Source: Candidatus Giovannonibacteria bacterium RIFCSPLOWO2_02_FULL_45_28
GTDB taxonomy: Bacteria; Patescibacteriota; Minisyncoccia; UBA11713; 2-01-FULL-45-33
Direction of reading: 5' to 3'
DNA length: 64,000 nt
Assembly: GCA_001780725.1 (NCBI GenBank)
Contig: MFIM01000001.1
Coordinates: 83,642-147,641 of the forward strand
Shown: positions 1 to 64,000 of the stretch, in pieces
Layout: each line of letters opens with the position of its first letter
How positions within the stretch are numbered: the first letter of the stretch is position 1
Notes under the pieces: generated by a model
The model's input: the letters and a program-made list of their open reading frames with translations, nothing else
What the model was told of the DNA's origin: nothing
Database searches by the model: none
Made by a program: the position numbers and the translations under genes

Positions 1-54
1 CAAGCTTTCCGGTTTTTGTGCCCCAAATGCCTACATGAGTATGCGCGTCAATAA

Positions 55-1053
55 TCATCTTCTTAAAATTCTGGCTGTTTCTTCGGGAGCGACTTTAACC
101 ACATCTATCCCGGCGCCGAGTTCCAAGCCGCCCCATGTGGCTATTCTCGGCAAAATCTCCATGTGCCAATGATAGTGCCGCGCGTGCCGCTCTTTGGGCG
201 GGGCGGTATGTATGAAAAAGTTATAATCCGGATTTTTCAGCGTCTTAATAAAACGAGAAAAAATTACGCTCAATGCGTCCGCCAAATCATTGCGCTGCTC
301 CTGATCAATAGCCTCAAACCTGGATTCGTGCCTTTTTGGGAAAATTCTTATCTCATACGCCACCCGCGAAGCATACGGGGCCAGCACAACAAATGACTTA
401 TTTTGATAAATAAGCCGCTTTTTTTCTTTAATCTCCGTTCGCAAAACATCACAATGCACGCACCTTTTGTGTGTATGAAAATATTTTCTGGATCCTTCAA
501 TGCTTCTTTTAACATCCGGTGGAATTATCGGAATTGCAAAAACCTGGGAGTGCGGATGCGGCACGGTAGCGCCCGCGCGGGATCCGTGATTGTGAATTAT
601 TAAAATGTAATCAACGCAAGACTCGGCTGAAAGAGCCTGATATCTTGATTGGTACGCCTCAATTACCAATTCTATTTCGCCTTTTGACATGGCGCCGAAA
701 TGTCTGTCGTGCGACCTGGTTACTATAACCTCCTGAAATCCAACCCCGATCTTTGTTTCGTGTATTCCGCATCTCTCAAGCGGCGGGCAGATATTTGAGC
801 GCTCAACTACCGGATATTTATTGGGAAAAATCGCCACCCACCAGTCTTTTAAATCTTTTTTGCCTGGCGCTGGGAACCACAACAGAATTTTTTCTTGGTT
901 GGACTTTTGCGGGTCCTCAAAAGGGCATCGTGATTTTGGTGATGGCTTGCTCACCTCGCCCTTAAAAAAAACTGGTTTTTTTTGAATACCGGTGGAAACC
1001 AAAACCCAATCGCCGGATACTGGATCCTTTCTAAATTCTATCGTTGTTTTCAT
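55..1053 (-). CDS. galT: Galactose-1-phosphate uridylyltransferase (HIT superfamily GalT-like)
   Basis: 332 aa. HPHSQ histidine-triad-type motif (GalT has HPHGQ) and Cys/His-rich putative Zn site (CPF...C..HC). The downstream GT2 gene's stop overlaps this gene's start at 1050-1053, so the two are translationally coupled. Confidence 0.7.
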   Translation of the reverse strand: MKTTIEFRKDPVSGDWVLVSTGIQKKPVFFKGEVSKPSPKSRCPFEDPQKSNQEKILLWFPAPGKKDLKDWWVAIFPNKYPVVERSNICPPLERCGIHETKIGVGFQEVIVTRSHDRHFGAMSKGEIELVIEAYQSRYQALSAESCVDYILIIHNHGSRAGATVPHPHSQVFAIPIIPPDVKRSIEGSRKYFHTHKRCVHCDVLRTEIKEKKRLIYQNKSFVVLAPYASRVAYEIRIFPKRHESRFEAIDQEQRNDLADALSVIFSRFIKTLKNPDYNFFIHTAPPKERHARHYHWHMEILPRIATWGGLELGAGIDVVKVAPEETARILRR

Positions 1054-1787
1054 AATTTTATTTTCTTTAATCTGCGATTAATTTTAAAAACCTCCCACAA
1101 AGTCCTGAAATAAGATCCGAACTTTACGGAAGTCCTTGGATCGTTAATCCAGTTCGCCGGAACAATCCCGATTTTGTATCCGAAGCGCTTGGCAAGCGCC
1201 AAAGTCTCAACGTCAAAAGCCCAACGATTTATTTTTGCGGAATTAAAAATTTTTTCCGCCGCGAAATCACGAAACGCCTTAAAACCGCACTGCGTATCCC
1301 AAATTCCCGGAACGGCCATCCATTGAATGTAAAGGTTTCCCATATTTCCTAAAAGCCTCTTCCACCAAACCTGCGACACCGCCTGCTTTGCGCCCGCGGC
1401 GTCTTTGGGATCTCTGGAGCAAATTACAACTTCGTAACCCTTGTCAAAAAACGCGCGCATCGCCTCAAAATGTGAAATGTCCGTAGCGTTGTCAGCGTCG
1501 GCAAAAAGGCGTATTCTGCCGTATGCGGCAAGCATGCCTTCCCGCACGGTATAACCTTTGCCCATATTTCTTTTGCGGTCAATAATCCGCAAATTTTTTA
1601 TATCGTTAACCGCTCTCCCCGCAATTTCCGCAGTTCCGTCACGCGATCCGTCGTTTACAACCAAAATTTCGTAGCTGTAAGCCTGCTCTGACAAATATTC
1701 ATGAAAGCGGCGCAGTGTTTTCGGCAACCGCTCTGCCTCATTGTAAGCCGGAACAATAACCGACAAATACACGTCAGGTTGTGGCAT
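1050..1787 (-). CDS. Family 2 glycosyltransferase (dolichol-phosphate mannosyltransferase-like)
   Basis: 245 aa. N-terminal SVIVPAYNE...NDGSRDGT and DAD motifs typical of GT-A fold GT2 enzymes. Confidence 0.8.
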   Translation of the reverse strand: MPQPDVYLSVIVPAYNEAERLPKTLRRFHEYLSEQAYSYEILVVNDGSRDGTAEIAGRAVNDIKNLRIIDRKRNMGKGYTVREGMLAAYGRIRLFADADNATDISHFEAMRAFFDKGYEVVICSRDPKDAAGAKQAVSQVWWKRLLGNMGNLYIQWMAVPGIWDTQCGFKAFRDFAAEKIFNSAKINRWAFDVETLALAKRFGYKIGIVPANWINDPRTSVKFGSYFRTLWEVFKINRRLKKIKL

Positions 1788-1811
1788 GGGTTTATTTTAA
1801 CATGCCGGAAA

Positions 1812-1840
1812 CCAAACAAAAAAGCGGCCTAGGTGGCCGC
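1812..1840 (-). terminator. Rho-independent terminator (hairpin GCGGCC-TAGGT-GGCCGC followed by a U-run on the minus strand)
   Basis: Perfect 6-bp GC stem at 1824-1840. On the minus strand it is followed by TTTTTTGTTT, directly downstream of the 65-aa ORF at 1857-2054. Confidence 0.55.
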
Positions 1841-1856
1841 AGATAGTTTCTGTGTT

Positions 1857-2054
1857 TTACGAGCTTATCAATTCAACAGCCCTTCTCCGATCGCACTCGT
1901 GCATAGCGTTAACAGCTATGTCAGCTAAGACTGGTTTTGATGCTTCTTTGGGCACGAGTGTTTTGAGAGTCAGAAATATAACCCTTGCCGCCATATCAAA
2001 GTTAATGCTCGCTTTCGCGGAAATCTCCAATATAAGATCGTCAAATTTTGTCAT
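1857..2054 (-). CDS. Small hypothetical protein (65 aa)
   Basis: ORF with its own downstream terminator hairpin. No recognisable motif. Confidence 0.35.
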   Translation of the reverse strand: MTKFDDLILEISAKASINFDMAARVIFLTLKTLVPKEASKPVLADIAVNAMHECDRRRAVELISS

Positions 2055-2108
2055 TGTAAAACACCCTTTTGTTAGATTGTTCTATGGCTAATGTAGCAAA
2101 TTAACTAT

Positions 2109-2200
2109 TGCTTTGTCAATACCTCCGCGCCGGTTTTTGTTACAACAATCGTATGCTCAAAATGGGCGGCGCGGGAGCCGTCACGAGTGACCCATGTCCA
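2109..2200. repeat. Degenerate duplicate of the map 3' end (direct repeat partner of 2604-2697)
   Basis: About 90 bp at ~85% identity to the 3' terminus of map. Its reverse-complement translation gives [31 protein letters not shown], a diverged version of the Map C-terminus [31 protein letters not shown]. Confidence 0.8.
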
Positions 2201-2240
2201 GCAGTTTTGACGTTTATGTTGTTAATGTTACAATCAGCTT

Positions 2241-2432
2241 ATGGAAGTCATTACTGATTTTCTTACAGATTCAGCAAAGATAGTGTTTGGCTCTGCTGTT
2301 ATCGGATTTTTCATTCCTGGCATTGTCGGACCAATTTCGCTTACCACATTTGCCGGCGGGGCCGTTGCAACCACGGCGCTTTTGACGCTAGCAACTTTAT
2401 TATCAACTAAATTTAAAAGCATAAAACCATGA
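2241..2432 (+). CDS. Hydrophobic micro-protein 1 (63 aa, predicted membrane peptide)
   Basis: First of three tiny ORFs linked by ATGA stop/start overlaps. Gly/Ala/Ile/Leu-rich sequence consistent with a single transmembrane helix. Confidence 0.35.
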   Translation: MEVITDFLTDSAKIVFGSAVIGFFIPGIVGPISLTTFAGGAVATTALLTLATLLSTKFKSIKP

Positions 2433-2518
2433 ATCCAATCGTCGTCTATATTTACGCGTTAGTAGTAGGTCTTATCGCATTTTTTATAGGCATAAAGTTA
2501 AGCCAAAAAAAGCCATGA
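2429..2518 (+). CDS. Hydrophobic micro-protein 2 (29 aa)
   Basis: ATG overlaps the stop of the preceding ORF (CCATGA). Sequence MNPIVVYIYALVVGLIAFFIGIKLSQKKP. Confidence 0.3.
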   Translation: MNPIVVYIYALVVGLIAFFIGIKLSQKKP

Positions 2519-2601
2519 GCACCGACACAATACTTTATATAATTTTCGGCGTTCTAGTAATTTTTTCATTTGCCGTAGCTTATTATTACGGCAGACAGTA
2601 A
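2515..2601 (+). CDS. Hydrophobic micro-protein 3 (28 aa)
   Basis: Again ATGA-coupled to the previous ORF. Sequence MSTDTILYIIFGVLVIFSFAVAYYYGRQ. Confidence 0.3.
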   Translation: MSTDTILYIIFGVLVIFSFAVAYYYGRQ

Positions 2602-2603
2602 TT

Positions 2604-3395
2604 CTACCACTTTGTCAATACCTCCGCCCTATTTTTTGTTACTACCACCGTATGCTCAAAATGGGCGGCGCGGGAGCCGTCGCTGGTCACCCATATCCAG
2701 CCGTCGGGAGCAATTTTTACTTTTGGACTGCCGTCGGTCGCCATTGGCTCCAATGCAATAACCATTCCCTCAACAAGTTCGGCGCCGACTCCTTTTTTTC
2801 CAAAATTCGGGATTTCCGGATCCTCGTGAACAGCACTTCCGACGCCATGCCCAACAAGCTCACGGACAACACCGAAACCCTCTTTTTCTAAAAATTGCTG
2901 AATTGCGTATCCGATATCGCCGACTCGCGCTCCCGCGCGGACTTGCGCGATGCCGATTTCCAAAGATTTTTTAGTGGCTTCAATAAGTTTGTTTGATCTG
3001 CCCCAAACCGAGTTTAGGTCACTTGTTGACCTAAACTCGGTTTGGGTCACCAAAGTAAGCGCAGTATCCGTAAACAGCCCCTCCCATTGCATCCCGATAT
3101 CCAACCCCACAACGTCCCCTGCTTTCAAAACCCTGTCCGTCGGCAACCCATGCACAACTTCGTCGTTTATAGAAACGCAAAGCGAGCCCGGATAGGGCAT
3201 CGGCGCTCCCCGAACTTTGTATCCCTTAAATGAAGGCGCGCCTCCGGCTTTTAAAATCAGCTTCTCCGCCAAATCATCCAGCTCACGCGCGGAAACTCCG
3301 GCAATCGCATGGTGTGCAACTTCCTGCAAAACGGCGGCAAGTCTCTTGCCGCCTTCCCGCAAAATCTCAAGCTCTTTTTGGTTTTTGATGATCAT
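2604..3395 (-). CDS. map: Methionine aminopeptidase type I
   Basis: 263 aa. Pita-bread fold metal ligands (D..D...H...E...E pattern: DVVGLDIG, VHGLP, HFEHTVVVT). In the canonical secY-adk-map position. Confidence 0.9.
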   Translation of the reverse strand: MIIKNQKELEILREGGKRLAAVLQEVAHHAIAGVSARELDDLAEKLILKAGGAPSFKGYKVRGAPMPYPGSLCVSINDEVVHGLPTDRVLKAGDVVGLDIGMQWEGLFTDTALTLVTQTEFRSTSDLNSVWGRSNKLIEATKKSLEIGIAQVRAGARVGDIGYAIQQFLEKEGFGVVRELVGHGVGSAVHEDPEIPNFGKKGVGAELVEGMVIALEPMATDGSPKVKIAPDGWIWVTSDGSRAAHFEHTVVVTKNRAEVLTKW

Positions 3396-3994
3396 AGCCC
3401 AACTGCTTTTACAATGTCTTGATGAACTTTTTCAACAGATTGCTCACCATTTATTTCCAAAAACTTGTGTTTTGCGCTTTTTTTATAAAATTCTATTGCC
3501 GGCACAACGCGTTTTTCGTAATAAGCCATGCGGTGCTTGATGTTTTCCGGATTGTCATCTGCCCGGCCCCTAGCAAGCATACGATCGCGCACCCACTCCG
3601 CGCTGCAATTCAGCCAAATACGAAAAACGTTTTTGCGGTCATAAAAATCTAAAATTTCATCCCAAACCTCCGCCTCTATTGCTGTGCGCGGAGTCCCGTC
3701 CGCAATGATGTGATTAGATTCCGTCACTCCATGTATTAATTCTTTTGTGAAAGCCCAAATAGCCAAAGCATCCGGCGCTTTTTCTCCCGGACCAAGAATT
3801 TTGTTTTGCAGAAACCTGGCTGTCAAAAATTCAGGATGATCAAGCAGTCCTCTCAATTGCGCACCTGTAGAAATATATAGCACGCTATTCAGTCCGCTTT
3901 TATTCTCTAACAATTTCTTTAATAATTCCGCTTGCGTCCCCTTGCCGCAGCCGGAACGCCCAATGAAAGCAAAGCTGTAAAGTGCATTACTCAT
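3392..3994 (-). CDS. adk: Adenylate kinase (P-loop NMP kinase)
   Basis: 200 aa. P-loop GRSGCGKGTQ. Sits between secY and map as in the spc operon. ATGA overlap with map. Confidence 0.8.
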   Translation of the reverse strand: MSNALYSFAFIGRSGCGKGTQAELLKKLLENKSGLNSVLYISTGAQLRGLLDHPEFLTARFLQNKILGPGEKAPDALAIWAFTKELIHGVTESNHIIADGTPRTAIEAEVWDEILDFYDRKNVFRIWLNCSAEWVRDRMLARGRADDNPENIKHRMAYYEKRVVPAIEFYKKSAKHKFLEINGEQSVEKVHQDIVKAVGL

Positions 3995-5252
3995 ACGCGC
4001 GCAAAGATAATTGGCCCTCCACCTGCTTGGCGGTTTCTAAAACAACAGAAACGACAATCAGCAAAGCCGTGCCGCCGATAGTCAAAGTGGCAATACCTGT
4101 AAAACCCTGCACGACAATCGGCAAAACCGCGACCGCGCCCAAAAAAAGCGCCCCCACGAAAGTAATGCGCGTAACAATTTTGCTTAAAAATTCCGCCGTT
4201 GAAGCGCCCGGCCTTATGCCGGGGACGAAAGCCCCGCTTTGCTGAAGATTTTTAGAAACAGCCTGTGGATCAAAAGTTACCGCCGTATAAAAATAAGTAA
4301 ATAGAAAAACTAAAATGAAATAAGCCGCCGCGTAAGCCCAGGAACTTCCCAAAAAGTTAATCACAAAAGCCGCCACCGCCCGCAAAATAGCGCTGGAAGA
4401 GGCTGTAAAAAAATTAGCAACCATTTGCGGCAAAAGCAGGATGGAAAGAGCAAAAATAATAGGAATCACTCCGGCTTGATTCACCTTAAGAGGCAGATAA
4501 GTCGTAGTGCCGCCATACATTCTCATTCCACGGATTCTTTTTGCATAATAAACGGGAATAGGCCTGTCGCCTTCGGAAATATAAACGACGGCCGCAACAG
4601 TAACAACAGCGATAACAAAAAATGAAATGAGCGTCGGCAGCTGCGACGGATCAAATGCGATTACGGTTTGCCTGAAATCGGAAGGCAGGCGCGCCACAAT
4701 ACCCGCAAAGATAAGAAGAGACACGCCGTTGCCGATTCCGTATTCAGAAATCAGCTCGCCAATCCACATAAGCAAAATTGAACCGGCGGCAACTATAATC
4801 ATGTTCCCGAATTTTTCGTAAAAGGTTAAAAATTGCAAAATTCCCTGGCGTTCCAAAATCGTCAAAAGCCCGAAGCCCTGAACCAAAGCCAACGGCACCG
4901 TGAGCATGCGCGAATACTGATTAAATTTCTGGCGGCCGGCTTCACCTTCTTCCTGTTGCAATTCTTTTAAAGCAGGAATGAGCATCGTCAGAAGCTGCAT
5001 AATGATTGATGCGGTAATGTACGGGCCGACTCCCAACATCATAATAGAAAGATTTCCCAAGGCACCGCCGGAAAAAAGGTTCAAAAGCCCGAAAAACTGG
5101 TTTGCCTCAAAAAACTGCCGCAGTTTTTCGGCATCAATCCCGGGAATAGGAACTGAAGAAATCAGCCTGAAAATGGCCAAAAAGCCCAAAACATACAAAA
5201 ATTTTCGGCGCAAATCAATATCTTTTAAAATTAGTTTAAATTTTTCCCACAT
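3987..5252 (-). CDS. secY: Preprotein translocase subunit SecY
   Basis: 421 aa, 10 predicted TM helices, SecY signature segments. Position after rplO. Confidence 0.95.
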   Translation of the reverse strand: MWEKFKLILKDIDLRRKFLYVLGFLAIFRLISSVPIPGIDAEKLRQFFEANQFFGLLNLFSGGALGNLSIMMLGVGPYITASIIMQLLTMLIPALKELQQEEGEAGRQKFNQYSRMLTVPLALVQGFGLLTILERQGILQFLTFYEKFGNMIIVAAGSILLMWIGELISEYGIGNGVSLLIFAGIVARLPSDFRQTVIAFDPSQLPTLISFFVIAVVTVAAVVYISEGDRPIPVYYAKRIRGMRMYGGTTTYLPLKVNQAGVIPIIFALSILLLPQMVANFFTASSSAILRAVAAFVINFLGSSWAYAAAYFILVFLFTYFYTAVTFDPQAVSKNLQQSGAFVPGIRPGASTAEFLSKIVTRITFVGALFLGAVAVLPIVVQGFTGIATLTIGGTALLIVVSVVLETAKQVEGQLSLRAYE

Positions 5253-5667
5253 GTTTTTTGACAGATTCCGACATCAAAATATCTTCTTCAAAGGTTAACT
5301 TTCTTGTAAGCTTTCCTGCTCCCAAAATTTTGACTTTCGGAAATTTTCCGTTTCTCGCCGCAATAAGACCGCGGTCCGCCAAAAGCTTCACAGTCACTTT
5401 TTCTCCGTCAACGAATTTTTTATCCAAACCGCCTAGATTCACCACAGCCGGCTTCATGACAAACCCGCGCCTGAACTTATAACCGCGGCGTTTGTGGATC
5501 TTCTTTATAATATCACGAATTTGCGGGCGAATCCTGCGACCGGAGCGTGATTTCTGCCCCTTAATTCCCCTGCCCGAAAATGACCCGCGCTTCCCCCCGC
5601 GGCCAATGCGTTTGTGTTTTCTCCTGTTTGATTTTAACAAATTATGAGTTTGCATAATGACAACCAT
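5236..5667 (-). CDS. rplO: 50S ribosomal protein L15
   Basis: 143 aa. N-terminal KRIGRGGKRG..SGRG Gly/Arg-rich L15 motif. Confidence 0.9.
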   Translation of the reverse strand: MVVIMQTHNLLKSNRRKHKRIGRGGKRGSFSGRGIKGQKSRSGRRIRPQIRDIIKKIHKRRGYKFRRGFVMKPAVVNLGGLDKKFVDGEKVTVKLLADRGLIAARNGKFPKVKILGAGKLTRKLTFEEDILMSESVKKHVGKI

Positions 5668-5759
5668 GCTAGCTTAAAAGGGCGCGATAGACAAGGACTT
5701 GACACAAATAAACAGGTATGCTAGCTTTAAATTGGGCTTAGATTCCTTGAAAGGAGATT

Positions 5760-6251
5760 GTGATGATGGAAGAGAACCCGCCCTCTTTTGCGGTTTTAGT
5801 TGGGATAATCGTACTCTTTGGTTTGATTCTCATGGTCCTTTTCGGGCAGTCTTCTGTTTCAGATTCTCCAGATTCGCCATTTATCAAAGACAGGTTACCA
5901 TTGTTCTTCTCACCGGCTTTTGGGGACAAAGAAGACATTTTAGCTTACATTGACCTAGATGGCGACGGGAAACACGAAACTGTGTTCGGAAGTACTGGTA
6001 GGATTCACTGGGACTATGTAGGATATAATTTGTGGATATCACCCAACGAATCAAAAACCGGGCGCCGTCTGGTTTTGCAATTTAAAAAGCCTCCGGATAG
6101 GATATGTTTTACCGATATCGACCGTGACGGTATTCTGGATTTAGTTTTGGGCGTGGATGGACACACCCATGTAGCAAGAGGTGATGGTTCGGGAAATTTT
6201 AGGAGTCCCGAACTGATCAGTACTCAGAAAAGGCGAATATGTATCTCCTAA
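5760..6251 (+). CDS. Membrane-anchored FG-GAP/VCBS-like repeat protein
   Basis: 163 aa. AGGAG Shine-Dalgarno sequence 7 nt upstream. N-terminal TM helix. Two Asp/Gly-rich Ca-binding-type repeats (DLDGDGKHE, DIDRDGILDLVLGVDGH). Confidence 0.5.
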   Translation: MMMEENPPSFAVLVGIIVLFGLILMVLFGQSSVSDSPDSPFIKDRLPLFFSPAFGDKEDILAYIDLDGDGKHETVFGSTGRIHWDYVGYNLWISPNESKTGRRLVLQFKKPPDRICFTDIDRDGILDLVLGVDGHTHVARGDGSGNFRSPELISTQKRRICIS

Positions 6252-6295
6252 TCATGCGCACCACCTTCGGGTGTGGCGCTTTTTTGTTTCAAATT

Positions 6296-6356
6296 TTTTT
6301 ATTTCCTCTCTTTCAACTTTTTCAGCGCTTCAAGGGTAGCAAGCGCGTTGGTGAGT
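6296..6356. repeat. Duplicate of the rpsE 3' end (direct repeat partner of 6966-7026)
   Basis: About 55 bp near-identical to the last 18 codons plus stop of rpsE. It differs at synonymous positions (AAA CTC vs AAG CTT). The copy forms a mini-ORF MSKLTNALATLEALKKLKERK*. Confidence 0.85.
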
Positions 6357-6722
6357 TTACTCATTGCCGCTTCGCATTCTAATCCGATGCGGAGAGAAAA
6401 CAACAATTGAGCGGCGCAAATCTTCGGTGGCAATTTCGTCTATCATCGGGCTGATCATTTTAAGCATTGCATTTACCGTAAGTTCATTTGGAAATCTCAA
6501 AATTACGATGCCGTTGTGGCTGCTGAGTGGAAATTTTGTTATATCCGCAAAACCTAAATCCGCAGTAAAAATAACTGCGTTTTTGCTTTGTGCAAATTTA
6601 AAAATTTCTTCGTCAGAGTGGCCACGAAGCCCCACATCTCTGACATCATAAACTTCGTAACCTTTCTCGCGAAAAAGTGGCGCCAATGACCTCGGCAAAT
6701 CCTCATCAACAACAACTCTCAT
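6357..6722 (-). CDS. DUF5615-type PIN-like putative toxin
   Basis: 121 aa. MRVVVDEDLP...FTADLGF pattern characteristic of DUF5615, which pairs with DUF433. Start overlaps the upstream gene's stop (ATGA). Confidence 0.55.
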   Translation of the reverse strand: MRVVVDEDLPRSLAPLFREKGYEVYDVRDVGLRGHSDEEIFKFAQSKNAVIFTADLGFADITKFPLSSHNGIVILRFPNELTVNAMLKMISPMIDEIATEDLRRSIVVFSPHRIRMRSGNE

Positions 6723-6946
6723 ACATAAGCAAGCTTTTCTTCTGCAACCAAACTCGCAGCATAGCGAAGCGCAGCCAAAATCTGATCCTTTGTAAGATCG
6801 TACTCTGTCATAATTTCTTCAAATGTCATGCCCCCAGCAATCTTTCCCACCACTAAGTCAACTGGCACTCTTGTCCCCTTAATAATCGGCTTCCCAAATT
6901 TCACATCTGGGTTTAAAACTATGCCATCTGCTATTTCTTTTACCAT
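6719..6946 (-). CDS. DUF433-type putative antitoxin
   Basis: 75 aa. GKPIIKGTRVPVDLVV...GMTFEEIMTEYDLTKDQILAALRYA matches the DUF433 consensus. Sits upstream of and overlapping the DUF5615 gene. Confidence 0.6.
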   Translation of the reverse strand: MVKEIADGIVLNPDVKFGKPIIKGTRVPVDLVVGKIAGGMTFEEIMTEYDLTKDQILAALRYAASLVAEEKLAYV

Positions 6947-6963
6947 AAATTCATTGTAACAGA

Positions 6964-7425
6964 TTATTTCCTCTCTTTCAACTTTTTCAGCGCTTCAAGG
7001 GTAGCAAGCGCGTTGGTAAGCTTGTTTTTTGTGTGAGATAAAATTTTTGCGCTGGCGTTTTTCACTCCGGCCAAAGCCAGCACAGTTCTTGCGGCCCCGC
7101 CAGCGACCAAACCTTTTCCGGCTTTGCCCGGCTTTAAAATAACTCTTGCGCTGCCGAATTTTGCGTAAACTTCATGCGGTATAGATTGTTCTTTGGTCAG
7201 CGGCACAAAAAGCATATTTTTTCTAGCCTTGCGCGCCGCTTTTTCAATGGACTGCGAAGTATCTGCGGCTTTGCCCAAACCAAAGCCAACCTTGCCTTTT
7301 TGGTCGCCCAAAACCACAGCCGCGCGGAAAGTAAAACGCCGTCCGCCCGCCATAACCCTGGCGACCCTGCGAAGATCAATTAATTTTTGTTCGTATTCGC
7401 TTTTTTGTCTTTGCTGTCTAACCAT
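6964..7425 (-). CDS. rpsE: 30S ribosomal protein S5
   Basis: 153 aa. S5 dsRBD and C-terminal domain motifs (GGRRFTFRAAVVLGDQKGKVGFGLGKA). Confidence 0.9.
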   Translation of the reverse strand: MVRQQRQKSEYEQKLIDLRRVARVMAGGRRFTFRAAVVLGDQKGKVGFGLGKAADTSQSIEKAARKARKNMLFVPLTKEQSIPHEVYAKFGSARVILKPGKAGKGLVAGGAARTVLALAGVKNASAKILSHTKNKLTNALATLEALKKLKERK

Positions 7426-7521
7426 AATATAATACTAATCTACAAATCTTATGCTAATGATACGAATAACGAATAGTTTATTTGTAATTTGTTGCATTCG
7501 AATATCATTCGTTGATTTGCA

Positions 7522-7863
7522 TTATAATTTTAATCCGCTCTCTCTGGCTCCTTCAGCGGCTTTTTTGACTCGGCCATGATATTTATAGCCGCCGCGGTCA
7601 AAAACAGCCCTTGTAATTTTCTTTTCTTTTGCCAGTTTAGCCAAAAGCTTTCCTGCCTCATAAGCAAAATCTGATTTTTTTTGGCCCTTTTTCATTTTAA
7701 TATGCTTGTCTGACACTCCTAAAATGGTTTTCCCCTTATCGTCGTCTATAAGTTGTAAAAATAGGTGCCTGTTGGAGCGATAAACCGAAAAGCGCGGCCT
7801 CTCATTTGTGCCAAAAATTTTTGCCCTAACCCGCTTATGCCTTATGGTTCTTTTTGAAATCAT
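7522..7863 (-). CDS. rplR: 50S ribosomal protein L18
   Basis: 113 aa. L18 family (RLSVYRSNRH, FDRGGYKYHGRVKA). Confidence 0.9.
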   Translation of the reverse strand: MISKRTIRHKRVRAKIFGTNERPRFSVYRSNRHLFLQLIDDDKGKTILGVSDKHIKMKKGQKKSDFAYEAGKLLAKLAKEKKITRAVFDRGGYKYHGRVKKAAEGARESGLKL

Positions 7864-7865
7864 AT

Positions 7866-8411
7866 TTATGCCGCGGCTACCGCTTTCTTGCCGGCCTTTC
7901 TCCTTATAATTTCTCCAAAATAATGTATGCCCTTGCCCTTGTATGGTTCCGGGGGCTTTTGAGCGCGTATTTCCGCCGCCACCCTCCCAACCAATTCTTT
8001 ATCAGCGCCATTTACTAAAATGATATTTTTTTCCACCTTAAAATTAATGCCTTCAGGCGCGGCAACCCGCACCGGATGTGTAAATCCCAAAGACAAGATC
8101 AGGTCGCGCCCTTCCGCCTGCGCCTTGAAGCCGATGCCCGCGATTTCCAGTTTTTTTTCGAAACCGTCCTTAACGCCCAAAATGCAATTTTTAAAAAGCG
8201 CCGCAGTCGTGCCAAGCACGGCATAAGCCTCTTTTGGAACGCGCGGTTTGAGCGAAATAAAAACCCCCTCCGGCTTTTCTTCAATGTTCGCATAAGAAGA
8301 AAACGATTTTTTCAATTCGCCTTTCGGTCCCTTAAAAACCCAAGCGCCGCGGTCATCTGTTATTGATACGCCCGGCGGCACGATTATCGGTTTTTTTGCA
8401 AGTCTGGACAT
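7866..8411 (-). CDS. rplF: 50S ribosomal protein L6
   Basis: L6 N-terminus MSRLAKKPI. The listed ORF starts 9 codons upstream at 8438; true start probably 8411. Confidence 0.85.
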   Translation of the reverse strand: MSRLAKKPIIVPPGVSITDDRGAWVFKGPKGELKKSFSSYANIEEKPEGVFISLKPRVPKEAYAVLGTTAALFKNCILGVKDGFEKKLEIAGIGFKAQAEGRDLILSLGFTHPVRVAAPEGINFKVEKNIILVNGADKELVGRVAAEIRAQKPPEPYKGKGIHYFGEIIRRKAGKKAVAAA

Positions 8412-8412
8412 A

Positions 8413-8808
8413 TTACCAAATCTCAAACAATATTTCACCTCCGACTTTTCCTTTTCTGGCCTCGCGGTCGGTCATAACTCCTTTTGGGGTAGAATAAACC
8501 GCGGCCTTAAATCCGTTTTTTGAGAAATAAATATCCCGCCAGCCGCGATAAGTACGGCGCGAGAGTTTGGAAACGCGCCGCACGCCGGAAATTTTCGGAT
8601 TGCCAGATTCATCATACAAAAACTTAACTTCAATGGATTGCCCGTTTTTTTTGCCTTTCAGAACTGCCGCGCCTAAGTATCCCGCTCGCCCCAAAGCCTT
8701 GGCGATTTCAAGCTTAATTCCGGAATAAGGAAAAGAAACGGCTTCCTTCTTGGACGCTTGAGCGTTCTTGATTCTTATTAACATGTCTGCAATTTGATCT
8801 GTTACCAT
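8413..8808 (-). CDS. rpsH: 30S ribosomal protein S8
   Basis: Canonical S8 N-terminus MVTDQIADMLIRIKNA. The ORF call extends 21 codons upstream into rpsZ and is rejected. Confidence 0.85.
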   Translation of the reverse strand: MVTDQIADMLIRIKNAQASKKEAVSFPYSGIKLEIAKALGRAGYLGAAVLKGKKNGQSIEVKFLYDESGNPKISGVRRVSKLSRRTYRGWRDIYFSKNGFKAAVYSTPKGVMTDREARKGKVGGEILFEIW

Positions 8809-8987
8809 GATGATTTTCTTATTCCAGGTATTAAGCCTTCGTTTGCCAATTCTCTGAAGCAAATGCGGCAAAGGTCAAAATCGCGCATATAGCCGCGTTT
8901 CCTGTGGCAACGAAAGCAACGCCTCACCACCCGGCTTTTGAATTTTGGCGGCTTTAGAGATCTTACGTATGTGGAAGTCTTAGCCAT
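8802..8987 (-). CDS. rpsZ: 30S ribosomal protein S14 type Z (zinc-binding)
   Basis: 61 aa with a CxxC...CxxC zinc ribbon (CFRCHRK...CRICFRE). Confidence 0.9.
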   Translation of the reverse strand: MAKTSTYVRSLKPPKFKSRVVRRCFRCHRKRGYMRDFDLCRICFRELANEGLIPGIRKSSW

Positions 8988-9525
8988 TTTTTTGCAGCGG
9001 AAAACCTAATAACCTTAATAGCTTCTCGGCTTCGCCGCGCTTTTTAGAATTCGTTACAACCGTAACCTCCAACCCAAAAATGTTGCGCACGTCTTCCCCT
9101 ATCATTTCAGGAAAGATGATATGCTCTTTTATGCCGATTGTCAAATTGCCTCCGTGATCAAGCGATTTTAAAGGAATCCCGCGAAAATCCCTTGTTCTGG
9201 GAATGGCGAAATTAATAAGCCTGTCAAGAAAATCATACATTTTTTGTCCGCGCAGAGTCACTTTATATCCAATGATCATCCCTTCTCGTGTCTTAAAAGA
9301 CGCAATCGCAATCCGCGCCGGCCGCGGCGAAGGTTTTTGGCCCGTAATCAAAGCGAGGTGTTTTTCAACTGTTTCTACGGCATCTTTCTTGTCGCGTATT
9401 TTTCCGGTGCCCACATTTACAACAACTTTCAAAATTCTCGGGACAGCCATCGGAGATTTTAATCCGAATTCCTTCATCATCTTCGGTACGGCTTCTTTTG
9501 TGTATTTTTCTTTAATTGATTGCAT
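8980..9525 (-). CDS. rplE: 50S ribosomal protein L5
   Basis: 181 aa. L5 family motifs. Position between L24 and S14. Confidence 0.9.
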   Translation of the reverse strand: MQSIKEKYTKEAVPKMMKEFGLKSPMAVPRILKVVVNVGTGKIRDKKDAVETVEKHLALITGQKPSPRPARIAIASFKTREGMIIGYKVTLRGQKMYDFLDRLINFAIPRTRDFRGIPLKSLDHGGNLTIGIKEHIIFPEMIGEDVRNIFGLEVTVVTNSKKRGEAEKLLRLLGFPLQKNG

Positions 9526-9530
9526 ATATT

Positions 9531-9836
9531 TTAAATCTCGTTTTTACATTTTTTGCAAATTCTGACTTTTGTTTCGCCTAAAATATGATACCCGGTGCGG
9601 ACGCCGCGATTGCAGTTTTTACAGAATAGCATCGCGTTGGAGACATGGATCGGCGAAGGCAACGTTACAACTTCGCCTTTTTGTCCCTGCCGGCGCGGAC
9701 GCCGGTGTTTCTTTCTTAAAGCAACTCCTTCCACCAAAATCTTTTCTTTTTTCGGAAAAACCTTAAGAACCTTGCCCTGCTTGCCGCGGTCTTTTCCGGA
9801 AATTATTTGAACAGTGTCTCCTTTTTTTATTTTCAT
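9531..9836 (-). CDS. rplX: 50S ribosomal protein L24 with C-terminal Cys4 zinc-ribbon extension
   Basis: 101 aa. KOW motif (KKGDTVQIISGKDRGKQGKV). Extra C-terminal segment CKNCNRG...CKKCKN. Confidence 0.85.
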   Translation of the reverse strand: MKIKKGDTVQIISGKDRGKQGKVLKVFPKKEKILVEGVALRKKHRRPRRQGQKGEVVTLPSPIHVSNAMLFCKNCNRGVRTGYHILGETKVRICKKCKNEI

Positions 9837-9840
9837 AAAT

Positions 9841-10206
9841 TCAAACTAGTTCCTCTGCCAACGACGCTATTTTTACAAATCCCTTTTCTTTAATTTCTCG
9901 CGGGATCGGACCGAAAATTCGTCCGCCCTTTGGTTCTTTTCCATCCAAAATTACAACGGCGTTATCGTCAAAACGGATATAAGAGCCGTCAGCGCGCCTC
10001 AAAACGTTTTTTTGACGCACAACAAGCGCCCTATGCACCTCTTTTCTCTTTACGATTTTTCTTGGCTCGGCGATTTTTACGGCGACCGTTACAACATCTC
10101 CAATGCCTGCATATCTGCGACGCGTTCCGCCTAACACCTTAATACACTGGACCAGTTTTGCCCCAGAATTGTCTGCCACATTTAACATTGTGCGGTGCTG
10201 GATCAT
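9841..10206 (-). CDS. rplN: 50S ribosomal protein L14
   Basis: 121 aa. [17 protein letters not shown] start is diagnostic. Confidence 0.95.
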
Positions 10207-10430
10207 AAAACTTTAATAATCTTCCATTTTTTATCTTTTGACATTGGGCGGGTTGATTGAATAATCACCGTTTTGCCTTCCGGAATATTTTCTTCGGCAT
10301 GCGCCTTAAATCTTTTTGAAACTTTGGTATATTTGCCGTAAATCGGATGTTTTTTAAGGCGCGAGACCTCCACAATCGCCGTTTTTTCCATTTTATTTGA
10401 AACCACTTTCCCTTTTAATTCTTGTGCCAT
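10203..10430 (-). CDS. rpsQ: 30S ribosomal protein S17
   Basis: 75 aa. S17 OB-fold sequence ([14 protein letters not shown]...HPIYGKY). Confidence 0.9.
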
Positions 10431-10435
10431 ATTAG

Positions 10436-10633
10436 TTAAATGGTTGAATTGTTAAATTGTTTTAATAAAGTTAGAATGCGGGCAATTGTTTTTCTGGTCT
10501 CTTTGGATTCTTTAACATTTTTCGGACGCGACTGGCCGCTTTTCATTCGCAACTCCAAAATCTTTTGGCGTTCTGCTTGCAGCAACTCCATTAACTCGTT
10601 TTTGTCTTTAACTTTTAATTCGCTTGTTTTCAT
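10436..10633 (-). CDS. rpmC: 50S ribosomal protein L29
   Basis: 65 aa helical protein. ELRMKS motif. Position between L16 and S17. Confidence 0.85.
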
Positions 10634-10635
10634 AG

Positions 10636-11046
10636 TTATCTGAATATAAATTTGGTTCTAACCGGCAATTTCGCGCCAGCCCGCCGCAAGGCATTCTCCG
10701 CAACCTCTTTTGGCACGCCGTCCATTTCAAAAATAATCCTCCCCGGCAAAACAGGAAAAACATATCCGGCGACATCCCCCTTTCCTCCGCCCATTGTAAC
10801 TTCCGGCGGTTTTTGGGTTATCGGCTTATCGGGAAAGATGCGTATCCAAATTTTACCTCCGCGCTCTACATAATGCGTCATCGCTTTTCTTGCGGCTTCC
10901 AGTTGTTTGGAGTTCACCCAGCATGCCTCTTCTGATCTAAGTCCGTAGGAGCCGAAAGCCAAAGTAACGCCGCGGGTTTCTTTAAGCTTCCTTTTGGTGG
11001 CCATTCTTTGCCATTTTCTAAATTTTACTCTTTTTGGTAAAAGCAT
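10636..11046 (-). CDS. rplP: 50S ribosomal protein L16
   Basis: 136 aa. [11 protein letters not shown]...[11 protein letters not shown]. Confidence 0.95.
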
Positions 11047-11055
11047 TGGTTTAAT

Positions 11056-11730
11056 TTACTTAATCGGCTTATTGTTTTGAAGCACCTCGCCCTTATAAAT
11101 CCAGATTTTAATACCCAAATCTCCGTAAGGCAAATGCGCGCGGCCTTTAGCGAAATCTATGTCTGCGCGCAGAGTTGAGAGCGGCATCTGCCCCTCTTTT
11201 AACCATTCGTATCTGGCCATTTCCGCGCCGTCCAACCTTCCGGACAGGGCGATTTTCGCTCCCAAGACGCCGCGAGACGCCATAATTTTACTAATGGTTT
11301 GCTTCAAAACCCTCCTAAATGACAAGCGCTTCTCCAAATCCTGCGCCATAGATTCCACCATGATCATGGCGTGCTGTTCCGGAGCTTTTATTTCTTCAAT
11401 AGTCAGTTTGAGGTTGGCTTTGCCGAACATCTTTGCCTTAAAAAACTTCTCTATGTCTTTTTTTAATTTTTCGGCTCCTTCGCCGCCACGCCCTATGAGC
11501 ATGCCCGGCCTTGCGGTTTTTACTATTACATTGAGAGTTGACGGAGATCTTTCAATTTCAATAGAATCAACAAGCATGCCGCGCAGTTTTTTTTCTAAAA
11601 ATTCGCGCAGCAACACATCCTCCTTAAGCGGCCTCTTGAAATCTCGCCGCACAAACCAGCGCGACTTCCATGGCCGCAAGATTACTAACCTCATTGAATA
11701 TGGATGCGATGTGTGCGACATAAAATTCAA
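11056..11730 (-). CDS. rpsC: 30S ribosomal protein S3
   Basis: 224 aa. KH domain and S3 C-terminal domain motifs. Start could be 11721 or 11730. Confidence 0.9.
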   Translation of the reverse strand: MNFMSHTSHPYSMRLVILRPWKSRWFVRRDFKRPLKEDVLLREFLEKKLRGMLVDSIEIERSPSTLNVIVKTARPGMLIGRGGEGAEKLKKDIEKFFKAKMFGKANLKLTIEEIKAPEQHAMIMVESMAQDLEKRLSFRRVLKQTISKIMASRGVLGAKIALSGRLDGAEMARYEWLKEGQMPLSTLRADIDFAKGRAHLPYGDLGIKIWIYKGEVLQNNKPIK

Positions 11731-11736
11731 AAATTT

Positions 11737-12075
11737 CTAATTTTTAACATTTAATATTATGGTAATATGGCTTTCGCGCTTTCTGATCGGTGAAGCAGAG
11801 CCTCTGGCGCGCGGCATGAAACGTTTTAAGGTCGGCCCATTATCAACTCTAATGTTTTTTACAAATAAATTTTCTTTCTCAACATTGAAATTGTGTTTGG
11901 CGTTTGCAACTGCCGACTTCAAAAGTTTTTGCAGCGGAATAGCGGGCTTGCGCGCAAGAAAACCCAAAACAGCTTCCGCTTCCGCAGCCGGCTTGCCCTT
12001 GATCAAGTTTGCCACCGTTCTTACTTTCCGCGGCGACATCCTCAAATATTTTAAATGCGCTTTTATCTCTATCAT
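11737..12075 (-). CDS. rplV: 50S ribosomal protein L22
   Basis: 112 aa. L22 family (RMSPRKVRTVANLIKG). Confidence 0.9.
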   Translation of the reverse strand: MIEIKAHLKYLRMSPRKVRTVANLIKGKPAAEAEAVLGFLARKPAIPLQKLLKSAVANAKHNFNVEKENLFVKNIRVDNGPTLKRFMPRARGSASPIRKRESHITIILNVKN

Positions 12076-12079
12076 TTTG

Positions 12080-12436
12080 TTATTTTTTGGCTGGCTGGTT
12101 GGCCGGCGCAGCTGCGGCTGTCGCAGAAGCCGCCTTGGCTTTTTCGGCCTCCTTGGCCTGTAATTCCAATTCTTTCTGCATTTTTCCTCCGTGCTTTACA
12201 AATTTCCGCGTAGGGCTGAATTCTCCCAGCCTGTGGCCGACCATTTCTTCTGAAACGCTAACCGGAATAAAATCCTTGCCGTTGTGCACGCCGAAAGTAA
12301 AACCGATCATCTCCGGGGTTATCTGCGAACGCCTAGACCAAGTTTTTATAATATCTTTCCCGTCGGCACGGAATTTGCTCAATTTTTTGAGTAATTTCGG
12401 ATCCGTATACGGGCCCTTTTTTAAACTTCTCGCCAT
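12080..12436 (-). CDS. rpsS: 30S ribosomal protein S19 with Ala/Lys-rich C-terminal tail
   Basis: 118 aa. S19 core ([10 protein letters not shown]...[11 protein letters not shown]) plus ~25-aa tail [31 protein letters not shown]. Confidence 0.9.
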
Positions 12437-12437
12437 T

Positions 12438-13274
12438 TTAGTTTTTGGTCCTCCGGCTAATAATAAATTTGGAAGAATATTTATTCGGATTTCTAGTTTT
12501 GACTCCGCGCGTCCCCTTCCCCCACTTATTTTTAGGACGGCGCGTGCCGCGGAGAGTTCTACCCTCTCCGCCTCCGTAAGGGTGATCTACCGGATTCATG
12601 GCCGAACCGCGCACCGTCGGGCGAATGCCCATAAGCCGCGACCTGCCCGCTTTCCCTATTACAACCAAGTTATTTTCTTCGTTTGAAACCTGGCCCACGG
12701 AGGCCCAAGCATCATCTTTTATTTTTCTAACTTCGCCGGACGGAAGTTTAATCGTTGCATAACCCTCATCTTTTGCTACAATCTCCGCAAAAGATCCAGC
12801 CGATCGCACCAATAGCGCATCGCCTTCCGAAGAAAGTGAGATGTTATAAATAAGCGTGCCGGGAAGCAGTTTGCTTAACGGCAAGCGATTGCCGGGAAGA
12901 ATCGGCGCTTTTTCGGAAACCAGAATCTCGCGGCCAGGGCGAACATCTTTAGGCAAAACCATATATCGTTTCTCGCCGTCTTTATAAATTACGAGCCCGA
13001 TAAACGCGGTGCGGTTTGGATCATACTCAACCGATGCCACGCGCGCAGGAATATCTTTTTTGTTAAATTTGAAATCTACCAGGCGCATGAGCCGCTTAGC
13101 CCCGCCTCCCTTGTGGCGAGTTGTAATTCTTCCGAGATTGTTTCTGCCGACATCGCGTTTCACTCCGAAAATCAAAGATTTTTCCGGATGCGGGCGTACG
13201 TGAGTCAAAAATTCCCGGTAGTTAATACCTGTCATTTGTCTCCTTCCCGGACTTCTTGGCGCAAAAGTTTTCAT
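12438..13274 (-). CDS. rplB: 50S ribosomal protein L2
   Basis: 278 aa. L2 signature [22 protein letters not shown] at the C-terminus. Confidence 0.95.
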
Positions 13275-13278
13275 AAAT

Positions 13279-13758
13279 TTAAAATTCCGAAATTGTTTGG
13301 CCTTCTTTTAATTTAATGACGGCTTTTTTAAATCCCGACTTAATCCCCAAATTCGCGCCGCGGCGCCGCTGTTTCTCTCTCGGAGCCACAATGTTCACGG
13401 CCTCAACACCGACTCCGTAGCGGTCTTCTATGGCTTTTTTTAGCGAATTTTTATTCGCGCCGCCGGTGACTTTAAAAACATATCTGCCTTCGCCCAACAT
13501 CGTCGCTTTTTCTGAAATGTGCGGAGCAATAAGCAATCTGCGCGCAAGCTCGCTTTGGGATTTTGTACCGCCTCGCGCGCCAACAGATTTGTTTTGTTCG
13601 GAAGCAGAAAAACCCACCCCCTCGCCCCCTCCCTTGGTAAGGGAGGGGGAAGATGGAGGGATACCCCTGCCCCTTTCGCGACCAGAACCAAGAGCTTTAC
13701 GCGTTCTGCTTTCTTTCCTCCTCCATCCTCCGAAAATTTGCGATAAATTAAACGGCAT
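13279..13758 (-). CDS. rplW: 50S ribosomal protein L23 (with ~65-aa Gly/Arg-rich N-terminal extension of uncertain translation)
   Basis: The L23 core begins around ...LIAPHISEKA. The upstream in-frame extension overlaps the rplD stop and contains a GC-rich palindrome (13626-13650). Confidence 0.8.
   Translation of the reverse strand: MPFNLSQIFGGWRRKESRTRKALGSGRERGRGIPPSSPSLTKGGGEGVGFSASEQNKSVGARGGTKSQSELARRLLIAPHISEKATMLGEGRYVFKVTGGANKNSLKKAIEDRYGVGVEAVNIVAPREKQRRRGANLGIKSGFKKAVIKLKEGQTISEF
13626..13650. repeat. GC-rich perfect palindrome CCCCCTCCCTT-GGT-AAGGGAGGGGG
   Basis: 11-bp arms with a 3-nt loop. Member of a CCCTCCC/GGGAGGG hairpin family that also clusters at 54965-55078. Confidence 0.7.
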
Positions 13759-14422
13759 AAGTTTTTTCTAATTCTTTAATGCTTGACTGGTCCAAAACCA
13801 AATATTTATTATTCAAAAGCTCCGCAATATTTAAATTTCTCGGTTCAATGTAATTTACAAAAGGCAAGTTATGAAGTGGTCTTTCTATCCCAGCTTTTTT
13901 TGGCCCGCCTGCCGGACGGGCAGGCAAAGCCGCCAAAACTCTGCCGCCTTTAATCCCGATGTTATAAATTTTTGCGCTGTGGCGCAAATTTTTAAAAACG
14001 CCGAAAGCCTCTTTTGTTTTTGAGCTAGAAAGCCGAAAATCATCCAAAACAACAACTTCCTTATCTTTTAATTTTCTGGAAAGCAGGGAAAGAAGCGCGC
14101 CTCGCCGCATTTTTTTATTTATTTTAACCTGATAATTTCTTTCGTTTCTAGGCCCGTGAGAAACTCCTCCGCCGACCCAGAGCGGCGAGCGTATTGAACC
14201 GTGCCGTGCCCTTCCGGTGCCTTTTTGCCGCCAGGGTTTTATTCCTCCGCCGCGCACTTCGCCTCTGGTCTTGGTGTGCGCCCATGGGCGGCGCTTGTTT
14301 GCCATTTCGCCTTCATATACTTGTTTTACCAATGCCGGTTTCCACGCAACTCCGAAAATCCGCTCCGGCAGTTCCGCAGTTCCGGCTTTTTCTCCTTTTA
14401 TGTTGTATATTTCTGCTTTCAT
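13748..14422 (-). CDS. rplD: 50S ribosomal protein L4
   Basis: 224 aa. L4 family (GGGVSHGPRNERNYQ; KKMRRGAL). Confidence 0.9.
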   Translation of the reverse strand: MKAEIYNIKGEKAGTAELPERIFGVAWKPALVKQVYEGEMANKRRPWAHTKTRGEVRGGGIKPWRQKGTGRARHGSIRSPLWVGGGVSHGPRNERNYQVKINKKMRRGALLSLLSRKLKDKEVVVLDDFRLSSSKTKEAFGVFKNLRHSAKIYNIGIKGGRVLAALPARPAGGPKKAGIERPLHNLPFVNYIEPRNLNIAELLNNKYLVLDQSSIKELEKTYAV

Positions 14423-14554
14423 AAAAATAAAAATGGGCGGGTAAAGTCCCGCCTCGCGAAATACACGAGCAAATCAGGCCATTAACCCTCTTTTTTGCCA
14501 AACCTATGCGTTATATTTAAGCCTCTCACAAGTGATTTAGATATTAGCATGGCC

Positions 14555-14580
14555 CAAAAACAGGCGCAAGACCTGTTTTT
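14555..14580. terminator. Bidirectional terminator-like hairpin (AAAAA-CAGGC-GCAAGAC-CTGTT-TTTTT)
   Basis: Short GC stem flanked by an A-run and a T-run. Immediately adjacent to the duplicated rplC 3' end. Confidence 0.4.
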
Positions 14581-14582
14581 TT

Positions 14583-14640
14583 ATCCTCTCACTTCCACCA
14601 AACTACCGCGGTGGCCGGGGATGGCGCCGGAGACGGCACC
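14583..14640. repeat. Duplicate of the rplC 3' end (direct repeat partner of 20095-20152)
   Basis: About 56 bp. Reverse-complement translation gives GAVSGAIPGHRGSLVEVRG*, identical to the L3 C-terminus. Only synonymous differences (CCC vs CCA, GGT vs GGC). Confidence 0.85.
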
Positions 14641-14788
14641 TTATATAGTCTTTTCTTGAGATAACTCAAATTTTTTGCAATTACAATTTTCATTTTAACA
14701 AAAATATGCGGGTGCGCGGAAAAGGGTAAGGTACTCTCTGTGAATAAAATACTTGTTGCTCTTTTTCTTTTTATTTGCTATCATTTGA

Positions 14789-15109
14789 ATGTATATGCAA
14801 ACGAAAGACATTCAAAAAATTAGAAAAGAATTGAATGATAGGAAAGCGATTCTCCGCTGCGCCAAGGAATTTAATATGGTGGGCGACCCGACGCGGCTCA
14901 AGATTTGCTATCTCTTGTGTCGGCATAAAGAGCTCGCGGTGGGCGAGATTTCAGAAATTATCGGCGTTTCTATTTCGGCTATTTCTCATACGCTCAAAAA
15001 GTTGCAAAAGGCTGGCATGGTTGAAAACCGCCGAGAATTCCGAACGGTCTATTACAAACTTAAACAAACGCCCCTTGCCGATATGCTCAAGGAGCGGCTT
15101 ACAACATAA
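14789..15109 (+). CDS. ArsR/SmtB-family metalloregulatory transcriptional repressor
   Basis: 106 aa. Winged HTH. CYLLC motif in the position of the ArsR metal-binding CVC site. Stop lies 4 nt before the MerA-like start. Confidence 0.75.
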   Translation: MYMQTKDIQKIRKELNDRKAILRCAKEFNMVGDPTRLKICYLLCRHKELAVGEISEIIGVSISAISHTLKKLQKAGMVENRREFRTVYYKLKQTPLADMLKERLTT

Positions 15110-15113
15110 CTTT

Positions 15114-16517
15114 ATGCAAAAATTTGACCTTATCATCATTGGTGGCGGTGCAGGGGCGTTTGCAGCGGCAATCCGCGCTAACGAGCTTAAAGCAAAAACT
15201 GCGCTCGTGAACGCTGGGCTTCCGCTCGGCGGCACTTGTGTCAATGTCGGGTGCGTCCCGTCAAAAACACTTCTCTATGCCGGTGAAATTTTGCACCACT
15301 CAAAACATCACGGCGTTGCCGGTGTTGAGCTTGAAGTGAAAAATTTTGATTTTCAGAAAGTCGTGCAAGACGAACTTTCTCTAGTGGAAAAATTACGCCA
15401 AGAAAAATACGAGAAAGTGCTAAAAAATTTAGAGTATGTAACGGCAATCGAGGGAAAAGCAAAATTTATTTCTCAAAATGAGGTGGAGGTGAACGGCGAA
15501 AAATTGAGTGCGGAAAAATTTATCATTGCCGCAGGCTCAACCGCCAGTGTACCGCCGATTGAGGGAATACGGGAAGCTGGTTTCATCACCCATATCGAAG
15601 CTCTTAAAATGCCAAAACAACCGAAAGAGTTGGTTGTCATCGGTGCGGGGCCTCTTGGTTTGGAATTTGCTCAAATGTTTGCGCGTTTTGGCACAAAAGT
15701 AACCATTTTACAGCGCGGCGATTCAATTTTTCCGCACTCTGAAAAGGCACTCACCGACCGCCTCGCCGAGATACTTGCAAAAGAAGGAATTACTATCAAA
15801 ACAAATGTTGAGGTAAAAAGCGCGCGCAAAGAGAGCGATAAAAGAATTGTTTCGTATCAAATCGGCGAGGCGCAAGAAGAAGTTTCCGCTGATGAAATAC
15901 TTTTGGCGGCAGGCAAAACGCCAAACACACAGGGACTTGGCCTTGATATCGCTGGCATTGAAATTGACAAGCGGCAAGCTGTTGCTGTCAATCAAAATTT
16001 TCAAACATCCAATAAGAACATCTTTGCGGTGGGCGATGTTACAAACGGTCCCTTGCGGCTTGAGCCGACCGCTGGACGCGAAGGCACGCTTGCCGCGGAA
16101 AACGCGCTCAAAGACACAACACTTTCCATTGATTACAACGCTGTACCTTACACCATTTTTACCGATCCCCAGCTTGCTGGTGTCGGCTTTACCGAAGACG
16201 AGCAAATGAAGCAGGTGGGCGTTTGCGCGTGCCGCACGGTTTCGTTTGAAAATGTGCCGAAAGCAATCATCATGCGCCGCACCGAAGGACTTATCAAAAT
16301 GGCGATTCATCCGCAAACAAAACAAATTTTGGGCGTTCACATTCTCGCACCAAACGCCGGGGAACTTATCGCCGAAGCGATGATGCTGGTCAAGAACGAA
16401 AACACGATTGACGATGTGGTGAACTCCTTGCCAATGTTCCCGACGCTATCCGAGGCGATAAAAATTGCCGCATTGTCATTTACCAAAGACATTTCTAAAT
16501 TAAGCTGTTGCGTATGA
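15114..16517 (+). CDS. merA: Mercuric reductase core (MerA-like class I pyridine nucleotide-disulfide oxidoreductase, no NmerA domain)
   Basis: 467 aa. FAD site GGGAGAFAAA. Redox-active GGTCVNVGCVPSK identical to the Tn501 MerA active site. C-terminal vicinal Cys pair ...KDISKLSCCV, as in MerA (KQLSCCAG). TPNT..GL and FTDPQ segments are shared with MerA. The 93-codon upstream extension of the ORF call (14835) is an overlapping-frame artefact. Confidence 0.8.
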   Translation: MQKFDLIIIGGGAGAFAAAIRANELKAKTALVNAGLPLGGTCVNVGCVPSKTLLYAGEILHHSKHHGVAGVELEVKNFDFQKVVQDELSLVEKLRQEKYEKVLKNLEYVTAIEGKAKFISQNEVEVNGEKLSAEKFIIAAGSTASVPPIEGIREAGFITHIEALKMPKQPKELVVIGAGPLGLEFAQMFARFGTKVTILQRGDSIFPHSEKALTDRLAEILAKEGITIKTNVEVKSARKESDKRIVSYQIGEAQEEVSADEILLAAGKTPNTQGLGLDIAGIEIDKRQAVAVNQNFQTSNKNIFAVGDVTNGPLRLEPTAGREGTLAAENALKDTTLSIDYNAVPYTIFTDPQLAGVGFTEDEQMKQVGVCACRTVSFENVPKAIIMRRTEGLIKMAIHPQTKQILGVHILAPNAGELIAEAMMLVKNENTIDDVVNSLPMFPTLSEAIKIAALSFTKDISKLSCCV

Positions 16518-17023
16518 ATAAACTTCAAGAAGTATATAGTGCAGTTAAGCAAGTGCTTGGAGAACAAATGTATGGTTTTATCGTTCTTTCGTTTGCGCTT
16601 TTATTTTTTGGATTGTTTGTTTTTATTCCTGTTGCCACGACTCCCGGCAATACGCTTGCGTTTCAACTATCAATTTTCCGCGTGCAAGATTACTTCTTGA
16701 TGGTATTTCTCGCTTTTTTGGTGGGGCTTAATTTTTCAATGAATATCTATGTTTGGAGAAAACGAAGACAATCGGTCAATATTTCTAAATCTGCGGCAAG
16801 CGGCACAGCGGCAGGATTCGGAGGAGCTTTTGCCGCAATTGTGGGAACCGCTACTTGCGCGTCGTGTCTTGCTTCTCTATTCGGTATTATGGGTTTGGGA
16901 ATCGGAAGTGTTGCGTTTGTTTTGAAGTATCAAACCCTCTTTCTTCTTGGCGCAATAGCCCTTGTGGTTATTTCCCTTTACTTTACCGCTAGAAAAATAA
17001 ACAGAGTATGCAATTCATGTTAA
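16508..17023 (+). CDS. Integral membrane protein with CxxC and C-terminal CxxC motifs (candidate metal transport component)
   Basis: 171 aa, ~4 TM helices. TATCASCL within a TM segment and a CNSC C-terminus. Start overlaps the MerA-like stop. Confidence 0.4.
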   Translation: MRMNKLQEVYSAVKQVLGEQMYGFIVLSFALLFFGLFVFIPVATTPGNTLAFQLSIFRVQDYFLMVFLAFLVGLNFSMNIYVWRKRRQSVNISKSAASGTAAGFGGAFAAIVGTATCASCLASLFGIMGLGIGSVAFVLKYQTLFLLGAIALVVISLYFTARKINRVCNSC

Positions 17024-17038
17024 AATGACATTAAATCT

Positions 17039-17632
17039 ATGGATAGAAATTTATTTCTTATCGCCGCTTTAATCATTGTAGCTGGAGGTGTCTATTTTTA
17101 TATCACCAACCAACTCGGCAAATCCCTGACAAACAATACTGCCTATAACGAAACTGGTACGGTTCAAACGGCATTAGCCGCTAAATTTGATTATTTATCT
17201 CAAAACGGAAACTCTTCTTGTTCCGCTTCGTTTAAGGAATCAATTCCGTCGTTACCCGCTGGAACGCGGCTTCAAGGTTCTTGTTGTTCGCCAATGGACT
17301 TTCATCGGTATACTGAACAGGTTGAAGGATTAAAAAAGTATTCGGACATTCCAGAAATTCCACCAGACCCGTATGATATTGAGGCAGGATTGGCTAAAAA
17401 ATTGTTGGGCTACTATGATGTGGAACTCACGCCCGAAAAACAGAAAGCATACGACTACGCTATGCTTAACTCAAACGAGAAAGGACCTTGCTGCTGCAAA
17501 TGCTGGCGTTGGTATGTCTACGGCGGATTAGGTAAATACCTTATTAAAAATCATGGCTTCACCGGCGAGCAAGTAACTGAGGTATGGAATCTCTCTGATG
17601 GTTGTGGCGGCGACAACGAGCATACTCATTAA
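17039..17632 (+). CDS. N-terminally membrane-anchored Cys-rich extracytoplasmic protein
   Basis: 197 aa. One N-terminal TM helix. Clusters SCS, GSCCSP, GPCCCKCWRW, DGCGGDNEHTH. Confidence 0.4.
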   Translation: MDRNLFLIAALIIVAGGVYFYITNQLGKSLTNNTAYNETGTVQTALAAKFDYLSQNGNSSCSASFKESIPSLPAGTRLQGSCCSPMDFHRYTEQVEGLKKYSDIPEIPPDPYDIEAGLAKKLLGYYDVELTPEKQKAYDYAMLNSNEKGPCCCKCWRWYVYGGLGKYLIKNHGFTGEQVTEVWNLSDGCGGDNEHTH

Positions 17633-17647
17633 AACTTAAGTAGAGTT

Positions 17648-18622
17648 ATGACATCTAAAATTCGTAACAGCTTAATCATTTTTTCTTTCCTTCTCCTCTC
17701 GATCACCATCATCGGCATTTTTTGGCTTGTTACCACGCCCGGAGCGCAAGCTGGCCTCATTTTCGCCTACGCAGCCGGACTTTCCATGATTTTTCTTCCT
17801 TGCACCCTGCCTTTAGTATTCGTCATTGTGCCTCTGGCAATGAAGCAATCACCGCTCAAAGGGCTTACGATGGCATTACTTTTCGGATTGGGACTTGCCA
17901 TTACGCTTAGTATCTACGGCGCGGCTGTCGCTTGGGTAGGCGGATATATTGGCATGAACGCCATTATTCGCTGGATGTTTGGAATTGCCGGAGCAATGGC
18001 ATTTGTTTTTGGACTCTCCGAATTAAAACTTCTTGCCTTGCGCCTGCCTTTTATGGCAAAAGTGCTGCCGACTTCGCTTCAAAAAGGCGGCAATTACTCA
18101 AAATCGTTTTTCATGGGCCTTTTCTTGGGCAATGCCGGCGTGGGCTGTCCCAATCCCGCTTTCTATGTACTACTTACATATATTGCAACCGTAGGAACAG
18201 TAAGCGACGGTGTTCTTTTGGGAGTGGTGCATGGCTTGGGAAGAGCCACGCCACTTATCTTTCTTGTCATCCTTGCCATTCTTGGCATCAACACCATGAA
18301 TTGGGTCAGCCGCTCGCAGGTAAAAGTTGAACGGTTTATGGCGTGGGGGTTGGTCGGCATAGGCGCATATCTTTTTCAATATCTGCCGTTTAAGATGGCA
18401 TTTTGGGAGGGCTCAATCTTTCATGTTATCTGGAACAACATCGTGAGCAAAACCTTGCCGAGCATAGCCGAAAGCGAGAGAATTGAAGAACTGCTGAACA
18501 TTCAAGGAGGCACCGCCACCATTTTGCCGTGGGTGTTTATTGGGCTTATGGTCGGAGCGGTGATTATTTGGGACGCGTTTGTTCAACGTAAAAAGTTATC
18601 ACAAAATCAAGTTATACAATGA
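17648..18622 (+). CDS. CcdA/DsbD-family thiol-disulfide transporter (cytochrome c biogenesis-type membrane protein)
   Basis: 324 aa polytopic. The two conserved TM cysteines (FLPCTLP and GVGCPNP) typical of the DsbD beta-domain/CcdA family. Confidence 0.7.
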   Translation: MTSKIRNSLIIFSFLLLSITIIGIFWLVTTPGAQAGLIFAYAAGLSMIFLPCTLPLVFVIVPLAMKQSPLKGLTMALLFGLGLAITLSIYGAAVAWVGGYIGMNAIIRWMFGIAGAMAFVFGLSELKLLALRLPFMAKVLPTSLQKGGNYSKSFFMGLFLGNAGVGCPNPAFYVLLTYIATVGTVSDGVLLGVVHGLGRATPLIFLVILAILGINTMNWVSRSQVKVERFMAWGLVGIGAYLFQYLPFKMAFWEGSIFHVIWNNIVSKTLPSIAESERIEELLNIQGGTATILPWVFIGLMVGAVIIWDAFVQRKKLSQNQVIQ

Positions 18623-18798
18623 ACACAATGTTTTCAATAATCCAAGTCGCTTACGCCCACGAAGAAGGGGCGAGTACCGCAACAGCCGACAACACCCTCG
18701 GTCCCATTTTAGCGTTGGTTATTATTATCTTGGCCATAGTCGTAGCCAAGCGCATTAAAAAGATTAATAAAGAAAATCATTATGAACAAAGAAATTAA
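18619..18798 (+). CDS. Small membrane protein (59 aa)
   Basis: Not in the ORF track. ATG overlaps the CcdA-like stop (ATGA). Hydrophilic N-terminus followed by one TM helix (ILALVIIILAIVVA). Confidence 0.3.
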   Translation: MNTMFSIIQVAYAHEEGASTATADNTLGPILALVIIILAIVVAKRIKKINKENHYEQRN

Positions 18799-19048
18799 AA
18801 TGACCCTCGTTACCCGCGAAGGGTGCGTTCATTGCGCGCAGACCAAAGAAATTCTTAAAAAGATACAGCCCGAGTATCCCGAACTTGCGGTGGAAGAAAT
18901 AGATATGACCACGCCCCAGGGGCAAGAACTTATCAGTAAATACGGAATTATGTCGAGTCCGGGGATTATTATTAACGGCGAGCTGTTCTCTATAGGCGGA
19001 ACTACGGAAAAGGAATTAAGAGAGAAATTTGTCGCATTAAGGAGTTAA
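18782..19048 (+). CDS. Glutaredoxin/thioredoxin-fold CxxC protein
   Basis: 88 aa. CVHC redox motif near the N-terminus. Glutaredoxin-like YruB/NrdH architecture. True start may be the internal Met at ~18800. Confidence 0.7.
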   Translation: MNKEIKMTLVTREGCVHCAQTKEILKKIQPEYPELAVEEIDMTTPQGQELISKYGIMSSPGIIINGELFSIGGTTEKELREKFVALRS

Positions 19049-19425
19049 ATTTTGTAGCCCGCCAAAAAATCCGCCAGCCCAAGCGAGGGCGCGGCGGAAG
19101 GAGGGTGTGGGAGAATTTCGCCGCACCCGAGCGGAAACATCAGCACGCCTCCGCCTGCTCGTTTAGAGCAGAACGCCGAAAGCAAAATTTTCTTTTCCTT
19201 TAGAAGAAAAAATTGGTGGCGCGCGCAAAAAAAGAATCGTAAAGAAAATTTTGCTTGAGGCGTAGCCCCGCCTTTGGCGGGGCGCGGAGGCGTTCGTCAG
19301 AGTAAGACATTTTTGCTAAAATAGGTTCGAGCGTGGTTGTATAGATACACCATGTTATAATAAAAACATCGGCTCGAACCATATTTTAATTTTGGGGGAA
19401 GAAAATTTTTTTTCCATGTTAGTTA

Positions 19426-19851
19426 TCAAACCTTAATTGGGATAATTTCAAAAGTATTATGGTCGCGTTCAAACTTTATTCGGTAATTATCAAAAAAACC
19501 GATTTGCCCCAATAAAGCATGAACTGCCAGGTTGGGCACAAAACCAACTTCAACTTTTACTTTGTCCGTGAATTCTTTGATTTTGATATCAACGTCAATA
19601 AAATGTGTTTCCATCGCTTTGCCATCTATGCCCGTTACGCTCTCTTTCTTTTTGGCTTTGTCCAGATTTATACCAACGTATTTTGCAAATTCAGCGTTTA
19701 TTAAAATATTATCTGCCCCAGAATCCACCAGCGCTCCAAAAATAGAAACATTCTTTAAAGGTCCAAACAACTCAATCTCTATAATTGGTCGTCTCCTGTG
19801 AGGAGCTGTTGGTTTTGATGGATCAAATACAGCAGAGTACTGATATTTCAT
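19426..19851 (-). CDS. Retropepsin-like (clan AA) aspartic protease
   Basis: 141 aa. ALVDSGADNILI catalytic motif. Confidence 0.6.
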   Translation of the reverse strand: MKYQYSAVFDPSKPTAPHRRRPIIEIELFGPLKNVSIFGALVDSGADNILINAEFAKYVGINLDKAKKKESVTGIDGKAMETHFIDVDIKIKEFTDKVKVEVGFVPNLAVHALLGQIGFFDNYRIKFERDHNTFEIIPIKV

Positions 19852-20075
19852 AAACTCGAAGGCGCCAAATTTGCTCCGAGCGGTAATACCTTCGAAAACG
19901 CCACTCTGCTTTGAAGCACACTGTCTATTTTAGAAGCCGTTTCCTCAAGAGTTTCTCCACTAGCTATAATCTTTGTTCGGTCAGGAGAAAGCGCCACCCA
20001 TTTATTTTCGTATGGCTTAAGAATTGAGCTTAAATCGGGCATTTTTACAATGTTTTCTTCTTGTGTTTTTGACAT
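19848..20075 (-). CDS. Small DUF5678-like protein partnered with the retropepsin-like gene
   Basis: 75 aa. KWVALSPDRTKIIASGETLEE pattern. Overlaps the downstream protease gene start. Confidence 0.45.
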   Translation of the reverse strand: MSKTQEENIVKMPDLSSILKPYENKWVALSPDRTKIIASGETLEETASKIDSVLQSRVAFSKVLPLGANLAPSSL

Positions 20076-20094
20076 ATGCTTAAATATAACACAC

Positions 20095-20682
20095 TTATCC
20101 TCTCACTTCCACCAAACTGCCGCGGTGGCCTGGGATGGCGCCGGAGATGGCCATAAGATTTTTTTCGGGAATGATTTTGATGATTTTGAGATTGCTGACG
20201 GTGACGCGTTCCGCACCCATGTGCCCGGCCATGCGCATGCCTTTTAAAACTCTTTGCGGCCAAGTTGCGCCGATTGATCCCGGCTCGCGCTCGGAATGTT
20301 TTTGTCCGTGAGTTCTAGGTCCGCCGTGGAAACCATGACGTTTTACAACGCCCTGAAAACCTTTGCCTTTTGAAACGCCACTGACATTTACAAAGTCGCC
20401 CTCCTCAAAAGCGGTTGCCTCAATTTTGTCGCCCACATTTAAAGCGCTGGTTTTAAACTCGCGAAAATACTGAAAATTTCCCAATTTTTTCTGCGGCTTT
20501 TCTACGTTTTTTCCCTTTTTCGCGCTAAACCCGACCTGTACGGCAACGTATCCGTCCTTTTCTTCAGATTTTTTTTGCGTAACAAAAATGGGGCCGGCTT
20601 CCAGCCAAGTAACCGGTTGAACCCGTCCATTACCGTCAAAAATTTGCGACATCTCAATTTTTCTCGCCAAAATAAATTTCAT
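20095..20682 (-). CDS. rplC: 50S ribosomal protein L3
   Basis: 195 aa. L3 family. Directly downstream of rpsJ. Confidence 0.95.
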   Translation of the reverse strand: MKFILARKIEMSQIFDGNGRVQPVTWLEAGPIFVTQKKSEEKDGYVAVQVGFSAKKGKNVEKPQKKLGNFQYFREFKTSALNVGDKIEATAFEEGDFVNVSGVSKGKGFQGVVKRHGFHGGPRTHGQKHSEREPGSIGATWPQRVLKGMRMAGHMGAERVTVSNLKIIKIIPEKNLMAISGAIPGHRGSLVEVRG

Positions 20683-20683
20683 A

Positions 20684-21025
20684 TTACACCTTTATCTCAA
20701 TGTCCACCCCTGCCGGCAAGTTAAGATTGGTCATCGCCTCCACAACTTTCGGGGTGGGATCTAAAACATCAATCAAGCGCTTGTGAACCCGCATTTCAAA
20801 CTGCTCACGGGCATTTTTGTGGACAAACGAAGAACGATTAACCGTATATTTGCGAATTTCAGTAGGCAACGGCACCGGTCCTGCCAGCTCCGCTCCGTAC
20901 CGTAGGGCAGTATCTACTATTTGCCTCACTGACGAATCCAAAATTTTGTGGTCATACGCCCTTACGCGTATCCTCAATTTTTGCTTTTCCTCAACTGCTT
21001 TTTCTTTTGGCTTGGCTTTGGCCAT
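20684..21025 (-). CDS. rpsJ: 30S ribosomal protein S10
   Basis: 113 aa. [14 protein letters not shown]...VPLPT... S10 signature. Confidence 0.95.
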
Positions 21026-21028
21026 TTA

Positions 21029-22222
21029 TTATTTATTGATCTTGGTGACCACACCAGCGCCGACGGTTTTGCCTCCCTCTCTGATTGCAAACCTTTGTTT
21101 TTCTTCCAAAGCCACAGGCGCGATAAGTTTTACGGAAAATTTGATAGTATCTCCCGGCATCACCATCTCCGTGCCTTGCGGCAAAGTTACGTCTCCCGTC
21201 ACATCAGTGGTGCGGATATAAAACTGTGGCTTATATCCGCTGAAAAACGGGGTGTGCCTGCCGCCCTCTTCTTTAGTCAAAATATAGACTTCCGCGTCAA
21301 ATTCAGTGTGTGGAGTGATAGATCCGGGCTTTGAGATAACTTGTCCGCGCTCCACATCTTCCTTTTTGACGCCGCGAAGCAAAATTCCCGCGTTGTCTCC
21401 GGCCAAGCCTTCATCCAATTGCTTGTTAAACATCTCTATGCCGGTTACCACTGTTTTTTGGGTATCGTGAAGACCCACTATCTCCACTTCATCGTTTAAT
21501 TTAACTTTGCCTCTTTCAATCCTTCCGGTAACCACAGTGCCGCGGCCTTCAATGGAAAACACGTCTTCAACAGGCATAAGGAATGGCCTGTCAATATCGC
21601 GAACCGGTTCCGGAATATATTCGTCCAACTGCTTTGCAAGTTCCAAAATCGGTTTTGCCCACTCATCTTCCGCTGATTTGACTTCCAAGGCTTTCAAAGC
21701 CGAGCCGCGGATAATCGGAGTTTTGTCTCCCGGGTATTCATATTTAGTCAAAAGCTCACGGACTTCGGTTTCAACCAAGTCAACCAATTCTTTGTCGTCC
21801 ACCGCGTCAACTTTGTTTAAGAAAACAATAATTGCCGGCACGCCGACTTGGCGCGCAAGAAGTATGTGCTCTCTTGTCTGCGGCATCGGGCCGTCAGCAG
21901 CCGAAACAACCAAAACTGCGCCGTCCATCTGCGCCGCGCCAGTAATCATATTTTTGATGTAGTCCGCATGCCCCGGAGCGTCAATGTGCGCGTAATGGCG
22001 CTTGTCGGTTTCATACTCCGAATGGTGAAGAGCTATGGTAATTCCGCGCTGGCGCTCTTCGGGAGCGTTATCAATATCTTCAACCTTTTCCACTCTCGCC
22101 TTTTTGCCGGCTAAATTAAGCACGTGCAAAATTGACGCTGTTAGCGTGGTTTTGCCGTGGTCAACATGGCCGATTGTGCCCACGTTAAGATGGGGCTTTG
22201 TCCTCTCAAATTTCTCCGCCAT
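21029..22222 (-). CDS. tuf: Elongation factor Tu
   Basis: 397 aa. [18 protein letters not shown] GTPase motifs. Confidence 0.97.
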
Positions 22223-22313
22223 AAATTTATTTAAAAATTAGCGCTTATAAAAGCCAATACGCATTTTCAGCGTATAATCCGTATATTATAGGATGATAAA
22301 ACCCCTGTCAAGG

Positions 22314-22342
22314 CGCAAAAAAACCCCGACACAAGGTCGGGG
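22314..22342 (-). terminator. Rho-independent terminator (CCCCGAC-ACAAG-GTCGGGG plus U-run on minus strand)
   Basis: 7-bp GC stem preceded on the plus strand by AAAAAAA. Downstream of the small minus-strand ORFs and upstream of tuf. Confidence 0.55.
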
Positions 22343-22370
22343 CGAGGCGGCTAAACTAGCCGCAGGTTTC

Positions 22371-22547
22371 TTACAACATTATTAATTTAACGATAAGGAA
22401 CAAAATGTAAGCTATTGATAATAGGGATAAAAACCAGGAAAATTTGGCAATCCAAACCAGATGTCTCTCCAGCCAAAATCTTTGTGGAACAACCGCCCGA
22501 TAAACCGTCATCAAAATAGCTCCGAAAATTCCAGCAAGGAACATCAT
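22371..22547 (-). CDS. Small membrane protein (58 aa)
   Basis: Not in the ORF track. Two predicted TM helices. ATG overlaps the stop of the 68-aa ORF upstream. Followed by a terminator. Confidence 0.35.
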   Translation of the reverse strand: MMFLAGIFGAILMTVYRAVVPQRFWLERHLVWIAKFSWFLSLLSIAYILFLIVKLIML

Positions 22548-22750
22548 CCTTGTTCACCCCCTTGATGCGTTGTTAGAAAAGTTTTTTCTTCGGCAGAAAG
22601 CTTTTTGAAAATTGCCGACAGTTTTTGCCAAATCTCTTTGGCTTCCGGATCGTTTTGACGCCTCTGCTTTTCAAAAACTTTTAGAATAAACTGAAGCCGT
22701 AAAAATTCTTCTAATTTCTTGCTCTGCCCGTACTCAACGCCTTTGGGCAT
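22544..22750 (-). CDS. Hypothetical protein (68 aa)
   Basis: Charged helical ORF. No recognised motif. Confidence 0.3.
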   Translation of the reverse strand: MPKGVEYGQSKKLEEFLRLQFILKVFEKQRRQNDPEAKEIWQKLSAIFKKLSAEEKTFLTTHQGGEQG

Positions 22751-22758
22751 AAATCACC

Positions 22759-23019
22759 TCACTGCCATCGAGACATCACTCCAGCATTTCCAGTCACGCT
22801 CACTACCACCTGTCCATAATGATCGTCAATGCGCACCACTCCGCCACCGCGAGAGATAAGAATGGCGGCATTAACATCTTTTGGAACGATTATCTTCGTG
22901 CCATCGGTAAATTCCATACCGACAACGTTTCCGTCGCTAAGCTCAAGCGATTTTATAGTCCTCACTATTCTACCTCCTATTCTAAACCAAAGCTTATCAC
23001 TAAACCGGCAGGTCGTCAA
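22759..23019 (-). CDS. Hypothetical protein (86 aa)
   Basis: ORF with no recognised motif. Confidence 0.3.
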   Translation of the reverse strand: MTTCRFSDKLWFRIGGRIVRTIKSLELSDGNVVGMEFTDGTKIIVPKDVNAAILISRGGGVVRIDDHYGQVVVSVTGNAGVMSRWQ

Positions 23020-23234
23020 GCCCCACTTCTTCGTCTAGATTTTCTGCAAGCAGTTTGTCAGACAAAATTTTTTCTTCTTGTTGTAATTCTATATTTTCGT
23101 TTTCCATAAATTATACCAATTCTAAAATCTTTGAACGAAGCTTGCAAGCATTCCCGTGCTTCAACAAGCCAAGATAAGAATTTAGAGTATCCGCCATATT
23201 ATTTTCTTGTAATCTTCTCATCATCCGCCTTTTT

Positions 23235-23540
23235 GTGCTTGTCCGCAAAACTCATAGACATTCTTTAGGCCAGCGCATTGACGCGTTTTTTATTGAAATT
23301 ATGGAAGCGATTGCGGTTGCGAGTTTTCTTTCGCGAGAAGAAAAACTGCCTTATATCAGATTGGCTATGCGAAAAACGGACGCGCTGAAAATACTGCTTA
23401 TGGTACTTTGGGAAACCAAATCTTTGGACAATAAAAAATATGCCGCGTTGTCGATCAAAATAATCGAAATTGGAAAAATGCTGGGCGGATGGAGCGGACA
23501 GATACAAAAACAAAACTCTCCCAAAACGGGAGAGAAATGA
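23235..23540 (+). CDS. avd: Four-helix-bundle protein of the 23S rRNA IVS / DGR accessory variability determinant (Avd) family
   Basis: 101 aa (start may be further upstream at a non-ATG codon). LVRKTHRHSLGQRIDAF... and C-terminal IIEIGKMLGGWSGQ resemble Bordetella phage bAvd (IAEVGRILGSWIAR). Confidence 0.65.
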   Translation: MLVRKTHRHSLGQRIDAFFIEIMEAIAVASFLSREEKLPYIRLAMRKTDALKILLMVLWETKSLDNKKYAALSIKIIEIGKMLGGWSGQIQKQNSPKTGEK

Positions 23541-23546
23541 AAAGAG

Positions 23547-23673
23547 TTGCCGAAGCGGAGAGCGGGATTGTTAGAATACCAGCTGTAGCCCAACCAGCAC
23601 CAGAGCAACACGACCTCGTCGCCGTACTCGCAGAGATACGGGACATTCAGGTTGCCGTTGCGGTTCTGCACGA
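23547..23673 (-). repeat. DGR template repeat (TR)
   Basis: 127 bp homologous to the 3' end of the target gene (24052-24178). Carries adenines (AAC codons, sense = minus strand) at 11 of the 13 positions where the two copies differ. Confidence 0.75.
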
Positions 23674-24047
23674 AATGTATGGGATTTCATCTGTGCCACT
23701 GCCCTTTGAGTGCTCTTGGAGCTGTATCGTATTCGGCATAGCAATGCCTTAAAACCCCACACCAAGTATATTCATTTTTTATGAAGTGCTGCATACACCG
23801 CTCTATTTGAAACCTTGATCGCAAATATTCCGGATATATGGATACTGGGTTCGGTAGCAAGAAACCTTAATTTCCTGCGTATTCACCTACTGCCATTTTT
23901 GATGGTAGCACAAAAAAGAAAAGCCCCCGATGTTCTGGGGGCTGGAGTTCTGCGCTATTCTCCACAGCGTTTGGCATTATGCCAGTTCGGAAGGACAAAG
24001 GTTCAAGCGTCCAAGCGCAGCAGGACACAGGAGCCAATGTCTAAGTT

Positions 24048-24710
24048 CTACTTGCTGAAGCGGAGAGCGGGATCGTTAGAATACCAGCTGCAGCCCAACC
24101 AGTACCAGAGCAACACGACCCCGCCGCCGTACCCGCAGAGACACGGGACATCCAGGCGGCCGTAGCGGTCCTGCACGACCGACTTCCACCCAAACACCGT
24201 CTTGCCTGCATATAACTTGCGGAACACAGCAATGCCCTTGGTTTGGATGGCCAGGAGGTCGGCCAGTCCGAGGCAATCGGCAAGAGCATTGTCCTTCTGA
24301 AGATGCTTGTAAATCGCGTTGCCGATCGCAACTCCCGTTTTCTGGTCATTGTGGAGCCAAAGCCCGACCGCGGCGTTGAGGTTGTATTCGGCGGGTCCAA
24401 CGAGCTCCAATTCGGGATGCATCACTTTCTTCATCCAGCCGGGATAGCTCGGTTTGACCGAGCGGTCCACGCTGATAATGAAGTCAAGTAACACCTCGGG
24501 AGCGGGGACAACATCTCCAACGGTTACTAGGCGCTCAATCGGCTTGATCTCGCTGAAACCGTTGAGTACGGCCTTGATGGTCCCGAGATCATACTTCCTT
24601 AATTTGGTTACCTCCTCGACACTAAATCCCGCCTTTTCCAGAGCATCGGCCAGTTGGTTCATATGGCCGATAGAATACAGAGTAGACATAATCTTCCTCC
24701 CTTTGGACAT
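24048..24710 (-). CDS. DGR target (variable) protein, 220 aa
   Basis: C-terminal 42 codons form the variable repeat ...QDRYGRLDVPCLCGYGGGVVLLWYWLGCSWYSNDPALRFSK. The TR encodes N at the diversified positions. Confidence 0.65.
   Translation of the reverse strand: MSKGRKIMSTLYSIGHMNQLADALEKAGFSVEEVTKLRKYDLGTIKAVLNGFSEIKPIERLVTVGDVVPAPEVLLDFIISVDRSVKPSYPGWMKKVMHPELELVGPAEYNLNAAVGLWLHNDQKTGVAIGNAIYKHLQKDNALADCLGLADLLAIQTKGIAVFRKLYAGKTVFGWKSVVQDRYGRLDVPCLCGYGGGVVLLWYWLGCSWYSNDPALRFSK
24052..24178 (-). repeat. DGR variable repeat (VR) at the target gene 3' end
   Basis: Pairs with the TR. Substitutions are confined almost entirely to TR adenine positions (AAC to GAC, TAC, CGC). Confidence 0.75.
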
Positions 24711-24921
24711 GTTCCTTTCTAGAACTCGTCCGTTTGCTGTTTTAATTTGACTTTCGCCACAGCCCCGACATGACTTTTTATAAGCCAGTTCGGGGCTACG
24801 GCAAAGCGCAAGTTAACGTATTAAAGAGCTACGCCCCAATTATACACCCGAAAGGTTTAAAAGTCAATAGCTGAAAATCCTTTATTTTATAAGGGTTTTT
24901 TGGGTAATTATAGCTTTCGCG

Positions 24922-27012
24922 TTATTTTTTTCCTTCCTTAATCAACTCCGCGATATTGTTTGACACCTCATCATAATGATCAAATTCCATTGTGTACGAA
25001 GCCCGGCCTTCCGTCATGCTTCGGAGCTTGGTGACATATCCGAACATTTCGGAAAGCGGAACTTTGGCGTCCACCACCCGCGCGTTGCCGCGCTCCGACA
25101 TCTGTTCAATTTTTCCGCGCTTGGAAGAAAGATCTCCAGTAACATCTCCCAAAAACTGGTCCGGAGTTACAACTTCAACTTTCATAACAGGCTCAAGCAA
25201 AACTGCGCCAGCGCGTTTTGAGGCTTCCTGTAAAGCAATAGAGCCCGCAATCTTAAACGCCGCTTCGGAAGAATCTACGTCGTGATAAGAGCCGTCATAA
25301 AGCGCCACGCGCATGTCCACCAAAGGAAAGCCCGCCACTACGCCTTTTTCCACCGCTTCTTTAATGCCTTTTTCTACTGCCGGAATAAATTCTTGCGGGA
25401 TAATCCCGCCCTTTATTTCGTTAAGAAATTCAAATCCCTTGCCGCGATCGTTCGGCTCAACTCTTAACCATACGTGCCCATATTGCCCCCTGCCTCCTGA
25501 TTGGCGAATATATTTTCCTTCAGCCTCCGCTGTTTTTTTAACGGTTTCTTTGTAGGCAACCTGCGGGCGGCCGACGTTGGCCTCAACTTTAAATTCCCGC
25601 TTCATGCGGTCAACCAAAATTTCCAAATGGAGTTCGCCCATTCCGGAAATAATTGTCTCCATTGTTTCTTCGTCGCCCTTGATGCGAAAAGTGGGGTCTT
25701 CTTCCGAAAGCCTGCGCAGCGCCAACCCCATTTTTTCCTGATCCGCTTTTGTTTTGGGTTCAATCCGCAAAGAAACCACCGGTTCGGGAAATACAATTGA
25801 TTCCAAAACGATGGGATGTTCCGGGTCGGAAAGCGTGTCCCCCGTCTTTGTATTTTTTAAACCAACAATCGCGCCTATCTCCCCCGCCTGCATTTCCTTT
25901 ACTTCTTCGCGGTGGTTGGCATGCATCCGCAAAATTCTGCCGATGCGCTCTTTGTCGCCCGTGCGCGTATTTAAAACGTAAGATCCGGCGGAAAGTATGC
26001 CGGAATACACTCTAAAATAAGTAAGCTGTCCGACATACGGATCGGTCTGCAGCTTGAAAGCTAGGGCCGCAAACGGCACGTCGTCTTTGGACTCGCGAGT
26101 AAGTTCTGCTTCTGTTTTTGGATCGTATCCCTTGATCGGCAGAAGGTCGGCCGGACTCGGCAGATAATCCACAACCCCGTCAAGCATCATTTGCACGCCT
26201 TTGTTTTTCAAGGCCGATCCGCAAAAAACTGGAACCAGTTTATAATCAAGCGTTGCGCGCCTAAGCGCAGATCTTAATTCTGCCTCGCTGATTTCTTTGC
26301 CCTCAAGATATTTCTCGGTAAGCGCGTCGTCTTCTCCGGCAATGCGCTCTACCATTTTGTGCCGCCATTCTTCGGCTTCTGTTTTTTTCTGCGCCGGAAT
26401 TTCTTCTTCAACTATTTTTTCCCCATGCTCTCCTTCAAATTTGATAAATTTCATTCTCATAAGATCAATTACACCGGAAAAATCTCCTTCTAAACCAACA
26501 GGGATGTTCACTGCCACGGCGTTCGGAGTCAGGCGTTCCAAAATAGAGTTAAAACTATTAACAAAAGACGCACCCATGCGGTCAAGTTTGTTTATAAAGC
26601 AAATCCGCGGGACTTTATATTTATCCGCTTGCCGCCAGACTGTCTCGGATTGCGGCTCAACGCCCGCAACTCCGTCAAAAACAACAACGCCGCCATCCAA
26701 AACGCGCAAAGACCTTTCCACTTCAACCGTAAAATCCACGTGTCCGGGAGTATCAATAATATTTATGCGATATTTTTCTCCACCGTATGACTTGGTCCAA
26801 AAACAAGTTGTGGCTGCGGAAGTAATTGTAATGCCGCGCTCTCTTTCCTGCTCCATCCAGTCCATCACAGCCTCGCCTTCGTGCACCTCGCCGATTTTAT
26901 GCGAAACTCCGGTATAAAAAAGCACCCGTTCGCTAACGGTCGTTTTCCCCGCGTCAATATGGGCAATTATGCCGATATCCCGCGTCCGCTCAATTGGATA
27001 TTCCCGTGCCAT
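24922..27012 (-). CDS. fusA: Elongation factor G
   Basis: 696 aa. [18 protein letters not shown] motifs. EF-G domains IV-V present. Confidence 0.97.
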
Positions 27013-27043
27013 AAAAATTAAAAGATAGTTTATAGATTACTAT

Positions 27044-27069
27044 AAAAAAATGCCCAACGCAAGGTTGGG
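27044..27069 (-). terminator. Rho-independent terminator (CCCAAC-GCAAG-GTTGGG plus U-run on minus strand)
   Basis: Hairpin directly downstream of the 178-aa ORF and upstream of the fusA start. Confidence 0.5.
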
Positions 27070-27103
27070 ATTCTAATTTTTTTACAAGACCGAGGCTTTA
27101 TTA

Positions 27104-27640
27104 TTAAAAAGGCCTGCCTGTTCTTAACTTGCCTTTAGTAAAAGAGTCTACTATAATCTTCCCGTTTTTTTCATGGCCATGGATTATCGCTGGTTTTATT
27201 ACTTCGAGGACAACACCCCCCCGCTCACTTGCCTTAAAAAACCTGTTTAATGCGGTATCAAAATTGTCCCGTAGTAAAGGCCTGATTTCCCAACCGCCCT
27301 CAACCTTTTCGAGATAATATATCCCCCCCCTAATTTCTGGGCGGTAATCATGTTCCAATATTTTCAGTTCCATGGCATAACTATCGGCATACTCACCTTC
27401 TTTTCTCACAATGAACGCAGTATCGTCGTTTGGATATTCAAAGCCCTTTTCAAGCTCACTTACATTCTCTTCTAAACCTTTGGCGGGCTCGCCAATACTC
27501 TCTTCGCTGCGCCCGTCTCTAAATCGTTGGATTGCTTCTTGGTATTTAGCAACAATGCGTTCAGCTTCTTCCAACTCGGTCTCGGATTTTATTTCCAAGT
27601 CTTCTTTGCTGGGAAACCCGCTTTCGAATTTATTTACCAC
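27104..27640 (-). CDS. Hypothetical acidic protein (178 aa)
   Basis: ORF with its own terminator. No recognised motif. Inserted between rpsG and fusA. Confidence 0.4.
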   Translation of the reverse strand: MVNKFESGFPSKEDLEIKSETELEEAERIVAKYQEAIQRFRDGRSEESIGEPAKGLEENVSELEKGFEYPNDDTAFIVRKEGEYADSYAMELKILEHDYRPEIRGGIYYLEKVEGGWEIRPLLRDNFDTALNRFFKASERGGVVLEVIKPAIIHGHEKNGKIIVDSFTKGKLRTGRPF

Positions 27641-27676
27641 AATATAATGCTAGCACAAAAGTTTTAAAAATGCAAT

Positions 27677-27961
27677 CTACTTAGATTTTTTATAAATCTC
27701 GTGCGTGCCGATGTTTAAATAAACTACAACATTATCATTCACAAAATAAAAATGAATGCGGTAGTCTTTATTTACCGAATATGCCCAGTCGTTCTTAAGC
27801 TTTCCGCCAAGTTTATGAGTTTCTAAAGAAGGATGAAATGCGTTTTGCCGAAAAATCTTATCTTTGTTTGCCGCTAATTTTTGGACGACTTTAGGCAACC
27901 GCTCAAAATTCTTTTCAAAAAGAGAGGTGTGTTCTACCCCGAAGATCCTCCGTGGTGTCAT
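27677..27961 (-). CDS. RelE/ParE-family type II toxin
   Basis: 94 aa. C-terminal WAYSVNKDYRIHFYFVNDNVVVYLNIGTHEIYKK matches the RelE/ParE fold consensus. Confidence 0.6.
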   Translation of the reverse strand: MTPRRIFGVEHTSLFEKNFERLPKVVQKLAANKDKIFRQNAFHPSLETHKLGGKLKNDWAYSVNKDYRIHFYFVNDNVVVYLNIGTHEIYKKSK

Positions 27962-28167
27962 TTAATAAGCCGGCTCAGGTTTTTTAAAATTTTTGTCTTG
28001 CCTAATCTGTGTTCTCGCCTCCCCAATCTGCTAGCTTTGAGAGCGTCGTCCATTTCCCAACTTCTCTGTAAATCTTTTGCGAATTCTTTCGGATCCACGA
28101 CCAAAAGCTTGCGGCCGTTAGCGCGTTTTAAAATTTCTTTTGGAATTTCTATGGTAATAGTTGCCAT
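27958..28167 (-). CDS. Putative antitoxin (69 aa) of the RelE-like toxin
   Basis: Small ORF directly upstream of, and overlapping (ATGA), the toxin gene. Confidence 0.45.
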   Translation of the reverse strand: MATITIEIPKEILKRANGRKLLVVDPKEFAKDLQRSWEMDDALKASRLGRREHRLGKTKILKNLSRLIK

Positions 28168-28189
28168 AAAATTATTTTAACACAAAATA

Positions 28190-28663
28190 TTACCAAGCAA
28201 AGTGCGCAAAGGCTCTGTTGGCTTCGGCCATGCGATGAGTGTCCAGTTTTTTCTTAATTGCGGCGCCTTCGTTTTTTGTCGCGAGCAAAATCTCTTCAGC
28301 TAATTTTTTAGCCATTGGTTTGCCTTTTTTGGCGCGCGCTGCGCTGATAAGCCATCTGGCCGCCAACGAAAACCCGCGGTCTGGCTGAACCTCTCGTGGC
28401 ACCTGATAGGTTGCGCCGCCAATTCTCCTTGGGCGGATTTCCACGATTGGCGTAATATTTTTCATCGCTTGTTCCAAAACAGCTACAGGAGTTTCGTCTT
28501 TTTTCACCGCTTTTTTTATTTCCTCAAGCGCCCCCCACATAACCCTCTGCGCCGTAGATTTTTTTCCTGAAAACATTAAATGGTTGGTGAGTTTCGCAAC
28601 CAACCGCGAATCATAGAGTGGGTCCAACATTAAATCTCTGTTTTCTTTCTTTTTTCGCCTCAT
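28190..28663 (-). CDS. rpsG: 30S ribosomal protein S7
   Basis: 157 aa. S7 family. Ends ...RAFAHFAW. Confidence 0.95.
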
Positions 28664-29073
28664 TGTTTTGGCCGCTTAGTTCCGTATTTTGACCTTTGCT
28701 GTTTCCTTTTTTCAACTCCGGTTGCGTCCAAGACCCCGCGCACAATGTGATATTGCACCCCAGGCAGGTCTTTTACGCGGCCTCCGCGGATTACAACAAC
28801 AGAGTGCTCCTGCAAAGTATGCCCTTCGCCGCCGATATAAGCTGTGACCTCCATGCCGTTAGTAAGACGGACTCTCGCAACCTTTCGCAAAGCGGAATTA
28901 GGTTTTTTGGGGGTCATTGTTTTGACAGCTAGGCACACTCCGCGCTTAAAGGGCGACGGATAAAACCGCGGGCGGTTTTGGAGCGCATTAAAAGACTTGG
29001 CAAGCGCCACCGACTTCGCCTTATATTCCATCTTCTTTCTGCCCCTTTTTACAAGCTGATTAATAGTAGGCAT
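28660..29073 (-). CDS. rpsL: 30S ribosomal protein S12
   Basis: 137 aa. [12 protein letters not shown] start and [10 protein letters not shown] motif. Confidence 0.97.
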
Positions 29074-29121
29074 ATATGTAAAAAAAGCTTATCACACAAA
29101 AAATAGAGCGTCAATGACGCT

Positions 29122-30087
29122 CTATGCTTTTTTCGTGCCTTTTGCGTATTCGGTTGATGAATACAACGAATCTTTTGTCCAAAGAGGCTGCCATCTTCCA
29201 TCAAACGTTCCGTAGATTTTATCCAAGCCGAAGACGGCAAACATGTTCTCGCAATAAGTGCAGGTGTAACTTGGCTCGTCCCGCCACCACGGGCTGCCAT
29301 CAGGCTTAAATCCAGCTTCATAAAAGTCAAGCATCGGCAGGTCGCTTGGCTTCCACCCAAGCTCAAAAACTTTTGCCAAACACCAAATTGGCGCGTGCCC
29401 GCAATCTCCCAAAGTCGCATCCGTGCGCGAAGGCATTCCAAGTCTTACACAAACCGATCCATCAAACGAACAGAGCCGCTCTTTGCCGAACTCCACGCAA
29501 AAATTCTTGTTCGTGCTTTCCGTGATTAAATTGCCAACTTTGTCATAAACAGAGCACACAAAGCGCATTTTTAGACATTTTGATTCTCCGGAAAATCCGG
29601 AAAATGCCAACTCCCATGCGTGCTGAAATTTCAAGTCTGTGAAAAGCGGGTTGGACATCAACAAATTTAAAACTCTGGACGCCAAAAGAACATGCCTGTT
29701 GGCGGTTTTATCAAAAGACAAAATGTAGTCCCGCCAATCTTTATTTTCAGACATTTCGCCGACTTCTCCATTAACGAAATCGTCATATGGGAAATCTGAT
29801 GGAAATTGATCTCGAGACAAATCAAAATTTTCCGGCAAATCGGAATTAAAAATAATTTCTTCATTCCAATAATGCGAGCGAGAGCCAAACTTATCCGCCC
29901 ATTCTTTAGGAAAAAGCGCTCTTTTAATCCAGCCGCCGTAAAAATCTTGGAAAATCGCTGCGATAACGGCACAGTGCCCAAAAAGCGGATTTTCCGGCGT
30001 CCACTTATCCGGAGCGTCTGAAGTTTCTTGAGAACAAGAGTTTTTTAAAAGATATTTTAACTCAACCAACGGAATTTTCTGTTTCAT
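29122..30087 (-). CDS. Hypothetical Cys/Trp-rich protein (321 aa)
   Basis: Long ORF upstream of rpsL. No recognised motif. Confidence 0.4.
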   Translation of the reverse strand: MKQKIPLVELKYLLKNSCSQETSDAPDKWTPENPLFGHCAVIAAIFQDFYGGWIKRALFPKEWADKFGSRSHYWNEEIIFNSDLPENFDLSRDQFPSDFPYDDFVNGEVGEMSENKDWRDYILSFDKTANRHVLLASRVLNLLMSNPLFTDLKFQHAWELAFSGFSGESKCLKMRFVCSVYDKVGNLITESTNKNFCVEFGKERLCSFDGSVCVRLGMPSRTDATLGDCGHAPIWCLAKVFELGWKPSDLPMLDFYEAGFKPDGSPWWRDEPSYTCTYCENMFAVFGLDKIYGTFDGRWQPLWTKDSLYSSTEYAKGTKKA

Positions 30088-30104
30088 ACAAGCGCCCTTT
30101 CTTT

Positions 30105-30137
30105 TTCAAAACAAAAACCTGCTACAAATGTAGCAGG
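30105..30137 (-). terminator. Rho-independent terminator (CCTGCTACA-AA-TGTAGCAGG plus U-run on minus strand)
   Basis: Perfect 9-bp stem directly downstream of the 30152-30892 gene. Confidence 0.6.
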
Positions 30138-30151
30138 TTGAGTAAAAAAGG

Positions 30152-30841
30152 TCAAAACTTACAGCCGAGCGCTTGAGCCATTTTAGAAACCACGCCATCA
30201 TAGTACGAAGAGCCGCACCAATCTTTTATCTCCTTATCCCCGATCATTATTTCAAGCTCTTTTTTGCCACCGCTGCCAAGTCCTCCTAAAAAATCTTCGC
30301 CTTCCGTTTTCAGCGGTTTATTGAGCTGCAAAGCGATGTCAACAGCGTCTCCCAATAAACTCCTAATGGATAAACCGCCGGCCACAACCGAAATTTTCTC
30401 GCTTCTACTCCCATAAACAACATGATTTTCCGACGGAAACACCATACTGCCTTTGGCGCAATTAAAAATCATTTTTCCCTTGTTCAGAACTCCCAAATAC
30501 AAGCTGGTCTCAATCGCCACGTATCCGCGCCCCCCAAAACCGGTACAGCCACGCTGCAACTCGCGTCTAACAACCGCTAAAACAAATTCGCCAACGCTTC
30601 TTTGCGCGCGATTTTGCAAATCCCGATATACGCCCTCAAGCTTTTCGTTTAAAAAGCCGTATTTAGCGATTACAAAATCTTTGATTTCGTCTCCGGTTGT
30701 TTCTCCGTTTTTGATTCTGCTCTGAAGCTTAGCGAAATCCCGATTGGCTTGCTCTATAAGCTTCTCGGCGTCCTTTTTCAAACCCCCAACTTCCTCCAAC
30801 AATTTATTAATGTCTGTCAACTCTTTAGCCGCGCTGCCCAT
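30152..30841 (-). CDS. Hypothetical protein with N-terminal coiled coil (~230 aa)
   Basis: Probable start MGSAAKELTD (30841). The longer ORF call extends to 30892. Confidence 0.4.
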   Translation of the reverse strand: MGSAAKELTDINKLLEEVGGLKKDAEKLIEQANRDFAKLQSRIKNGETTGDEIKDFVIAKYGFLNEKLEGVYRDLQNRAQRSVGEFVLAVVRRELQRGCTGFGGRGYVAIETSLYLGVLNKGKMIFNCAKGSMVFPSENHVVYGSRSEKISVVAGGLSIRSLLGDAVDIALQLNKPLKTEGEDFLGGLGSGGKKELEIMIGDKEIKDWCGSSYYDGVVSKMAQALGCKF

Positions 30842-30916
30842 AAACTTCCTCCATGTTTTTGATATCAAACAAACCTGCCACCAATGTAGCAAGCGCGAGA
30901 CAAGAAAGCAAGCGTA

Positions 30917-31537
30917 CTAAAAACTCAATCCGGTTATCAGCCGGAAAAGAAATGCGGCTATTGGAAGAATGGCGCCAGCGAAAAAGAATATAAAAAGCAA
31001 AAGGAGAATGAGGCCGTATTTTTCAAAAAATATTTCAAGGTCTCTGGCGCGATCCGGCAAAAACGCAAAAAGCACTTTAGAGCCGTCCAACGGGGGGATC
31101 GGCACTAAATTAAAAATCGCAAGAATCAAATTGAGAAAAACGATAAACATCGCGATCTGCAAAAATTGCGCTGGCAGAGCAAATGCGTCCGCGAATCTTA
31201 TTAAAACCCCAAAAAATAGCGCCATCAAAATGTTGGAAAGCGGCCCTGCCGCTCCAACCATAGCCGGTCCGTACTTTTGATTTTTCAAATAATACGGATT
31301 ATACGGCACGGGCCGCGCCCAACCGAAAATAAACCCGCCCGCCCAATATGTCAAAATGGGCAGCAAAACGGATCCGAAAGGATCAAGATGTTTTAGGGGA
31401 TTTAATGTCAGCCGCCCCTCGTCTTTTGCCGTGTTATCGCCCATCGCATAAGCCACCGCGCCGTGGGAAACCTCGTGAATCACCACGGAAAAAATTAAAA
31501 TCGCGATTTGAAAAATAAATTCAAGGGCTTGATTCAT
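30917..31537 (-). CDS. Site-2 protease family (peptidase M50) membrane metalloprotease
   Basis: 206 aa. HEVSHG (HExxH) in the first TM helix. Polytopic. Confidence 0.7.
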
Positions 31538-31565
31538 TATGTTTTTATGATAACATATTAAGACT

Positions 31566-31781
31566 ATGGCGAAAATTTGCGCAATTTGTAAAAAGGGTTC
31601 AGTGATAATGGGAACACGGCGGCTTCTCCGCGGCCACTATAACCCCACCAAAAGATCCCGAAAATATCCCAATCTCCAATGGGCCCGTTTGCCTGCCTCG
31701 CGACAAGGCGGGCCGTCTGGTGGAAGAGTAAAAATCTGCACAAGGTGCCTCAAAGCCGGGAAACACTTGAAGATGAAATAA
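31566..31781 (+). CDS. rpmB: 50S ribosomal protein L28
   Basis: 71 aa. MAKICAICKKG... with a second C..C pair (CTRC). L28 zinc-ribbon family. Confidence 0.75.
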   Translation: MAKICAICKKGSVIMGTRRLLRGHYNPTKRSRKYPNLQWARLPASRQGGPSGGRVKICTRCLKAGKHLKMK

Positions 31782-31843
31782 TCGGTTGACTATAAATATT
31801 ATAGTGATAACATATCCACAGAAGTAAAAAATGGGGAATTAGT

Positions 31844-32215
31844 ATGTCGCTGACACGAAGTCAAAAAGCTAAGCTGACAGTTAAAATTAAAAATTTAACC
31901 AAAAAAGCCGACGAGCTCGAAAGAAAAGCAAAAACCGAGGATGATAATTTTTATGCCTCTGCTATAACATGCGGCGGTGAGCTGGCTGGCTCATACGGCA
32001 CAGAATACATGCATGAGGAAGTCAAATTGTTGCGCGGAAGAGTAAAATTGCTTGAAGAAGTTAGAGATGGAGTTGTTGTTTTGAATGATCGCAAACACAC
32101 AAAAACTCGACTTGCGGTGATTCAACAAGAAATGAGTTTGCTTACTAAAGAAAAATTAAATTTAGAAGCCCGCCTCAAAGATTTCGGGGAGGTAAAAAAA
32201 CTACTTTCTTCATGA
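31844..32215 (+). CDS. Hypothetical coiled-coil protein (123 aa)
   Basis: Charged helical ORF. Confidence 0.35.
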   Translation: MSLTRSQKAKLTVKIKNLTKKADELERKAKTEDDNFYASAITCGGELAGSYGTEYMHEEVKLLRGRVKLLEEVRDGVVVLNDRKHTKTRLAVIQQEMSLLTKEKLNLEARLKDFGEVKKLLSS

Positions 32216-32237
32216 GCCTAAAAAGGCTCTTTTTTTT

Positions 32238-32308
32238 CGGGCCAGGCGGAATTGAACCGCCGCCACACCCACCCCAAGGGTGCGTACTGCCGTTATACTA
32301 TGGCCCGG
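32238..32308 (-). tRNA. tRNA-Pro (anticodon GGG)
   Basis: Manual cloverleaf: 7-bp acceptor CGGGCCA/TGGCCCG. Anticodon stem CACCC/GGGTG with loop TTGGGGT. T-arm GGCGG-TTCAATT-CCGCC. No encoded CCA. Confidence 0.8.
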
Positions 32309-32400
32309 AACGTTTGACGTTCCTGTACTTGCACATTTTATATGAATTTGTTAATTTAGAAAATAGATAAAAACAGAACAAAAAAGAAAGGAGGTGACGA

Positions 32401-32769
32401 ATGGGCGATCAAGAATGGAAAATTTGGTGTTTTTTTAGAGTTTTTTGGCTTGCTGTAGCTATCGCGGCTATCGTCGCTGGCTGCGCCGCCGGGTCGCTGA
32501 CTACTCGCGAAAAGGGCGGAATTTTCGGCGGACTTTTAGGAGCGGGCGCCGGCGCAATCGTTGGCAACCAAATCGGTACAGGACACCCCGGAGCCGGAGC
32601 GCTAATCGGCGGCGCGCTTGGCTTGGGAGCCGGAGCGCTAATCGGAGACCAACTTCAAGGGCGGGATTCGGAAAATCAAAAACAGCAGGAAGAAATTGAT
32701 CGGCTGCAAAGAGAAATTGAGCGCCAACAAAGAGAGCTGGAAAGGCTCAAAAGACAACAAAACCGCTAG
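32401..32769 (+). CDS. Glycine-zipper lipoprotein with C-terminal coiled coil
   Basis: 122 aa. Lipobox-like IVAGC. GxxxG repeats (GGLLGAGAGAIVG...GGALGLGAGALIG). QQEEIDRLQREIERQ coiled coil. Confidence 0.55.
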   Translation: MGDQEWKIWCFFRVFWLAVAIAAIVAGCAAGSLTTREKGGIFGGLLGAGAGAIVGNQIGTGHPGAGALIGGALGLGAGALIGDQLQGRDSENQKQQEEIDRLQREIERQQRELERLKRQQNR

Positions 32770-32811
32770 ATCGAGGCATTGCCTCGGTCTTTTTCATAGA
32801 GCGAAAAAAAA

Positions 32812-33111
32812 TCAGCGTTTTTGCGCCATATCTTTGGCGGCAAAAACGAAGAAAATCATCCCCACCGTCATTAAAATATGGTGAATGTCTAACGGCGGCT
32901 TAGAAAAAATGGTCAGCAAAGAAAGGCGCAAAAAAACGATGCTGTCTAAAAAAGCAAAAACCATAAAAACAACGCCCCAAATAAACAAATTAAGCCCGCG
33001 AGCGGATTCTTCTCCGGTTTGCGCTTTAGTCTGCACAATAAACCAAATTGAAAACAGCCCAATTATCGCGCCGATTATATCAATCCATAGCGTAATTAAT
33101 GAAAGCGGCAT
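32812..33111 (-). CDS. Small membrane protein (99 aa)
   Basis: Three predicted TM helices. Confidence 0.35.
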   Translation of the reverse strand: MPLSLITLWIDIIGAIIGLFSIWFIVQTKAQTGEESARGLNLFIWGVVFMVFAFLDSIVFLRLSLLTIFSKPPLDIHHILMTVGMIFFVFAAKDMAQKR

Positions 33112-33333
33112 ATTAAGTATTATCAGTTTACCATCAAATTAAATAATTGCGAAAAGAAACTTATCCACATCTCATTTTATTTTCTTTAACTTTCTTGAAC
33201 CAACTTGTCTTATAAAAAGATGTTCTGCTTTAAAAAATTTTAGAGCTGTTTGAATCTGCTTATTGCAGCTTTTCGACCTGATCTCATATTGCTCCATCGC
33301 ACCCATGATATCTATTGATATACTAAAGCAAAT

Positions 33334-33651
33334 TTGCTAGCCTTTCAATTGGGAGGAAAATGTATGCTCATGGAAATTGAATTTGACCATGACAAAATGC
33401 AGGAATTCGGCGATTTAATCGGCGCACATGTTGTGCCAAAAATAACACCAAAGCGCAGGTTAGCCGCTTGGTTGAAAGGAGAAAGGCTAGTTGATTATAA
33501 AAGAATAATCAATGCGGCGTTCACATTCTACAAATGGCGCCAAAAAGAAATGAAAACTGGCCGAAAAGTGGTTTCCGCAGTAGAAACAACAACAAGTGAT
33601 TTAATCGAAGTTAAAACGCCCGAGATATTGTTTCCAACACAAGTAAAATGA
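33334..33651 (+). CDS. Hypothetical protein (105 aa)
   Basis: ORF with no recognised motif. Confidence 0.3.
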   Translation: MLAFQLGGKCMLMEIEFDHDKMQEFGDLIGAHVVPKITPKRRLAAWLKGERLVDYKRIINAAFTFYKWRQKEMKTGRKVVSAVETTTSDLIEVKTPEILFPTQVK

Positions 33652-33685
33652 CAAAAAAGACAGCCTCACGCTGTCGTTTTTTTTG

Positions 33686-33759
33686 TGCCCTCGGCGCGAT
33701 TTGAACGCGCAACCTTCGGCTTCGGAGGCCGACGCTCTATCCAGTTGAGCTACGAGGAC
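33686..33759 (-). tRNA. tRNA-Arg (anticodon CCG)
   Basis: Manual cloverleaf: acceptor GTCCTCG/CGAGGGC. D-loop AACTGGATA. Anticodon stem TCGGC/GCCGA with loop CTCCGAA. T-arm GCGCG-TTCAAAT-CGCGC. No encoded CCA. Confidence 0.8.
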
Positions 33760-33792
33760 AAAAAACCACTTGGGTGTCCGACACCCAAGTGG
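33760..33792 (-). terminator. Rho-independent terminator (13-bp perfect stem CCACTTGGGTGTC-CG-GACACCCAAGTGG plus U-run on minus strand)
   Basis: Directly downstream of the 33794-34276 gene and upstream of tRNA-Arg. Confidence 0.7.
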
Positions 33793-33793
33793 T

Positions 33794-34276
33794 TTACGTG
33801 TGGCGGTCGGCCACAATTGATGCTCCGAAAGAATAGGGCTTAATTACAGCGTCAAAACCGTAGCCTTTGACCATGCCGACGACCGTTTCTATAAAATCTT
33901 TTGTCGGGCCGTTCTCGCCAACATCAATATGAATCTGATCGTTCCAGAAAAACTCGTCTCCCAGTTTTTCTTTAAGGCGTCCGCGCAGTTCCTGCGCCAA
34001 AGTTATTGAGTGAATCGTTTCTTTATAAATCCTTTCGCGCATGTCATGGCAATGCGTTTTTTCCGAGCGCGTCCAAAAGTGTATTCCTCCGTTTCCAATC
34101 CGCCACACAGTTATAGCCGTTACAAAACTGACATCCGATCTCGCCGCCGAATCGGTCCCAACGATTATTTTGTATTTTCTTTGCGGTTTTAAATTAACAA
34201 AATCATAAATTGCCCGGACAACACACTCCAAATCCAGCTCATTTCCGATTATATTAAAAAATTTTGAGTTGGGCAT
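33794..34276 (-). CDS. YkuK/DUF458-family RNase H-like protein
   Basis: 160 aa. YKIIVGTDSAARSDVSFVTAITVWR... resembles Bacillus YkuK. Confidence 0.55.
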   Translation of the reverse strand: MPNSKFFNIIGNELDLECVVRAIYDFVNLKPQRKYKIIVGTDSAARSDVSFVTAITVWRIGNGGIHFWTRSEKTHCHDMRERIYKETIHSITLAQELRGRLKEKLGDEFFWNDQIHIDVGENGPTKDFIETVVGMVKGYGFDAVIKPYSFGASIVADRHT

Positions 34277-34880
34277 TGTCTAAATTCTTACTTCTGACTT
34301 CTAAATTCCAATTAACGGGCACTGCCACTTTTCCGCCGGCGTCTCTTGAATAAAAAAGCACGTGGCCGTTTTTTCTGCCGAAGTCGTAAAGATTCTTGGT
34401 GATCTCAACATCTTTCAGGCAATATTTTTTAATCTCGTCAATTTTGCCCTCCTTATACCACCTCAAGGCCTGCATTCCGTCTCCGCTTTTTCTAACGCCC
34501 AGAGTCGCATCGGCCAAGCTGTCTAAATAAAGCCGATGGCCGAGCGATTTTTTCACATCATCCATCAAATCAAGCGTGGAAAGTTTCTTTAAATCCCACG
34601 AAATGTATGGGCGCAAAACCTCAAGGTCAAAATGGTGAATATTAAAACCGACAACGCGGACGGCTTTTTGGAGCAACTTTTCAAATTCGGGAATTTCGTG
34701 TTCTTCAAAAGTTAAATATTGGTCGGGCCCATAAACGTAAGTTCCCACAACGGAAATGCCAAGTTTATCAAAAAAAGTCCTTCCGCCAACTTCGTCAAAC
34801 GATTTCTGTGTCTCGATATCAAAAACAATATCTCCGATGTCCATAGGATAATATGTACCACAAAGACGATTTTTTACCAA
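34254..34880 (-). CDS. DEDD-family 3'-5' exonuclease (DnaQ-like)
   Basis: 208 aa. Exo I motif FDIETQ. Exo III-like H..D region. Confidence 0.6.
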   Translation of the reverse strand: MVKNRLCGTYYPMDIGDIVFDIETQKSFDEVGGRTFFDKLGISVVGTYVYGPDQYLTFEEHEIPEFEKLLQKAVRVVGFNIHHFDLEVLRPYISWDLKKLSTLDLMDDVKKSLGHRLYLDSLADATLGVRKSGDGMQALRWYKEGKIDEIKKYCLKDVEITKNLYDFGRKNGHVLFYSRDAGGKVAVPVNWNLEVRSKNLDNAQLKIF

Positions 34881-34886
34881 ATGCGC

Positions 34887-35891
34887 TTAAAGTCCGAGCT
34901 CGGAGGGCTTCACAACGTAATCTTCAATTGGAAAATTTGACGGAATAAAACCCAACTCTTTGGCTTGCGCGAAATATCTTTCAAACGCCCTCATTTCTTT
35001 CTCGCCGTAATTATTAGGAAGCTGTTTTGGGCTATTTGCTTCAAGCAACGCTATAATTGGCGGTGTATTAAGGTTATATTTATTAAGATAATCAGCAAGT
35101 TCGGAAATAACGCTTGGCCGCTCCTGGATAAAACGCCCCGCGTCCAAAATGGTCTCCACCACCTTTTTTGCGGTGTCTTTATTGCGCTCATACCAGTCTC
35201 TATTGGCCGCGATCACAACAAAAGGCAAAACAAGCCCGCCTTCTTTTTCGCTCCAAATATCTCCTAATGCCGCCGCGCTCTTGAATTTTCCGCTTGCGAT
35301 AAGCGAGGCCGCAACTGGATATGCCGCCATAGCCGCGTCGGCTTCTCCTTTTTCTACCGCAGCTATAGTTTGGGGAATATTTCCAAAAGAAACGCTGACA
35401 TCTTTTTCAACATCAATCCCCCCCGCCTTGAGCGCTATAGCAGTAGCGATATAAGCCGCAGTGACTTTCGGCTGTGTTCCGATTTTCTTCCCTTTTAAGC
35501 CTTGAATTGAAGTTATGCCGGAATTGGCGGAAACGAGCGCGTGATAGCGATAAAGCACTGCCGGACCAATGATCAACAAATTTATATTCTTCTGCTTCGC
35601 CGCCAAAATAGTGAATGGCGAGATTTCAGCCAAATAAGACTCGCCGTTAGCTATTCTTCTTTCCAATTCGCCAGGATCGGTGGTGACGACCTCAAAATCA
35701 ATGCCGTGCTTTTTGTCAATACCGTATTTTTTAATCACCTGCGCCCGCAGTTCGTTAGCCCCGCCAACCGCAACCTGATACTGGACCTTAACCGGCTCTT
35801 TCTTCCACAAATTAGGCGGAATCAACCAAAAAATCGCCGCCAATAACACGACCGCACCAGCGATTAAAAGGCTTGTTTTGAGATTAATCAT
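34887..35891 (-). CDS. ABC-transporter substrate-binding protein, NMT1/THI5 (SsuA/TauA-like) family
   Basis: 334 aa. N-terminal TM/signal anchor. Paralogous to 47629-48609 and 48628-49587. Confidence 0.6.
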   Translation of the reverse strand: MINLKTSLLIAGAVVLLAAIFWLIPPNLWKKEPVKVQYQVAVGGANELRAQVIKKYGIDKKHGIDFEVVTTDPGELERRIANGESYLAEISPFTILAAKQKNINLLIIGPAVLYRYHALVSANSGITSIQGLKGKKIGTQPKVTAAYIATAIALKAGGIDVEKDVSVSFGNIPQTIAAVEKGEADAAMAAYPVAASLIASGKFKSAAALGDIWSEKEGGLVLPFVVIAANRDWYERNKDTAKKVVETILDAGRFIQERPSVISELADYLNKYNLNTPPIIALLEANSPKQLPNNYGEKEMRAFERYFAQAKELGFIPSNFPIEDYVVKPSELGL

Positions 35892-35946
35892 GATTAAATT
35901 GTAACATTTACCCTAAAAACAGGGCGGGTGTCGCTGTGGATAAACT

Positions 35947-36348
35947 TTAAAGCGGCAAGTCAAACGCCCATGCACCCGGACCGAGGATGAGAAGCGCGAG
36001 AAGCGCCATAAAAATCAGGAAATCAAGTTCCCATCCGCCAATAAATTTTTGGCCGCGCTTGAACCAAAAAAGTATCACCAAAAATTGAATAGCCAAAATT
36101 AGGGCCACCAGCTGTGTCCAAAACCCGACGATTAGCGCGATACCGCCCAAAAATTCCACCAGCGTCACCAGCCACGCCCAAAACTTGCCGGGCTTGAATT
36201 TCATTGACTCAAGCCAGCCCGCGAATTGCGCCTTGTCTTGGGATAATTTTTGATATCCGTGCGCCAAAAAAATGGCCCCGAGCGCCAAACGAAGCGCGAG
36301 TGGCCCGTAAAACTGGTAGTCTAAAAGCTGTGGAAAAAGGCTTAGCAT
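35947..36348 (-). CDS. DoxX-family membrane protein
   Basis: 133 aa, 4 TM. LRLALGAIFLAHGYQK DoxX-like N-terminus. Confidence 0.6.
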   Translation of the reverse strand: MLSLFPQLLDYQFYGPLALRLALGAIFLAHGYQKLSQDKAQFAGWLESMKFKPGKFWAWLVTLVEFLGGIALIVGFWTQLVALILAIQFLVILFWFKRGQKFIGGWELDFLIFMALLALLILGPGAWAFDLPL

Positions 36349-36366
36349 ACTGATAGTATAGCAAGG

Positions 36367-37188
36367 ATGAACAAAGATATCATGTGGCTAGTTTTTGTGC
36401 TTATACTGGTGGGTATCGTCTTTAATTTCCAAAGAAAAAATGGCAGGCTTTTTAAGCAGCCGCCAGTATCTGAATCACCGCTGGCCACGACAACGCCGCC
36501 GCTGGGTCCGCCCGCAACGCCTCCCGGACAAAGTGGTCCGGTCCCTACTCCGCCCCAAAAATCATCTGGCCCGACTTTGAGATTGGCGGCCGCCAACGCG
36601 TATGCAGCAAATCCGTCCGCGGAATATATTTTGCTGGAAAATATAGATTATGAAAATAAGCAAAAGATAACCATCTCCGGATTCAAACTGCAAAATAGAG
36701 ACAAACTGACGGCAACTATCGGGCAAGACGAAAACGGCGCTTCAATAACATTAGATTACGGCGAGCGCACCATTATCATTACCGGAGAAAGCCCGTTGGG
36801 ATACAATTTTAAAATAAACAAATGCTCCGGTTATTTTAACCAGAGAGCGGCAATTTCTCCACAAATCTACGCGATATGTCCATCTGTATCAAGTTTATCT
36901 TTGCCGAGAAATTTAAATAACGCATGCATAAATTACATAGAAAGCCTGCCCGTGTGCACAATGCCGACAATCAACGCTGATACGGGAATCAACAATGACT
37001 GTGCGGAGTTCGTACAAGCGCATGCAAGCTACGCAGCATGCGTCGCCGATTACAAAAACGACAAAGATTTTGACAAAAAAGAGTGGCGGGTTTATCTGGG
37101 CAAAAACTTTGATTTTTGGAACAACCGCCACGACCTCATCCAGCTTTTTGATCCCGCCGGAAAATTAGTTACGGAGATTTCTTACTAA
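36367..37188 (+). CDS. Secreted/anchored hypothetical protein with Pro-rich linker and Cys-rich C-terminal domain
   Basis: 273 aa. N-terminal TM. PPVSESPLATTTPPLGPPATPPGQSGPVPTPP linker. Confidence 0.4.
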   Translation: MNKDIMWLVFVLILVGIVFNFQRKNGRLFKQPPVSESPLATTTPPLGPPATPPGQSGPVPTPPQKSSGPTLRLAAANAYAANPSAEYILLENIDYENKQKITISGFKLQNRDKLTATIGQDENGASITLDYGERTIIITGESPLGYNFKINKCSGYFNQRAAISPQIYAICPSVSSLSLPRNLNNACINYIESLPVCTMPTINADTGINNDCAEFVQAHASYAACVADYKNDKDFDKKEWRVYLGKNFDFWNNRHDLIQLFDPAGKLVTEISY

Positions 37189-37641
37189 TTCATAGACCGC
37201 TATTCCGGCGGCGACGGAGACGTTGAGGGATTCCTTTTTGCCGCGCATCGGTATTTCAACTATTTTGTCGCATTTTTTAAGAATTGACTTTGGGATGCCA
37301 CGCACTTCATTGCCTAAAATCAGAGCAAAAGATTTTTTCGGCTTAAGCTTTTTTAAATCTATTGATTTTTTTGACTGCTCCAGCGCAATGATTTGAATTT
37401 TTTCTTCTTTAAGGCGTTTAATCAGCGTGTGAATATTTTTAATCTGCGCCCAATCGGCGTATTTCTCCGCGCCCAGCGCGGTTTTTTGAAAATCCTTCCG
37501 CAGTTTGCCGAAAATATCGTACGGTTCCGGCGTATAGCCTGTCAAATAAATTTTCTTCACCCCCAGCCCCTCCGCCGTGCGAAAAATCGCCCCGACATTA
37601 TGAAGGCTTCGGATGTTGTGCAAAATAAGAAAAATGTTCAT
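37165..37641 (-). CDS. SpoU/TrmH-family RNA 2'-O-methyltransferase (TrmL-like)
   Basis: 158 aa SPOUT fold (NIRSLHNVGAIFRTAEGLG; LILGNEVRGI). Confidence 0.7.
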   Translation of the reverse strand: MNIFLILHNIRSLHNVGAIFRTAEGLGVKKIYLTGYTPEPYDIFGKLRKDFQKTALGAEKYADWAQIKNIHTLIKRLKEEKIQIIALEQSKKSIDLKKLKPKKSFALILGNEVRGIPKSILKKCDKIVEIPMRGKKESLNVSVAAGIAVYELVRNLRN

Positions 37642-37644
37642 CGC

Positions 37645-38409
37645 CTACCTAATCTCGTACGTCAAATTCACGTTCACATGGATTTCGTTTTCGCCTTCCG
37701 GAGTTGGCGGGATGCCGGGGCCGCCCATTCCGAAACTCTCGGCTTTGGCGAAAATCGGCATCGGTATGCCGCCTTCGGATTCGCTGTATCCCAAAATTTT
37801 TCCCAAACCAACATTCAAATTTTTTGAGAGAGTTGCCGCTTTTGTTTTTGCGTCAGTAATTGCAAGAGCGCGCGCTTCTTCTTTTGCTTTTTTAGGGTCG
37901 TCAACGCTGAAAGAAAGCGAGCCGATTTGATTCGCTCCGGCTTGCGCCGCACCGGAAAGAATTTCGCCGACCTTGCTCAATTCCCTAATTTTCACCTCCA
38001 AGTTTTGGAAAATTTCGTAGCCACGGAATTTTTGCTCGCCGTCTTTATAGTCATACCGCGGACTAATGCTGTAAGAAGTGGTTTTTGTGTCTTTATCTAA
38101 AACGCCCTTTTTCTTCAGCGTGTCCGAAAGCCGATTCATAACTTCGGCCGCTGATCGCTGCACGGCCAGAAGATCGGTCCCCTCTTTCAAAACGCCCACA
38201 TTAACTATCGCAATGTCCGGTTTTATCAAAATTTTTCCCTCGCCCGAAACGCTTATAGACGGCGGCTGCATAGCACGATTATAACCGCTAAATTCGCTCC
38301 GTATCTTCACCAAAAAAAATACGCTGAGCACGGCCAAAAACGCTATCATCGCCCAAAGCGCCTCTTTGGGCGGCCGAATATGCAAATATTTAGACTCGTT
38401 TATTTCCAT
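37645..38409 (-). CDS. SIMPL/DUF541-family periplasmic protein
   Basis: 254 aa. N-terminal TM. ISVSGEGKILIKPDIAIVNVGV motif typical of SIMPL (26-kDa periplasmic immunogenic protein). Confidence 0.6.
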   Translation of the reverse strand: MEINESKYLHIRPPKEALWAMIAFLAVLSVFFLVKIRSEFSGYNRAMQPPSISVSGEGKILIKPDIAIVNVGVLKEGTDLLAVQRSAAEVMNRLSDTLKKKGVLDKDTKTTSYSISPRYDYKDGEQKFRGYEIFQNLEVKIRELSKVGEILSGAAQAGANQIGSLSFSVDDPKKAKEEARALAITDAKTKAATLSKNLNVGLGKILGYSESEGGIPMPIFAKAESFGMGGPGIPPTPEGENEIHVNVNLTYEIR

Positions 38410-38498
38410 ATTTTAATTTTAGCATATCTGTTGCGTAGAAAACATTGACAGCCAGTTAAAAACATTGTAGCTTGTAAAAAGACTGAAGGGGGCAACCG

Positions 38499-39688
38499 GT
38501 GGTCAAAAACATTCTCTGGCTTTGCGGGGCGGCGTTGCCGCCGCTACTCTGGATAATTATCAGACTTTCCGGAGCACACCTCGGCTCCGGCACAGAAACT
38601 TTACTGGCGGGTCTGGCAATATTCGGCGCTGCATTTTTGCTTTCATGTGCGGCGGAGCTGGCCCAACTTGAAATTCCGCAATCCTTGGCAATCGTGTTTG
38701 TGGCATTTCTGGCTGTTCTGCCTGAATACGCCGTGGATATTTATTTTGCTTGGAGTGCCGGCAAAGATCCTGTTTACGCGCACTACGCCGTAGCCAATAT
38801 GACCGGCGCCAACCGCCTTCTTATCGGCGTTGGCTGGGCGGCGGTTGTTGGATTTTTTTGGCTAAAAAGCAAAAAAAACAGCATAGCGCTGGAATCTTCA
38901 CGCAAGGTTGAGATTTTTTTCTGATTCTTGCAACGGCGTACTCATTCGTTATTCCGTTTAAGGGCTCTCTTTCCTTGATTGATTCAGTTTTTCTTTTGGC
39001 ACTATTCATTTGTTACTTGAGAGTAAGTTCAAAATCGCCAATGGTAAAACCGGCGCTTGACGGCGGACCGGCAGAACTAATTGAAAAGTTGCAAAGAGCG
39101 CCGAGAATTGCCTGCACAATTTTTATGTTTGTTTATAGTGGCATCGTCATTTACGCGGCTGCGGAACCGTTTGCGGAGGGACTGTTAAAATCAGCTAACT
39201 CTTTGGGCATAGAAGAATTTCTTCTTGTGCAATGGCTAGCGCCGCTTGCGTCCGAAGCACCGGAGTTTATTGTTGCGATATTATTTACGCTTCGCCTTAA
39301 TCCGGGAGCGGGCATTGGCACGTTAATCTCATCAAAAGTAAACCAGTGGACGCTTTTGGTTGGCGCGATTCCTATTGCTTACAGCTGGTCTTCGGGTTCG
39401 TTTGGCGCTCTTTTGTTGGATGCGCGCCAGATTGAAGAGCTGTTTTTGACATCAGCGCAGTCATTATTTGCGGTTATGGTAATAGTTAATCTGTCTTTTT
39501 CCGTTTGGGAAGCGCTCGTTCTCTTTTTACTTTTTGCAACACAAGTATTTATCCCCGGCACGGAGGCCAGATACATTTATGCATGCTTCTACATCGTTTT
39601 AGCGGTTGGCATCTTCTCCTTCTGCCCCTCCAACCGCCGCGCATTTTTGGGTCTTTTTAAAAGTCTTTTCAAAAAACACTCCGCCTAG
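38499..39688 (+). pseudogene. Cation/Ca2+ antiporter (CaCA)-like membrane protein split into two ORFs (38499-38924 and 38975-39688)
   Basis: Alpha-repeat-like LPEYAVD in the first ORF and ASEAPEFIVAI in the second. The two are in different frames and separated by 50 bp. Either a frameshifted gene or two half-transporter genes. Confidence 0.4.
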
Positions 39689-39697
39689 CGGGGTGTT

Positions 39698-41008
39698 TTA
39701 ATTTTTTTCTATTTTTTTCAACTCCTCTCTGACAACTTCGCGGTCATCCCATGGAATTTTTGTGCCGCGAGGGCCCATAATCCACGGCTCGGAGCCTTTG
39801 CCGGCGATGATAACAATGTCACCTGATTTGGCGGATTTTAGTGCGGCGCGGATGGCCTCGCGCCGGTCAAGAATTTTTTTATAGTTTATAGTTTGTGGTT
39901 TATAGTTTGGCGTTTTCGAAAATCCGGCTTCAATCTCATTTAAAATAGTGGCTGGATTTTCGTCGTATGGGTCTTCGTTGGTTAAAACAATTTCATCACA
40001 AAACTCGGCCGCGATTTTCCCCATCTCCGGCCGTTTCCATTTATCGCGCCCCCCTCCGGCAGAACCAAGAACGCAGACTAATCGTCCGCCCGGAAAGAAG
40101 TCCGACTTCTTTTGGATCCCGAAGTCGGACTTCGAGGAGGGCGGATTCCCGGCTAGCGGACGCAAAGTCTCGTAAACTTTGCGAAGCGCATCCGGCGTGT
40201 GCGCGTAGTCAACCACCGCCGAGAACGGCTCGTGCTGAATAAATTCCAATCTCCCAGGCACACATTCAACTTTTTCCAGTGCGCGTTTTATTGCTTCGCG
40301 GTCCACGCCCAACACCTTCGCGGCGTGATACGCCGCAATGGCATTTTCCAAGTTAAAGTCGCCGAGGAGTTTTAAATGTATGTCGGGCGGCAAATCTTTT
40401 TTGGTGTAAACAATTTTCTGTCTGGCAGGCCTGCCTGCCGACAAGGCAGAAATCTTTAGAAAATATTCAACGCTCGGATCCTCGCCGTTTAAAATATGTA
40501 TCGGCGCTTTTTTGAAAAGCTCTGCTTTTGCCGCGCGGTATTTTTCAAACGAGCCGTGCGATTCAATGTGCTCCGGAGTCACATTTGTTAAAACAGCCAT
40601 ATAAAAATTTATCCCCGTGTGCCTGAATTGTTTTATTCCTTCCGAAGTAACCTCAATCACGACGTATTTACATCCCGCCCTGACTGCCTCCCGCAAAAAT
40701 TTCTGGAGTTTGAACCGCCCCGGCATGGTCATCTTTAAATTATTTTTTTCTTCTTTTTTATTTATCCGGAAACGCAGTGAAGAAACAGACGCGACTTTCT
40801 CACCGGCTTCTTCCAAAATGGCCGCGAGCAAATGCACAACCGTTGACTTGCCATTTGTTCCGGTTACACCGATTATCTTGAGTTTTTTAGACGGGAAAGC
40901 GTAAAAAAACGCCGCCACCCAAGCCAGCAGCCAATGATACGCAGGCTGGAGCGCGGCAAAAATAGGCCTCGGTATTATTTTTTTAAAAAAACGCAAAAAT
41001 GTTTCCAT
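39698..41008 (-). CDS. Mur ligase family protein (MurE-like) carrying an in-frame palindromic-element insertion
   Basis: 436 aa. GVTGTNGKST P-loop. DYAHTPDAL motif. Inserted segment ...SSKSDFGIQKKSDFFPGG encoded by the repeat at 40086-40152. Confidence 0.7.
   Translation of the reverse strand: METFLRFFKKIIPRPIFAALQPAYHWLLAWVAAFFYAFPSKKLKIIGVTGTNGKSTVVHLLAAILEEAGEKVASVSSLRFRINKKEEKNNLKMTMPGRFKLQKFLREAVRAGCKYVVIEVTSEGIKQFRHTGINFYMAVLTNVTPEHIESHGSFEKYRAAKAELFKKAPIHILNGEDPSVEYFLKISALSAGRPARQKIVYTKKDLPPDIHLKLLGDFNLENAIAAYHAAKVLGVDREAIKRALEKVECVPGRLEFIQHEPFSAVVDYAHTPDALRKVYETLRPLAGNPPSSKSDFGIQKKSDFFPGGRLVCVLGSAGGGRDKWKRPEMGKIAAEFCDEIVLTNEDPYDENPATILNEIEAGFSKTPNYKPQTINYKKILDRREAIRAALKSAKSGDIVIIAGKGSEPWIMGPRGTKIPWDDREVVREELKKIEKN
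40086..40152. repeat. Intragenic palindromic element copy 1 (GAAGTCCGACTTC...GAAGTCGGACTTC)
   Basis: 13-bp inverted arms at 40097-40109 and 40121-40133. In frame within the MurE-like CDS. Confidence 0.85.
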
Positions 41009-41413
41009 TGTTATGGCCTATGCACCACGCTATCCATATTAACCACTTTAAACGATTAATCCAGACGTTAAAAGCCAGAACTCCGGCCCTCGGCATTTGC
41101 GTGCCTCGTCGGAGTTGCATTATTCCAAGAATTTGCTATAATTAAGGAAAGCAAAAGGCCGATCAATTAATCGTTAATTTATAGGTAAAACTAAAAAGTA
41201 TATGAAAATTTTAAAGGAACTTACGCCAAAAAACATGCAATGTATAATAGGAAATTGCTCAGCTTGGTTCAAAACCGACAGAGGTACTTATTTGTTTATT
41301 GGCAAGAAAATAAAAAATCAGAAGGTTATGCGCGGTTTAAAAAACAGAATAGGTAAAGATGAAACCACTATAGAAGTACCGTTGAGTTTGCTAAGCAATA
41401 AGTAATAACTATC

Positions 41414-42115
41414 TTATTCGTTTTGAACTGCAATAGTGCAAATATTTTCAGCGTAATAACAACGCTCTCTAATAATTTTTAATTTGTATGCGTGAATCCA
41501 AACAGACACTCCGCCATTTTTTATAAAATCGAGATAATTTTTGTAATGCAACGGATAAACTTTGCCAATCCCGCGTTCATCTCTATCGATAAATAATTTC
41601 ATTAATCTCGCCAATAGCGTAAACTTTTTTGGAACGGAAATGTCTGTCACGACCATTATACCGCCATGCTTCACATAACTACAAATTTCATTCCAAGCTT
41701 TTTCTTGTATTTCCACGTTCATTTCGTGTAGCGAAAAGCTTAAAATCGCCGCATCAAATACCGTAGAGATCCCTAACAGCGAAGATAAGTATTGGGCGTC
41801 GCCTATCAACAATTTAGAATAACTTTGTTGCTTATTAGCTCTCGTTATCATCGTAGGGGAACGATCCACCCCAACCGCCTCAATCCCATATTTTTTTAAG
41901 TATGCCCCTAAGCCTCCGGTACCACAGCCGATGTCTAAAACGCGCTTAGCACCTAATTCATAGAGAATGCGGGCAATGTTTTTCTTAATGTGTCCGAGAG
42001 TGATTTTCTGAATTTTCTCTGAAATCGGCAAAAACCGCTTAAGTGTTTCATAATGATCTGTACTATTCATGTGGCTGTTTGGCATATGGCGGTTATGGCC
42101 TATGCACAGCCCCAC
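41414..42115 (-). CDS. Class I SAM-dependent methyltransferase
   Basis: 233 aa. Motif I VLDIGCGTGG. Confidence 0.7.
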   Translation of the reverse strand: MGLCIGHNRHMPNSHMNSTDHYETLKRFLPISEKIQKITLGHIKKNIARILYELGAKRVLDIGCGTGGLGAYLKKYGIEAVGVDRSPTMITRANKQQSYSKLLIGDAQYLSSLLGISTVFDAAILSFSLHEMNVEIQEKAWNEICSYVKHGGIMVVTDISVPKKFTLLARLMKLFIDRDERGIGKVYPLHYKNYLDFIKNGGVSVWIHAYKLKIIRERCYYAENICTIAVQNE

Positions 42116-42581
42116 CGACGTAAATAATGCCGATGGACAAAGAGAGCATTATTATAAGCTCTAACGTTTTGGTAAACGTGTAAAAACCGGAAATTAATGC
42201 CAACCCAGATGAGATCGTCAGAAGCCCGAGCCAGCCTATTACGAAAAATTCCCCCCAATGGCGCGAATAAAGGGCATATCGCCTCTTGCGCGATTCCTTT
42301 AAAATCGTGTAAATGCCAACCGCCCCCAAATAAGGCTCTGCTAAAGCCCGAATGAGCTTGGTGGCCACCGTATCAAAGCTGGACACTCCGCTCAAATACA
42401 AAAATGCTATCGCGAAAAGATAAACGTAAGTAAAAATTCCTAAAAAAAGATAAAGCGCGTCAACGGCCTCCTGAAAAAATATGTCGTTCAGCCTTTGCCA
42501 AAATGTTTTCGGCGCGTTGTTGCGCTTGTCTTCCAAGCCTGACTCGTATATATAATTAGTTGTTTCTTCCCACCAAGCCAT
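42093..42581 (-). CDS. Membrane protein (162 aa)
   Basis: Four predicted TM helices. Overlaps the methyltransferase start. Confidence 0.4.
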   Translation of the reverse strand: MAWWEETTNYIYESGLEDKRNNAPKTFWQRLNDIFFQEAVDALYLFLGIFTYVYLFAIAFLYLSGVSSFDTVATKLIRALAEPYLGAVGIYTILKESRKRRYALYSRHWGEFFVIGWLGLLTISSGLALISGFYTFTKTLELIIMLSLSIGIIYVGGAVHRP

Positions 42582-42600
42582 ACTTAAAAATTTTTAATTT

Positions 42601-43170
42601 TTAATTTCCAATTTTCAATGATTCTTTGAGGCGCAACTCTCGACCTTTTATATCCTTTGGAATTTTCTGGATCATCTCGCGCGCGTCTCTCTGTGAATAG
42701 CCCAAAGAAAGCAGGGCGTCCAGAATATCGGCATCTTCTTTCATTTCGTCAGACGCGTAAAAGGTTTTGCCGAAACCTAATTTATCTTTGAGCTCCAGCA
42801 CAATTTTTCCGGCAGTTTTTCTGCCGATGCCGGAAACTTTTGTAAGATAAGATGTGTCGCCGGAAGAAATTGCTTTTTTAATTGTATCCACCGGCGCGAG
42901 CGACAAAACTCCCAAAGCGGATTTCGGGCCTATGCCGGAAATGGAAATCAGCATTTCAAAAAATTCAAGTTCCGTTTGATTCAAAAATCCGTAAAGCTCC
43001 AGCGCGTCTTCTTTGACATGCAAATGCGTCCATAATTTTGCCGCTCCGTCCTGATTTAAATTTTTTAAATCTTGAGCGGCAACAAAAATTTTATACCCCA
43101 CGCCGCCGACATCCAAAATTACATGCCGCTCTCCTTTAAATATCACCTTGCCTTCTAAGTGTCCTATCAT
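42601..43170 (-). CDS. ruvA: Holliday junction branch-migration complex subunit RuvA
   Basis: MIGHLEGKVIFKG...ILDVGGVGYKI N-terminus. HhH motifs GIGPKSA / GIGRKTA. The ORF call begins 9 codons upstream. Confidence 0.9.
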   Translation of the reverse strand: MIGHLEGKVIFKGERHVILDVGGVGYKIFVAAQDLKNLNQDGAAKLWTHLHVKEDALELYGFLNQTELEFFEMLISISGIGPKSALGVLSLAPVDTIKKAISSGDTSYLTKVSGIGRKTAGKIVLELKDKLGFGKTFYASDEMKEDADILDALLSLGYSQRDAREMIQKIPKDIKGRELRLKESLKIGN

Positions 43171-43190
43171 TAGTATAATGGTACCACAAA

Positions 43191-45197
43191 ATGTCAACCT
43201 TTAAACTACATGAGCCATATAAGCCTGCCGGCGATCAGCCGAAAGCCATAGCACAGCTCACCAAATTACTAACTTCCGGCAGCCGACATCAGACGCTTTT
43301 GGGGGTTACGGGTTCTGGAAAAACTTTTACGATGGCGAATGTAATCGCGAATTTAGGCCGTCCGGCTTTGGTGATTTCCCACAACAAAACTTTGGCCGCC
43401 CAGCTTTATCAGGAATTTAAAACTTTTTTCCCAGAAAACGCCGTGCATTATTTTGTTTCCTACTACGACTATTACCAACCGGAAGCCTACATCCCGCAAA
43501 GCGATACTTACATAGAAAAAGACGCGCGAATCAATGATTTTATTGATGCAATGCGTCATGCCACGACCGCCACAGCGCTTACGCGCCGAGATTTTGTGGT
43601 TGTGGCATCGGTTTCCTGCATTTACGGCATCGGCGATCCGGCTGAATATGAAAAGGCAGCGCTGGAAATAAAAGAGGGGCTGCCGATTTCCCAACGCGCA
43701 TTTTTGAAAAAATTGGTTGAAATGCAGTATGAAAGGAATGACTACGAGCAGAGAGCGGGGATTTTCCGCGTCCGCGGAGAAACTGTTGAAATTTTCTCTC
43801 CCGCAGGAGATTCGGTAATTAGGATTGAGTGGAATGGGAATGTGATTGAAAGAATAAGCCAAACCGAAACGCCCCCCTCGAAGTCCGACTTCAAGACCCA
43901 AAAGAAGTCGGACTTCTTCCCGGCTGGCGGCTTAGAGGAGGCTGGCGCGAGAAAAATCTTCCCAGCCAAACACTTCGTCACACCGCAGGACAAATTAGAA
44001 CTGGCGCTTTCCAACATAGAGCTTGAACTGAAAACTAGAGCCGCGGAGCTCAAAGGGGCAGGAAAATTGTTGGAAGCGCAAAGAATAACCCAACGCACGA
44101 ATTTTGATTTAAAAATGCTCCGCGAGATCGGTTATACGCACGGCATTGAAAATTATTCGCGCCAACTTTCTTTTCGGAAACCCGGCGAACCGCCACATAC
44201 TTTATTAGATTATCTTCCGGATGATTTCATCACGTTTATTGATGAATCGCATATGTCCATCCCGCAAATCCGCGGAATGTATAACGGAGACCGCGCAAGA
44301 AAACAGGTTCTTGTGGATTACGGCTTCCGCCTGCCGTCTGCTATTGATAATCGCCCGTTAACTTTTGAAGAGTTTAATAAAAAAGCAGAGCAAGCAGTTT
44401 ATGTTTCGGCAACTCCGGCTGAATACGAAATAAAACTTTCCGGCGAACACATTGTAGAGCAAATTATCCGCCCCACCGGACTTTTGGATCCGCAGTTGGA
44501 AATCCGGTCGGCGAATCCGCCGACCGGCGGGCAGATGCCCGATGTCATCAACGAAATTCAAAAGCGGATCAAACAAAAACAGCGCGTACTTGTAACCACG
44601 CTTACAAAACGCATGGCGGAAGATTTAGCTGATTTTTTGAAAGAAAACCAAATCAAAGCTGAATATATTCATTCGGACATAAAAACGCTGGAACGGCACA
44701 AAATTTTAACCGATCTCCGAAAAGGCGCTTACGATGTTATTGTTGGAATAAATCTTCTGCGCGAGGGAATTGATTTGCCAGAAGTTTCACTTGTAATAAT
44801 TTTAGACGCCGACAAGGAGGGTTTTTTAAGAAACGCACAAACATTGATACAGACCATCGGCAGAGCTGCGCGGCATACAGGGGGAACGGTCTTAATGTAT
44901 GCAGACATAACTACGGACTCAATGCAAAAAGCGCTGGAGGAAACCGAGCGCCGTAGAAAAATTCAGGAAGAACACAACGCGAAACACGGCATTACACCTC
45001 AATCCATTCAACGCCGAATCAGCGAGAATATATTCGGCGCAGAATCATCTGTTAAAAAATTTGATTTAACAAAAATGTCCAAACAAATGTCCAAGGAAAA
45101 ATTAAAACAGGAGCTTGAAGAAGAAATGCTGGAAGCCGCCAAAGAACTTGACTTCGAAAAAGCCGCCGAATTAAGAGATTTGATTAAAACTTTATAG
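43191..45197 (+). CDS. uvrB: Excinuclease ABC subunit B with in-frame palindromic-element insertion
   Basis: 668 aa. GVTGSGKT Walker A. Helicase motifs. C-terminal UVR domain (EKAAELRDLI). Inserted ETPPSKSDFKTQKKSDFFPAGG encoded by 43872-43950. Confidence 0.95.
   Translation: MSTFKLHEPYKPAGDQPKAIAQLTKLLTSGSRHQTLLGVTGSGKTFTMANVIANLGRPALVISHNKTLAAQLYQEFKTFFPENAVHYFVSYYDYYQPEAYIPQSDTYIEKDARINDFIDAMRHATTATALTRRDFVVVASVSCIYGIGDPAEYEKAALEIKEGLPISQRAFLKKLVEMQYERNDYEQRAGIFRVRGETVEIFSPAGDSVIRIEWNGNVIERISQTETPPSKSDFKTQKKSDFFPAGGLEEAGARKIFPAKHFVTPQDKLELALSNIELELKTRAAELKGAGKLLEAQRITQRTNFDLKMLREIGYTHGIENYSRQLSFRKPGEPPHTLLDYLPDDFITFIDESHMSIPQIRGMYNGDRARKQVLVDYGFRLPSAIDNRPLTFEEFNKKAEQAVYVSATPAEYEIKLSGEHIVEQIIRPTGLLDPQLEIRSANPPTGGQMPDVINEIQKRIKQKQRVLVTTLTKRMAEDLADFLKENQIKAEYIHSDIKTLERHKILTDLRKGAYDVIVGINLLREGIDLPEVSLVIILDADKEGFLRNAQTLIQTIGRAARHTGGTVLMYADITTDSMQKALEETERRRKIQEEHNAKHGITPQSIQRRISENIFGAESSVKKFDLTKMSKQMSKEKLKQELEEEMLEAAKELDFEKAAELRDLIKTL
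43872..43950. repeat. Intragenic palindromic element copy 2
   Basis: Arms at 43880-43892 and 43904-43916, followed by TTCCCGGCTGGCGG...GGCTGGCGCG. In frame in uvrB. Confidence 0.85.
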
Positions 45198-45214
45198 TAT
45201 ATTAAACTACTTCT

Positions 45215-45454
45215 ATGCCAATAACTTCGTCGGCCAAAAAAGCATTAAGGCAATCCCGCACCAGGCGGGGGAAGAATTTGGTTTGGAAAGACAAACTAAA
45301 AGAAGCCGTCAAAACAACAGAGAAAACCAAGTCGGCAGAATCGCTGCGCCTTGCTTACAAAACCATAGATAAATCCGCCAAAAGGGGTCTCATCAAAAAA
45401 AACAAAGCCGCCAGGATGAAATCTAGGCTAGCTAAGCTTTTATCGCCAAAATAA
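45215..45454 (+). CDS. rpsT: 30S ribosomal protein S20
   Basis: 79 aa. MPITSSAKKALRQS... S20 helical family. Confidence 0.85.
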   Translation: MPITSSAKKALRQSRTRRGKNLVWKDKLKEAVKTTEKTKSAESLRLAYKTIDKSAKRGLIKKNKAARMKSRLAKLLSPK

Positions 45455-46301
45455 ATCTTTCCAAAATCTCATAGGCGTTTTTGGGGTCGCGGCGGATTGC
45501 TGATTCAGCAAGTATCCCATGCCAATATGCGTCGGCCATTCTTTTTTGCTTTGCCTTCCAAAGCAACGGATAAATAAGCCTCTGCAAGTCTTGGCCGGAA
45601 ATTTCCGCTTCTTTGAGAGCCAAAAGCGCCCAGCCCAACGAGGCGGAGAAAATTTTTTCAACAAAGGGAAAGGGGCTAGCGCCAGCCTCTTTGAAGTCCG
45701 ACTTCAAATCCCCAAAGAAGTCGGACTTCTTCCCGGCTGGCGGCTTCAAAGGGGCTGGCGCGCCTAAGACTCTTTTCTCCAATTCATTCTCCAGCGCCCA
45801 CTCTGCCACTCCGCCAGCTGGCGGACCAGCCTCTTCAATAATTATCGCGCATTCTTCTTTACTCAATCCAAACCCCAACGCTTTTGCTTTTTTATCCACC
45901 CAAGCCGCCAGCTCTTTTTTGGTCAGCGGACGCACTTCCTGTATTTTTTCGGCATATTTTTTAAAAAAATTAAGCGTTGATTTTACCGATTCTTTTTCCC
46001 AAAAAACAAAAATGTCGCGCGATGCCTTTATAAAATCCCCGTTTTTTTTCAGGATTTTAAAAATACTTTCATTGGATTCCAAAACATTTTTAAAAATAAC
46101 TAATCTGGTTTTAGAAAATAAATTGCCCTGCTCCAAAGCGGCATAAAATTTTTCCGGCTGAATTTCGTCGGCGTCTCCGTCAAATTCTTCAACCAGAACA
46201 TTTCCACCCGCCTGCCGAGATTTTTTATAAAATGCGGATTTTAATTCTCCGATTTTGCGGAGCGCTTGATAGGAATTTGGCCCAAGGAGAAGATACATCA
46301 T
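45432..46301 (-). CDS. holA: DNA polymerase III delta subunit (HolA-like) with in-frame palindromic-element insertion
   Basis: 289 aa. N-terminal MYLLLGPNSYQ. Adjacent to rpsT as in many bacteria. Inserted LKPPAGKKSDFFGDLKSDFKEAGAS encoded by 45672-45766. Confidence 0.6.
   Translation of the reverse strand: MMYLLLGPNSYQALRKIGELKSAFYKKSRQAGGNVLVEEFDGDADEIQPEKFYAALEQGNLFSKTRLVIFKNVLESNESIFKILKKNGDFIKASRDIFVFWEKESVKSTLNFFKKYAEKIQEVRPLTKKELAAWVDKKAKALGFGLSKEECAIIIEEAGPPAGGVAEWALENELEKRVLGAPAPLKPPAGKKSDFFGDLKSDFKEAGASPFPFVEKIFSASLGWALLALKEAEISGQDLQRLIYPLLWKAKQKRMADAYWHGILAESAIRRDPKNAYEILERFILAIKA
45672..45766. repeat. Intragenic palindromic element copy 3
   Basis: Arms at 45693-45705 and 45717-45729. 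Outer inverted repeat GCGCCAGCC / GGCTGGCGC. Downstream part near-identical to copy 2. Confidence 0.85.
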
Positions 46302-47608
46302 TGTCTTTCGTGAGTAACATCGTGAATAATTTTAAGATAACGCTGCTCCGGAAGCGGGCCAATGCCTTTGATATACACGGTGATTATCTGCAAAACCCTT
46401 TTTTGCGGCGACATAAATGTTATTTCGTACACATTTTCCCCGACATTCTGCTTCTGCGTCGGAAAAAATACTTTCCACAATTTCTCAAATCCGAGAAAGG
46501 CGGCCGCGCTCTCTGTAATATAAAGTTCTTTCGGGGGTGATTCCGCAATATCTAAATATTTTTTAGCGGCCGGATTAATGGCTAAAATTTGATTTTCCCC
46601 GGTATATTCAATAATGCCGTCCGGAATATAAGCGATGGTTCTTTCTCTTTCTGCGCGCTCGCGCCCAACGCTTACAATCGCGCGCATAAGTCTGATGGTG
46701 CTGAAAATCAAAAGCGCCAACAGCGCCAAGCTCGCCACGGAAAAAGTAACAGCCACGAACAGGGTTTGATTGCGCTGCTTCAGCGCTACTGCTTCACGCT
46801 GCTCCACAACCACACCCCACCCGGTTGACGGCATCTTGAGTCCGAGCGCCAGCACATTTTCGTTTTTTTCGTTTACGTACCGGTTAAACTCAATCCTCTC
46901 TCGGCCCTGAACCAAAAGGTTAACGATCTCGCGATATTTTAAATTTTCCCCGGAACGCGCTAGTTCAATATCCGGATCCGAAATTATCGCACCGCGGCTA
47001 TCCACAAGATATATTTTCCCTTCCTCCACCGATGTTTTGCTTGCTACCCCCCAAAGAAGAGTAAAATCTATTTCGCTGGAGGCCACTGCAGCGACTTTCC
47101 CATTTCGTATTATGGGAGCGGAGATTTGCAGTGACGGGCCATGCGGACCAAAAAAAACCGGGCTGATGTAACGTTTCCCGGCCAAAGCTTCTTTAAAAAA
47201 GGAACTGTTTTTTACCGAAATCTCTGAAAATTGCGGGGCCGTATCCCGCCGCACCAAAGAACCCAAACGCTCGCCGTCCGTGTTAAAAATAAGCAGATTT
47301 ATAAAGTCGCTCCGGCTGCCAAAAAAAACTTCAGAAAGGGTTTCACCCTTGTTGATATCTTCAAGAAAATGGCCGCTGAAATGAATCAGGTCTTGAAAAG
47401 TTAAATCTAAAAACAAATCCAACAAAGCAATGGCGTGCGAAGCAGTTGTGTTTTGAGAAATTATGGCGTTTTGCTCAACGCCGTTTAAAACAGGGAAAAG
47501 CCAATAAAAACTGGCTGTAACAAGAAAAATACCGACCGCAAATATGATCGCGACATTATACCAAAGAGGGCCGGAAACAAGCCGAGTCCACTTCTTAATA
47601 AAATCCAT
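46298..47608 (-). CDS. Membrane sensor (Cache/PAS) protein lacking kinase domains; N-terminal paralog of the histidine kinase at 50461-52551
   Basis: 436 aa. TM-periplasmic-TM-PAS architecture. Ends at ...YLKIIHDVTHERQ, exactly where the HisKA H-box region begins in the paralog (FLKILHDISREK...). Confidence 0.55.
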   Translation of the reverse strand: MDFIKKWTRLVSGPLWYNVAIIFAVGIFLVTASFYWLFPVLNGVEQNAIISQNTTASHAIALLDLFLDLTFQDLIHFSGHFLEDINKGETLSEVFFGSRSDFINLLIFNTDGERLGSLVRRDTAPQFSEISVKNSSFFKEALAGKRYISPVFFGPHGPSLQISAPIIRNGKVAAVASSEIDFTLLWGVASKTSVEEGKIYLVDSRGAIISDPDIELARSGENLKYREIVNLLVQGRERIEFNRYVNEKNENVLALGLKMPSTGWGVVVEQREAVALKQRNQTLFVAVTFSVASLALLALLIFSTIRLMRAIVSVGRERAERERTIAYIPDGIIEYTGENQILAINPAAKKYLDIAESPPKELYITESAAAFLGFEKLWKVFFPTQKQNVGENVYEITFMSPQKRVLQIITVYIKGIGPLPEQRYLKIIHDVTHERQ

Positions 47609-47628
47609 ATGCTATTTTGTGTGAACGC

Positions 47629-48609
47629 CTAAAACTTTATAAACAACTCTCTGGGGTTTCTGGGGATTTCCTTGATGAAACCGAATTCCGCTGCTTTTTG
47701 CATCACAAATACGGCATTATCAATAAACTCATCGTCCCAGCGCGACGGAAAAGCTTTTGACAGGCGCTCAACAATAAAATTTACTTCCGCTTCAGTTTTG
47801 GCGCCTACCACCTCGCGAGCATACTTGGCAACGATTTCCGGATGATCTTTAATTTGTTTGGACGCTTCAATCCTCATAGCAGCAAAATGTTCTGCGGTAT
47901 CCCGATTTGCCGCAATCCAGTCGGCATAGGCAGCTCGAGCGTTAAAAAAGTAAGGAATGTTGTATTTCTCCTTCCACAAGTCCGCGAGATTAAGAAGCTC
48001 CCGATACTGACCAGAAACGATAAGTTGTGCCGCCAGAGGGTCTGGAAGAAAAGCGGCATCCACCTCACCACCCTTAAGAGAAGAAAGAATATCAGGAATG
48101 CCGCCAAAAGTAAGAGAAAACTCTTTTTCTAAATCTATACCCAAAATCTTAAGCTCCAAAGCCATGCTTTGGTAACCAGCGGTTGCCTTCGGCAACACCG
48201 CAATCTTTTTTCCTTTTAGGTCGTCTATGGTTCTATACTTAGAGTTGGTTTTAACCAGCAGGCCATGAATGGCAGTCAGGAGCGGCGCTAAAGCGCGGAT
48301 ATCCCTTCCCGCTTGTTGAGACTGAACAAGCTCAATAGGACTAAGGGCGCCAACATCAACTTCCCGAGCAATGGTTCTCCGCGCAACTTCACCCGGCTCT
48401 ACCGCTTGGATAGTAAGGTCAAGGCCATGTTGTTTATCAAGTTTGAGTTGCTCAATTACGTATTTAAGCAGCCCCTCCGCGCCAGTAGCCACAAATGTTG
48501 CGCTAACTTTTTTAGGCTCCGACGGCTTTTTAGCTGGCCAGGCCCAAAGCGCGATTCCTATTAAAACCGCAATTCCAACAATTATCAAAACATGTTTTTT
48601 TACATTCAT
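47629..48609 (-). CDS. NMT1/THI5-like ABC substrate-binding protein (paralog 2)
   Basis: 326 aa. Signal anchor. Similar to 34887-35891 and 48628-49587. Confidence 0.6.
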   Translation of the reverse strand: MNVKKHVLIIVGIAVLIGIALWAWPAKKPSEPKKVSATFVATGAEGLLKYVIEQLKLDKQHGLDLTIQAVEPGEVARRTIAREVDVGALSPIELVQSQQAGRDIRALAPLLTAIHGLLVKTNSKYRTIDDLKGKKIAVLPKATAGYQSMALELKILGIDLEKEFSLTFGGIPDILSSLKGGEVDAAFLPDPLAAQLIVSGQYRELLNLADLWKEKYNIPYFFNARAAYADWIAANRDTAEHFAAMRIEASKQIKDHPEIVAKYAREVVGAKTEAEVNFIVERLSKAFPSRWDDEFIDNAVFVMQKAAEFGFIKEIPRNPRELFIKF

Positions 48610-48627
48610 ATTTTAATGAAATCCATA

Positions 48628-49587
48628 TTACTCAATAAAAATATTTTCTCTCGGAAATTCCTGAATCAGTTTTAGCTCAAAAGCTTTTTTAACAAGAGCG
48701 TCGTGCGCCTCCGGTAGCCATGTAAGCGGGAAAATTGCCGGCAGACGCTCTTTCATCAAGTTTATTTCTTCCGGACGCTGAAGCCCCAAAATCTGTTTGT
48801 ATTCTTCTATCAACTGCGGATTTTTCCGAATGAAAATTGCCGCATCCGAAATCGCCTCTCTCAAACGCTCAACATTCTTCGGATTTTGTGAAATCCAGTC
48901 CGCATGCGCCGCTAAATCAACAAACGGTATAACAGAAGAACCAGTCATGCTGCCCCACTCATCGCTCAAGTTGATTATCTCTCTGTAGTTGCCAGTTGCT
49001 AAAAAGCGCGCCGTGGCAACCACGTTTAAAAACGCCGCCTCTACTTCTCCTTTAGCCAAACGTTCCTCGTTTTGCGGAAACGAGCCAAAAACAAGCTTGA
49101 AATCGCGATCCAAATCCAGTCCCAACGTTTTCATCCCCAAAGCGTGCATGGTATAAGATGCGCTCCCTTTCGGGTGCATGGCGATTCTCGCGCCCTTAAG
49201 ATCTTCAAATCTATAAAATGTGGATTTGGCCCTCACCACCAAGGCCTGATTGGTTTGGTAAGTAGACGCGAACGCACGCAGTTTTGTGTTTTTAGTCTGG
49301 TTGGCAATAACAATTGATAACGGATTTATGCTGCCCACTTCAACTCCGTCTACTTTCTCAATTAAGCGGCGTTCTGCTTCGAATGGAGGCGCAAAAGCTA
49401 CATCCAACTTCAACCCGTGTTTCTCTGCAATCCCTTTGTCCTGCAATACCGCCAGCAAAAATTTCAAATTTTCGGCATCCGCAAAACTCATTTTGACGGT
49501 TTCAATCTTGTTAGCGGAAAAATAATAAAATCCAGCCAACGCGACCACAGCAACCGACAACAAAATGTAAAATAATTTATATCTCAT
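48628..49587 (-). CDS. NMT1/THI5-like ABC substrate-binding protein (paralog 3)
   Basis: 319 aa. Same family. Confidence 0.6.
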   Translation of the reverse strand: MRYKLFYILLSVAVVALAGFYYFSANKIETVKMSFADAENLKFLLAVLQDKGIAEKHGLKLDVAFAPPFEAERRLIEKVDGVEVGSINPLSIVIANQTKNTKLRAFASTYQTNQALVVRAKSTFYRFEDLKGARIAMHPKGSASYTMHALGMKTLGLDLDRDFKLVFGSFPQNEERLAKGEVEAAFLNVVATARFLATGNYREIINLSDEWGSMTGSSVIPFVDLAAHADWISQNPKNVERLREAISDAAIFIRKNPQLIEEYKQILGLQRPEEINLMKERLPAIFPLTWLPEAHDALVKKAFELKLIQEFPRENIFIE

Positions 49588-49595
49588 AACTTAAA

Positions 49596-50441
49596 TTAAA
49601 AATATTTCTTTTTAAGAACGACCTTTATTTTGGCAATAATTTCGTTTGGAGTAAAATGGGCTTTGACCATAAAATCTTCCGCTCCGCCGGAAAGCGCCCT
49701 ATCCATGTCTTCCTTCTGCCCGAGATTGGAAAGCACTATCACCGGTATTTGTGATAATTGCTTATCTCCTTTTACGCGCCTCAAAACCTCAAACCCGTCC
49801 AATCCGGGCAAGATAAGATCAAGCAAAATTAAATCCGGGAGTTTTTCTTCTACCATTTTTAGTCCTTCCTCGCCGTCCAGCGCTTCAAATGTCAAAAAAC
49901 CTTCCCGCTTGAGCTTTTGCACAATTAAATCCCGTAAAAATTTATCATCTTCTACAATTAATATGCGCGCCTTGCCGCCGCCACCGGAGCTTTTAACGAT
50001 CAACGCGTCTTCTGGTTCCGCCGCCTTAGACTGCGTGGTTTCTGACGATTTGTGATTTTTTGGAGATGAATCCGCCTTACCCAATACCTTTTCCACCTTC
50101 TCCAGGACATCGGCCGGATTAAATTCTGCCTTCACCAAATAATCGCGCGCACCCATCTTCATCGCCCGGTCTACTTCCACGGGCTGGCCGGAGTTTGAAA
50201 CCACGATTATTGGAACAGTTGAACCGTCTTTTTTAAGGCGCTCCAAAACTTCAAAACCGTTCATTTTCGGCAAAATTATATCCAAAAGCACAAGATCCGG
50301 ATTTTCATCCTTAACCATCCTATAACCGGCCTCCCCGTCCGTAGCCACAAGAACGCTGTAACCCTCGTATTCCAACTTAGCCTTCATGACATTAAGGTGC
50401 ACAAGCTCGTCTTCTATGATTAAAATCTTTAGCATGGCCAT
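49596..50441 (-). CDS. Tandem-receiver response regulator (two REC domains, no output domain)
   Basis: 281 aa. Two D-D...D/K receiver domains (ILIIEDE...LLDIILP and ILIVEDD...LLDLILP). Confidence 0.8.
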   Translation of the reverse strand: MAMLKILIIEDELVHLNVMKAKLEYEGYSVLVATDGEAGYRMVKDENPDLVLLDIILPKMNGFEVLERLKKDGSTVPIIVVSNSGQPVEVDRAMKMGARDYLVKAEFNPADVLEKVEKVLGKADSSPKNHKSSETTQSKAAEPEDALIVKSSGGGGKARILIVEDDKFLRDLIVQKLKREGFLTFEALDGEEGLKMVEEKLPDLILLDLILPGLDGFEVLRRVKGDKQLSQIPVIVLSNLGQKEDMDRALSGGAEDFMVKAHFTPNEIIAKIKVVLKKKYF

Positions 50442-50460
50442 ATAGCTTTATAGTATCATG

Positions 50461-52551
50461 TTAAATTGTTTCTAAAAACTCTTCCAGTGGCTGGGTTTCT
50501 TCGCTGGGGACAAGTTCTTTTTTGACAGGCAGGGTCAGGACGAAGCTTGAGCCTTGGCCTTCTTTGGAAACAAATTGAATATCCCCGCCGTGGCGCCTGA
50601 TAATGTTGCGCACAATAAAAAGTCCGAGTCCGGTTCCTTCTGTCTCCATGCGTATTACATTGGAAGCCCTGAAAAACTTTGAAAAAACGCGCTTTTGCTC
50701 GGCGGCCGGTATTCCTACTCCGGTGTCCGAAATACTAACTATTGCGTAATCTCCTTTGAGTTCCGGCTTTATGGTGATCTTGCCGTTAACTGTGGTGTAT
50801 TTAATCGCATTTTCAAGCAAGTTGTTGAAAGCCAGAGTAAGTTTTTCCTGATCGGCATAAATAAGAGGAAAGCTTTTTGTTAAGCCCTCAAGCCTTAAAT
50901 CAATGGATTTTTGACGAACGATGCCGGTATAATTTTTAACGGCGTCTCTTAAAAATTCTCCCAAGTCAATATCTCTAAACTCATATCCAAACTTTCCTTC
51001 CTCTATGCGCGCGGCGTTAAGAAGATCGTTGACCAGTTTAATCATTCTTTCATTAGTCTCGTAACCCTTGGAAAGAAAATCCAACTGTTCTTTAGAAAGC
51101 GCGCCGGCATCTCCGTCCAAAAGCAGGCGCAATGTCCACTTAATCGCCGACAGCGGTGTGCGCAATTGATGCGCGGCGATGGAAACAAATTCCGATTTAA
51201 GCCGGGTCAAAAGCTTTTCGCGGGAAATATCGTGTAAAATTTTTAGAAATCCGCGGACATTTCCTGCCCGATCAACAACATGCGTCATTGTAATAAGCAA
51301 TCTCAAATCCGGAGCCGAAATATGCACCTCCATGGTTTTGGTAAAAGGCGCCCCAAGAACTTGTTTGACGCTGGAGGCGTAAGGCGCCAAAGCGGGATAC
51401 ATCAATTCCACAAGGCCTTTGAGTTTATCATTGGTTTTGGCTAATTCCGGAGTTACAACTACCCCGCTGATATCGGAGAATTTTACTCCCAAAAGCTCCT
51501 CCGCCCTTGGGTTCATTAAAATAATTTGGGACTGGTCGTTGTATTCAATCACGCCATCCGAAAGGCTGTTTAAAATCGCCTCTCTTTGATTTCTTTCTGA
51601 ATAAAAAAGCGCGGCGGCTCTTACTAAATTGAAATAGTTCCAAACCAACAAAAACAGCAATAAAATTTCCAGCACGAATGAAATAATCGCTGCCGACAAA
51701 ATTCGTCTTGATGAAGCAAGCGCGAAAGACCTCGGATTTTCCACCACAACACCCCAGCCGGTAAGCGCAAAAGGTAAAGCAACCGCAAACACATTCTCCC
51801 CTTTTTCATTGTTGTAAACTAAGGTTGCGTCGCGCGTGTCGGCTTCTCGCCCGGATAAGACGGTGGCGATGATTTTCCTTTCCAGTATATTAACGCGCCC
51901 GAATACCAAAGATGAATTGGGGTGGGCAATTATGAAGCCGTCGCGATCAACAACGTAAGTCTCACCCTGATCTCCTATTTTTATTCCGCGGACAACGTCC
52001 AGTAAAAATTTCAAATTGACGTCGGCGACAATCGCGGAAAAACCCGACTCCTTTCTTAGCGGCAAAGCAATTGTAATCAACGGTTCTGAAATGCCTGAGA
52101 CCAGCACCGGGCCGCGATAAATCTCTCCGCGGCTTATCACTTTGAAAAGGTCCTCTCCAGATCTGTCTTTTAAATCAGCCGGCGTAATAAGCAAAAATCT
52201 GTGATTTTTTAGGCTCTCGCGGCCATTTTGATCCAAAAGAGTAAGCGATTCAAACGGCTGGTTTTCTTTCATCAATCTATAAACGGTGGTTTCCCCAAGA
52301 GCGCCGTTTTGATTAATAATATCAACCGCATTTCCCAAAGAGTTTTCGTATCGGCCCAAAAAAGCGGCTGTTTGATTTCTCACATCCAATGCAAAAGACC
52401 GGTGCAGCACGTAAGCGTTTGTCTCCAATTCATCCAGTGTAGGCAAAAGCCATGCGGCGTTCGCGGCCGTCAACGCCAAAACCGCAACTAAGCCCAAAGC
52501 CCATAATTGCGACTTTTTCCCAAAGAAAAATTCAATAATAGTTTGCCGCAT
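50461..52551 (-). CDS. Sensor histidine kinase (Cache-like periplasmic domain, PAS, HisKA, HATPase_c)
   Basis: 696 aa. H-box AAHQLRTPLSAI. N/G1/G2 boxes (NLLENAIKYT; DTGVGIP; GTGLGL). Confidence 0.85.
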   Translation of the reverse strand: MRQTIIEFFFGKKSQLWALGLVAVLALTAANAAWLLPTLDELETNAYVLHRSFALDVRNQTAAFLGRYENSLGNAVDIINQNGALGETTVYRLMKENQPFESLTLLDQNGRESLKNHRFLLITPADLKDRSGEDLFKVISRGEIYRGPVLVSGISEPLITIALPLRKESGFSAIVADVNLKFLLDVVRGIKIGDQGETYVVDRDGFIIAHPNSSLVFGRVNILERKIIATVLSGREADTRDATLVYNNEKGENVFAVALPFALTGWGVVVENPRSFALASSRRILSAAIISFVLEILLLFLLVWNYFNLVRAAALFYSERNQREAILNSLSDGVIEYNDQSQIILMNPRAEELLGVKFSDISGVVVTPELAKTNDKLKGLVELMYPALAPYASSVKQVLGAPFTKTMEVHISAPDLRLLITMTHVVDRAGNVRGFLKILHDISREKLLTRLKSEFVSIAAHQLRTPLSAIKWTLRLLLDGDAGALSKEQLDFLSKGYETNERMIKLVNDLLNAARIEEGKFGYEFRDIDLGEFLRDAVKNYTGIVRQKSIDLRLEGLTKSFPLIYADQEKLTLAFNNLLENAIKYTTVNGKITIKPELKGDYAIVSISDTGVGIPAAEQKRVFSKFFRASNVIRMETEGTGLGLFIVRNIIRRHGGDIQFVSKEGQGSSFVLTLPVKKELVPSEETQPLEEFLETI

Positions 52552-52556
52552 TTGCT

Positions 52557-53564
52557 CTACTCTTGATAGATTTTATTGGCCTGCAAGCGCAAAGACTCCG
52601 GGATTAGAAGTCCAATCTCGTTGGCAAGTTTTGCGTTAATTTCAAAAGTAAGCGCGGAAGCAAACTCAATCGGGATCTCACCGGGGTCTGCCCCTTTGAG
52701 AACTTTGTCAATAATTCTCGCGCCTTGTTTCCCGACTTCAAATCTAGGAATACCGTAAACCATGAGATAGCCGGAGGAAACTCCTCGCTCAACGTTAAAA
52801 TCAATTGAAGGAATTTTAGCCTGCTTAAGCGGCGGAGCGATAAGGCTGGAATTTCCGGAAATAACGGCATCATTGACAGTCATAAACGCGCCGGCGCCGT
52901 CGCGAACCAATTTTTGCATAGCCGCCGGAACATCTTCTTGTTTTGCAACGTCATACCAAAGCACACGGAGTCCCAATTTGCCCGCCGCTTCTTCGTAAAC
53001 TTTTATCACCTGTTGGTAGCTCACATTTTTAGGATTTGCCAAACTGCCGATAGTTTTTAATTTCGGAACAAGGGTTTTTAAAATCTCCATCCGTTTAGGA
53101 GCCGTTGAAACATTATCTACAACAACTCCGGTCATAAATCCTCCCGGATACTGAATATTTTCCACGCCCAATTGCGCAAAGTTGCCCACATCCACCGCCA
53201 CAACCGGGATTTTAGCATCCTTATTTGCGTCTTTCACTGCGCTAGACGCGCTGGTTGACACAGAAACAATTAAATCCGGATTTGAAGCTACGATTTCCGA
53301 AGCTAATTTTTTTGTAAGATCTAAGTCGCCCTTTGGATTTCTTACTTCAATAACAATATCTTTCCCCTCTTCGTACCCGAGCTCCTTAAGGCCGGCCTTG
53401 ATGCCGTCCACGGAGGCAAGCTGTAAATCGGACGCCGTAAGCACGGCGATTTTTTTAGGAGTGGGACTCGGTATACTCCGAAACGGAGGCGCCACAAAAA
53501 ACACGAAAGCCGCCGAGCCGAGCAATATTAATAAAATAATTAGTGCTACTTGTTTATTGCCCAT
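52557..53564 (-). CDS. ABC-type substrate-binding protein of the PF04392 family (often paired with sensor kinases)
   Basis: 335 aa. N-terminal anchor. PBP type I fold. Confidence 0.5.
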   Translation of the reverse strand: MGNKQVALIILLILLGSAAFVFFVAPPFRSIPSPTPKKIAVLTASDLQLASVDGIKAGLKELGYEEGKDIVIEVRNPKGDLDLTKKLASEIVASNPDLIVSVSTSASSAVKDANKDAKIPVVAVDVGNFAQLGVENIQYPGGFMTGVVVDNVSTAPKRMEILKTLVPKLKTIGSLANPKNVSYQQVIKVYEEAAGKLGLRVLWYDVAKQEDVPAAMQKLVRDGAGAFMTVNDAVISGNSSLIAPPLKQAKIPSIDFNVERGVSSGYLMVYGIPRFEVGKQGARIIDKVLKGADPGEIPIEFASALTFEINAKLANEIGLLIPESLRLQANKIYQE

Positions 53565-53578
53565 GTGCTTCTATTATA

Positions 53579-54475
53579 TCACTCGGAATTCAGTCTCGCC
53601 ACAAGGCTGGTAAAGCCAAGTTCTTCAAAAAGGGCTTTTAATTGGTCCTTGCGAAGTTGGAAGCCAGAAATCGGGAGTTGGAAATTAATTGGCGCATCTC
53701 GCCGGATAGTAGCAAGTGTTTTTGAAAAAAATGCGTCTTCTTTGTGATCCGAAAGCAAATTTATAACGCGCTCTTTCACAATCTTTCCGACTTCTAATCT
53801 CCCACCTCCGACTTCTAATTTGTTATATAAATTTTCCAGCGTTGCAAAATTTTTAATTATATCAGTCGCAGTTTTTTCGCCTATGCCTTTTACTCCGATG
53901 ATATTATCCGATGGGTCACCCTTTAACCCTTTAAAGTCCGGTATGGCGGACGGGGGGAATCCGTACCTCTCAACCACTTTTGCCTCGTCATATATAACCG
54001 TGTCCTCAATGCCTTTGCGCAAAGTGTAAACAACAACCTTGTTGTCATCTACCAACTGCAAAACATCCATATCGCCCGAGACAATAATTGTTTTTGTGTC
54101 TTTTAATTTTTTAGTTTGTTCCACGATCGTCCCCAAAATGTCATCGGCCTCAAATCCGGCCGCGTCTAAAATAGGAATTCCGAACGCTTCAACAACATCG
54201 CGCGACCGAATCAATTGTTTTACCAAATCGTCTTCCGCTTCCGGACGTTTGGCTTTGTAGGCTTCGTAGCTTTCGTGCCGGAAGGTCGGCTCGGGCCGGT
54301 CAAACGCGGCAACAATATAATCCGGTTTTAATTCCCGAATAACTTTCAAAAGCATAGTTGAAAGGCCGTAAAGCGCTCCGGTCGGCTCGCCGGTATTTTT
54401 GGAAGTAAACTTCGGAAGCGCGTGATACGCACGATGAATTAAAGCATGAGCGTCCAATAAAACAAGTGTTTTCAT
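53579..54475 (-). CDS. 5'-3' exonuclease (Pol I N-terminal domain/FEN-like)
   Basis: 298 aa. LLLDAHALIHRAYHALP start. Acidic metal-binding clusters. HhH region. Confidence 0.8.
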   Translation of the reverse strand: MKTLVLLDAHALIHRAYHALPKFTSKNTGEPTGALYGLSTMLLKVIRELKPDYIVAAFDRPEPTFRHESYEAYKAKRPEAEDDLVKQLIRSRDVVEAFGIPILDAAGFEADDILGTIVEQTKKLKDTKTIIVSGDMDVLQLVDDNKVVVYTLRKGIEDTVIYDEAKVVERYGFPPSAIPDFKGLKGDPSDNIIGVKGIGEKTATDIIKNFATLENLYNKLEVGGGRLEVGKIVKERVINLLSDHKEDAFFSKTLATIRRDAPINFQLPISGFQLRKDQLKALFEELGFTSLVARLNSE

Positions 54476-54936
54476 ATAATTATTTTTATCAGGCGGTGCT
54501 CGTGATGTCTAATGTGTTTAAAAATTATGCGCATGGCGTTTTTCGGCAGAATATTTTTTATTTTGTCTCCCCATTCTACTAAAATTATATTTTTGGGGTC
54601 GCGTATAAAATCGCGCCAATTCAAAACTTTAAAACCTTTTGATTTTAGGCGGTAGGCGTCAATATGAATGAATTGCCTTACGCCGTAGGCTTTACGCCTT
54701 ACGCTGTATATTCGCATTATCACAAACGTCGGGCTTCGGGGATTTTCTTTAATGCCCAATCCTTTGGCAAATCCCTGTGTAAAAGTTGTTTTTCCGGAAC
54801 CAAGTTCACCCTCAAGGCTGATGATAATAGCCCCCCTTTTGATTGAAGTCGGACTTCGATCAATTTCGTGAGCTAGTTTTTCGCCGAGTTTTTTTGTTTC
54901 TTTAGCGCTGCGAGTTAAAATTTCGATGTTCTCCAT
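54472..54936 (-). CDS. tsaE: tRNA threonylcarbamoyladenosine biosynthesis protein TsaE with short in-frame palindromic insertion
   Basis: 154 aa. LEGELGSGKTTF P-loop. The segment IDRSPTSIK is encoded by the palindrome at 54829-54853. Confidence 0.75.
   Translation of the reverse strand: MENIEILTRSAKETKKLGEKLAHEIDRSPTSIKRGAIIISLEGELGSGKTTFTQGFAKGLGIKENPRSPTFVIMRIYSVRRKAYGVRQFIHIDAYRLKSKGFKVLNWRDFIRDPKNIILVEWGDKIKNILPKNAMRIIFKHIRHHEHRLIKIII
54829..54853. repeat. Compact palindromic element copy 4 (TTGATTGAAGTCGGACTTCGATCAA)
   Basis: 25-bp near-perfect palindrome containing the same GAAGTCGGACTTC core. In frame in tsaE. Confidence 0.7.
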
Positions 54937-54964
54937 AAATTCATTTTATCACGTAACCTCTCCT

Positions 54965-55078
54965 CAAACCCCCTACCCACCCTTGTTAAGGAGGGGGTAG
55001 AAAACCTACCCCAACCCCTTCTCAAGGAAGGGGTAAATATAATACCCTCCCCTTTGGGGAGGGTTGGGAGGGGTAATT
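54965..55078. repeat. Cluster of GC-rich CCCTCCC/GGGAGGG-type palindromes
   Basis: Three or four tandem hairpin units (e.g. ACCCTCCCC-TTT-GGGGAGGGT at 55045-55066) related to the palindrome at 13626-13650. Confidence 0.65.
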
Positions 55079-55111
55079 AAAAAAACAGGGGGCATCCGTC
55101 CGGATGCCCCC
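55079..55111 (-). terminator. Rho-independent terminator (GGGGGCATCCG-TC-CGGATGCCCCC plus U-run on minus strand)
   Basis: 11-bp perfect stem downstream of the 55149-55625 gene. Confidence 0.65.
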
Positions 55112-55148
55112 AAATATCTAAAACCGAGCTTTGAACGTGCCGAGAGAG

Positions 55149-55625
55149 CTAGTTGCCCAAGCTCTCCTCGCGAATAGCGCTCTCCTCGTAACGAACATGC
55201 GCCCATGGTTCTTGTGCCGGGACTTCCGGTTTTAATTCTGGCAGCTTGGGTGGAGAAGTCGGTTGCTGCGAAAAAAGGCTCCGGCAGCCGCCAAACCAAA
55301 TCGTAATCAAACACTCCAGCGCATTTGCAATTGGCTTGAAATCGATCGGCACGTTAATTTGCGGTGAATTGCCACCGCCGGAACTCGGAGATGGCGCGTA
55401 GTAGTACCCGCCACCGCCGAAGTTGTTATTCTGTGGCGTAGACCACTGTTTGCTCTGCAAAAAGCTTGAGCCCGTTGAGCAGTTCCCCTTTTCGTTGCAA
55501 TACCTAGTTTCCTGGCGCGACTCTTGCTTGCTCGTATATCGCCGCGCCTCTACCAGCTGCGGATCCGCCGCAAACGGAATCTGCCATAAAAGCCAAAAAA
55601 TGCCGAAAATAAGCCACTTTTTCAT
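55149..55625 (-). CDS. Secreted hypothetical protein (158 aa) with signal peptide, Gly/Ser/Pro-rich
   Basis: MKKWLIFGIFWLLWQIPFAA signal sequence. Has a downstream terminator. Confidence 0.5.
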   Translation of the reverse strand: MKKWLIFGIFWLLWQIPFAADPQLVEARRYTSKQESRQETRYCNEKGNCSTGSSFLQSKQWSTPQNNNFGGGGYYYAPSPSSGGGNSPQINVPIDFKPIANALECLITIWFGGCRSLFSQQPTSPPKLPELKPEVPAQEPWAHVRYEESAIREESLGN

Positions 55626-55749
55626 GATTCTACCCTTCCTTTCTGCCTTAATTATACTCCTTTGTTGGAAAAAGTCAAGTTTTTAAGTGAGGTTAAAGGT
55701 TATCCACAATTGCACATATTTCCGTCCGCGTGCTAGGAATATATACATC

Positions 55750-56802
55750 ATGACCGAGCAAATGCAGAAATTTAAAGCAATTGTAGAAACTTCCGACACA
55801 ATCGCAATAAGAATTGGCGAGACCAACGATATCTCCAAAATTTTAGCCGGAACACTCCTTCACCAGGCTTTTCTAAAATTAAATAAGCGGGTAAGCATTG
55901 ATACCCAAGACGCAGAAACCGCTTCGGCCTTTTTTGAGACGCCACTCAAGAGCTTCGGCAAAGAAGAAAATATTCTAATCAAGTTTGACACCGAAAAATT
56001 GCCTGTTTCGGAACTGCGATACGAAAAAGACGGAAAGTTTATGAAAATTATCTTGAAAAGCGGCAATGGGGACGGCGACCGCGCTCCTGATTTGAGCGAG
56101 ATTGTTTTAGAAAAAGAGGCTTTGCCTGTTGACCTTTTAATGCTTATAGACACGCCGGAGACGGAAATTGAAAACGCGCTGAAAGAAAATCCGCACAAAG
56201 AGGTGGTTAAGCTCGGCACGAAAGATAAGGCGCTGTCTTTAAAAGTTGAAGAAATTTTCAATGCGTTTTTTGAGGAAACTCCGCAAGATGTAAAAGAGGC
56301 GCTTTGGTTTTTTATAAAATACGAAAAAAGGATGGATTGGGACATCGGCGGCGGCTTGCGGGAAGAAAAAATATTACGCGCAAAAGAGGCTCTTTTTGGC
56401 CCGAGTTTTTGGAGGCTTCTGGGAAGAGCTCTCGCGCGAAGCCATTTTGAAAAAGAGATTCAGACGCTTTGGGCATTTTTGCCAAAATCGGATTTTTCCG
56501 CCGCAGGCGGACCTGCCTTCGGCGGGGAAAATGTTGATGCGCAAAAAAACAAAAACTCGGTATTAAAAATACTAAACGAGTTGCGGGCGCTCCGCCCAGA
56601 AAGCAGGCTTTTTGCGCTTTTGTGGGAAGATGCGCCAAAATCCATAAGCGCCGTTATTGCCAGCAGGGATTCCACCATGCTTAAGAATCTAGCTGTTTCT
56701 ATGTCGAGCGTTCCGGCGTCTTCTTATTTCATTGCCAACGGATTTTCCGCGTTTTCGGAAGCGGAAATTAAAATACGCGGCCTGATCCGTCGAGTTCTTT
56801 AA
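55750..56802 (+). CDS. Hypothetical protein (~350 aa)
   Basis: Probable start MTEQMQKF. No confident family assignment. Confidence 0.4.
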   Translation: MTEQMQKFKAIVETSDTIAIRIGETNDISKILAGTLLHQAFLKLNKRVSIDTQDAETASAFFETPLKSFGKEENILIKFDTEKLPVSELRYEKDGKFMKIILKSGNGDGDRAPDLSEIVLEKEALPVDLLMLIDTPETEIENALKENPHKEVVKLGTKDKALSLKVEEIFNAFFEETPQDVKEALWFFIKYEKRMDWDIGGGLREEKILRAKEALFGPSFWRLLGRALARSHFEKEIQTLWAFLPKSDFSAAGGPAFGGENVDAQKNKNSVLKILNELRALRPESRLFALLWEDAPKSISAVIASRDSTMLKNLAVSMSSVPASSYFIANGFSAFSEAEIKIRGLIRRVL

Positions 56803-56820
56803 CAATGTTATAATAAATTC

Positions 56821-58470
56821 ATGGACGACACTCTTTCAGAGCTTAGGAAAAAGGAGGAGGAGGACTTGGCGCGCGTGCTTGCCACGCGCCACGGCATTCC
56901 GTATTTGGATCTCTCGCGCATTACTATAGATCTGGACGCGCTGAAACTGATACCGGAAAATGACGCGCGAGCCAACGGAATCGCGGTTATCCAAGGCATC
57001 GGCAAAAAACTGCAAATAGTCGTGACAAATCCAGAGCGTCCGGGTGTAAAAGAAATTTTAGACAGCCTCCAGAGAAAAAAATATGAAATCCAGCTTTTTA
57101 TGGTTTCGCCTTCGGGCACAGAAAGGGTCTTTTTGAAATACAAAGAAATTCCAAGGTTTGAGGAGATAAAGGCGGGAATTGTTGATGTCTCCCCGGAAAA
57201 ATTAAGCGCCCTTGAAACGTCCGCCGGTTCTTTCAAAAAATTCAAAGAGGCTCTTGTGGCAATGTCGCGCGAAAAAGAATCAAAAAAGGCTTCGGATGCG
57301 CTTGAGCTCATATTGGCTGGCGCGTTGGGCGCGGAGGCATCGGATATTCACATGGAACCCGCGGAAACGGAAACGAAAATCAGGCTAAGAATAGACGGCG
57401 TACTGCAAAACGTGACAGACATACCAATGCAATTGTTCCAACTTCTGCTCGCGCGCATTAAGCTGATTTCGGAATTGAAATTAAATGTGCACGACAAAGC
57501 CCAAGACGGCAGATTTACCATAAAAACGGAGAAGGAAAACACAGAAGTCAGGACTTCCGTGCTTCCGGGCCCATTCGGAGAATCCATAGTTTTGAGATTG
57601 CTTTTGCCAAAAACCATAAATATTACTTTTGATAAGTTGGGTATGCAGCCTCCGGTTTATAAAATAATGCAAAATGAACTCAAAAAACCCAATGGCATGA
57701 TTTTGACAACCGGCCCAACCGGCTCAGGAAAAACCACGACGCTCTACGCTTTTTTAAAAACCGTTTCTTCTCCGGAAGTTAAAGTAATCACCATTGAAGA
57801 TCCGATTGAATACCATCTGCCGCACATTACTCAAACGCAGATTGATCCGCCCAAAGGATATGATTTTTCAAACGGCCTCCGGTCAATCTTGCGCCAAGAC
57901 CCGGACATAATATTGGTCGGGGAAATCAGGGACCTTGAAACTGCGGGAATCGCAATGCACGCCGCGCTTACGGGGCATCTTGTCTTTTCCACGCTTCATA
58001 CCAACGATGCCGCCGGCACAATCCCGCGGCTTATAGATTTAGGGGTTAAGACCAACATTATATCGCCGGCGCTCAATGTGGTAATAGCGCAAAGACTGGT
58101 AAGGCTTCTTTGTAAAGAATGTAAAAGGGAAGTTAAGCCGAACGACCAGGAAAAGAAAATGATTGAGAAAGAAATAAAAAATCTGCCGCAAACCTATAAA
58201 AAACCGCCGCTTAAAGATTTCAAAATTTGGGAAGCAATCGGCTGCGAAGCGTGTAATATGACCGGATTTAGGGGGAGAATCGGCATTTTTGAAGCATTTT
58301 TGATTGATAACGAAATGGAGCGCATGATTATTAAAAATCCCCCGAAAGCCGATATAGAGGAGGCAGCCGGCCACCAAGGCATGGCTACAATGTATCAAGA
58401 CGGTGTTTTGAAAGTTTTGGCTGGAGCGACGTCCTTTGAAGAATTAAATAGAGTAGTAGCATCCCGCTAA
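56821..58470 (+). CDS. pilB: Type II/IV secretion system ATPase (PilB/GspE family)
   Basis: 549 aa. N-terminal GSPII_E_N-like domain. Walker A GPTGSGKTTT. Asp/His boxes. CxxC...CxxC tetracysteine (CKECK...CEAC). Confidence 0.85.
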   Translation: MDDTLSELRKKEEEDLARVLATRHGIPYLDLSRITIDLDALKLIPENDARANGIAVIQGIGKKLQIVVTNPERPGVKEILDSLQRKKYEIQLFMVSPSGTERVFLKYKEIPRFEEIKAGIVDVSPEKLSALETSAGSFKKFKEALVAMSREKESKKASDALELILAGALGAEASDIHMEPAETETKIRLRIDGVLQNVTDIPMQLFQLLLARIKLISELKLNVHDKAQDGRFTIKTEKENTEVRTSVLPGPFGESIVLRLLLPKTINITFDKLGMQPPVYKIMQNELKKPNGMILTTGPTGSGKTTTLYAFLKTVSSPEVKVITIEDPIEYHLPHITQTQIDPPKGYDFSNGLRSILRQDPDIILVGEIRDLETAGIAMHAALTGHLVFSTLHTNDAAGTIPRLIDLGVKTNIISPALNVVIAQRLVRLLCKECKREVKPNDQEKKMIEKEIKNLPQTYKKPPLKDFKIWEAIGCEACNMTGFRGRIGIFEAFLIDNEMERMIIKNPPKADIEEAAGHQGMATMYQDGVLKVLAGATSFEELNRVVASR

Positions 58471-58680
58471 GCGGGATGAATCGAGAGAATAGTCTCTAGG
58501 CAATTGCTCTTCCATGGGTAGATAGAGCTTAGATTTTCTCCGAGGAATGAACTCGCCTCGATATAAACCTGAGCCAATCCATCCTAAGTCTAAGAGACAA
58601 ATCCGCTATCCCGATTGTGGGGATAATTGCCTAGAGGCTATTCTTCCGATCTTGTCTTATTATATCAAATAAAAAAACTT

Positions 58681-59712
58681 ATGTCAAGTCCAGAACAGGA
58701 CCAATCCTTAAGAGGTAAAAAAAGAAGCGAAGATATGTCGCTGGATTTGGCATTGCGCCCGAAATCGTTTGACGAATATGTGGGTCAGGAAAAAGTCAAA
58801 AATAACCTTAAAATCCTTATTGAGGCCGCCAAAAGAAGAAAAGAACCTCTGGAACACCTGCTTTTTTACGGGCCGGCCGGGTTGGGTAAAACCACGCTCG
58901 CGCATCTTGTGGCCAGAGAAACGGCGAGCCAAATTAAAATCACTTCCGGGCCGGCGATAGAAAAAGTCGGGGACCTGGCTTCCATTTTGACCAACCTCTC
59001 GCCAAAAGATATTTTGTTCATAGATGAGGCGCACCGCTTGAACAAACTAATAGAGGAAATTTTATATCCTGCGATGGAAAATCGGTCCTTGGATATTATA
59101 ATAGGAAAAGGCCCGTCTGCCCGCACCATCCAACTGGAACTCCCGCCGTTCACTTTGGTTGCGGCAACCACCAGGATCGCGCTTCTTTCTTCGCCGCTCC
59201 GCTCCCGCTTTTCGGGGGGATCTTTTAGATTGGACTTTTATAATCAAGACGATATTGAGCGCATCATAAAACGGAGCGCCGGCATTTTACATACCAAAAT
59301 TGAACCGGGAGCAATCCCGCTGATCGCTTCCCGTTCCAGGTTTACCCCGCGGATAGCAAACCGCCTTTTGAAACGCGCGCGCGACTACTCCGAAGTAAAA
59401 GGCCAGGGAATCATTACCTCGGCCCTCGCCGAAGAAGCTCTGAAACTTTTAGAAATAGACAAGTTGGGGCTTGAATCATTGGACAGAAAAATTTTAGATA
59501 CCATTATTCAAAAATTCGCTGGCGGACCGGTTGGTCTCGGCACGGTCGCCGCTTCCGTTATGGAAGAGGAGGACACAATTGAAGAAGTATATGAACCTTA
59601 TTTAATGCAGCTCGGCTTTTTAGAGCGCACCCCCCGCGGGCGCTGCGCCACCGCAAGGGCATACGAACATCTAGGGCTTAATCCGCCGCAGAATCAGCGA
59701 AAGCTAATTTAG
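58681..59712 (+). CDS. ruvB: Holliday junction ATP-dependent DNA helicase RuvB
   Basis: [15 protein letters not shown]... [11 protein letters not shown] Walker A. The ORF call starts 18 codons upstream; preferred start is 58681. Confidence 0.9.
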
Positions 59713-59752
59713 TGCGGTTGATTTAACCGTTGCGCCGTGTTAAATTAAATAT

Positions 59753-60025
59753 ATGAACACTATTACTGCTCCGCGCGCGATCAAAAAAGGAGAGGAATTT
59801 GTTATCATACCACGCAAAGAATACGAGGAATTTTTACGTGCGCACAAAATGAACGGAAAGAAATATGAAAACATAGTTGTAAAACATACAATAAAAGTGC
59901 CGAAAAGGCATAAGAAATTTTATGAAGAATTGGATAAGGAACTAACCGAATCTCTAAGAGAATATTACGCAGGAAAATCATATGGACCATTCGATTCTAT
60001 TAATAAATTAAAAATGGCCGCTTAG
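59753..60025 (+). CDS. Hypothetical basic protein (90 aa)
   Basis: ORF with no recognised motif. Confidence 0.3.
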   Translation: MNTITAPRAIKKGEEFVIIPRKEYEEFLRAHKMNGKKYENIVVKHTIKVPKRHKKFYEELDKELTESLREYYAGKSYGPFDSINKLKMAA

Positions 60026-60099
60026 ACGTCGGACGTCTAAGTGGCCGAAAAACGATAACCAGCTTTGTGCCGTTGCTTACAACTTGCGGCGCCCCGGCT

Positions 60100-60381
60100 T
60101 CAGTCGTCAAAGGTGCACTGATCGTCCGGGCCATTTTTCAGACGAACCGGATTGTGGATACTCCAGCCGAGGAAGTAGACCGGAAAGACGATGGTTCCTG
60201 ACAAAAGGATGCTCCAAATGACGTTCCCCGCCGAAACCTCGTAGCAAACGTTCTTGCTCTTGCTTGAGCTTTCGTTAAAAAGCCCATAAGTTGGGTAGTA
60301 CGTCTGCCCGATATACTGCGGCTTGCCACAACCTACAAGCAGGACACCCAACACAATAATCAGCGCTATTGATTTCCTCAT
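60100..60381 (-). CDS. Lipoprotein (93 aa)
   Basis: Lipobox LLVGC after an N-terminal hydrophobic segment. Confidence 0.45.
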   Translation of the reverse strand: MRKSIALIIVLGVLLVGCGKPQYIGQTYYPTYGLFNESSSKSKNVCYEVSAGNVIWSILLSGTIVFPVYFLGWSIHNPVRLKNGPDDQCTFDD

Positions 60382-60680
60382 TTTACCCCACTTTGTTCGC
60401 TATTTCTGGTTTCTATTATACTCCTCCTATAAAAATTGTCAAGGGCGATGGCGAGCGCGTGAACTGCTATCATAAACTCATGAGTTTCGTTTTGGCGCTG
60501 GTTTTGTATGTCCTCTTTTTGGCGGTTTATTGGTTTTTTGTGCTGTCAATTTTGTGGCACGTCAAGGAATATTCTATGCCGCAAGATTCCTCAAAATGGA
60601 TTATTTTGGCTTTTATTGGCGTAATCATCTTTTTAAATATTACTTCGCTGGCATTATTTTTTAGCCTTCCTCTGCCGTGA
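60369..60680 (+). CDS. Small membrane protein (103 aa)
   Basis: Three predicted TM helices. Confidence 0.35.
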   Translation: MISSFYPTLFAISGFYYTPPIKIVKGDGERVNCYHKLMSFVLALVLYVLFLAVYWFFVLSILWHVKEYSMPQDSSKWIILAFIGVIIFLNITSLALFFSLPLP

Positions 60681-61180
60681 TCCACCTGTCCCAAAACGAG
60701 AAAATCCTGATGGTTTTGCACCGGCATTGGATAGCCATCGTCTGGAAATTTTTACTTGGCATTATTCTCTTGGTTTTACCGATTCTGGTTGCGCCCTATT
60801 TCCCAGCGGCCGAATCCGCAACCGGAGTTTCTCAAATAATGTTTTGGTTTTTTATTTTAATTTACCTGATGATAGTAGTAGTTATAATTTTTCTTTTTTG
60901 GATAGATTATTATTTGGATATTTGGATTATCACATCCGAAAGAATTGTTGATGTGGAGCAGAGGGGGCTGTTTAACAGAGAGGTTTCGGAGTTTATGCTA
61001 GACAAGGTTCAAGATATAACATTAGAAGTGCCGAACATGATGGCGACATTTTTAAGATACGGGAATCTTAAAATTCAAACTGCCGGAGAAAGGGAATTTT
61101 CTATAATGCAAATCCCGAATCTCTACGAAGCAAAAAATCTGATAATGGATTACGCCAAAAAACAAAATGTCGGGGCATAA
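60677..61180 (+). CDS. Membrane-flanked bacterial PH-domain (YdbS/YdbT-like) protein
   Basis: 167 aa. Two N-terminal TM helices followed by a soluble domain. ATGA overlap with the previous ORF. Confidence 0.45.
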   Translation: MIHLSQNEKILMVLHRHWIAIVWKFLLGIILLVLPILVAPYFPAAESATGVSQIMFWFFILIYLMIVVVIIFLFWIDYYLDIWIITSERIVDVEQRGLFNREVSEFMLDKVQDITLEVPNMMATFLRYGNLKIQTAGEREFSIMQIPNLYEAKNLIMDYAKKQNVGA

Positions 61181-61706
61181 TAAGTGGGCGCAAATAAAAT
61201 ATAAAAAGGGCGCGACTGACGCCAAGCGCGGCAAAATTTTTTCCAAGCTTTCGCGTGTTATCACTCTGGCCACCAAAGAATTGGGGACCGACCCAAAGAT
61301 AAATTCAAAATTGGCCACGGCAACGGAAGAGGCAAAAAAAGCCAATATGCCAGCTGACAACATTGAACGCGCAATAAAAAAAGCGTCCGCTAAAGAAAGC
61401 GCGGAGTTAAAAGAAGTTGTCTACGAAGCTTACGGACCCGGCGGGTCTGCTTTGGTTATAACCGCAGTGACCGACAATTCCAACCGAACAACAAATGAAA
61501 TCAAGCATCTTCTTTCCGAACACGGCGCAAAACTCGGCGAGCAAGGTTCCGCAATGTGGGCATTTCAAAAATCCGGAAAAGACTTTGTCGCCAAATTTCC
61601 GACAACTCTTTCGGAAAACGACTCCAAAAAATTTGATGCGCTCCTCTCCGCGCTAGACGACCACGACGACGTGCAGGAGGTTTATTCTAACGCCGAAATA
61701 AAATGA
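61167..61706 (+). CDS. yebC: YebC/PmpR-family transcriptional regulator (short form)
   Basis: MSGHNKWAQIKYKKGATDAKRGKIFSKL N-terminus is diagnostic. Conserved adjacency to ruvC. Confidence 0.85.
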   Translation: MSGHNKWAQIKYKKGATDAKRGKIFSKLSRVITLATKELGTDPKINSKLATATEEAKKANMPADNIERAIKKASAKESAELKEVVYEAYGPGGSALVITAVTDNSNRTTNEIKHLLSEHGAKLGEQGSAMWAFQKSGKDFVAKFPTTLSENDSKKFDALLSALDDHDDVQEVYSNAEIK

Positions 61707-62179
61707 AAATCCTAGGAATTGATCCCGGTATAGAGCGTTTGGGATGGGGAATTGTTGAAAAAAACGGCAGTCAACTGGCAAGAATCCGCTCCGGAGTCAA
61801 AAAAACGTCTAAAAACCAGAAAGAGGATGAGAGGCTTTGGGAGATTTTTGTGTTTTTGGACAAATTAATAAAAAAGGAAAAGCCCAATGCGGTGTCCACC
61901 GAAAAATTATTCTTTGCAAAGAATGTTAAAACCGCCCTTGTCATCGGGGAGGTCCGTGGCATAATTCTAGCTATCGCCAGGAAACACCACCTCCCCATAA
62001 AAGAGTTTGCTCCTTTGGGAATGAAAATGGCCATCTGTGGATATGGCAGAGCAGACAAACGGGCTGTTGCTAATATGGTAAAATTAATGCTTAATTTGCC
62101 TCAAAAAGAGCTTTTGGATGACGAAACCGATGCTCTGGCCTTAGCCATAGCCGGAACATCTTATCCCTCTTTTCCATAA
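61703..62179 (+). CDS. ruvC: Crossover junction endodeoxyribonuclease RuvC
   Basis: 158 aa. MKILGIDPG...GWGIV RNase H-like start. Confidence 0.85.
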   Translation: MKILGIDPGIERLGWGIVEKNGSQLARIRSGVKKTSKNQKEDERLWEIFVFLDKLIKKEKPNAVSTEKLFFAKNVKTALVIGEVRGIILAIARKHHLPIKEFAPLGMKMAICGYGRADKRAVANMVKLMLNLPQKELLDDETDALALAIAGTSYPSFP

Positions 62180-62378
62180 CTTATCCACACCTTACATTTG
62201 CAAGCGAAAATAAACTCTTTTAGACTTTGAAATCATGGTTAATTTAGATGATAATAAAAAGCCCGATTCCGGGCTTGGCGACGACGACTCGGCCGCCAAA
62301 GACGATGCCGAGTCTGGCGCCGGCGAGGAAGATGAGGAAGACTCCGAAGATTTGGATTCTTGGGAGCTAGAGGAAGAT

Positions 62379-63557
62379 TTAGAAGAGTAAAATCTTAATA
62401 AATCTATATTTTCCGATTTTAGCCGTTCCGCTTTCTGTAATTTGGTCGCTGGCTTTTAATATTTTTCTGTTTTCAAAATCTACCCCTCCGCCCCCCATTA
62501 ATCTCTTCGCGTCAGATTTTGATTTTACAAAACTTTCCCTCACTAAAAAATCCGCCCACTCTTCGCCGGAACGGACGCGGCAAGTTTTTAAATTTTCTGG
62601 CACCTCTTTTTTAGAAAAAGTTTTTTCAAAATCTGTGGACGTTTTTTCAGCGGTTTTTTCTCCGTGATAAATTTTTACGATTTCGTATGCTAACCTTTTT
62701 TTAGCATCAAGCGGTTTTTGTTTTTGTATGTTGGCGATCTCTGGCAAAGAAAGTTTGGTGTAGACTTCTAAGTATCGGTTTATTAAACCGTCCGGAATGG
62801 TCATTATTTTTCCAAATTTATTTTCCGGAGTATCCAGTATCGCCACGAAATTTCCTAGTGATTTAGACATTTTTTCTTTGCCATCCAATCCCGGAGTAAT
62901 TGATGTGGCAAGAATCACTTGAGGTTCTTGCCCAAAAATTTCTTGATATCGCCTTCCCAAAAGTTCGTTGAACAGCTGGTCGGTGCCTATTATTGTCAAA
63001 TCCGATTTAGTCATTACAGAGTCATAAGCCTGCAAAACCGGATAAATTATTTCGTGTTCATAAATTTCCTCGTTGTTTTTAATTCTGCCTTGAAACATGT
63101 CGCGCTCTATAAGACGGGCGTGGGTAACTTTTCTAAGCAATGCGATAAAATCGGCAAGCTTCATTTTGTCGTACCACTCGGAATTTTTGCGCACTTCCAA
63201 AAGATTTGGTTTATTGATAAGAATTTTTGTGGCTTGTTTTAAAAACTGTTTTGAATTTTCTTTAATAGTCTCCGGCGAAATCTCCGGCCTGATTTTGGAT
63301 TTGCCTGTGGGATCGCCTATTTGGGTCGTTAAATCGCCGATTAAAAATACCACCTTATGCCCCAGCTCTTGAAATTCGCGCATTTTCCAGTAATTTACGG
63401 CGTGGCCTATATGTAAAAGTGGGTTGGTAACATCCACTCCGTGTTTAATGCGCAGTTGTCTTCCAGAGCGAAGCTTTTTCCAAAACTCCGCTTCAGTAAC
63501 AATTCGTTCCACATTCCGCCCTAAAGTTCTTTTGATTTGTTCTTCGTCAACTTTCAT
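62379..63557 (-). CDS. tyrS: Tyrosine--tRNA ligase
   Basis: 392 aa. HIGH (LLHIGHAV) and KMSKS motifs. LIGDLTTQIGDPTGKS class Ic signature. C-terminal S4-like region. Confidence 0.8.
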   Translation of the reverse strand: MKVDEEQIKRTLGRNVERIVTEAEFWKKLRSGRQLRIKHGVDVTNPLLHIGHAVNYWKMREFQELGHKVVFLIGDLTTQIGDPTGKSKIRPEISPETIKENSKQFLKQATKILINKPNLLEVRKNSEWYDKMKLADFIALLRKVTHARLIERDMFQGRIKNNEEIYEHEIIYPVLQAYDSVMTKSDLTIIGTDQLFNELLGRRYQEIFGQEPQVILATSITPGLDGKEKMSKSLGNFVAILDTPENKFGKIMTIPDGLINRYLEVYTKLSLPEIANIQKQKPLDAKKRLAYEIVKIYHGEKTAEKTSTDFEKTFSKKEVPENLKTCRVRSGEEWADFLVRESFVKSKSDAKRLMGGGGVDFENRKILKASDQITESGTAKIGKYRFIKILLF

Positions 63558-63603
63558 GATTAAACACTATCATAAATTTAAAAAATCCTCTATAATAAGC
63601 GGG

Positions 63604-64000
63604 ATGAGGCGGCTTTTGGTAAAAATTGCTCTTGCCGGGACGCTTTTTGCGGCGGCCTTGGTTTTTTTTGTTGCTTCCGTAAACGCCCCCGACCTGAATA
63701 ATTTTAATGAACGCAAGGTTGCGCAATCAACGAAAATTTACGACCGCACCGGACAAATTCTTCTTTACGATGTGCACGGGAACGAAAAACGAACAGTGGT
63801 GCCGTTCGCGGAAATACCAAGGTATGTAAAAAATGCGACAATCGCGCTTGAGGATGATAATTTTTACAGCCATTATGGTTTTCGGCCGATGTCTTTTTTA
63901 AGAGCGATTATTACAAACCTCTTAAAGAGAAGCTTTGAACAGGGCGGTTCCACTATTACCCAGCAGGTTGTAAAAAACACCCTGCTCACACCGGAAAAAA
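63604..64000 (+). CDS. Class A penicillin-binding protein (transglycosylase domain), 5' partial
   Basis: N-terminal anchor followed by the GT51 motifs EDDNFYSHYG and GGSTITQQ. Continues beyond the window. Confidence 0.8.
   Translation, partial: MRRLLVKIALAGTLFAAALVFFVASVNAPDLNNFNERKVAQSTKIYDRTGQILLYDVHGNEKRTVVPFAEIPRYVKNATIALEDDNFYSHYGFRPMSFLRAIITNLLKRSFEQGGSTITQQVVKNTLLTPEK

What the first reader, a model, noticed from the sequence alone, without database searches (positions are those of the whole stretch)
23235..24710. Diversity-generating retroelement signature (Avd + TR + adenine-mutagenised VR) wedged between tuf and fusA, with no reverse transcriptase in view
Two 127-bp segments, 23547-23673 and 24052-24178, are homologous at a constant offset of 505 bp.
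- I count 13 mismatches. At 11 of them the 23.5-kb copy has an adenine on the coding (minus) strand and the 24.1-kb copy has G, T or C.
- At codon level the first copy's AAC/AAT codons (Asn) align with GAC, TAC and CGC in the second copy: NGNLNVPY... versus YGRLDVPC...
- The diversified copy forms the last 42 codons of an intact 220-aa ORF. The adenine-bearing copy sits in no convincing gene.
- This is the hallmark of DGR mutagenic retrohoming: A-specific TR-to-VR substitutions, with the VR at the C-terminus of the target.
- Immediately beside the TR is a 101-aa four-helix-bundle protein of the 23S-rRNA-IVS family, to which the DGR accessory protein Avd belongs.
- No reverse-transcriptase-like ORF is anywhere in the window.
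- Avd is on the opposite strand to the TR sense strand.
- The whole cassette is inserted between tuf and fusA, which are normally adjacent.
Basis: partly seen in the sequence, partly recalled or inferred. Interest (0 to 1): 0.88.

Follow-up and report, generated by a model that had tools for sequence, protein, structure and literature searches.

The report
Decayed DGR: reverse transcriptase deleted
This is a real diversity-generating retroelement of the type common in ultra-small groundwater bacteria, but a deletion of about 0.95 kb removed almost all of its reverse transcriptase and the start of its helper gene, so the hypervariable tip of the target protein now appears frozen.

Summary
Segments 23547-23673 (TR) and 24052-24178 (VR) are 127-nt direct repeats with 13 mismatches. 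Eleven of them sit at TR adenines on the minus strand (P=4e-8).

The VR forms the last 42 codons of an intact gene. That gene belongs to a ~200-aa Patescibacteria family whose C-terminal 40 residues are hypervariable.

The missing RT is explained. Intact relatives have the order target-VR, structured leader RNA, TR, avd on the opposite strand, then RT. This is the published "B3" layout, reported for 90% of CPR DGRs.

In the window only the last ~46 RT codons survive (23251-23111, minus strand). They abut avd at 23246/23247, and avd has lost its N-terminal helix. One contig, 99.9% identical from 23247 through fusA, still carries the avd N-terminus and the RT start codon. The loss is therefore a ~0.95-kb deletion.

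The VR is identical in every assembly recovered. A sister lineage's orphan target shows 7 differences in 6 kb, all inside its VR.

The TR has lost 9 of 29 canonical adenines, mostly to bases shared with the VR.

Verdict: a degenerate member of a known kind. Servicing in trans by an RT elsewhere in the genome is not excluded.

The parts
24048..24710 (-). DGR target gene (220-aa ORF; probable true start ATG 24689, 213 aa). Variable N-terminal helices, a highly conserved core (residues ~70-180) and a hypervariable C-terminus.
   Evidence: ORF. 225 homologues, all Patescibacteria-type, no Pfam domain. Alignments A2/A3 show hypervariability confined to the last ~40 residues. AF2 model has pLDDT >90 for residues 70-220.
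24052..24178 (-). Variable repeat (VR), the last 42 codons of the target.
   Evidence: 13 mismatches to the TR, 11 at TR adenines.
23994..24041 (-). Imperfect hairpin beginning a few nt after the stop codon. Its position and shape recur in relatives. Candidate target-recognition hairpin (inferred).
   Evidence: DNA folds of the window, L017, L021 and L016. The flank motif GTAGAACTNNGRC is conserved.
23922..23943 (-). Intrinsic terminator of the target gene.
   Evidence: AGCCCCCAGAACATCGGGGGCT followed by a T-run.
23677..23894 (-). Conserved structured RNA domain ('leader') directly upstream of the TR: 8 helices, 56 pairs. Presumed 5' part of the DGR RNA.
   Evidence: Alignment A4 of 13 loci. 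RNAalifold finds 33 pairs with compensatory changes. 96.6% of cells pair versus 34-45% in slid controls, and 0/500 shuffles reach the observed values. The window keeps 54/56 pairs. No Rfam hit.
23547..23673 (-). Template repeat (TR), partly degenerate. It has 23 A versus 32-38 in relatives. 9 of 29 canonical A positions are lost, and 8 of those 9 carry the same base as the VR.
23516..23534 (-). Stem-loop (7 bp, CTCTCCC/GGGAGAG) plus T-run, 13 nt downstream of the TR and antisense to the avd 3' end. Candidate Avd-binding or terminator element of the DGR RNA (inferred).
   Evidence: Handa et al. (bioRxiv 10.1101/2023.10.23.563531, section 10) report Avd-binding stem-loops just downstream of the TR in 207 of 278 DGRs.
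23247..23540 (+). 5'-truncated avd. The called ORF is 23235-23540, but its first 4 codons derive from the antisense of the RT tail. The N-terminal helix 'PPP..LLPLLQK.K.AY.LWYGYY..LPK' is missing.
   Evidence: Pfam bAvd E=7e-9 at 36.6 bits, below the cut-off of 40, profile positions 22-104/107. Alignments to full-length relatives. Homologues are typically 108-140 aa.
23246..23247 (.). Deletion junction. About 0.95 kb is missing here: RT codons 1 to ~285-300, the RT-avd overlap, and the avd N-terminus.
   Evidence: L053 is 99.9% identical to the window from 23247 to 24950 and diverges upstream into the avd N-terminus plus the RT start MKIQ. The deleted span measured on L054 is 948 nt.
23111..23251 (-). 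Reverse transcriptase C-terminal remnant (VLRTSTKRRMMRRLQENNMADTLNSYLGLLKHGNACKLRSKILELV*). The whole RVT_1 domain is absent.
   Evidence: tblastn with six relatives' RTs gives E about 2e-7 to 8e-7 (five of the six hit), aligned to their residues ~297-345. The RVT_1 domain spans residues 93-296 in the L017 RT. Partial RTs P0251-P0254 read ...ASGVDFLGWVHF..HRVLRTSTKRRM....
24839..24867 (-). Promoter-like site (TTGACT-17-TATAAT, 11/12 matches) in front of the target gene.
22371..23107 (-). Four small ORFs (35, 86, 68 and 58 aa) between the RT remnant and tuf. No informative homology. Whether they belong to the cassette is unknown.
   Evidence: They are called in all sibling contigs.

Best explanation
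The locus is a degenerate diversity-generating retroelement of the Patescibacteria 'B3' type.

In intact relatives the order on one strand is as follows:
- target gene ending in the VR;
- terminator;
- a ~220-nt structured leader RNA;
- the TR;
- avd, encoded on the opposite strand so that its 3' end is antisense to the RNA just downstream of the TR;
- the RT gene, whose 5' end meets the 5' end of avd.

How the intact element is inferred to work, from the Bordetella phage paradigm:
- The leader-TR-downstream RNA is bound by RT-Avd.
- It is reverse-transcribed with misincorporation opposite adenines.
- The cDNA replaces the VR, so the C-terminal ~40 residues of the target are rewritten at AAC/AAT-type codons.

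What happened in the window:
- A ~0.95-kb deletion with its junction at 23246/23247 removed RT codons 1 to ~290 (all of the RVT_1 fingers/palm, including YADD). It also removed the N-terminal helix of Avd.
- It left a 46-codon RT tail fused back-to-back with a truncated avd.
- With no catalytic RT, and probably no functional Avd, no cDNA can be made from this locus.
- The VR is therefore frozen at the last variant written from the local TR.
- The target gene remains intact, with its own promoter and terminator, and presumably functions with a fixed specificity.

Shown: the repeat and its A-bias, the deletion, the RT remnant, the truncated avd, the intact RNA elements, and the invariant VR in the available assemblies.

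Inferred: the mechanism of retrohoming, loss of Avd function, and inactivity.
For: 1. A-specific TR/VR mismatches, 11/13, P=3.9e-8. The same pattern appears in 12 relatives.
2. The architecture target-TR-(avd)-RT is seen in L016, L017, L021, L037, L043 and L032, and in other Giovannonibacteria loci L054 and L055. It matches architecture B3 of Wu et al..
3. The relatives' RTs are RVT_1 at E~1e-24. In the window only their last ~46 residues align, at 23251-23111(-). No YxDD motif occurs in any ORF of 150 aa or more that could be an RT.
4. The window's avd lacks the conserved N-terminal helix and falls below the Pfam cut-off.
5. L053 has the same locus, VR, TR and fusA at 99.9% identity. It retains the avd N-terminal codons and the RT start MKIQ, identical to the first four residues of the L055 RT.
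6. The deleted form is 100% identical across the junction in six independent contigs from NCBI, JGI and ENA.
7. The exact target protein is on 43 or more contigs, and all cluster members share the VR. In the sister cluster, L007 and L011 differ at 7 positions in 6,000 nt, all within the VR.
8. 2 of the 13 mismatches are non-A. L035, a relative with a broken RT and Avd, has 5/18 non-A mismatches, while RT-bearing relatives have 0-1.
Against: - The RNA module is fully preserved: the leader keeps 54/56 pairs, and the TR and the downstream stem-loop are intact. Long-term decay has therefore left no trace. This fits either a recent deletion or continued selection.
- The assemblies with an identical VR are almost clonal outside recombined tracts. 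VR invariance is thus shown only over a short time scale and only at consensus level. No read-level data were available.
- The rest of the genome could not be searched for a second RT.
- The RT of the undeleted allele (L053) was not recovered. The contig ends 12 nt into it, and the RT-tail protein search found only partial, non-identical RTs.
Confidence: 0.8

Rival explanations
1. The cassette is RT-less but not dead. Its intact RNA module (leader, TR, downstream stem-loop) is used in trans by an RT-Avd pair encoded by another DGR elsewhere in the same genome, so the VR can still be diversified, perhaps rarely.
For: - Remote servicing evidently occurs in the sister lineage. The orthologous target sits alone between glmS and an NTP-transferase gene, with no TR, Avd or RT within 8-10 kb. 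Yet two strains differ at 7 of 127 VR positions and at 0 of 5,873 flanking positions.
- RT-less TR-VR cassettes recur in this family. L019 and L031 have perfectly A-specific mismatches (15/15, 17/17) and intact leader structure (56/56, 55/56 pairs).
- Other Giovannonibacteria carry complete DGRs.
- Non-adjacent targets are known for other DGRs (PMC5758913).
Against: - The VR is identical in all recovered contigs and cluster members, including the allele that keeps the avd N-terminus (L053).
- The VR agrees with the local, degenerate TR at 8 of the 9 positions where that TR has lost canonical adenines. The last rewriting therefore used the local TR, and nothing shows later activity.
- 2 of the 13 mismatches are non-A.
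- No second RT, TR or target exists in the 64-kb window.
Confidence: 0.14
2. The missing RT is an assembly or binning artefact. The true genome has an intact RT, and contigs collapsed or mis-joined at a repeat.
For: One contig (L053) shows the undeleted avd N-terminus and breaks exactly at the RT start. Such a break is typical of strain heterogeneity in assembly graphs.
Against: - Six contigs from different assemblers and projects (NCBI MAG, two JGI metagenomes, three ENA assemblies) are 100% identical across the junction and on both sides of it.
- The junction joins in-frame-recognisable parts of two genes.
- L053 carries two linked SNPs 29 and 35 nt from the junction, which marks it as a distinct haplotype.
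Confidence: 0.03
3. This is not a DGR at all. The 23.5-kb copy is a decaying duplicate of the gene's 3' end, and the A excess reflects ordinary AT-biased mutation of non-coding DNA.
For: 9 of the 11 A mismatches are A/G transitions. The surrounding DNA is more AT-rich (40-47% GC) than the target gene (55-58%).
Against: - Strand-symmetric decay would produce T-in-copy mismatches as often as A-in-copy mismatches. The observed counts are 11 versus 0.
- The adenines lie in AAC/AAT codons that are conserved in the TRs of 12 divergent relatives.
- The copy is flanked by a covarying structured RNA, a bAvd gene and an RT remnant.
Confidence: 0.01

Closest known systems
Patescibacteria (CPR) DGRs of architecture B3, TR-(avd)-RT (Wu et al. 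2018, PMC5758913); DGR clade 2 of Roux et al. 2021 (PMC8144416)
   Same: - Same host group.
- Same order and orientation of target, TR and reverse-strand avd, with the RT remnant on the TR strand.
- C-terminal VR built on AAC codons.
- Target protein without recognisable domains or transmembrane segments.
   Different: - The RT is reduced to its last 46 codons and avd lacks its N-terminus.
- The TR has lost about a third of its canonical adenines.
- The VR shows no variation among assemblies.
Bordetella phage BPP-1 DGR (mtd-VR, avd, TR, brt), the mechanistic paradigm
   Same: - Adenine-specific TR-to-VR differences.
- VR at the 3' end of the target.
- Four-helix-bundle Avd.
- The TR is embedded in structured upstream and downstream RNA, which the bRT-Avd complex requires (bioRxiv 10.1101/2023.10.23.563531).
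- A hairpin lies downstream of the VR.
   Different: - Here avd is on the opposite strand, so the RNA downstream of the TR is antisense to avd.
- The RNA upstream of the TR is a dedicated ~220-nt non-coding domain rather than avd coding sequence.
- The element is chromosomal, sitting inside the str operon rather than in a phage.
- The target is not detectably Mtd-like.
DGRs with non-adjacent (remote) targets, e.g. Treponema denticola and Legionella (as summarised in PMC5758913)
   Same: The sister-lineage orthologue of this target is diversified with no DGR within 8-10 kb. The family therefore does use remote targets.
   Different: In the window the VR has its own adjacent TR. The VR matches that local TR, not a canonical remote one.
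DGR loci scored 'inactive' in metagenome surveys (Roux et al. 2021, PMC8144416)
   Same: The VR shows no excess variation.
   Different: In that survey inactivity was inferred from SNV statistics of RT-bearing loci. Here the cause is structural and visible (RT deletion). RT-anchored detection pipelines would not have listed this locus.

Membership tests
Diversity-generating retroelement (DGR) | TR/VR near-repeat whose differences are concentrated at adenines of one copy | tested here: met
   11 of 13 mismatches at TR adenines, P=3.9e-8, none at TR thymines.
Diversity-generating retroelement (DGR) | VR lies within (usually at the 3' end of) an intact protein-coding target gene | tested here: met
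   The VR is the last 42 codons of ORF 24048-24710(-). 225 homologues are hypervariable only in this segment.
Diversity-generating retroelement (DGR) | A DGR-clade reverse transcriptase (RVT_1 domain with a YxDD catalytic motif) encoded with the TR | tested here: not met
   Only the C-terminal ~46 codons remain (23251-23111, minus strand). The RVT_1 region is deleted. No RT exists elsewhere in the 64 kb. The rest of the genome was not searchable.
Diversity-generating retroelement (DGR) | Accessory protein Avd (four-helix bundle, Pfam bAvd PF22296) | tested here: inconclusive
   Clear homology (E=7e-9; 66-67% identity to relatives). However, the score of 36.6 bits is below the curated 40, the N-terminal helix is missing, and the first 4 codons are chimeric. 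Full-length relatives pass at 43.6 and 44.3 bits.
Diversity-generating retroelement (DGR) | Structured RNA flanking the TR, needed for cDNA synthesis | tested here: met
   A 56-pair covarying domain lies upstream of the TR and a stem-loop lies 13 nt downstream. That these elements function in cDNA synthesis is inferred from the Bordetella system.
Diversity-generating retroelement (DGR) | Ongoing diversification of the VR in populations | tested here: not met
   The VR is identical in all sibling contigs and cluster members. This contrasts with 7 VR-only differences in the sister lineage. The test is at consensus level only; reads were not available.
Diversity-generating retroelement (DGR) | IMH-type 3' boundary and hairpin/cruciform downstream of the VR | tested here: inconclusive
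   A conserved post-stop motif and an imperfect hairpin occur in the window and relatives. The z-scores are weak except for L021.
Architecture B3, TR-(avd)-RT, of CPR DGRs (Wu et al. 2018) | TR followed by avd on the reverse strand, followed by RT on the TR strand | tested here: met
   TR 23673-23547(-), avd 23247-23540(+), RT remnant 23251-23111(-). The order is the same as in L016, L017, L021, L037 and L043. The definition is from the PMC5758913 Fig. 5 legend.
C-type-lectin-fold DGR variable proteins | VR displayed on a CLec fold (Mtd/TvpA/FGE-like) | tested here: inconclusive

The most novel reading that the evidence does not exclude
RT-less 'satellite' cassettes (target + VR + structured leader + TR + downstream RNA, without their own RT) are maintained in Patescibacteria and rewritten in trans by a DGR elsewhere in the genome. 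Under this reading the window's locus is one node of a distributed hypermutation network, and the deletion polymorphism (deleted versus L053 allele) acts as a population-level on/off switch.

The evidence does not exclude it:
- the RNA module is intact;
- two further RT-less cassettes (L019, L031) have perfectly A-specific mismatches;
- a sister lineage diversifies an orphan VR.
Probability: 0.12. Interest if true: 0.6.

Novelty: new member of a known kind. Interest (0 to 1): 0.33.

Why it matters
- **Detection.** The case shows how a DGR dies: one small deletion removes the RT catalytic core and the avd 5' end, while the target, VR, TR and RNA elements stay untouched. Pipelines that anchor DGR detection on the RT would miss such loci. 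In this target family at least 3 of about 11 evaluable TR-bearing loci lack an RT.
- **Annotation.** The analysis assigns a roughly 200-aa Patescibacteria protein family with no Pfam domain as a DGR target family.
- **RNA element.** It documents a strongly covarying ~220-nt RNA domain upstream of the TR that is not in Rfam. That domain could be used to find TRs, and therefore DGR cassettes, independently of protein genes.
- **Open question.** Because both a deleted and an apparently undeleted allele exist in related samples, the locus would suit a read-level test. The question is whether losing the RT locks in a successful receptor variant.

Tried and rejected
- **Metagenome scan.** A degenerate TR/VR DNA pattern was run against metagenome contigs to find the sister lineage's TR or an intact allele. 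It returned only the window's own TR and one sister VR.
- **RT-tail protein search.** A search with the 46-aa RT tail, meant to recover the undeleted allele's RT, found four partial RTs at 56-67% identity and none from this locus.
- **Genome scan.** The protein-based scan of genome contigs did not return the window's own species. The rest of its genome could not be inspected for a second RT.
- **Fold searches.** Foldseek against PDB and BFVD gave nothing significant. The afdb50 library was unavailable. A profile search against PDB sequences gave nothing.
- **Rfam.** A scan of 22200-24950 returned only two sub-threshold chance hits.
- **Papers.** Paul et al. 2017 (tried as PMC5436926) and the 2026 'Minerva' preprint could not be opened. 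What I say about Paul et al. 2017 rests on citations in Wu et al. and Roux et al.
- **Alternatives rejected.** These were AT-biased pseudogene decay (no T-type mismatches, conserved AAC codons in relatives), an assembly artefact (six concordant contigs), and the idea that the 106-aa ORF over the TR (23351-23671) is a gene (no Pfam hit; it is antisense to avd).
- **Left unresolved.** The TR's lost adenines could reflect VR-to-TR gene conversion or mis-targeted retrohoming into the TR. The data do not separate the two.
Full report

Yes.
- Segments 23547-23673 and 24052-24178 are a 127-nt direct repeat at offset 505 with 90% identity. No other copy exists in the window.
- On the minus strand there are 13 mismatches. 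Eleven have A in the 23.5-kb copy (9 A>G, 1 A>T, 1 A>C) and two are G>A.
- That copy has 23 A in 127 nt, which gives a hypergeometric P of 3.9e-8. No mismatch has T in that copy, so symmetric AT-biased decay is excluded.
- The in-frame translations are VQNRNGNLNVPYLCEYGDEVVLLWCWLGYSWYSNNPALRFG (TR) and VQDRYGRLDVPCLCGYGGGVVLLWYWLGCSWYSNDPALRFS (VR).
- The VR forms the last 42 codons of ORF 24048-24710(-). Annotated homologues start at ATG 24689 (213 aa).
- fusA and tuf flank the cassette.

**2. The target family**

- The gene has 225 homologues, essentially all from Patescibacteria. None has a Pfam domain.
- The window itself comes from a Candidatus Giovannonibacteria population from aquifer metagenomes.
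- Alignments show a variable N-terminus, a very conserved core and a C-terminal ~40 residues that are hypervariable. Only the scaffold L.VP.L.....VV..W.WL...W.S..PALRF.K is conserved.
- An AlphaFold model is confident for residues 70-220, with pLDDT above 90.
- Foldseek against PDB and BFVD, and a profile search of PDB sequences, find nothing.
- A divergent CLec-like fold is therefore plausible but not shown. This agrees with Roux et al., who note that CPR DGR targets usually lack recognisable domains and may hide new CLec variants (PMC8144416).

**3. What intact relatives look like**

A scan of species-representative genomes returned 39 loci with this target family.
- Twelve have a second copy of the VR 445-540 nt downstream. 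They show 14-24 mismatches, nearly all at adenines of the downstream copy: 18/18, 17/17, 19/19, 22/22, 23/24 and so on.
- Their TRs contain 32-38 A.
- Right after the TR, on the opposite strand, lies a bAvd gene.
- Beyond that, on the TR strand, lies a 346-394-codon ORF with YADD that matches RVT_1 at E~1e-24.
- Two other Giovannonibacteria genomes show the same RT / avd / target arrangement.
- This is architecture B3, TR-(avd)-RT. Wu et al. report it for 90% of CPR DGRs (PMC5758913).
- Avd on the 'wrong' strand is therefore normal for this group.

**4. Where the RT went**

- tblastn with six relatives' RTs finds one significant hit in the whole window. Their last ~45-60 residues (for example L017 residues 303-345 of 362) align to 23251-23111 on the minus strand. 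The sequence is VLRTSTKRRMMRRLQENNMADTLNSYLGLLKHGNACKLRSKILELV*.
- The RVT_1 domain spans residues 93-296 of the L017 RT. It is entirely missing from the window.
- Partial RTs from the database read ...ASGVDFLGWVHF..HRVLRTSTKRRM.... The remnant therefore begins exactly after the HR.
- On the other strand, homology to Avd starts at K-T-H-R-H-S-L-G-Q-R-I (23247 onward).
- The conserved N-terminal helix (PPP..LLPLLQK.K.AY.LWYGYY..LPK) is replaced by unrelated codons, which are in fact the antisense of the RT tail.
- The truncated Avd scores 36.6 bits, below the Pfam cut-off of 40, over profile positions 22-104. Full-length relatives pass.

The decisive comparison is contig L053 (ENA ERZ27254851).
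- It is 99.9% identical to the window from 23247 through the TR, VR, target gene and fusA.
- Upstream of 23247 it carries PPLQILPLLQKTKYAYMLWYGYYQILPK (the avd N-terminus). On the opposite strand at the contig end it carries ATGAAAATTCAA = MKIQ. Those are the first four residues of the L055 Giovannonibacteria RT.
- Measured on the complete element L054, the missing span is 948 nt.
- The deleted form is not an artefact. Six contigs from three sources are 100% identical across it.
- The junction lies in an A-run (AAAAC), which may represent microhomology. That is inference only.

**5. Is the element still working?**

- The exact target protein occurs on 43 or more contigs.
- Among the members of its 90% cluster, none shows a VR change at a TR-adenine position. 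The only C-terminal departures are one V-to-G substitution at a non-adenine position, one internal deletion and one frameshifted copy.
- The L053 allele has the same VR.
- In the sister cluster (65% identical protein) members differ only in the VR.
- Two of the sister contigs differ at 7 positions in 6,000 nt, all 7 inside the 127-nt VR. That gene has no TR, Avd or RT within 8-10 kb. It is thus a remotely serviced target.
- Caveat: the window-type contigs are nearly clonal outside recombined tracts. VR invariance is shown only over a short time and only at consensus level.

**6. State of the TR**

- Of 29 columns where at least 9 of 12 relatives' TRs have A, the window's TR keeps 20 and has lost 9.
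- The lost positions cluster at TR positions 48-96.
- At 8 of the 9 lost positions the TR and VR carry the same non-A base.
- The replacements are A-to-T/C/G, which is the signature of adenine mutagenesis rather than ordinary drift.
- A tract of the TR has therefore apparently been overwritten with VR-type sequence. The cause could be VR-to-TR gene conversion or mis-targeted homing. I cannot distinguish the two.
- It also means the present VR was last written from this local TR, not from a canonical TR elsewhere.
- Two non-A mismatches (TGC/TAC at 23598; G/A at 23551 near the 3' boundary) are compatible with drift after the last homing event.
- L035, a relative with a fragmented RT and Avd, has 5/18 non-A mismatches.

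**7. RNA elements**

- The 218 nt directly upstream of the TR (23894-23677, minus strand) are conserved across 13 loci from divergent Patescibacteria. They fold into 8 helices with 56 pairs.
- 33-34 pairs show compensatory changes.
- 96.6% of cells pair, versus 34-45% when partners are slid.
- 0 of 500 shuffles reach the observed values.
- Rfam 15 has no match.
- A 7-bp stem-loop with a T-run lies 13 nt after the TR.
- Handa et al. showed that the Bordetella TR must be flanked by structured upstream and downstream RNA that wraps bRT-Avd. They predicted Avd-binding stem-loops just downstream of the TR in 207 of 278 DGRs, CPR included.
- The window keeps 54/56 leader pairs, as many as RT-bearing relatives.

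**8. Rivals**

The main rival is trans-servicing by another DGR of the same genome.
- In its favour: the sister lineage's orphan VR, and the intact RNA module.
- Also in its favour: two further RT-less cassettes, L019 and L031. They have 15/15 and 17/17 A-specific mismatches and intact leaders.
- Against it: the invariant VR, the non-A mismatches, and no second RT, TR or target in 64 kb.
- I could not search the remainder of the genome. I give this rival about 0.14.
- An assembly artefact (0.03) and a non-DGR duplication (0.01) are effectively excluded.

**9. Verdict**

- The apparent paradox of a DGR without an RT is resolved by a ~0.95-kb deletion. It left an RT tail and a truncated avd.
- The opposite-strand avd is the normal CPR layout.
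- This is a degenerate member of a well-known kind, of modest interest.
- The by-products may be more useful than the finding itself. They are a DGR target family with no Pfam domain, a strongly supported structured RNA upstream of the TR that is absent from Rfam, recurrent RT loss in this family, and clear evidence of remote-target diversification in a sister lineage.

Noticed in passing
window 23677-23894 (-), and the equivalent positions in L016, L017, L019, L021, L028, L031, L032, L033, L035, L037, L041, L043: A ~220-nt structured RNA domain lies immediately upstream of the TR. It has 56 pairs in 8 helices, 33-34 of them with compensatory changes, and it far exceeds the shuffled and slid controls. 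There is no Rfam 15 match. It could serve as a protein-independent marker of CPR DGR cassettes.
   Followed up: yes
L007 8001-8651, L011 8001-8684, L012 7424-8086 (sister Giovannonibacteria): An orthologous target gene stands alone between glmS and an NTP-transferase gene, with no TR, Avd or RT within 8-10 kb. L007 and L011 differ at 7 positions in 6,000 nt, all inside the 127-nt VR and all at canonical TR-adenine sites. This is a remotely serviced DGR target.
   Followed up: partly
L019 10800-10921; L031 10774-10896 and 10942-11211; L033; L035: RT loss or breakage recurs in this DGR family. L019 has a TR and VR but no RT, and only a trace of avd. L031 has a truncated avd and no RT, and sits beside nusG-rplK. 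L033 and L035 have fragmented RTs. Most of the other 39 family loci have no RT within 10 kb.
   Followed up: partly
window 23547-23673: The TR has lost 9 of 29 canonical adenines, clustered at TR positions 48-96. Eight of the nine now carry the same base as the VR. This suggests VR-to-TR gene conversion or self-homing into the TR.
   Followed up: partly
window 27104-28167 (-): Three extra genes sit between rpsG and fusA inside the str operon: a 69-aa ORF, a 94-aa HigB-like toxin (weak Pfam hit) and a 178-aa ORF. The related contig L004 lacks them. The str operon of this organism therefore carries at least two separate insertions.
   Followed up: no
window 26000-27015 and 28000-29073, compared with L004 and L003: Sibling contigs are identical to the window over about 12 kb but drop to about 75% identity (L004, upstream of fusA). 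In L003, about 166 mismatches are packed into rpsG-rpsL. These are sharp recombination tract boundaries in an otherwise clonal background.
   Followed up: partly
window 19426-19851 (-) and 19848-20075 (-): A 141-aa retropepsin-like aspartic protease ORF (Pfam gag-asp_proteas / Asp_protease_2 in the sibling-contig annotation) and a 75-aa ORF follow rplC. This is an unusual insertion in the S10 ribosomal-protein operon.
   Followed up: no
window 24050-24650: The target gene is 54-58% GC, against 40-47% in its immediate surroundings. This is consistent with acquisition of the cassette as a unit, or with family-specific composition.
   Followed up: no
window 22371-23107 (-): Four small ORFs (35, 86, 68 and 58 aa; the last is hydrophobic) lie between the RT remnant and tuf. 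None has informative homology. A terminator (22323-22343) and a TTGACA-17-TAATAT promoter (22283-22311) then precede tuf.
   Followed up: no
L053 1-112: In the undeleted allele, a run of 7 C lies in the avd 5' region. The codons LNFHKNFSTTPP upstream of it are in a different frame from the rest of avd, compared with L054. This may be a frameshift or a downstream TTG start.
   Followed up: no

Follow-up and report, generated by a model that had tools for sequence, protein, structure and literature searches.

What are the short palindromes that lie within four genes of a Candidatus Giovannonibacteria genome while leaving their reading frames intact, and how did they get there? The window, the whole 64-kb stretch of DNA that we analysed, holds seven copies of the 13-mer GAAGTCSGACTTC, all exact, against a mean of 0.03 in dinucleotide shuffles (0 of 100 shuffles reached seven). 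These copies of GAAGTC[C/G]GACTTC form three inverted doublets and one singlet, and all lie within uninterrupted ORFs for a Mur ligase, UvrB, a HolA-like protein and TsaE (Table 1). A preliminary description of this DNA had claimed inverted 13-mer pairs with a spacing of about 11 nt, a tail common to the second and third copies, a frame-keeping coding sequence around every copy and four insert peptides. All of this was confirmed. The pairs lie at 40097-40133, 43880-43916 and 45693-45729, with a spacer of 11 nt in each, the uvrB and HolA-like doublets have a 77-nt stretch in common at 87% identity, which includes the TTCCCGGCTGGCGGCTT...GGCTGGCGCG tail, and each peptide was found in the ORF translations. 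The compact tsaE palindrome exists, but not at 54829-54853; the end coordinate 54853 cuts through the element as placed in Table 1. The HolA-like protein gave no match in a Pfam search and matched the NCBIfam holA model with an E-value of 2.5e-17 (down to 6e-25 among five orthologues), below the curated cutoff.

Table 1 Host genes, GAAGTC elements and further palindromes in the window.
Feature	Position	Strand	Remarks
In-frame 51-nt palindrome, methionine aminopeptidase ORF (2607-3431)	2999..3049	-	22 pairs, different head
Intergenic REP-like perfect hairpin adjoining tRNA gene	33763..33795	.	z -4.7
Mur ligase ORF	39698-41008	-	Pfam Mur_ligase_M and Mur_ligase_C
REPIN-like doublet, Mur-ligase ORF	40085..40160	-	DNA fold -21.5 kcal/mol, z -4.7
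UvrB ORF	43191-45197	+	
REPIN-like doublet, uvrB	43866..43952	+	
Second small uvrB palindrome, CCGGTCGGCGAATCCGCCGACCGG	44504..44527	+	at an insertion of 4 aa against B. caldotenax UvrB
HolA-like ORF	45432-46301	-	NCBIfam holA TIGR01128
REPIN-like doublet, HolA-like ORF	45674..45764	-	DNA fold -31.6 kcal/mol, z -6.5
TsaE ORF	54472-54936	-	
Singlet in tsaE, TTGATTGAAGTCGGACTTCGATCAA	54839..54863	-	13-mer at 54845-54857
REP-like hairpin outside long open frames (13 nt open on one side)	60016..60046	.	z -6.5

The repeated unit is a perfect stem-loop, with a tip, GAAGT-CSG-ACTTC, that is common to many lineages and a lower stem that is lineage-specific. The REPIN-like doublet consists of an inverted pair of such units and in Giovannonibacteria is a 63-nt scaffold of stem8, TCCTC, head13, loop11, head13', TTCCC and stem8'. 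Comparison of 12 Giovannonibacteria elements reveals invariant linkers and covarying heads and outer stems: 97% of cells are paired and 17 of the 21 pairs have changed on both sides, which 0 of 500 shuffles match. The outer stem, which played no part in choosing these elements, is 93.6% paired, and 7 of its 8 pairs are compensatory. Folding as single-stranded DNA bore out the hairpin structure claimed for the doublets, with -21.5 to -31.6 kcal/mol for the three regions (z of -3.3 to -6.5 relative to shuffles); the TsaE singlet folds weakly (-6.4 kcal/mol, z -2.3).

The Mur-ligase doublet reads TCCGCCC-TCCTC-GAAGTCCGACTTC-GGGATCCAAAA-GAAGTCGGACTTC-TTTCC-GGGCGGA in the gene sense, adjoins a remnant arm (CGCTAGCC-GGGAA) at 40146-40160, and its region encodes ...PLAGNPPSSKSDFGIQKKSDFFPGG... 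The uvrB doublet encodes TPPSKSDFKTQKKSDFFPAGGLEEAGAR and is followed by a second copy of its outer right arm (GAGGAG-GCTGGCG). The HolA-like doublet, which also has an arm in duplicate, is CGCCAGCC-TCTTT-head-AAATCCCCAAA-head'-TTCCC-GGCTGGCG on the + strand and encodes PAGKKSDFFGDLKSDFKEAG. The tsaE singlet is one head on a lower stem of 6 bp, one of them T.G, and uses the SPTS reading frame (EIDRSPTSIKR).

We compared the insertion sites with those of orthologues. Alignment to B. caldotenax UvrB places a 15-residue gap precisely at the repeat, and Giovannonibacteria UvrB orthologues of 79–82% identity read KIS-GSG-KIFP without the insert. The site is empty in at least 12 close orthologues, while others hold a flipped or different-head element. 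The remaining three sites are polymorphic in a similar manner. The Mur-ligase doublet is missing from the L195, L196 and L039 orthologues, and a nested element or another head is found there in L044, L090, L009 and L106. At the HolA site, L196 has no element, and L195, L044 and L114 have an AACATC head, a GAAACC head and a nested copy, respectively. The TsaE orthologue of L195 is two codons shorter at this site and has no head. The element is flipped relative to the window in L090 and L114. In L044 and L114 a 61-nt element is placed exactly between GAAGTC and GACTTC, and further split heads were found. The inserts are thus lineage-specific, as the preliminary description had proposed, with empty, flipped, nested and different-head sites among relatives.

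Long perfect palindromes are a known class of artefact, for example of adapter or chimeric origin, and all of these data come from metagenome-assembled genomes (MAGs). However, different projects, with independent assemblies, place the same inserts at orthologous codons, and the inserts leave the frame intact, have diverged in step with their hosts and contain compensatory changes. For practical purposes this refutes an assembly or sequencing artefact.

The wider search returned far more copies of the claimed dispersed hairpin family than the window holds. At least 114 public loci contain the same 13-mer doublet, most of them Patescibacteria MAGs from many independent studies, with taxonomy taken from the record titles. 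The centre base of the 13-mer is C or G only. Among the matches listed, approximately 55% of doublets lie in long ORFs and GAAGTC is by far the commonest 6+1+6 palindrome (260 against at most 12 for any other), a rank that is not independent evidence because the loci were chosen by that motif.

The inserts could add a selected KSDF...KSDF module to the host proteins, and KSDF is the commonest frame among 66 coding copies (34). However, SPTS (19) and EVRL/EVGL (13 EVRL) are also in use, the element is flipped between orthologues, and close relatives lack it. In UvrB, the Mur ligase and HolA, different orthologues have different heads at one codon, encoding the unrelated peptides TLGV, TSDA and KPGF. 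In an AlphaFold model of UvrB, poor overall, residues 229–250 lie between two strands with a pLDDT of about 33, and the insert is the lowest-confidence stretch of domain 2. We consider a selected peptide extremely improbable, since the data on frame and orientation already go most of the way to refuting it. The use of three frames, and of both orientations at one site, accords with a selfish insert that is tolerated rather than with a peptide under selection.

Unsupervised clustering of the ORFs that neighbour the repeats identified a Y1_Tnp protein in 6 of the 114 listed loci. These proteins match Pfam PF01797 (E 1e-7 to 1e-9), and all six match NCBIfam REP_Tyr_transpos at 34 bits, below its curated cutoff of 80 bits, and are thus distant relatives of the characterised RAYTs. 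The HUH motif and catalytic Tyr are invariant. GAAGTC hairpins directly flank the RAYT-like gene in L068, L078, L113 and the independently fetched L115, and the lower stem of the flanking hairpin recurs in dispersed copies on the same contig in L078 and L113. In-frame intragenic REPs are already known from other bacteria (PMC3733652), and we found none described for CPR; the divergent Y1_Tnp/RAYT-like gene directly flanked by a GAAGTC hairpin in these related genomes is new, and our literature search returned no paper that connects CPR/Patescibacteria with RAYT or REPIN. The preliminary description was made from the window alone, where neither the REP/REPIN architecture nor the RAYT-like gene of related genomes could be seen.

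We also examined 80 RAYT-centred metagenome loci, homologues fetched independently of the repeat search. About 24 have a perfect lineage-specific palindrome within 150 nt upstream and another close downstream, and 12 of these 24 have an internal copy too. Over approximately two dozen independent loci the palindromes lie at -21 to -90 upstream and +12 to +94 downstream. In 15 of the 80, unlike in REPtrons, the gene holds its own hairpin in frame at +154 to +202 nt, about 55–65 codons in. A repeated perfect palindrome was not found in 44 of the 80 loci, among which many contigs are short and 3-nt-loop or mismatched hairpins were unscored. Only about 5 of the 80 have an exact or near-exact GAAGTC head, and GAAGTC-flanked RAYTs are down to 27% identical (L068 and L078), so that head and enzyme do not correspond in any simple way. 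The Giovannonibacteria RAYT-like gene of L037 is flanked by CACTTGGACAC-CGA-GTGTCCAAGTG, which resembles the window hairpin at 33763 and the in-frame AACAC heads of UvrB and Mur ligase orthologues.

Thus, head-specific palindromes flank RAYT-like genes, and the elements behave like REP/REPIN-RAYT systems with in-frame tolerance of the kind seen in Rickettsia palindromic elements (RPEs). We consider it likely that they are REP/REPIN-type non-autonomous hairpins of Patescibacteria, probably moved by a RAYT-like HUH-Y1 transposase, the survivors being tolerated in frame. They appear to be a new, mostly intragenic branch of REP/REPIN elements in a candidate-phyla-radiation bacterium.

Orphan RPE-like palindromes could instead have spread by another route, for example recombination or gene conversion between copies, hairpin-induced replication slippage or another enzyme, with RAYT-like genes as mere accumulation sites. 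In keeping with this, tblastn found no RAYT-like gene in the 64-kb window, and the RAYT gene of L085 holds a doublet but has a different palindrome downstream. Read as direct repeats, the two heads have 12/13 identity, so slippage can convert a singlet into a doublet and back (24 nt, in frame), and recombination could also yield heads that recur at the same sites. We nevertheless find such an origin rather unlikely, given that each RAYT lineage has its own palindrome at fixed distances in those two dozen loci, that dispersed copies have the lower stem of the RAYT-flanking copies on their contig (L113, L078), and that a RAYT gene flanked by its own palindrome is the defining arrangement of a REPtron (PMC3733652, PMC5581495).

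The 13-mer is dyad-symmetric and identical across distant lineages, which would suit a double-stranded DNA signal enriched by drive, such as an uptake sequence for the bacterial competence machinery or a dimeric-regulator or restriction-modification site. In Neisseria and Haemophilus, too, uptake sequences are found within genes and in inverted pairs. Yet the copies come as 60–63-nt modules with extra stems and linkers rather than as point mutations, their density in the window is low (about one per 9 kb), other heads replace GAAGTC in the same scaffold, and the hairpins go together with genes for Y1 transposases. Such a signal is very improbable.

The closest known systems are REP/REPIN-RAYT (TnpA-REP), especially the group 3 REPtrons of Pseudomonas, Stenotrophomonas and Marinomonas (perfect palindromes, 3-nt loops). 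Common to both are short, dispersed, perfectly palindromic hairpins, doublets whose two inverted units fold together as a single long hairpin, a cognate hairpin on both sides of a Y1 HUH transposase gene, and a hairpin sequence that varies with transposase lineage around a conserved tip. Group 3 enzymes recognise perfect palindromes with 3-nt loops, some positions of which tolerate no mutation (PMC8266576), and this fits the conserved tip observed here. Unlike REP-RAYT systems, the GAAGTC hairpins have no GTAG or CGTC tag, a conserved tetranucleotide that we looked for at their foot and did not find. Whereas REPs are classically extragenic and species- or genus-specific, more than half of the Patescibacteria copies are intragenic and in frame, and the 13-nt tip is identical across many CPR lineages.

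The RPE analogy drawn in the preliminary description holds for behaviour, because the inserts are lineage-specific, dispersed hairpins that use three frames and both orientations. RPE-1 is longer, about 100–150 bp. Like RPEs and the GTAG/CGTC REPs (Di Nocera et al. 2013, PMC3733652), the GAAGTC elements are in-frame palindromes in functional genes of a reduced genome. Intragenic REP dimers encoding 20–30 aa are documented in repair genes, many in-frame copies lying in repair or replication genes including those for excinuclease ABC proteins (PMC3733652); here too the dimers encode about 20–30 aa, repair and replication hosts (excinuclease ABC, polymerases) are frequent, and different elements occupy about the same site in orthologues. 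In sequence they seem to have no relation to those elements. Their hosts are Proteobacteria and Verrucomicrobia rather than Patescibacteria, and no dedicated transposase is known for RPEs and CGTC REPs, whereas the GAAGTC elements have a linked candidate enzyme family.

IS200/IS605 elements (TnpA Y1, e.g. IS608, ISDra2) share the Pfam Y1_Tnp superfamily, subterminal hairpins that bracket the gene, and the expected single-stranded DNA movement without target duplication. In contrast, the dispersed units here are the short hairpins themselves, one perfect palindrome serves as both the left and the right hairpin, tnpB is absent, and the RAYT-like gene is not obviously multicopy, since most protein clusters have it on a single contig. 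The mitochondrial genomes of fungi, algae and animals contain double-hairpin elements and GC clusters, which are likewise small mobile hairpin pairs, sometimes in frame in protein genes of compact genomes, as the GAAGTC doublets are. To our knowledge, these organellar elements have no associated transposase and their sequences are unrelated.

Very stable hairpins and covarying stems would also be expected of selected cis-acting mRNA or DNA structures that regulate the host genes (attenuator, RNase or stability element, terminator, gyrase/IHF-type site). Some intergenic copies have T-runs on both strands like bidirectional terminators (L001, L006, L050), and classical REPs have secondary roles of this kind (PMC3733652). 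However, presence varies among close relatives in presumably essential housekeeping genes, the hosts are unrelated and all three frames are used, the opposite orientation at one orthologous site does not speak for the RNA-level role (attenuator or RNase site) suggested in the preliminary description, an Rfam search of the repeats matched no family, and a strong terminator-like hairpin in uvrB or the Mur ligase gene would cost the host. Regulation as the general function is decidedly improbable; exaptation of individual copies is possible.

We propose that a RAYT-like HUH-Y1 transposase, with its gene at another place in the genome, would recognise the folded single-stranded hairpin, chiefly its tip, and move the element by cut and paste with no duplication of the target, in the manner of IS200/IS605 and REP-RAYT enzymes. 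Existing hairpins, especially the apex of a head, may be the preferred targets, and this would account for the nesting of copies and for hot spots that are occupied again and again. Intergenic space is almost absent from these genomes, so the survivors would be in-gene copies, with lengths that are multiples of three, no stop codons and sites in tolerant surface loops. We infer that this genome encodes the enzyme and that translation of the surviving inserts yields short peptides, KSDF among them.

The window contains further palindromes. At the site of the methionine aminopeptidase palindrome, L022 has a GAAGTC doublet and distant orthologues have a 10-aa gap. The second uvrB palindrome is found in some orthologues and missing from others (NPPAGG in P0004 and P0009). 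The hairpin at 60016 has a GACGTC-G-GACGTC head on a GGCCGCTTA lower stem, and that at 33763 a GGTGTC-C-GACACC head on AAACCACTTGG; the CACTTGG stem and GGTGTC/ACAC heads of the latter also flank RAYT-like genes in L037, L193, L131 and L132.

In a search that allowed up to one mismatch, the 13-nt palindrome GAAGTCSGACTTC, hereafter the head or tip, gave seven exact matches in the 64-kb window, compared with a mean of 0.03 in dinucleotide-preserving shuffles. As first described, six of the seven form three inverted pairs (doublets) with an 11-nt spacer. The seventh is a single copy in tsaE, and the palindrome around it lies 10 bases to the right of where the preliminary description had placed it. 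The pairs at 43880 and 45693 had been said to resemble each other beyond their heads, and the 77-nt stretches containing them are 87% identical; the pair at 40097, when reverse-complemented, matches both. All GAAGTC copies in the window lie within uninterrupted ORFs with the frame kept, and the four peptides quoted earlier are all found in the translations. Searched against PDB sequences, the profile of the HolA-like protein had no match. Folded as ssDNA, the three doublet regions give long hairpins (-21.5 to -31.6 kcal/mol, z -3.3 to -6.5 relative to shuffles). Additional hairpins with related heads occur within the window and are listed in the table.

Features in the window, and selected palindromes at other public DNA loci (L numbers).
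Position	Feature	Strand	Host or context	Details
40097-40133	GAAGTC doublet		Mur ligase ORF, 436 aa	Pfam Mur_ligase_M + Mur_ligase_C
43880-43916	GAAGTC doublet		UvrB ORF	
45693-45729	GAAGTC doublet		HolA-like ORF, 289 aa	NCBIfam holA (DNA polymerase III delta), E 2.5e-17, orthologues down to 6e-25; below curated cutoff
54845-54857	single 13-mer copy		tsaE (TsaE ORF)	within palindrome 54839-54863
2999-3049	near-perfect palindrome, 51 nt, 22 pairs, 5-nt loop, non-GAAGTC head	-	in frame in methionine aminopeptidase ORF 2607-3431	encodes TQTEFRSTSDLNSVWG
44504-44527	second small uvrB palindrome, CCGGTCGGCGAATCCGCCGACCGG		uvrB	coincides with 4-aa insert (SANP/PTGG) relative to B. caldotenax UvrB
33763-33795	hairpin, head GGTGTC, lower stem CACTTGG		outside long ORFs; adjoins tRNA gene	perfect or near-perfect
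60016-60046	hairpin, head GACGTC, lower stem GCTTAG		outside long ORFs	perfect or near-perfect
23547-23673 / 24052-24178	direct-repeat pair			90% identical
2111-2205 / 2610-2704	direct-repeat pair			86% identical
L129 4190; L141 4179; L172 339; L186 834/854; L113 575-610; L085 3259-3292	in-gene palindrome copies		RAYT-like genes	examples
L001 3243; L006 3587; L050 2029	doublets in A-run/T-run flanks		one marine biofilm MAG	aaaaaaca-[13]-GGGGAGCTCCCC-[13]-tgtttttt

At the site of the methionine aminopeptidase palindrome a GAAGTC doublet is present in the public locus L022, and distant orthologues have a 10-aa gap. The second uvrB palindrome is found in only some of the Giovannonibacteria orthologues.

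When placed in a common orientation, the Giovannonibacteria copies align over a scaffold of 63 nt. It consists of an 8-bp outer stem, TCCTC, the 13-nt head, an 11-nt loop with CCCAAA as its last bases, the complementary head, TTCCC and the second arm of the outer stem. Linker sequences hardly vary, and both helices vary by compensatory substitutions: the outer stems include CGCCAGCC/GGCTGGCG, TCCGCCC/GGGCGGA and CGCTTCGC/GCGAAGCG, among others, and GAAGTC, AACACT, AACATC and GAAACC all serve as heads. Across 12 elements 97% of cells are paired and 17 of the 21 pairs have changed on both sides, values that shuffles and slid registers come nowhere near. Because the head helix had served to pick the elements, the outer helix is the only independent test of covariation, and here 93.6% of cells are paired with compensatory changes in 7 of 8 pairs. 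Each head is palindromic and the two are 12/13 identical as direct repeats, so that doublet and singlet differ by 24 nt and the frame is kept. Arrangements elsewhere include G-C, G-G and C-C doublets and tandem independent hairpins.

Elements also nest. In the Mur ligase of L044 and the HolA-like protein of L114 an older head is split, with a whole 61-nt element precisely between its GAAGTC and GACTTC halves, for a net gain of 60 nt, and more split heads are found elsewhere. Thus, the head apex looks like a preferred target of insertion, which would also account for the repeated occupation of the same codons. Insertion as 60-63-nt modules and the swapping of heads within one scaffold are not explained by a DNA-uptake or protein-binding signal. 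We rejected two further ideas. Inverted target duplication as the source of the outer stems, hinted at by GGCGGA where L195 has an empty Mur ligase site, does not agree with the recurrence of the same outer stems at unrelated sites, and anticodon-loop mimicry by GUCSGAC was dropped as unsupported.

Comparison with orthologues confirms that the repeats are lineage-specific insertions. Aligned over its full length with the window protein, B. caldotenax UvrB (PDB 2FDC) has a 15-residue gap exactly at the repeat. UvrB from Candidatus Giovannonibacteria bacterium RIFCSPLOWO2_12_FULL_44_25 is 100% identical to that of the window. At least 12 of the closest relatives (UvrB 76-82% identical) have the insert-free KIS-G-x-G-KIFP. 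At the same codon, the remaining close relatives carry the same element with its orientation reversed (APAGKKSDFFGDLKSDFEEAG), a shorter version, a decaying version or quite different palindromic heads. Two syntenic relatives in which the uvrB site is empty, L195 and L196, show the same polymorphism for the Mur ligase, HolA-like and TsaE sites. A regulatory hairpin under selection is possible for individual copies and is not favoured as their origin, given that near relatives differ in presence or absence, that one site holds the element in opposite orientation and that the host genes are unrelated. AAGTCGGA resembles the start of a sequencing adapter; an origin in adapters, or as another artefact of sequencing or assembly, is excluded by copies that are in frame, covary and are orthologous across independent projects and assemblies.

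The AlphaFold model of the window UvrB is poor overall (mean pLDDT 62, 41 close sequences) and was used solely for its local confidence, which drops most deeply (pLDDT ~33) at residues 229-250. These residues are the encoded peptide, located between two strands of domain 2, and the prediction is consistent with a floppy loop. Between filled and empty sites in UvrB, Mur ligase and HolA no direct target duplication is evident of the kind that, along with terminal inverted repeats, would mark a derivative of a DDE-type IS, at a DNA identity (70-80%) where junctions are not placeable to the nucleotide. No DDE transposase recurs among the ORF families commonest near the repeats, a few of which were annotated. 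Nine Giovannonibacteria UvrB orthologues (P0005, P0014, P0015, P0018, P0020, P0024, P0027, P0038 and P0043) have more short lineage-specific inserts at several other positions, such as PASPAGR, PAGKAG and DLDVRRPSGRRTS, and there are also inserts of 45-50 aa at the domain 2 site. Judged from the protein sequence, the residues of DLDVRRPSGRRTS would fit GACGTC-type heads, and the collection suggests that many element types decorate UvrB alone.

The elements extend well beyond the window. Searched as 26 fixed bases in one genome per species of bacteria and archaea, the doublet occurs at at least 114 loci. These are nearly all Patescibacteria from many projects, with a few Omnitrophota, Ignavibacteriales, Bacteroidota, Chloroflexota and cyanobacterial MAGs; all sequences are metagenome-assembled and the taxonomy is that of the record titles. 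Among the doublet loci listed the 13-mer alone is constant, and its flanks form lower stems that differ by lineage, such as AATCTCCC...GGGAGATT in L113 and AAATTAAG...CTTAATTT in L078. All four GAAGTC loci of the window are intragenic, and among the matches listed 66 of 120 doublets (55%) lie in frames that run open for 150 nt or more in either direction. These 66 coding doublets use all three reading phases, yielding KSDF (34), SPTS (19) or EVRL (13). Selection for the peptide itself is contradicted by this use of frames, together with the occurrence of both orientations. The doublet is absent from the 2.9 million viral contigs of IMG/VR, and a phage vector is therefore without any sign.

Clustering of all ORFs in the 114 doublet loci listed, done without prior expectation, brought out one recurrent family found in six of them, a protein of ~230 aa with the motifs NHxHxL and LxxY(I/V)xxN. 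It matches Pfam Y1_Tnp above the cutoff (30-38 bits vs 23), and the HUH motif and Tyr are invariant. REP_Tyr_transpos is the sole NCBIfam match for all six proteins, yet at a score below the cutoff (34 vs 80 bits); they are candidate members of the RAYT clade. Against PDB sequences the RAYT profile finds only marginal similarity to ISDra2 TnpA (E ~0.4). At E <=1e-10 the RAYT-like family has at least 7,225 protein clusters, annotated, where named, just as 'transposase' or 'hypothetical protein' of CPR (candidate phyla radiation) taxa.

GAAGTC hairpins bracket the RAYT-like gene in L068, L078 and L113, at most ~40 nt from its ends or overlapping the delimited ORF ends, and the contigs of L078 and L113 also carry dispersed copies with the same lower stem. 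For a reciprocal test we used 80 metagenome loci centred on RAYT-like homologues. GAAGTC is again the head at the closest homologues, in L115, in L119 and L122 with a single mismatch, and in L116 at a position farther downstream. More distant ones have different perfect palindromes on their flanks, repeated in the same locus (GGTGTC, GAGGTT, GAGAAC, GACATC, AGAGTT, AAGGTT, AAGGCG, AGGGTC and CGGGTT), and such cognate flanking is found in about two dozen other lineages. The palindrome centres usually lie 21-90 nt upstream and 12-94 nt downstream of the gene. Upstream and downstream hairpins, compared by their centre base, are not consistently inverted. The flanking-palindrome scan had no match at 44 of the 80 loci, many of them on short contigs; it scored perfect stems with a 1-nt centre only, and so undercounts and missed L037. 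The main alternative, an orphan element that just happens to build up close to RAYT genes, is countered by the fixed distances and by the heads particular to each lineage around the gene.

The homologue in L037, from Giovannonibacteria, is flanked by CACTTGGACAC-CGA-GTGTCCAAGTG, which has its lower stem in common with the window hairpin at 33763-33795 and its head in common with AACAC elements that related genomes carry in frame in UvrB and Mur ligase. The CACTTGG/GCTTAG stem family, to which the window hairpins at 33763-33795 and 60016-60046 belong, flanks the RAYT-like genes of both L037 and L193.

At 15 of the 80 loci the RAYT-like gene itself contains a third copy of the palindrome, positioned between +154 and +202 nt and leaving the frame open. 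L113 and L085, from the genome set, likewise have an in-frame doublet in the same variable region of the protein. Across many RAYT-like genes the copy of the gene's own palindrome has a fixed place, ~155-205 nt into the gene and ahead of the HUH motif. We know of no such in-frame copy described for classical RAYTs; it could serve in self-regulation or be the relic of a former element end.

Comparison with known systems places the elements closest to REPIN-RAYT. Their short palindromic stem-loop is repeated as in REPs (seven heads per 64 kb, 0.03 expected), the three inverted doublets form long hairpins as in REPINs, backed by folding and covariation, and related genomes, though not the 64-kb window, have cognate-flanked RAYT-like genes as in REPtrons (GAAGTC head in L068, L078, L113 and L115; Giovannonibacteria head in L037). 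Unlike classical REPs, they have, by base composition, no conserved foot tetranucleotide (GTAG/CGTC) beside the 13-mer or extended stems, more than half of the sampled doublets are intragenic rather than extragenic, and an identical 13-nt tip, unlike in REPs or REPINs, spans many lineages. The transposase gene often carries an in-frame copy of its own hairpin, which classical RAYTs are not known to do. GTAG was seen within the stem base in a few other lineages only, in L172 and downstream of the gene in L085.

The likeness to Rickettsia palindromic elements drawn in the preliminary description holds for behaviour, as in-frame palindromic inserts in functional ORFs that are lineage-specific relative to orthologues, and for behaviour only, since host and length differ. 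Intragenic GTAG/CGTC REPs behave in the same way: their dimers encode 20-30 aa and frequently lie in genes for repair and replication, those for excinuclease ABC proteins among them (Di Nocera et al., PMC3733652), and thus in-frame palindromic inserts are not new in kind. What differs here, namely the CPR host, the missing GTAG/CGTC tag, the intragenic majority, the tip common across lineages and the hairpin within the transposase gene, makes the elements a variant of that kind and not a member of the Rickettsia families. They work like a REPIN-RAYT system that has neither the tag nor the extragenic location of classical REPs. Full-text searches of PMC open access and bioRxiv found, among the papers listed, none linking RAYT, REPIN, REP or IS200 with CPR, Patescibacteria or Parcubacteria, and no paper with either 13-mer string.

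A Y1 HUH transposase gene flanked by a genome-dispersed hairpin is the defining arrangement of REPtrons and REPIN-RAYT systems (PMC5581495, PMC3733652). Group 3 enzymes of the RAYT family recognise perfect palindromes with 3-nt loops, in which some positions allow no change (PMC8266576), and this fits a hairpin with a conserved tip and a drifting lower stem. The repetition, the structure, the insertion polymorphism, the intact frames and, in related genomes, the head-specific tie to the enzyme gene are observed. From the arrangement and this mode of recognition we infer that the window elements moved in trans and that the survivors were filtered by selection. They would be non-autonomous hairpins mobilised via a ssDNA intermediate, with the RAYT-like enzyme as the probable catalyst. 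In a near-spacerless genome, selection would leave only stop-free copies with a length that is a multiple of three, in tolerant loops, where the inserts are presumably translated. Six RAYT-like proteins found no RAYT gene in the 64 kb by tblastn (nothing better than E 0.14), and it is for this reason that we infer, rather than observe, a RAYT-like enzyme encoded in this particular genome.

A wider reading, at somewhat below even confidence, is that an ancient, radiation-wide REPIN-RAYT partnership of Patescibacteria has shifted from intergenic DNA to coding genes. A large RAYT-like family that lacks annotation (at least 7,000 clusters) would recognise the tip, nucleotide-identical across classes, and its gene would hold its own in-frame hairpin, with self-regulation or self-mobilisation possible. 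Insertion, flipping and nesting at hairpin apexes would then be a major source of lineage-specific loop insertions in CPR housekeeping proteins. The REPIN-RAYT-like system described here provides a concrete candidate for the enzyme, and for the mechanism, behind in-frame palindromic inserts, hitherto missing for the classic Rickettsia elements, and extends REPIN-RAYT biology to the CPR. Some of the puzzling variation among CPR core proteins, both in length and in lineage-specific insertions, may be due to it, and the elements may also account for assembly breaks around host genes. The system lends itself to direct testing, as a binding and cleavage assay needs no more than a 230-aa protein and the 13-nt hairpin tip, and the conserved tip is a simple metagenome marker for tracking the elements.

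At Rfam gathering thresholds the window gives two tRNAs only, and nine non-CPR loci with the 13-mer pair give nothing. The pair is found in L020, L029, L030, L042, L064, L079, L088, L099 and L103, from MAGs titled Ignavibacteriales, Bacteroidota and Synechococcales, with spacers of 18-20 nt, nearly always outside long ORFs and with most heads extended by A...T. These copies could represent a related REP family outside the CPR or binning contamination. The two direct-repeat pairs in the window, with a spacing of ~500 nt, seem unrelated to the hairpin family and may be adjacent paralogous genes or domains. Finally, the doublets in A-run/T-run flanks of one marine biofilm MAG look like bidirectional intrinsic terminators, and that of L001 sits within a uvrA-like ORF.
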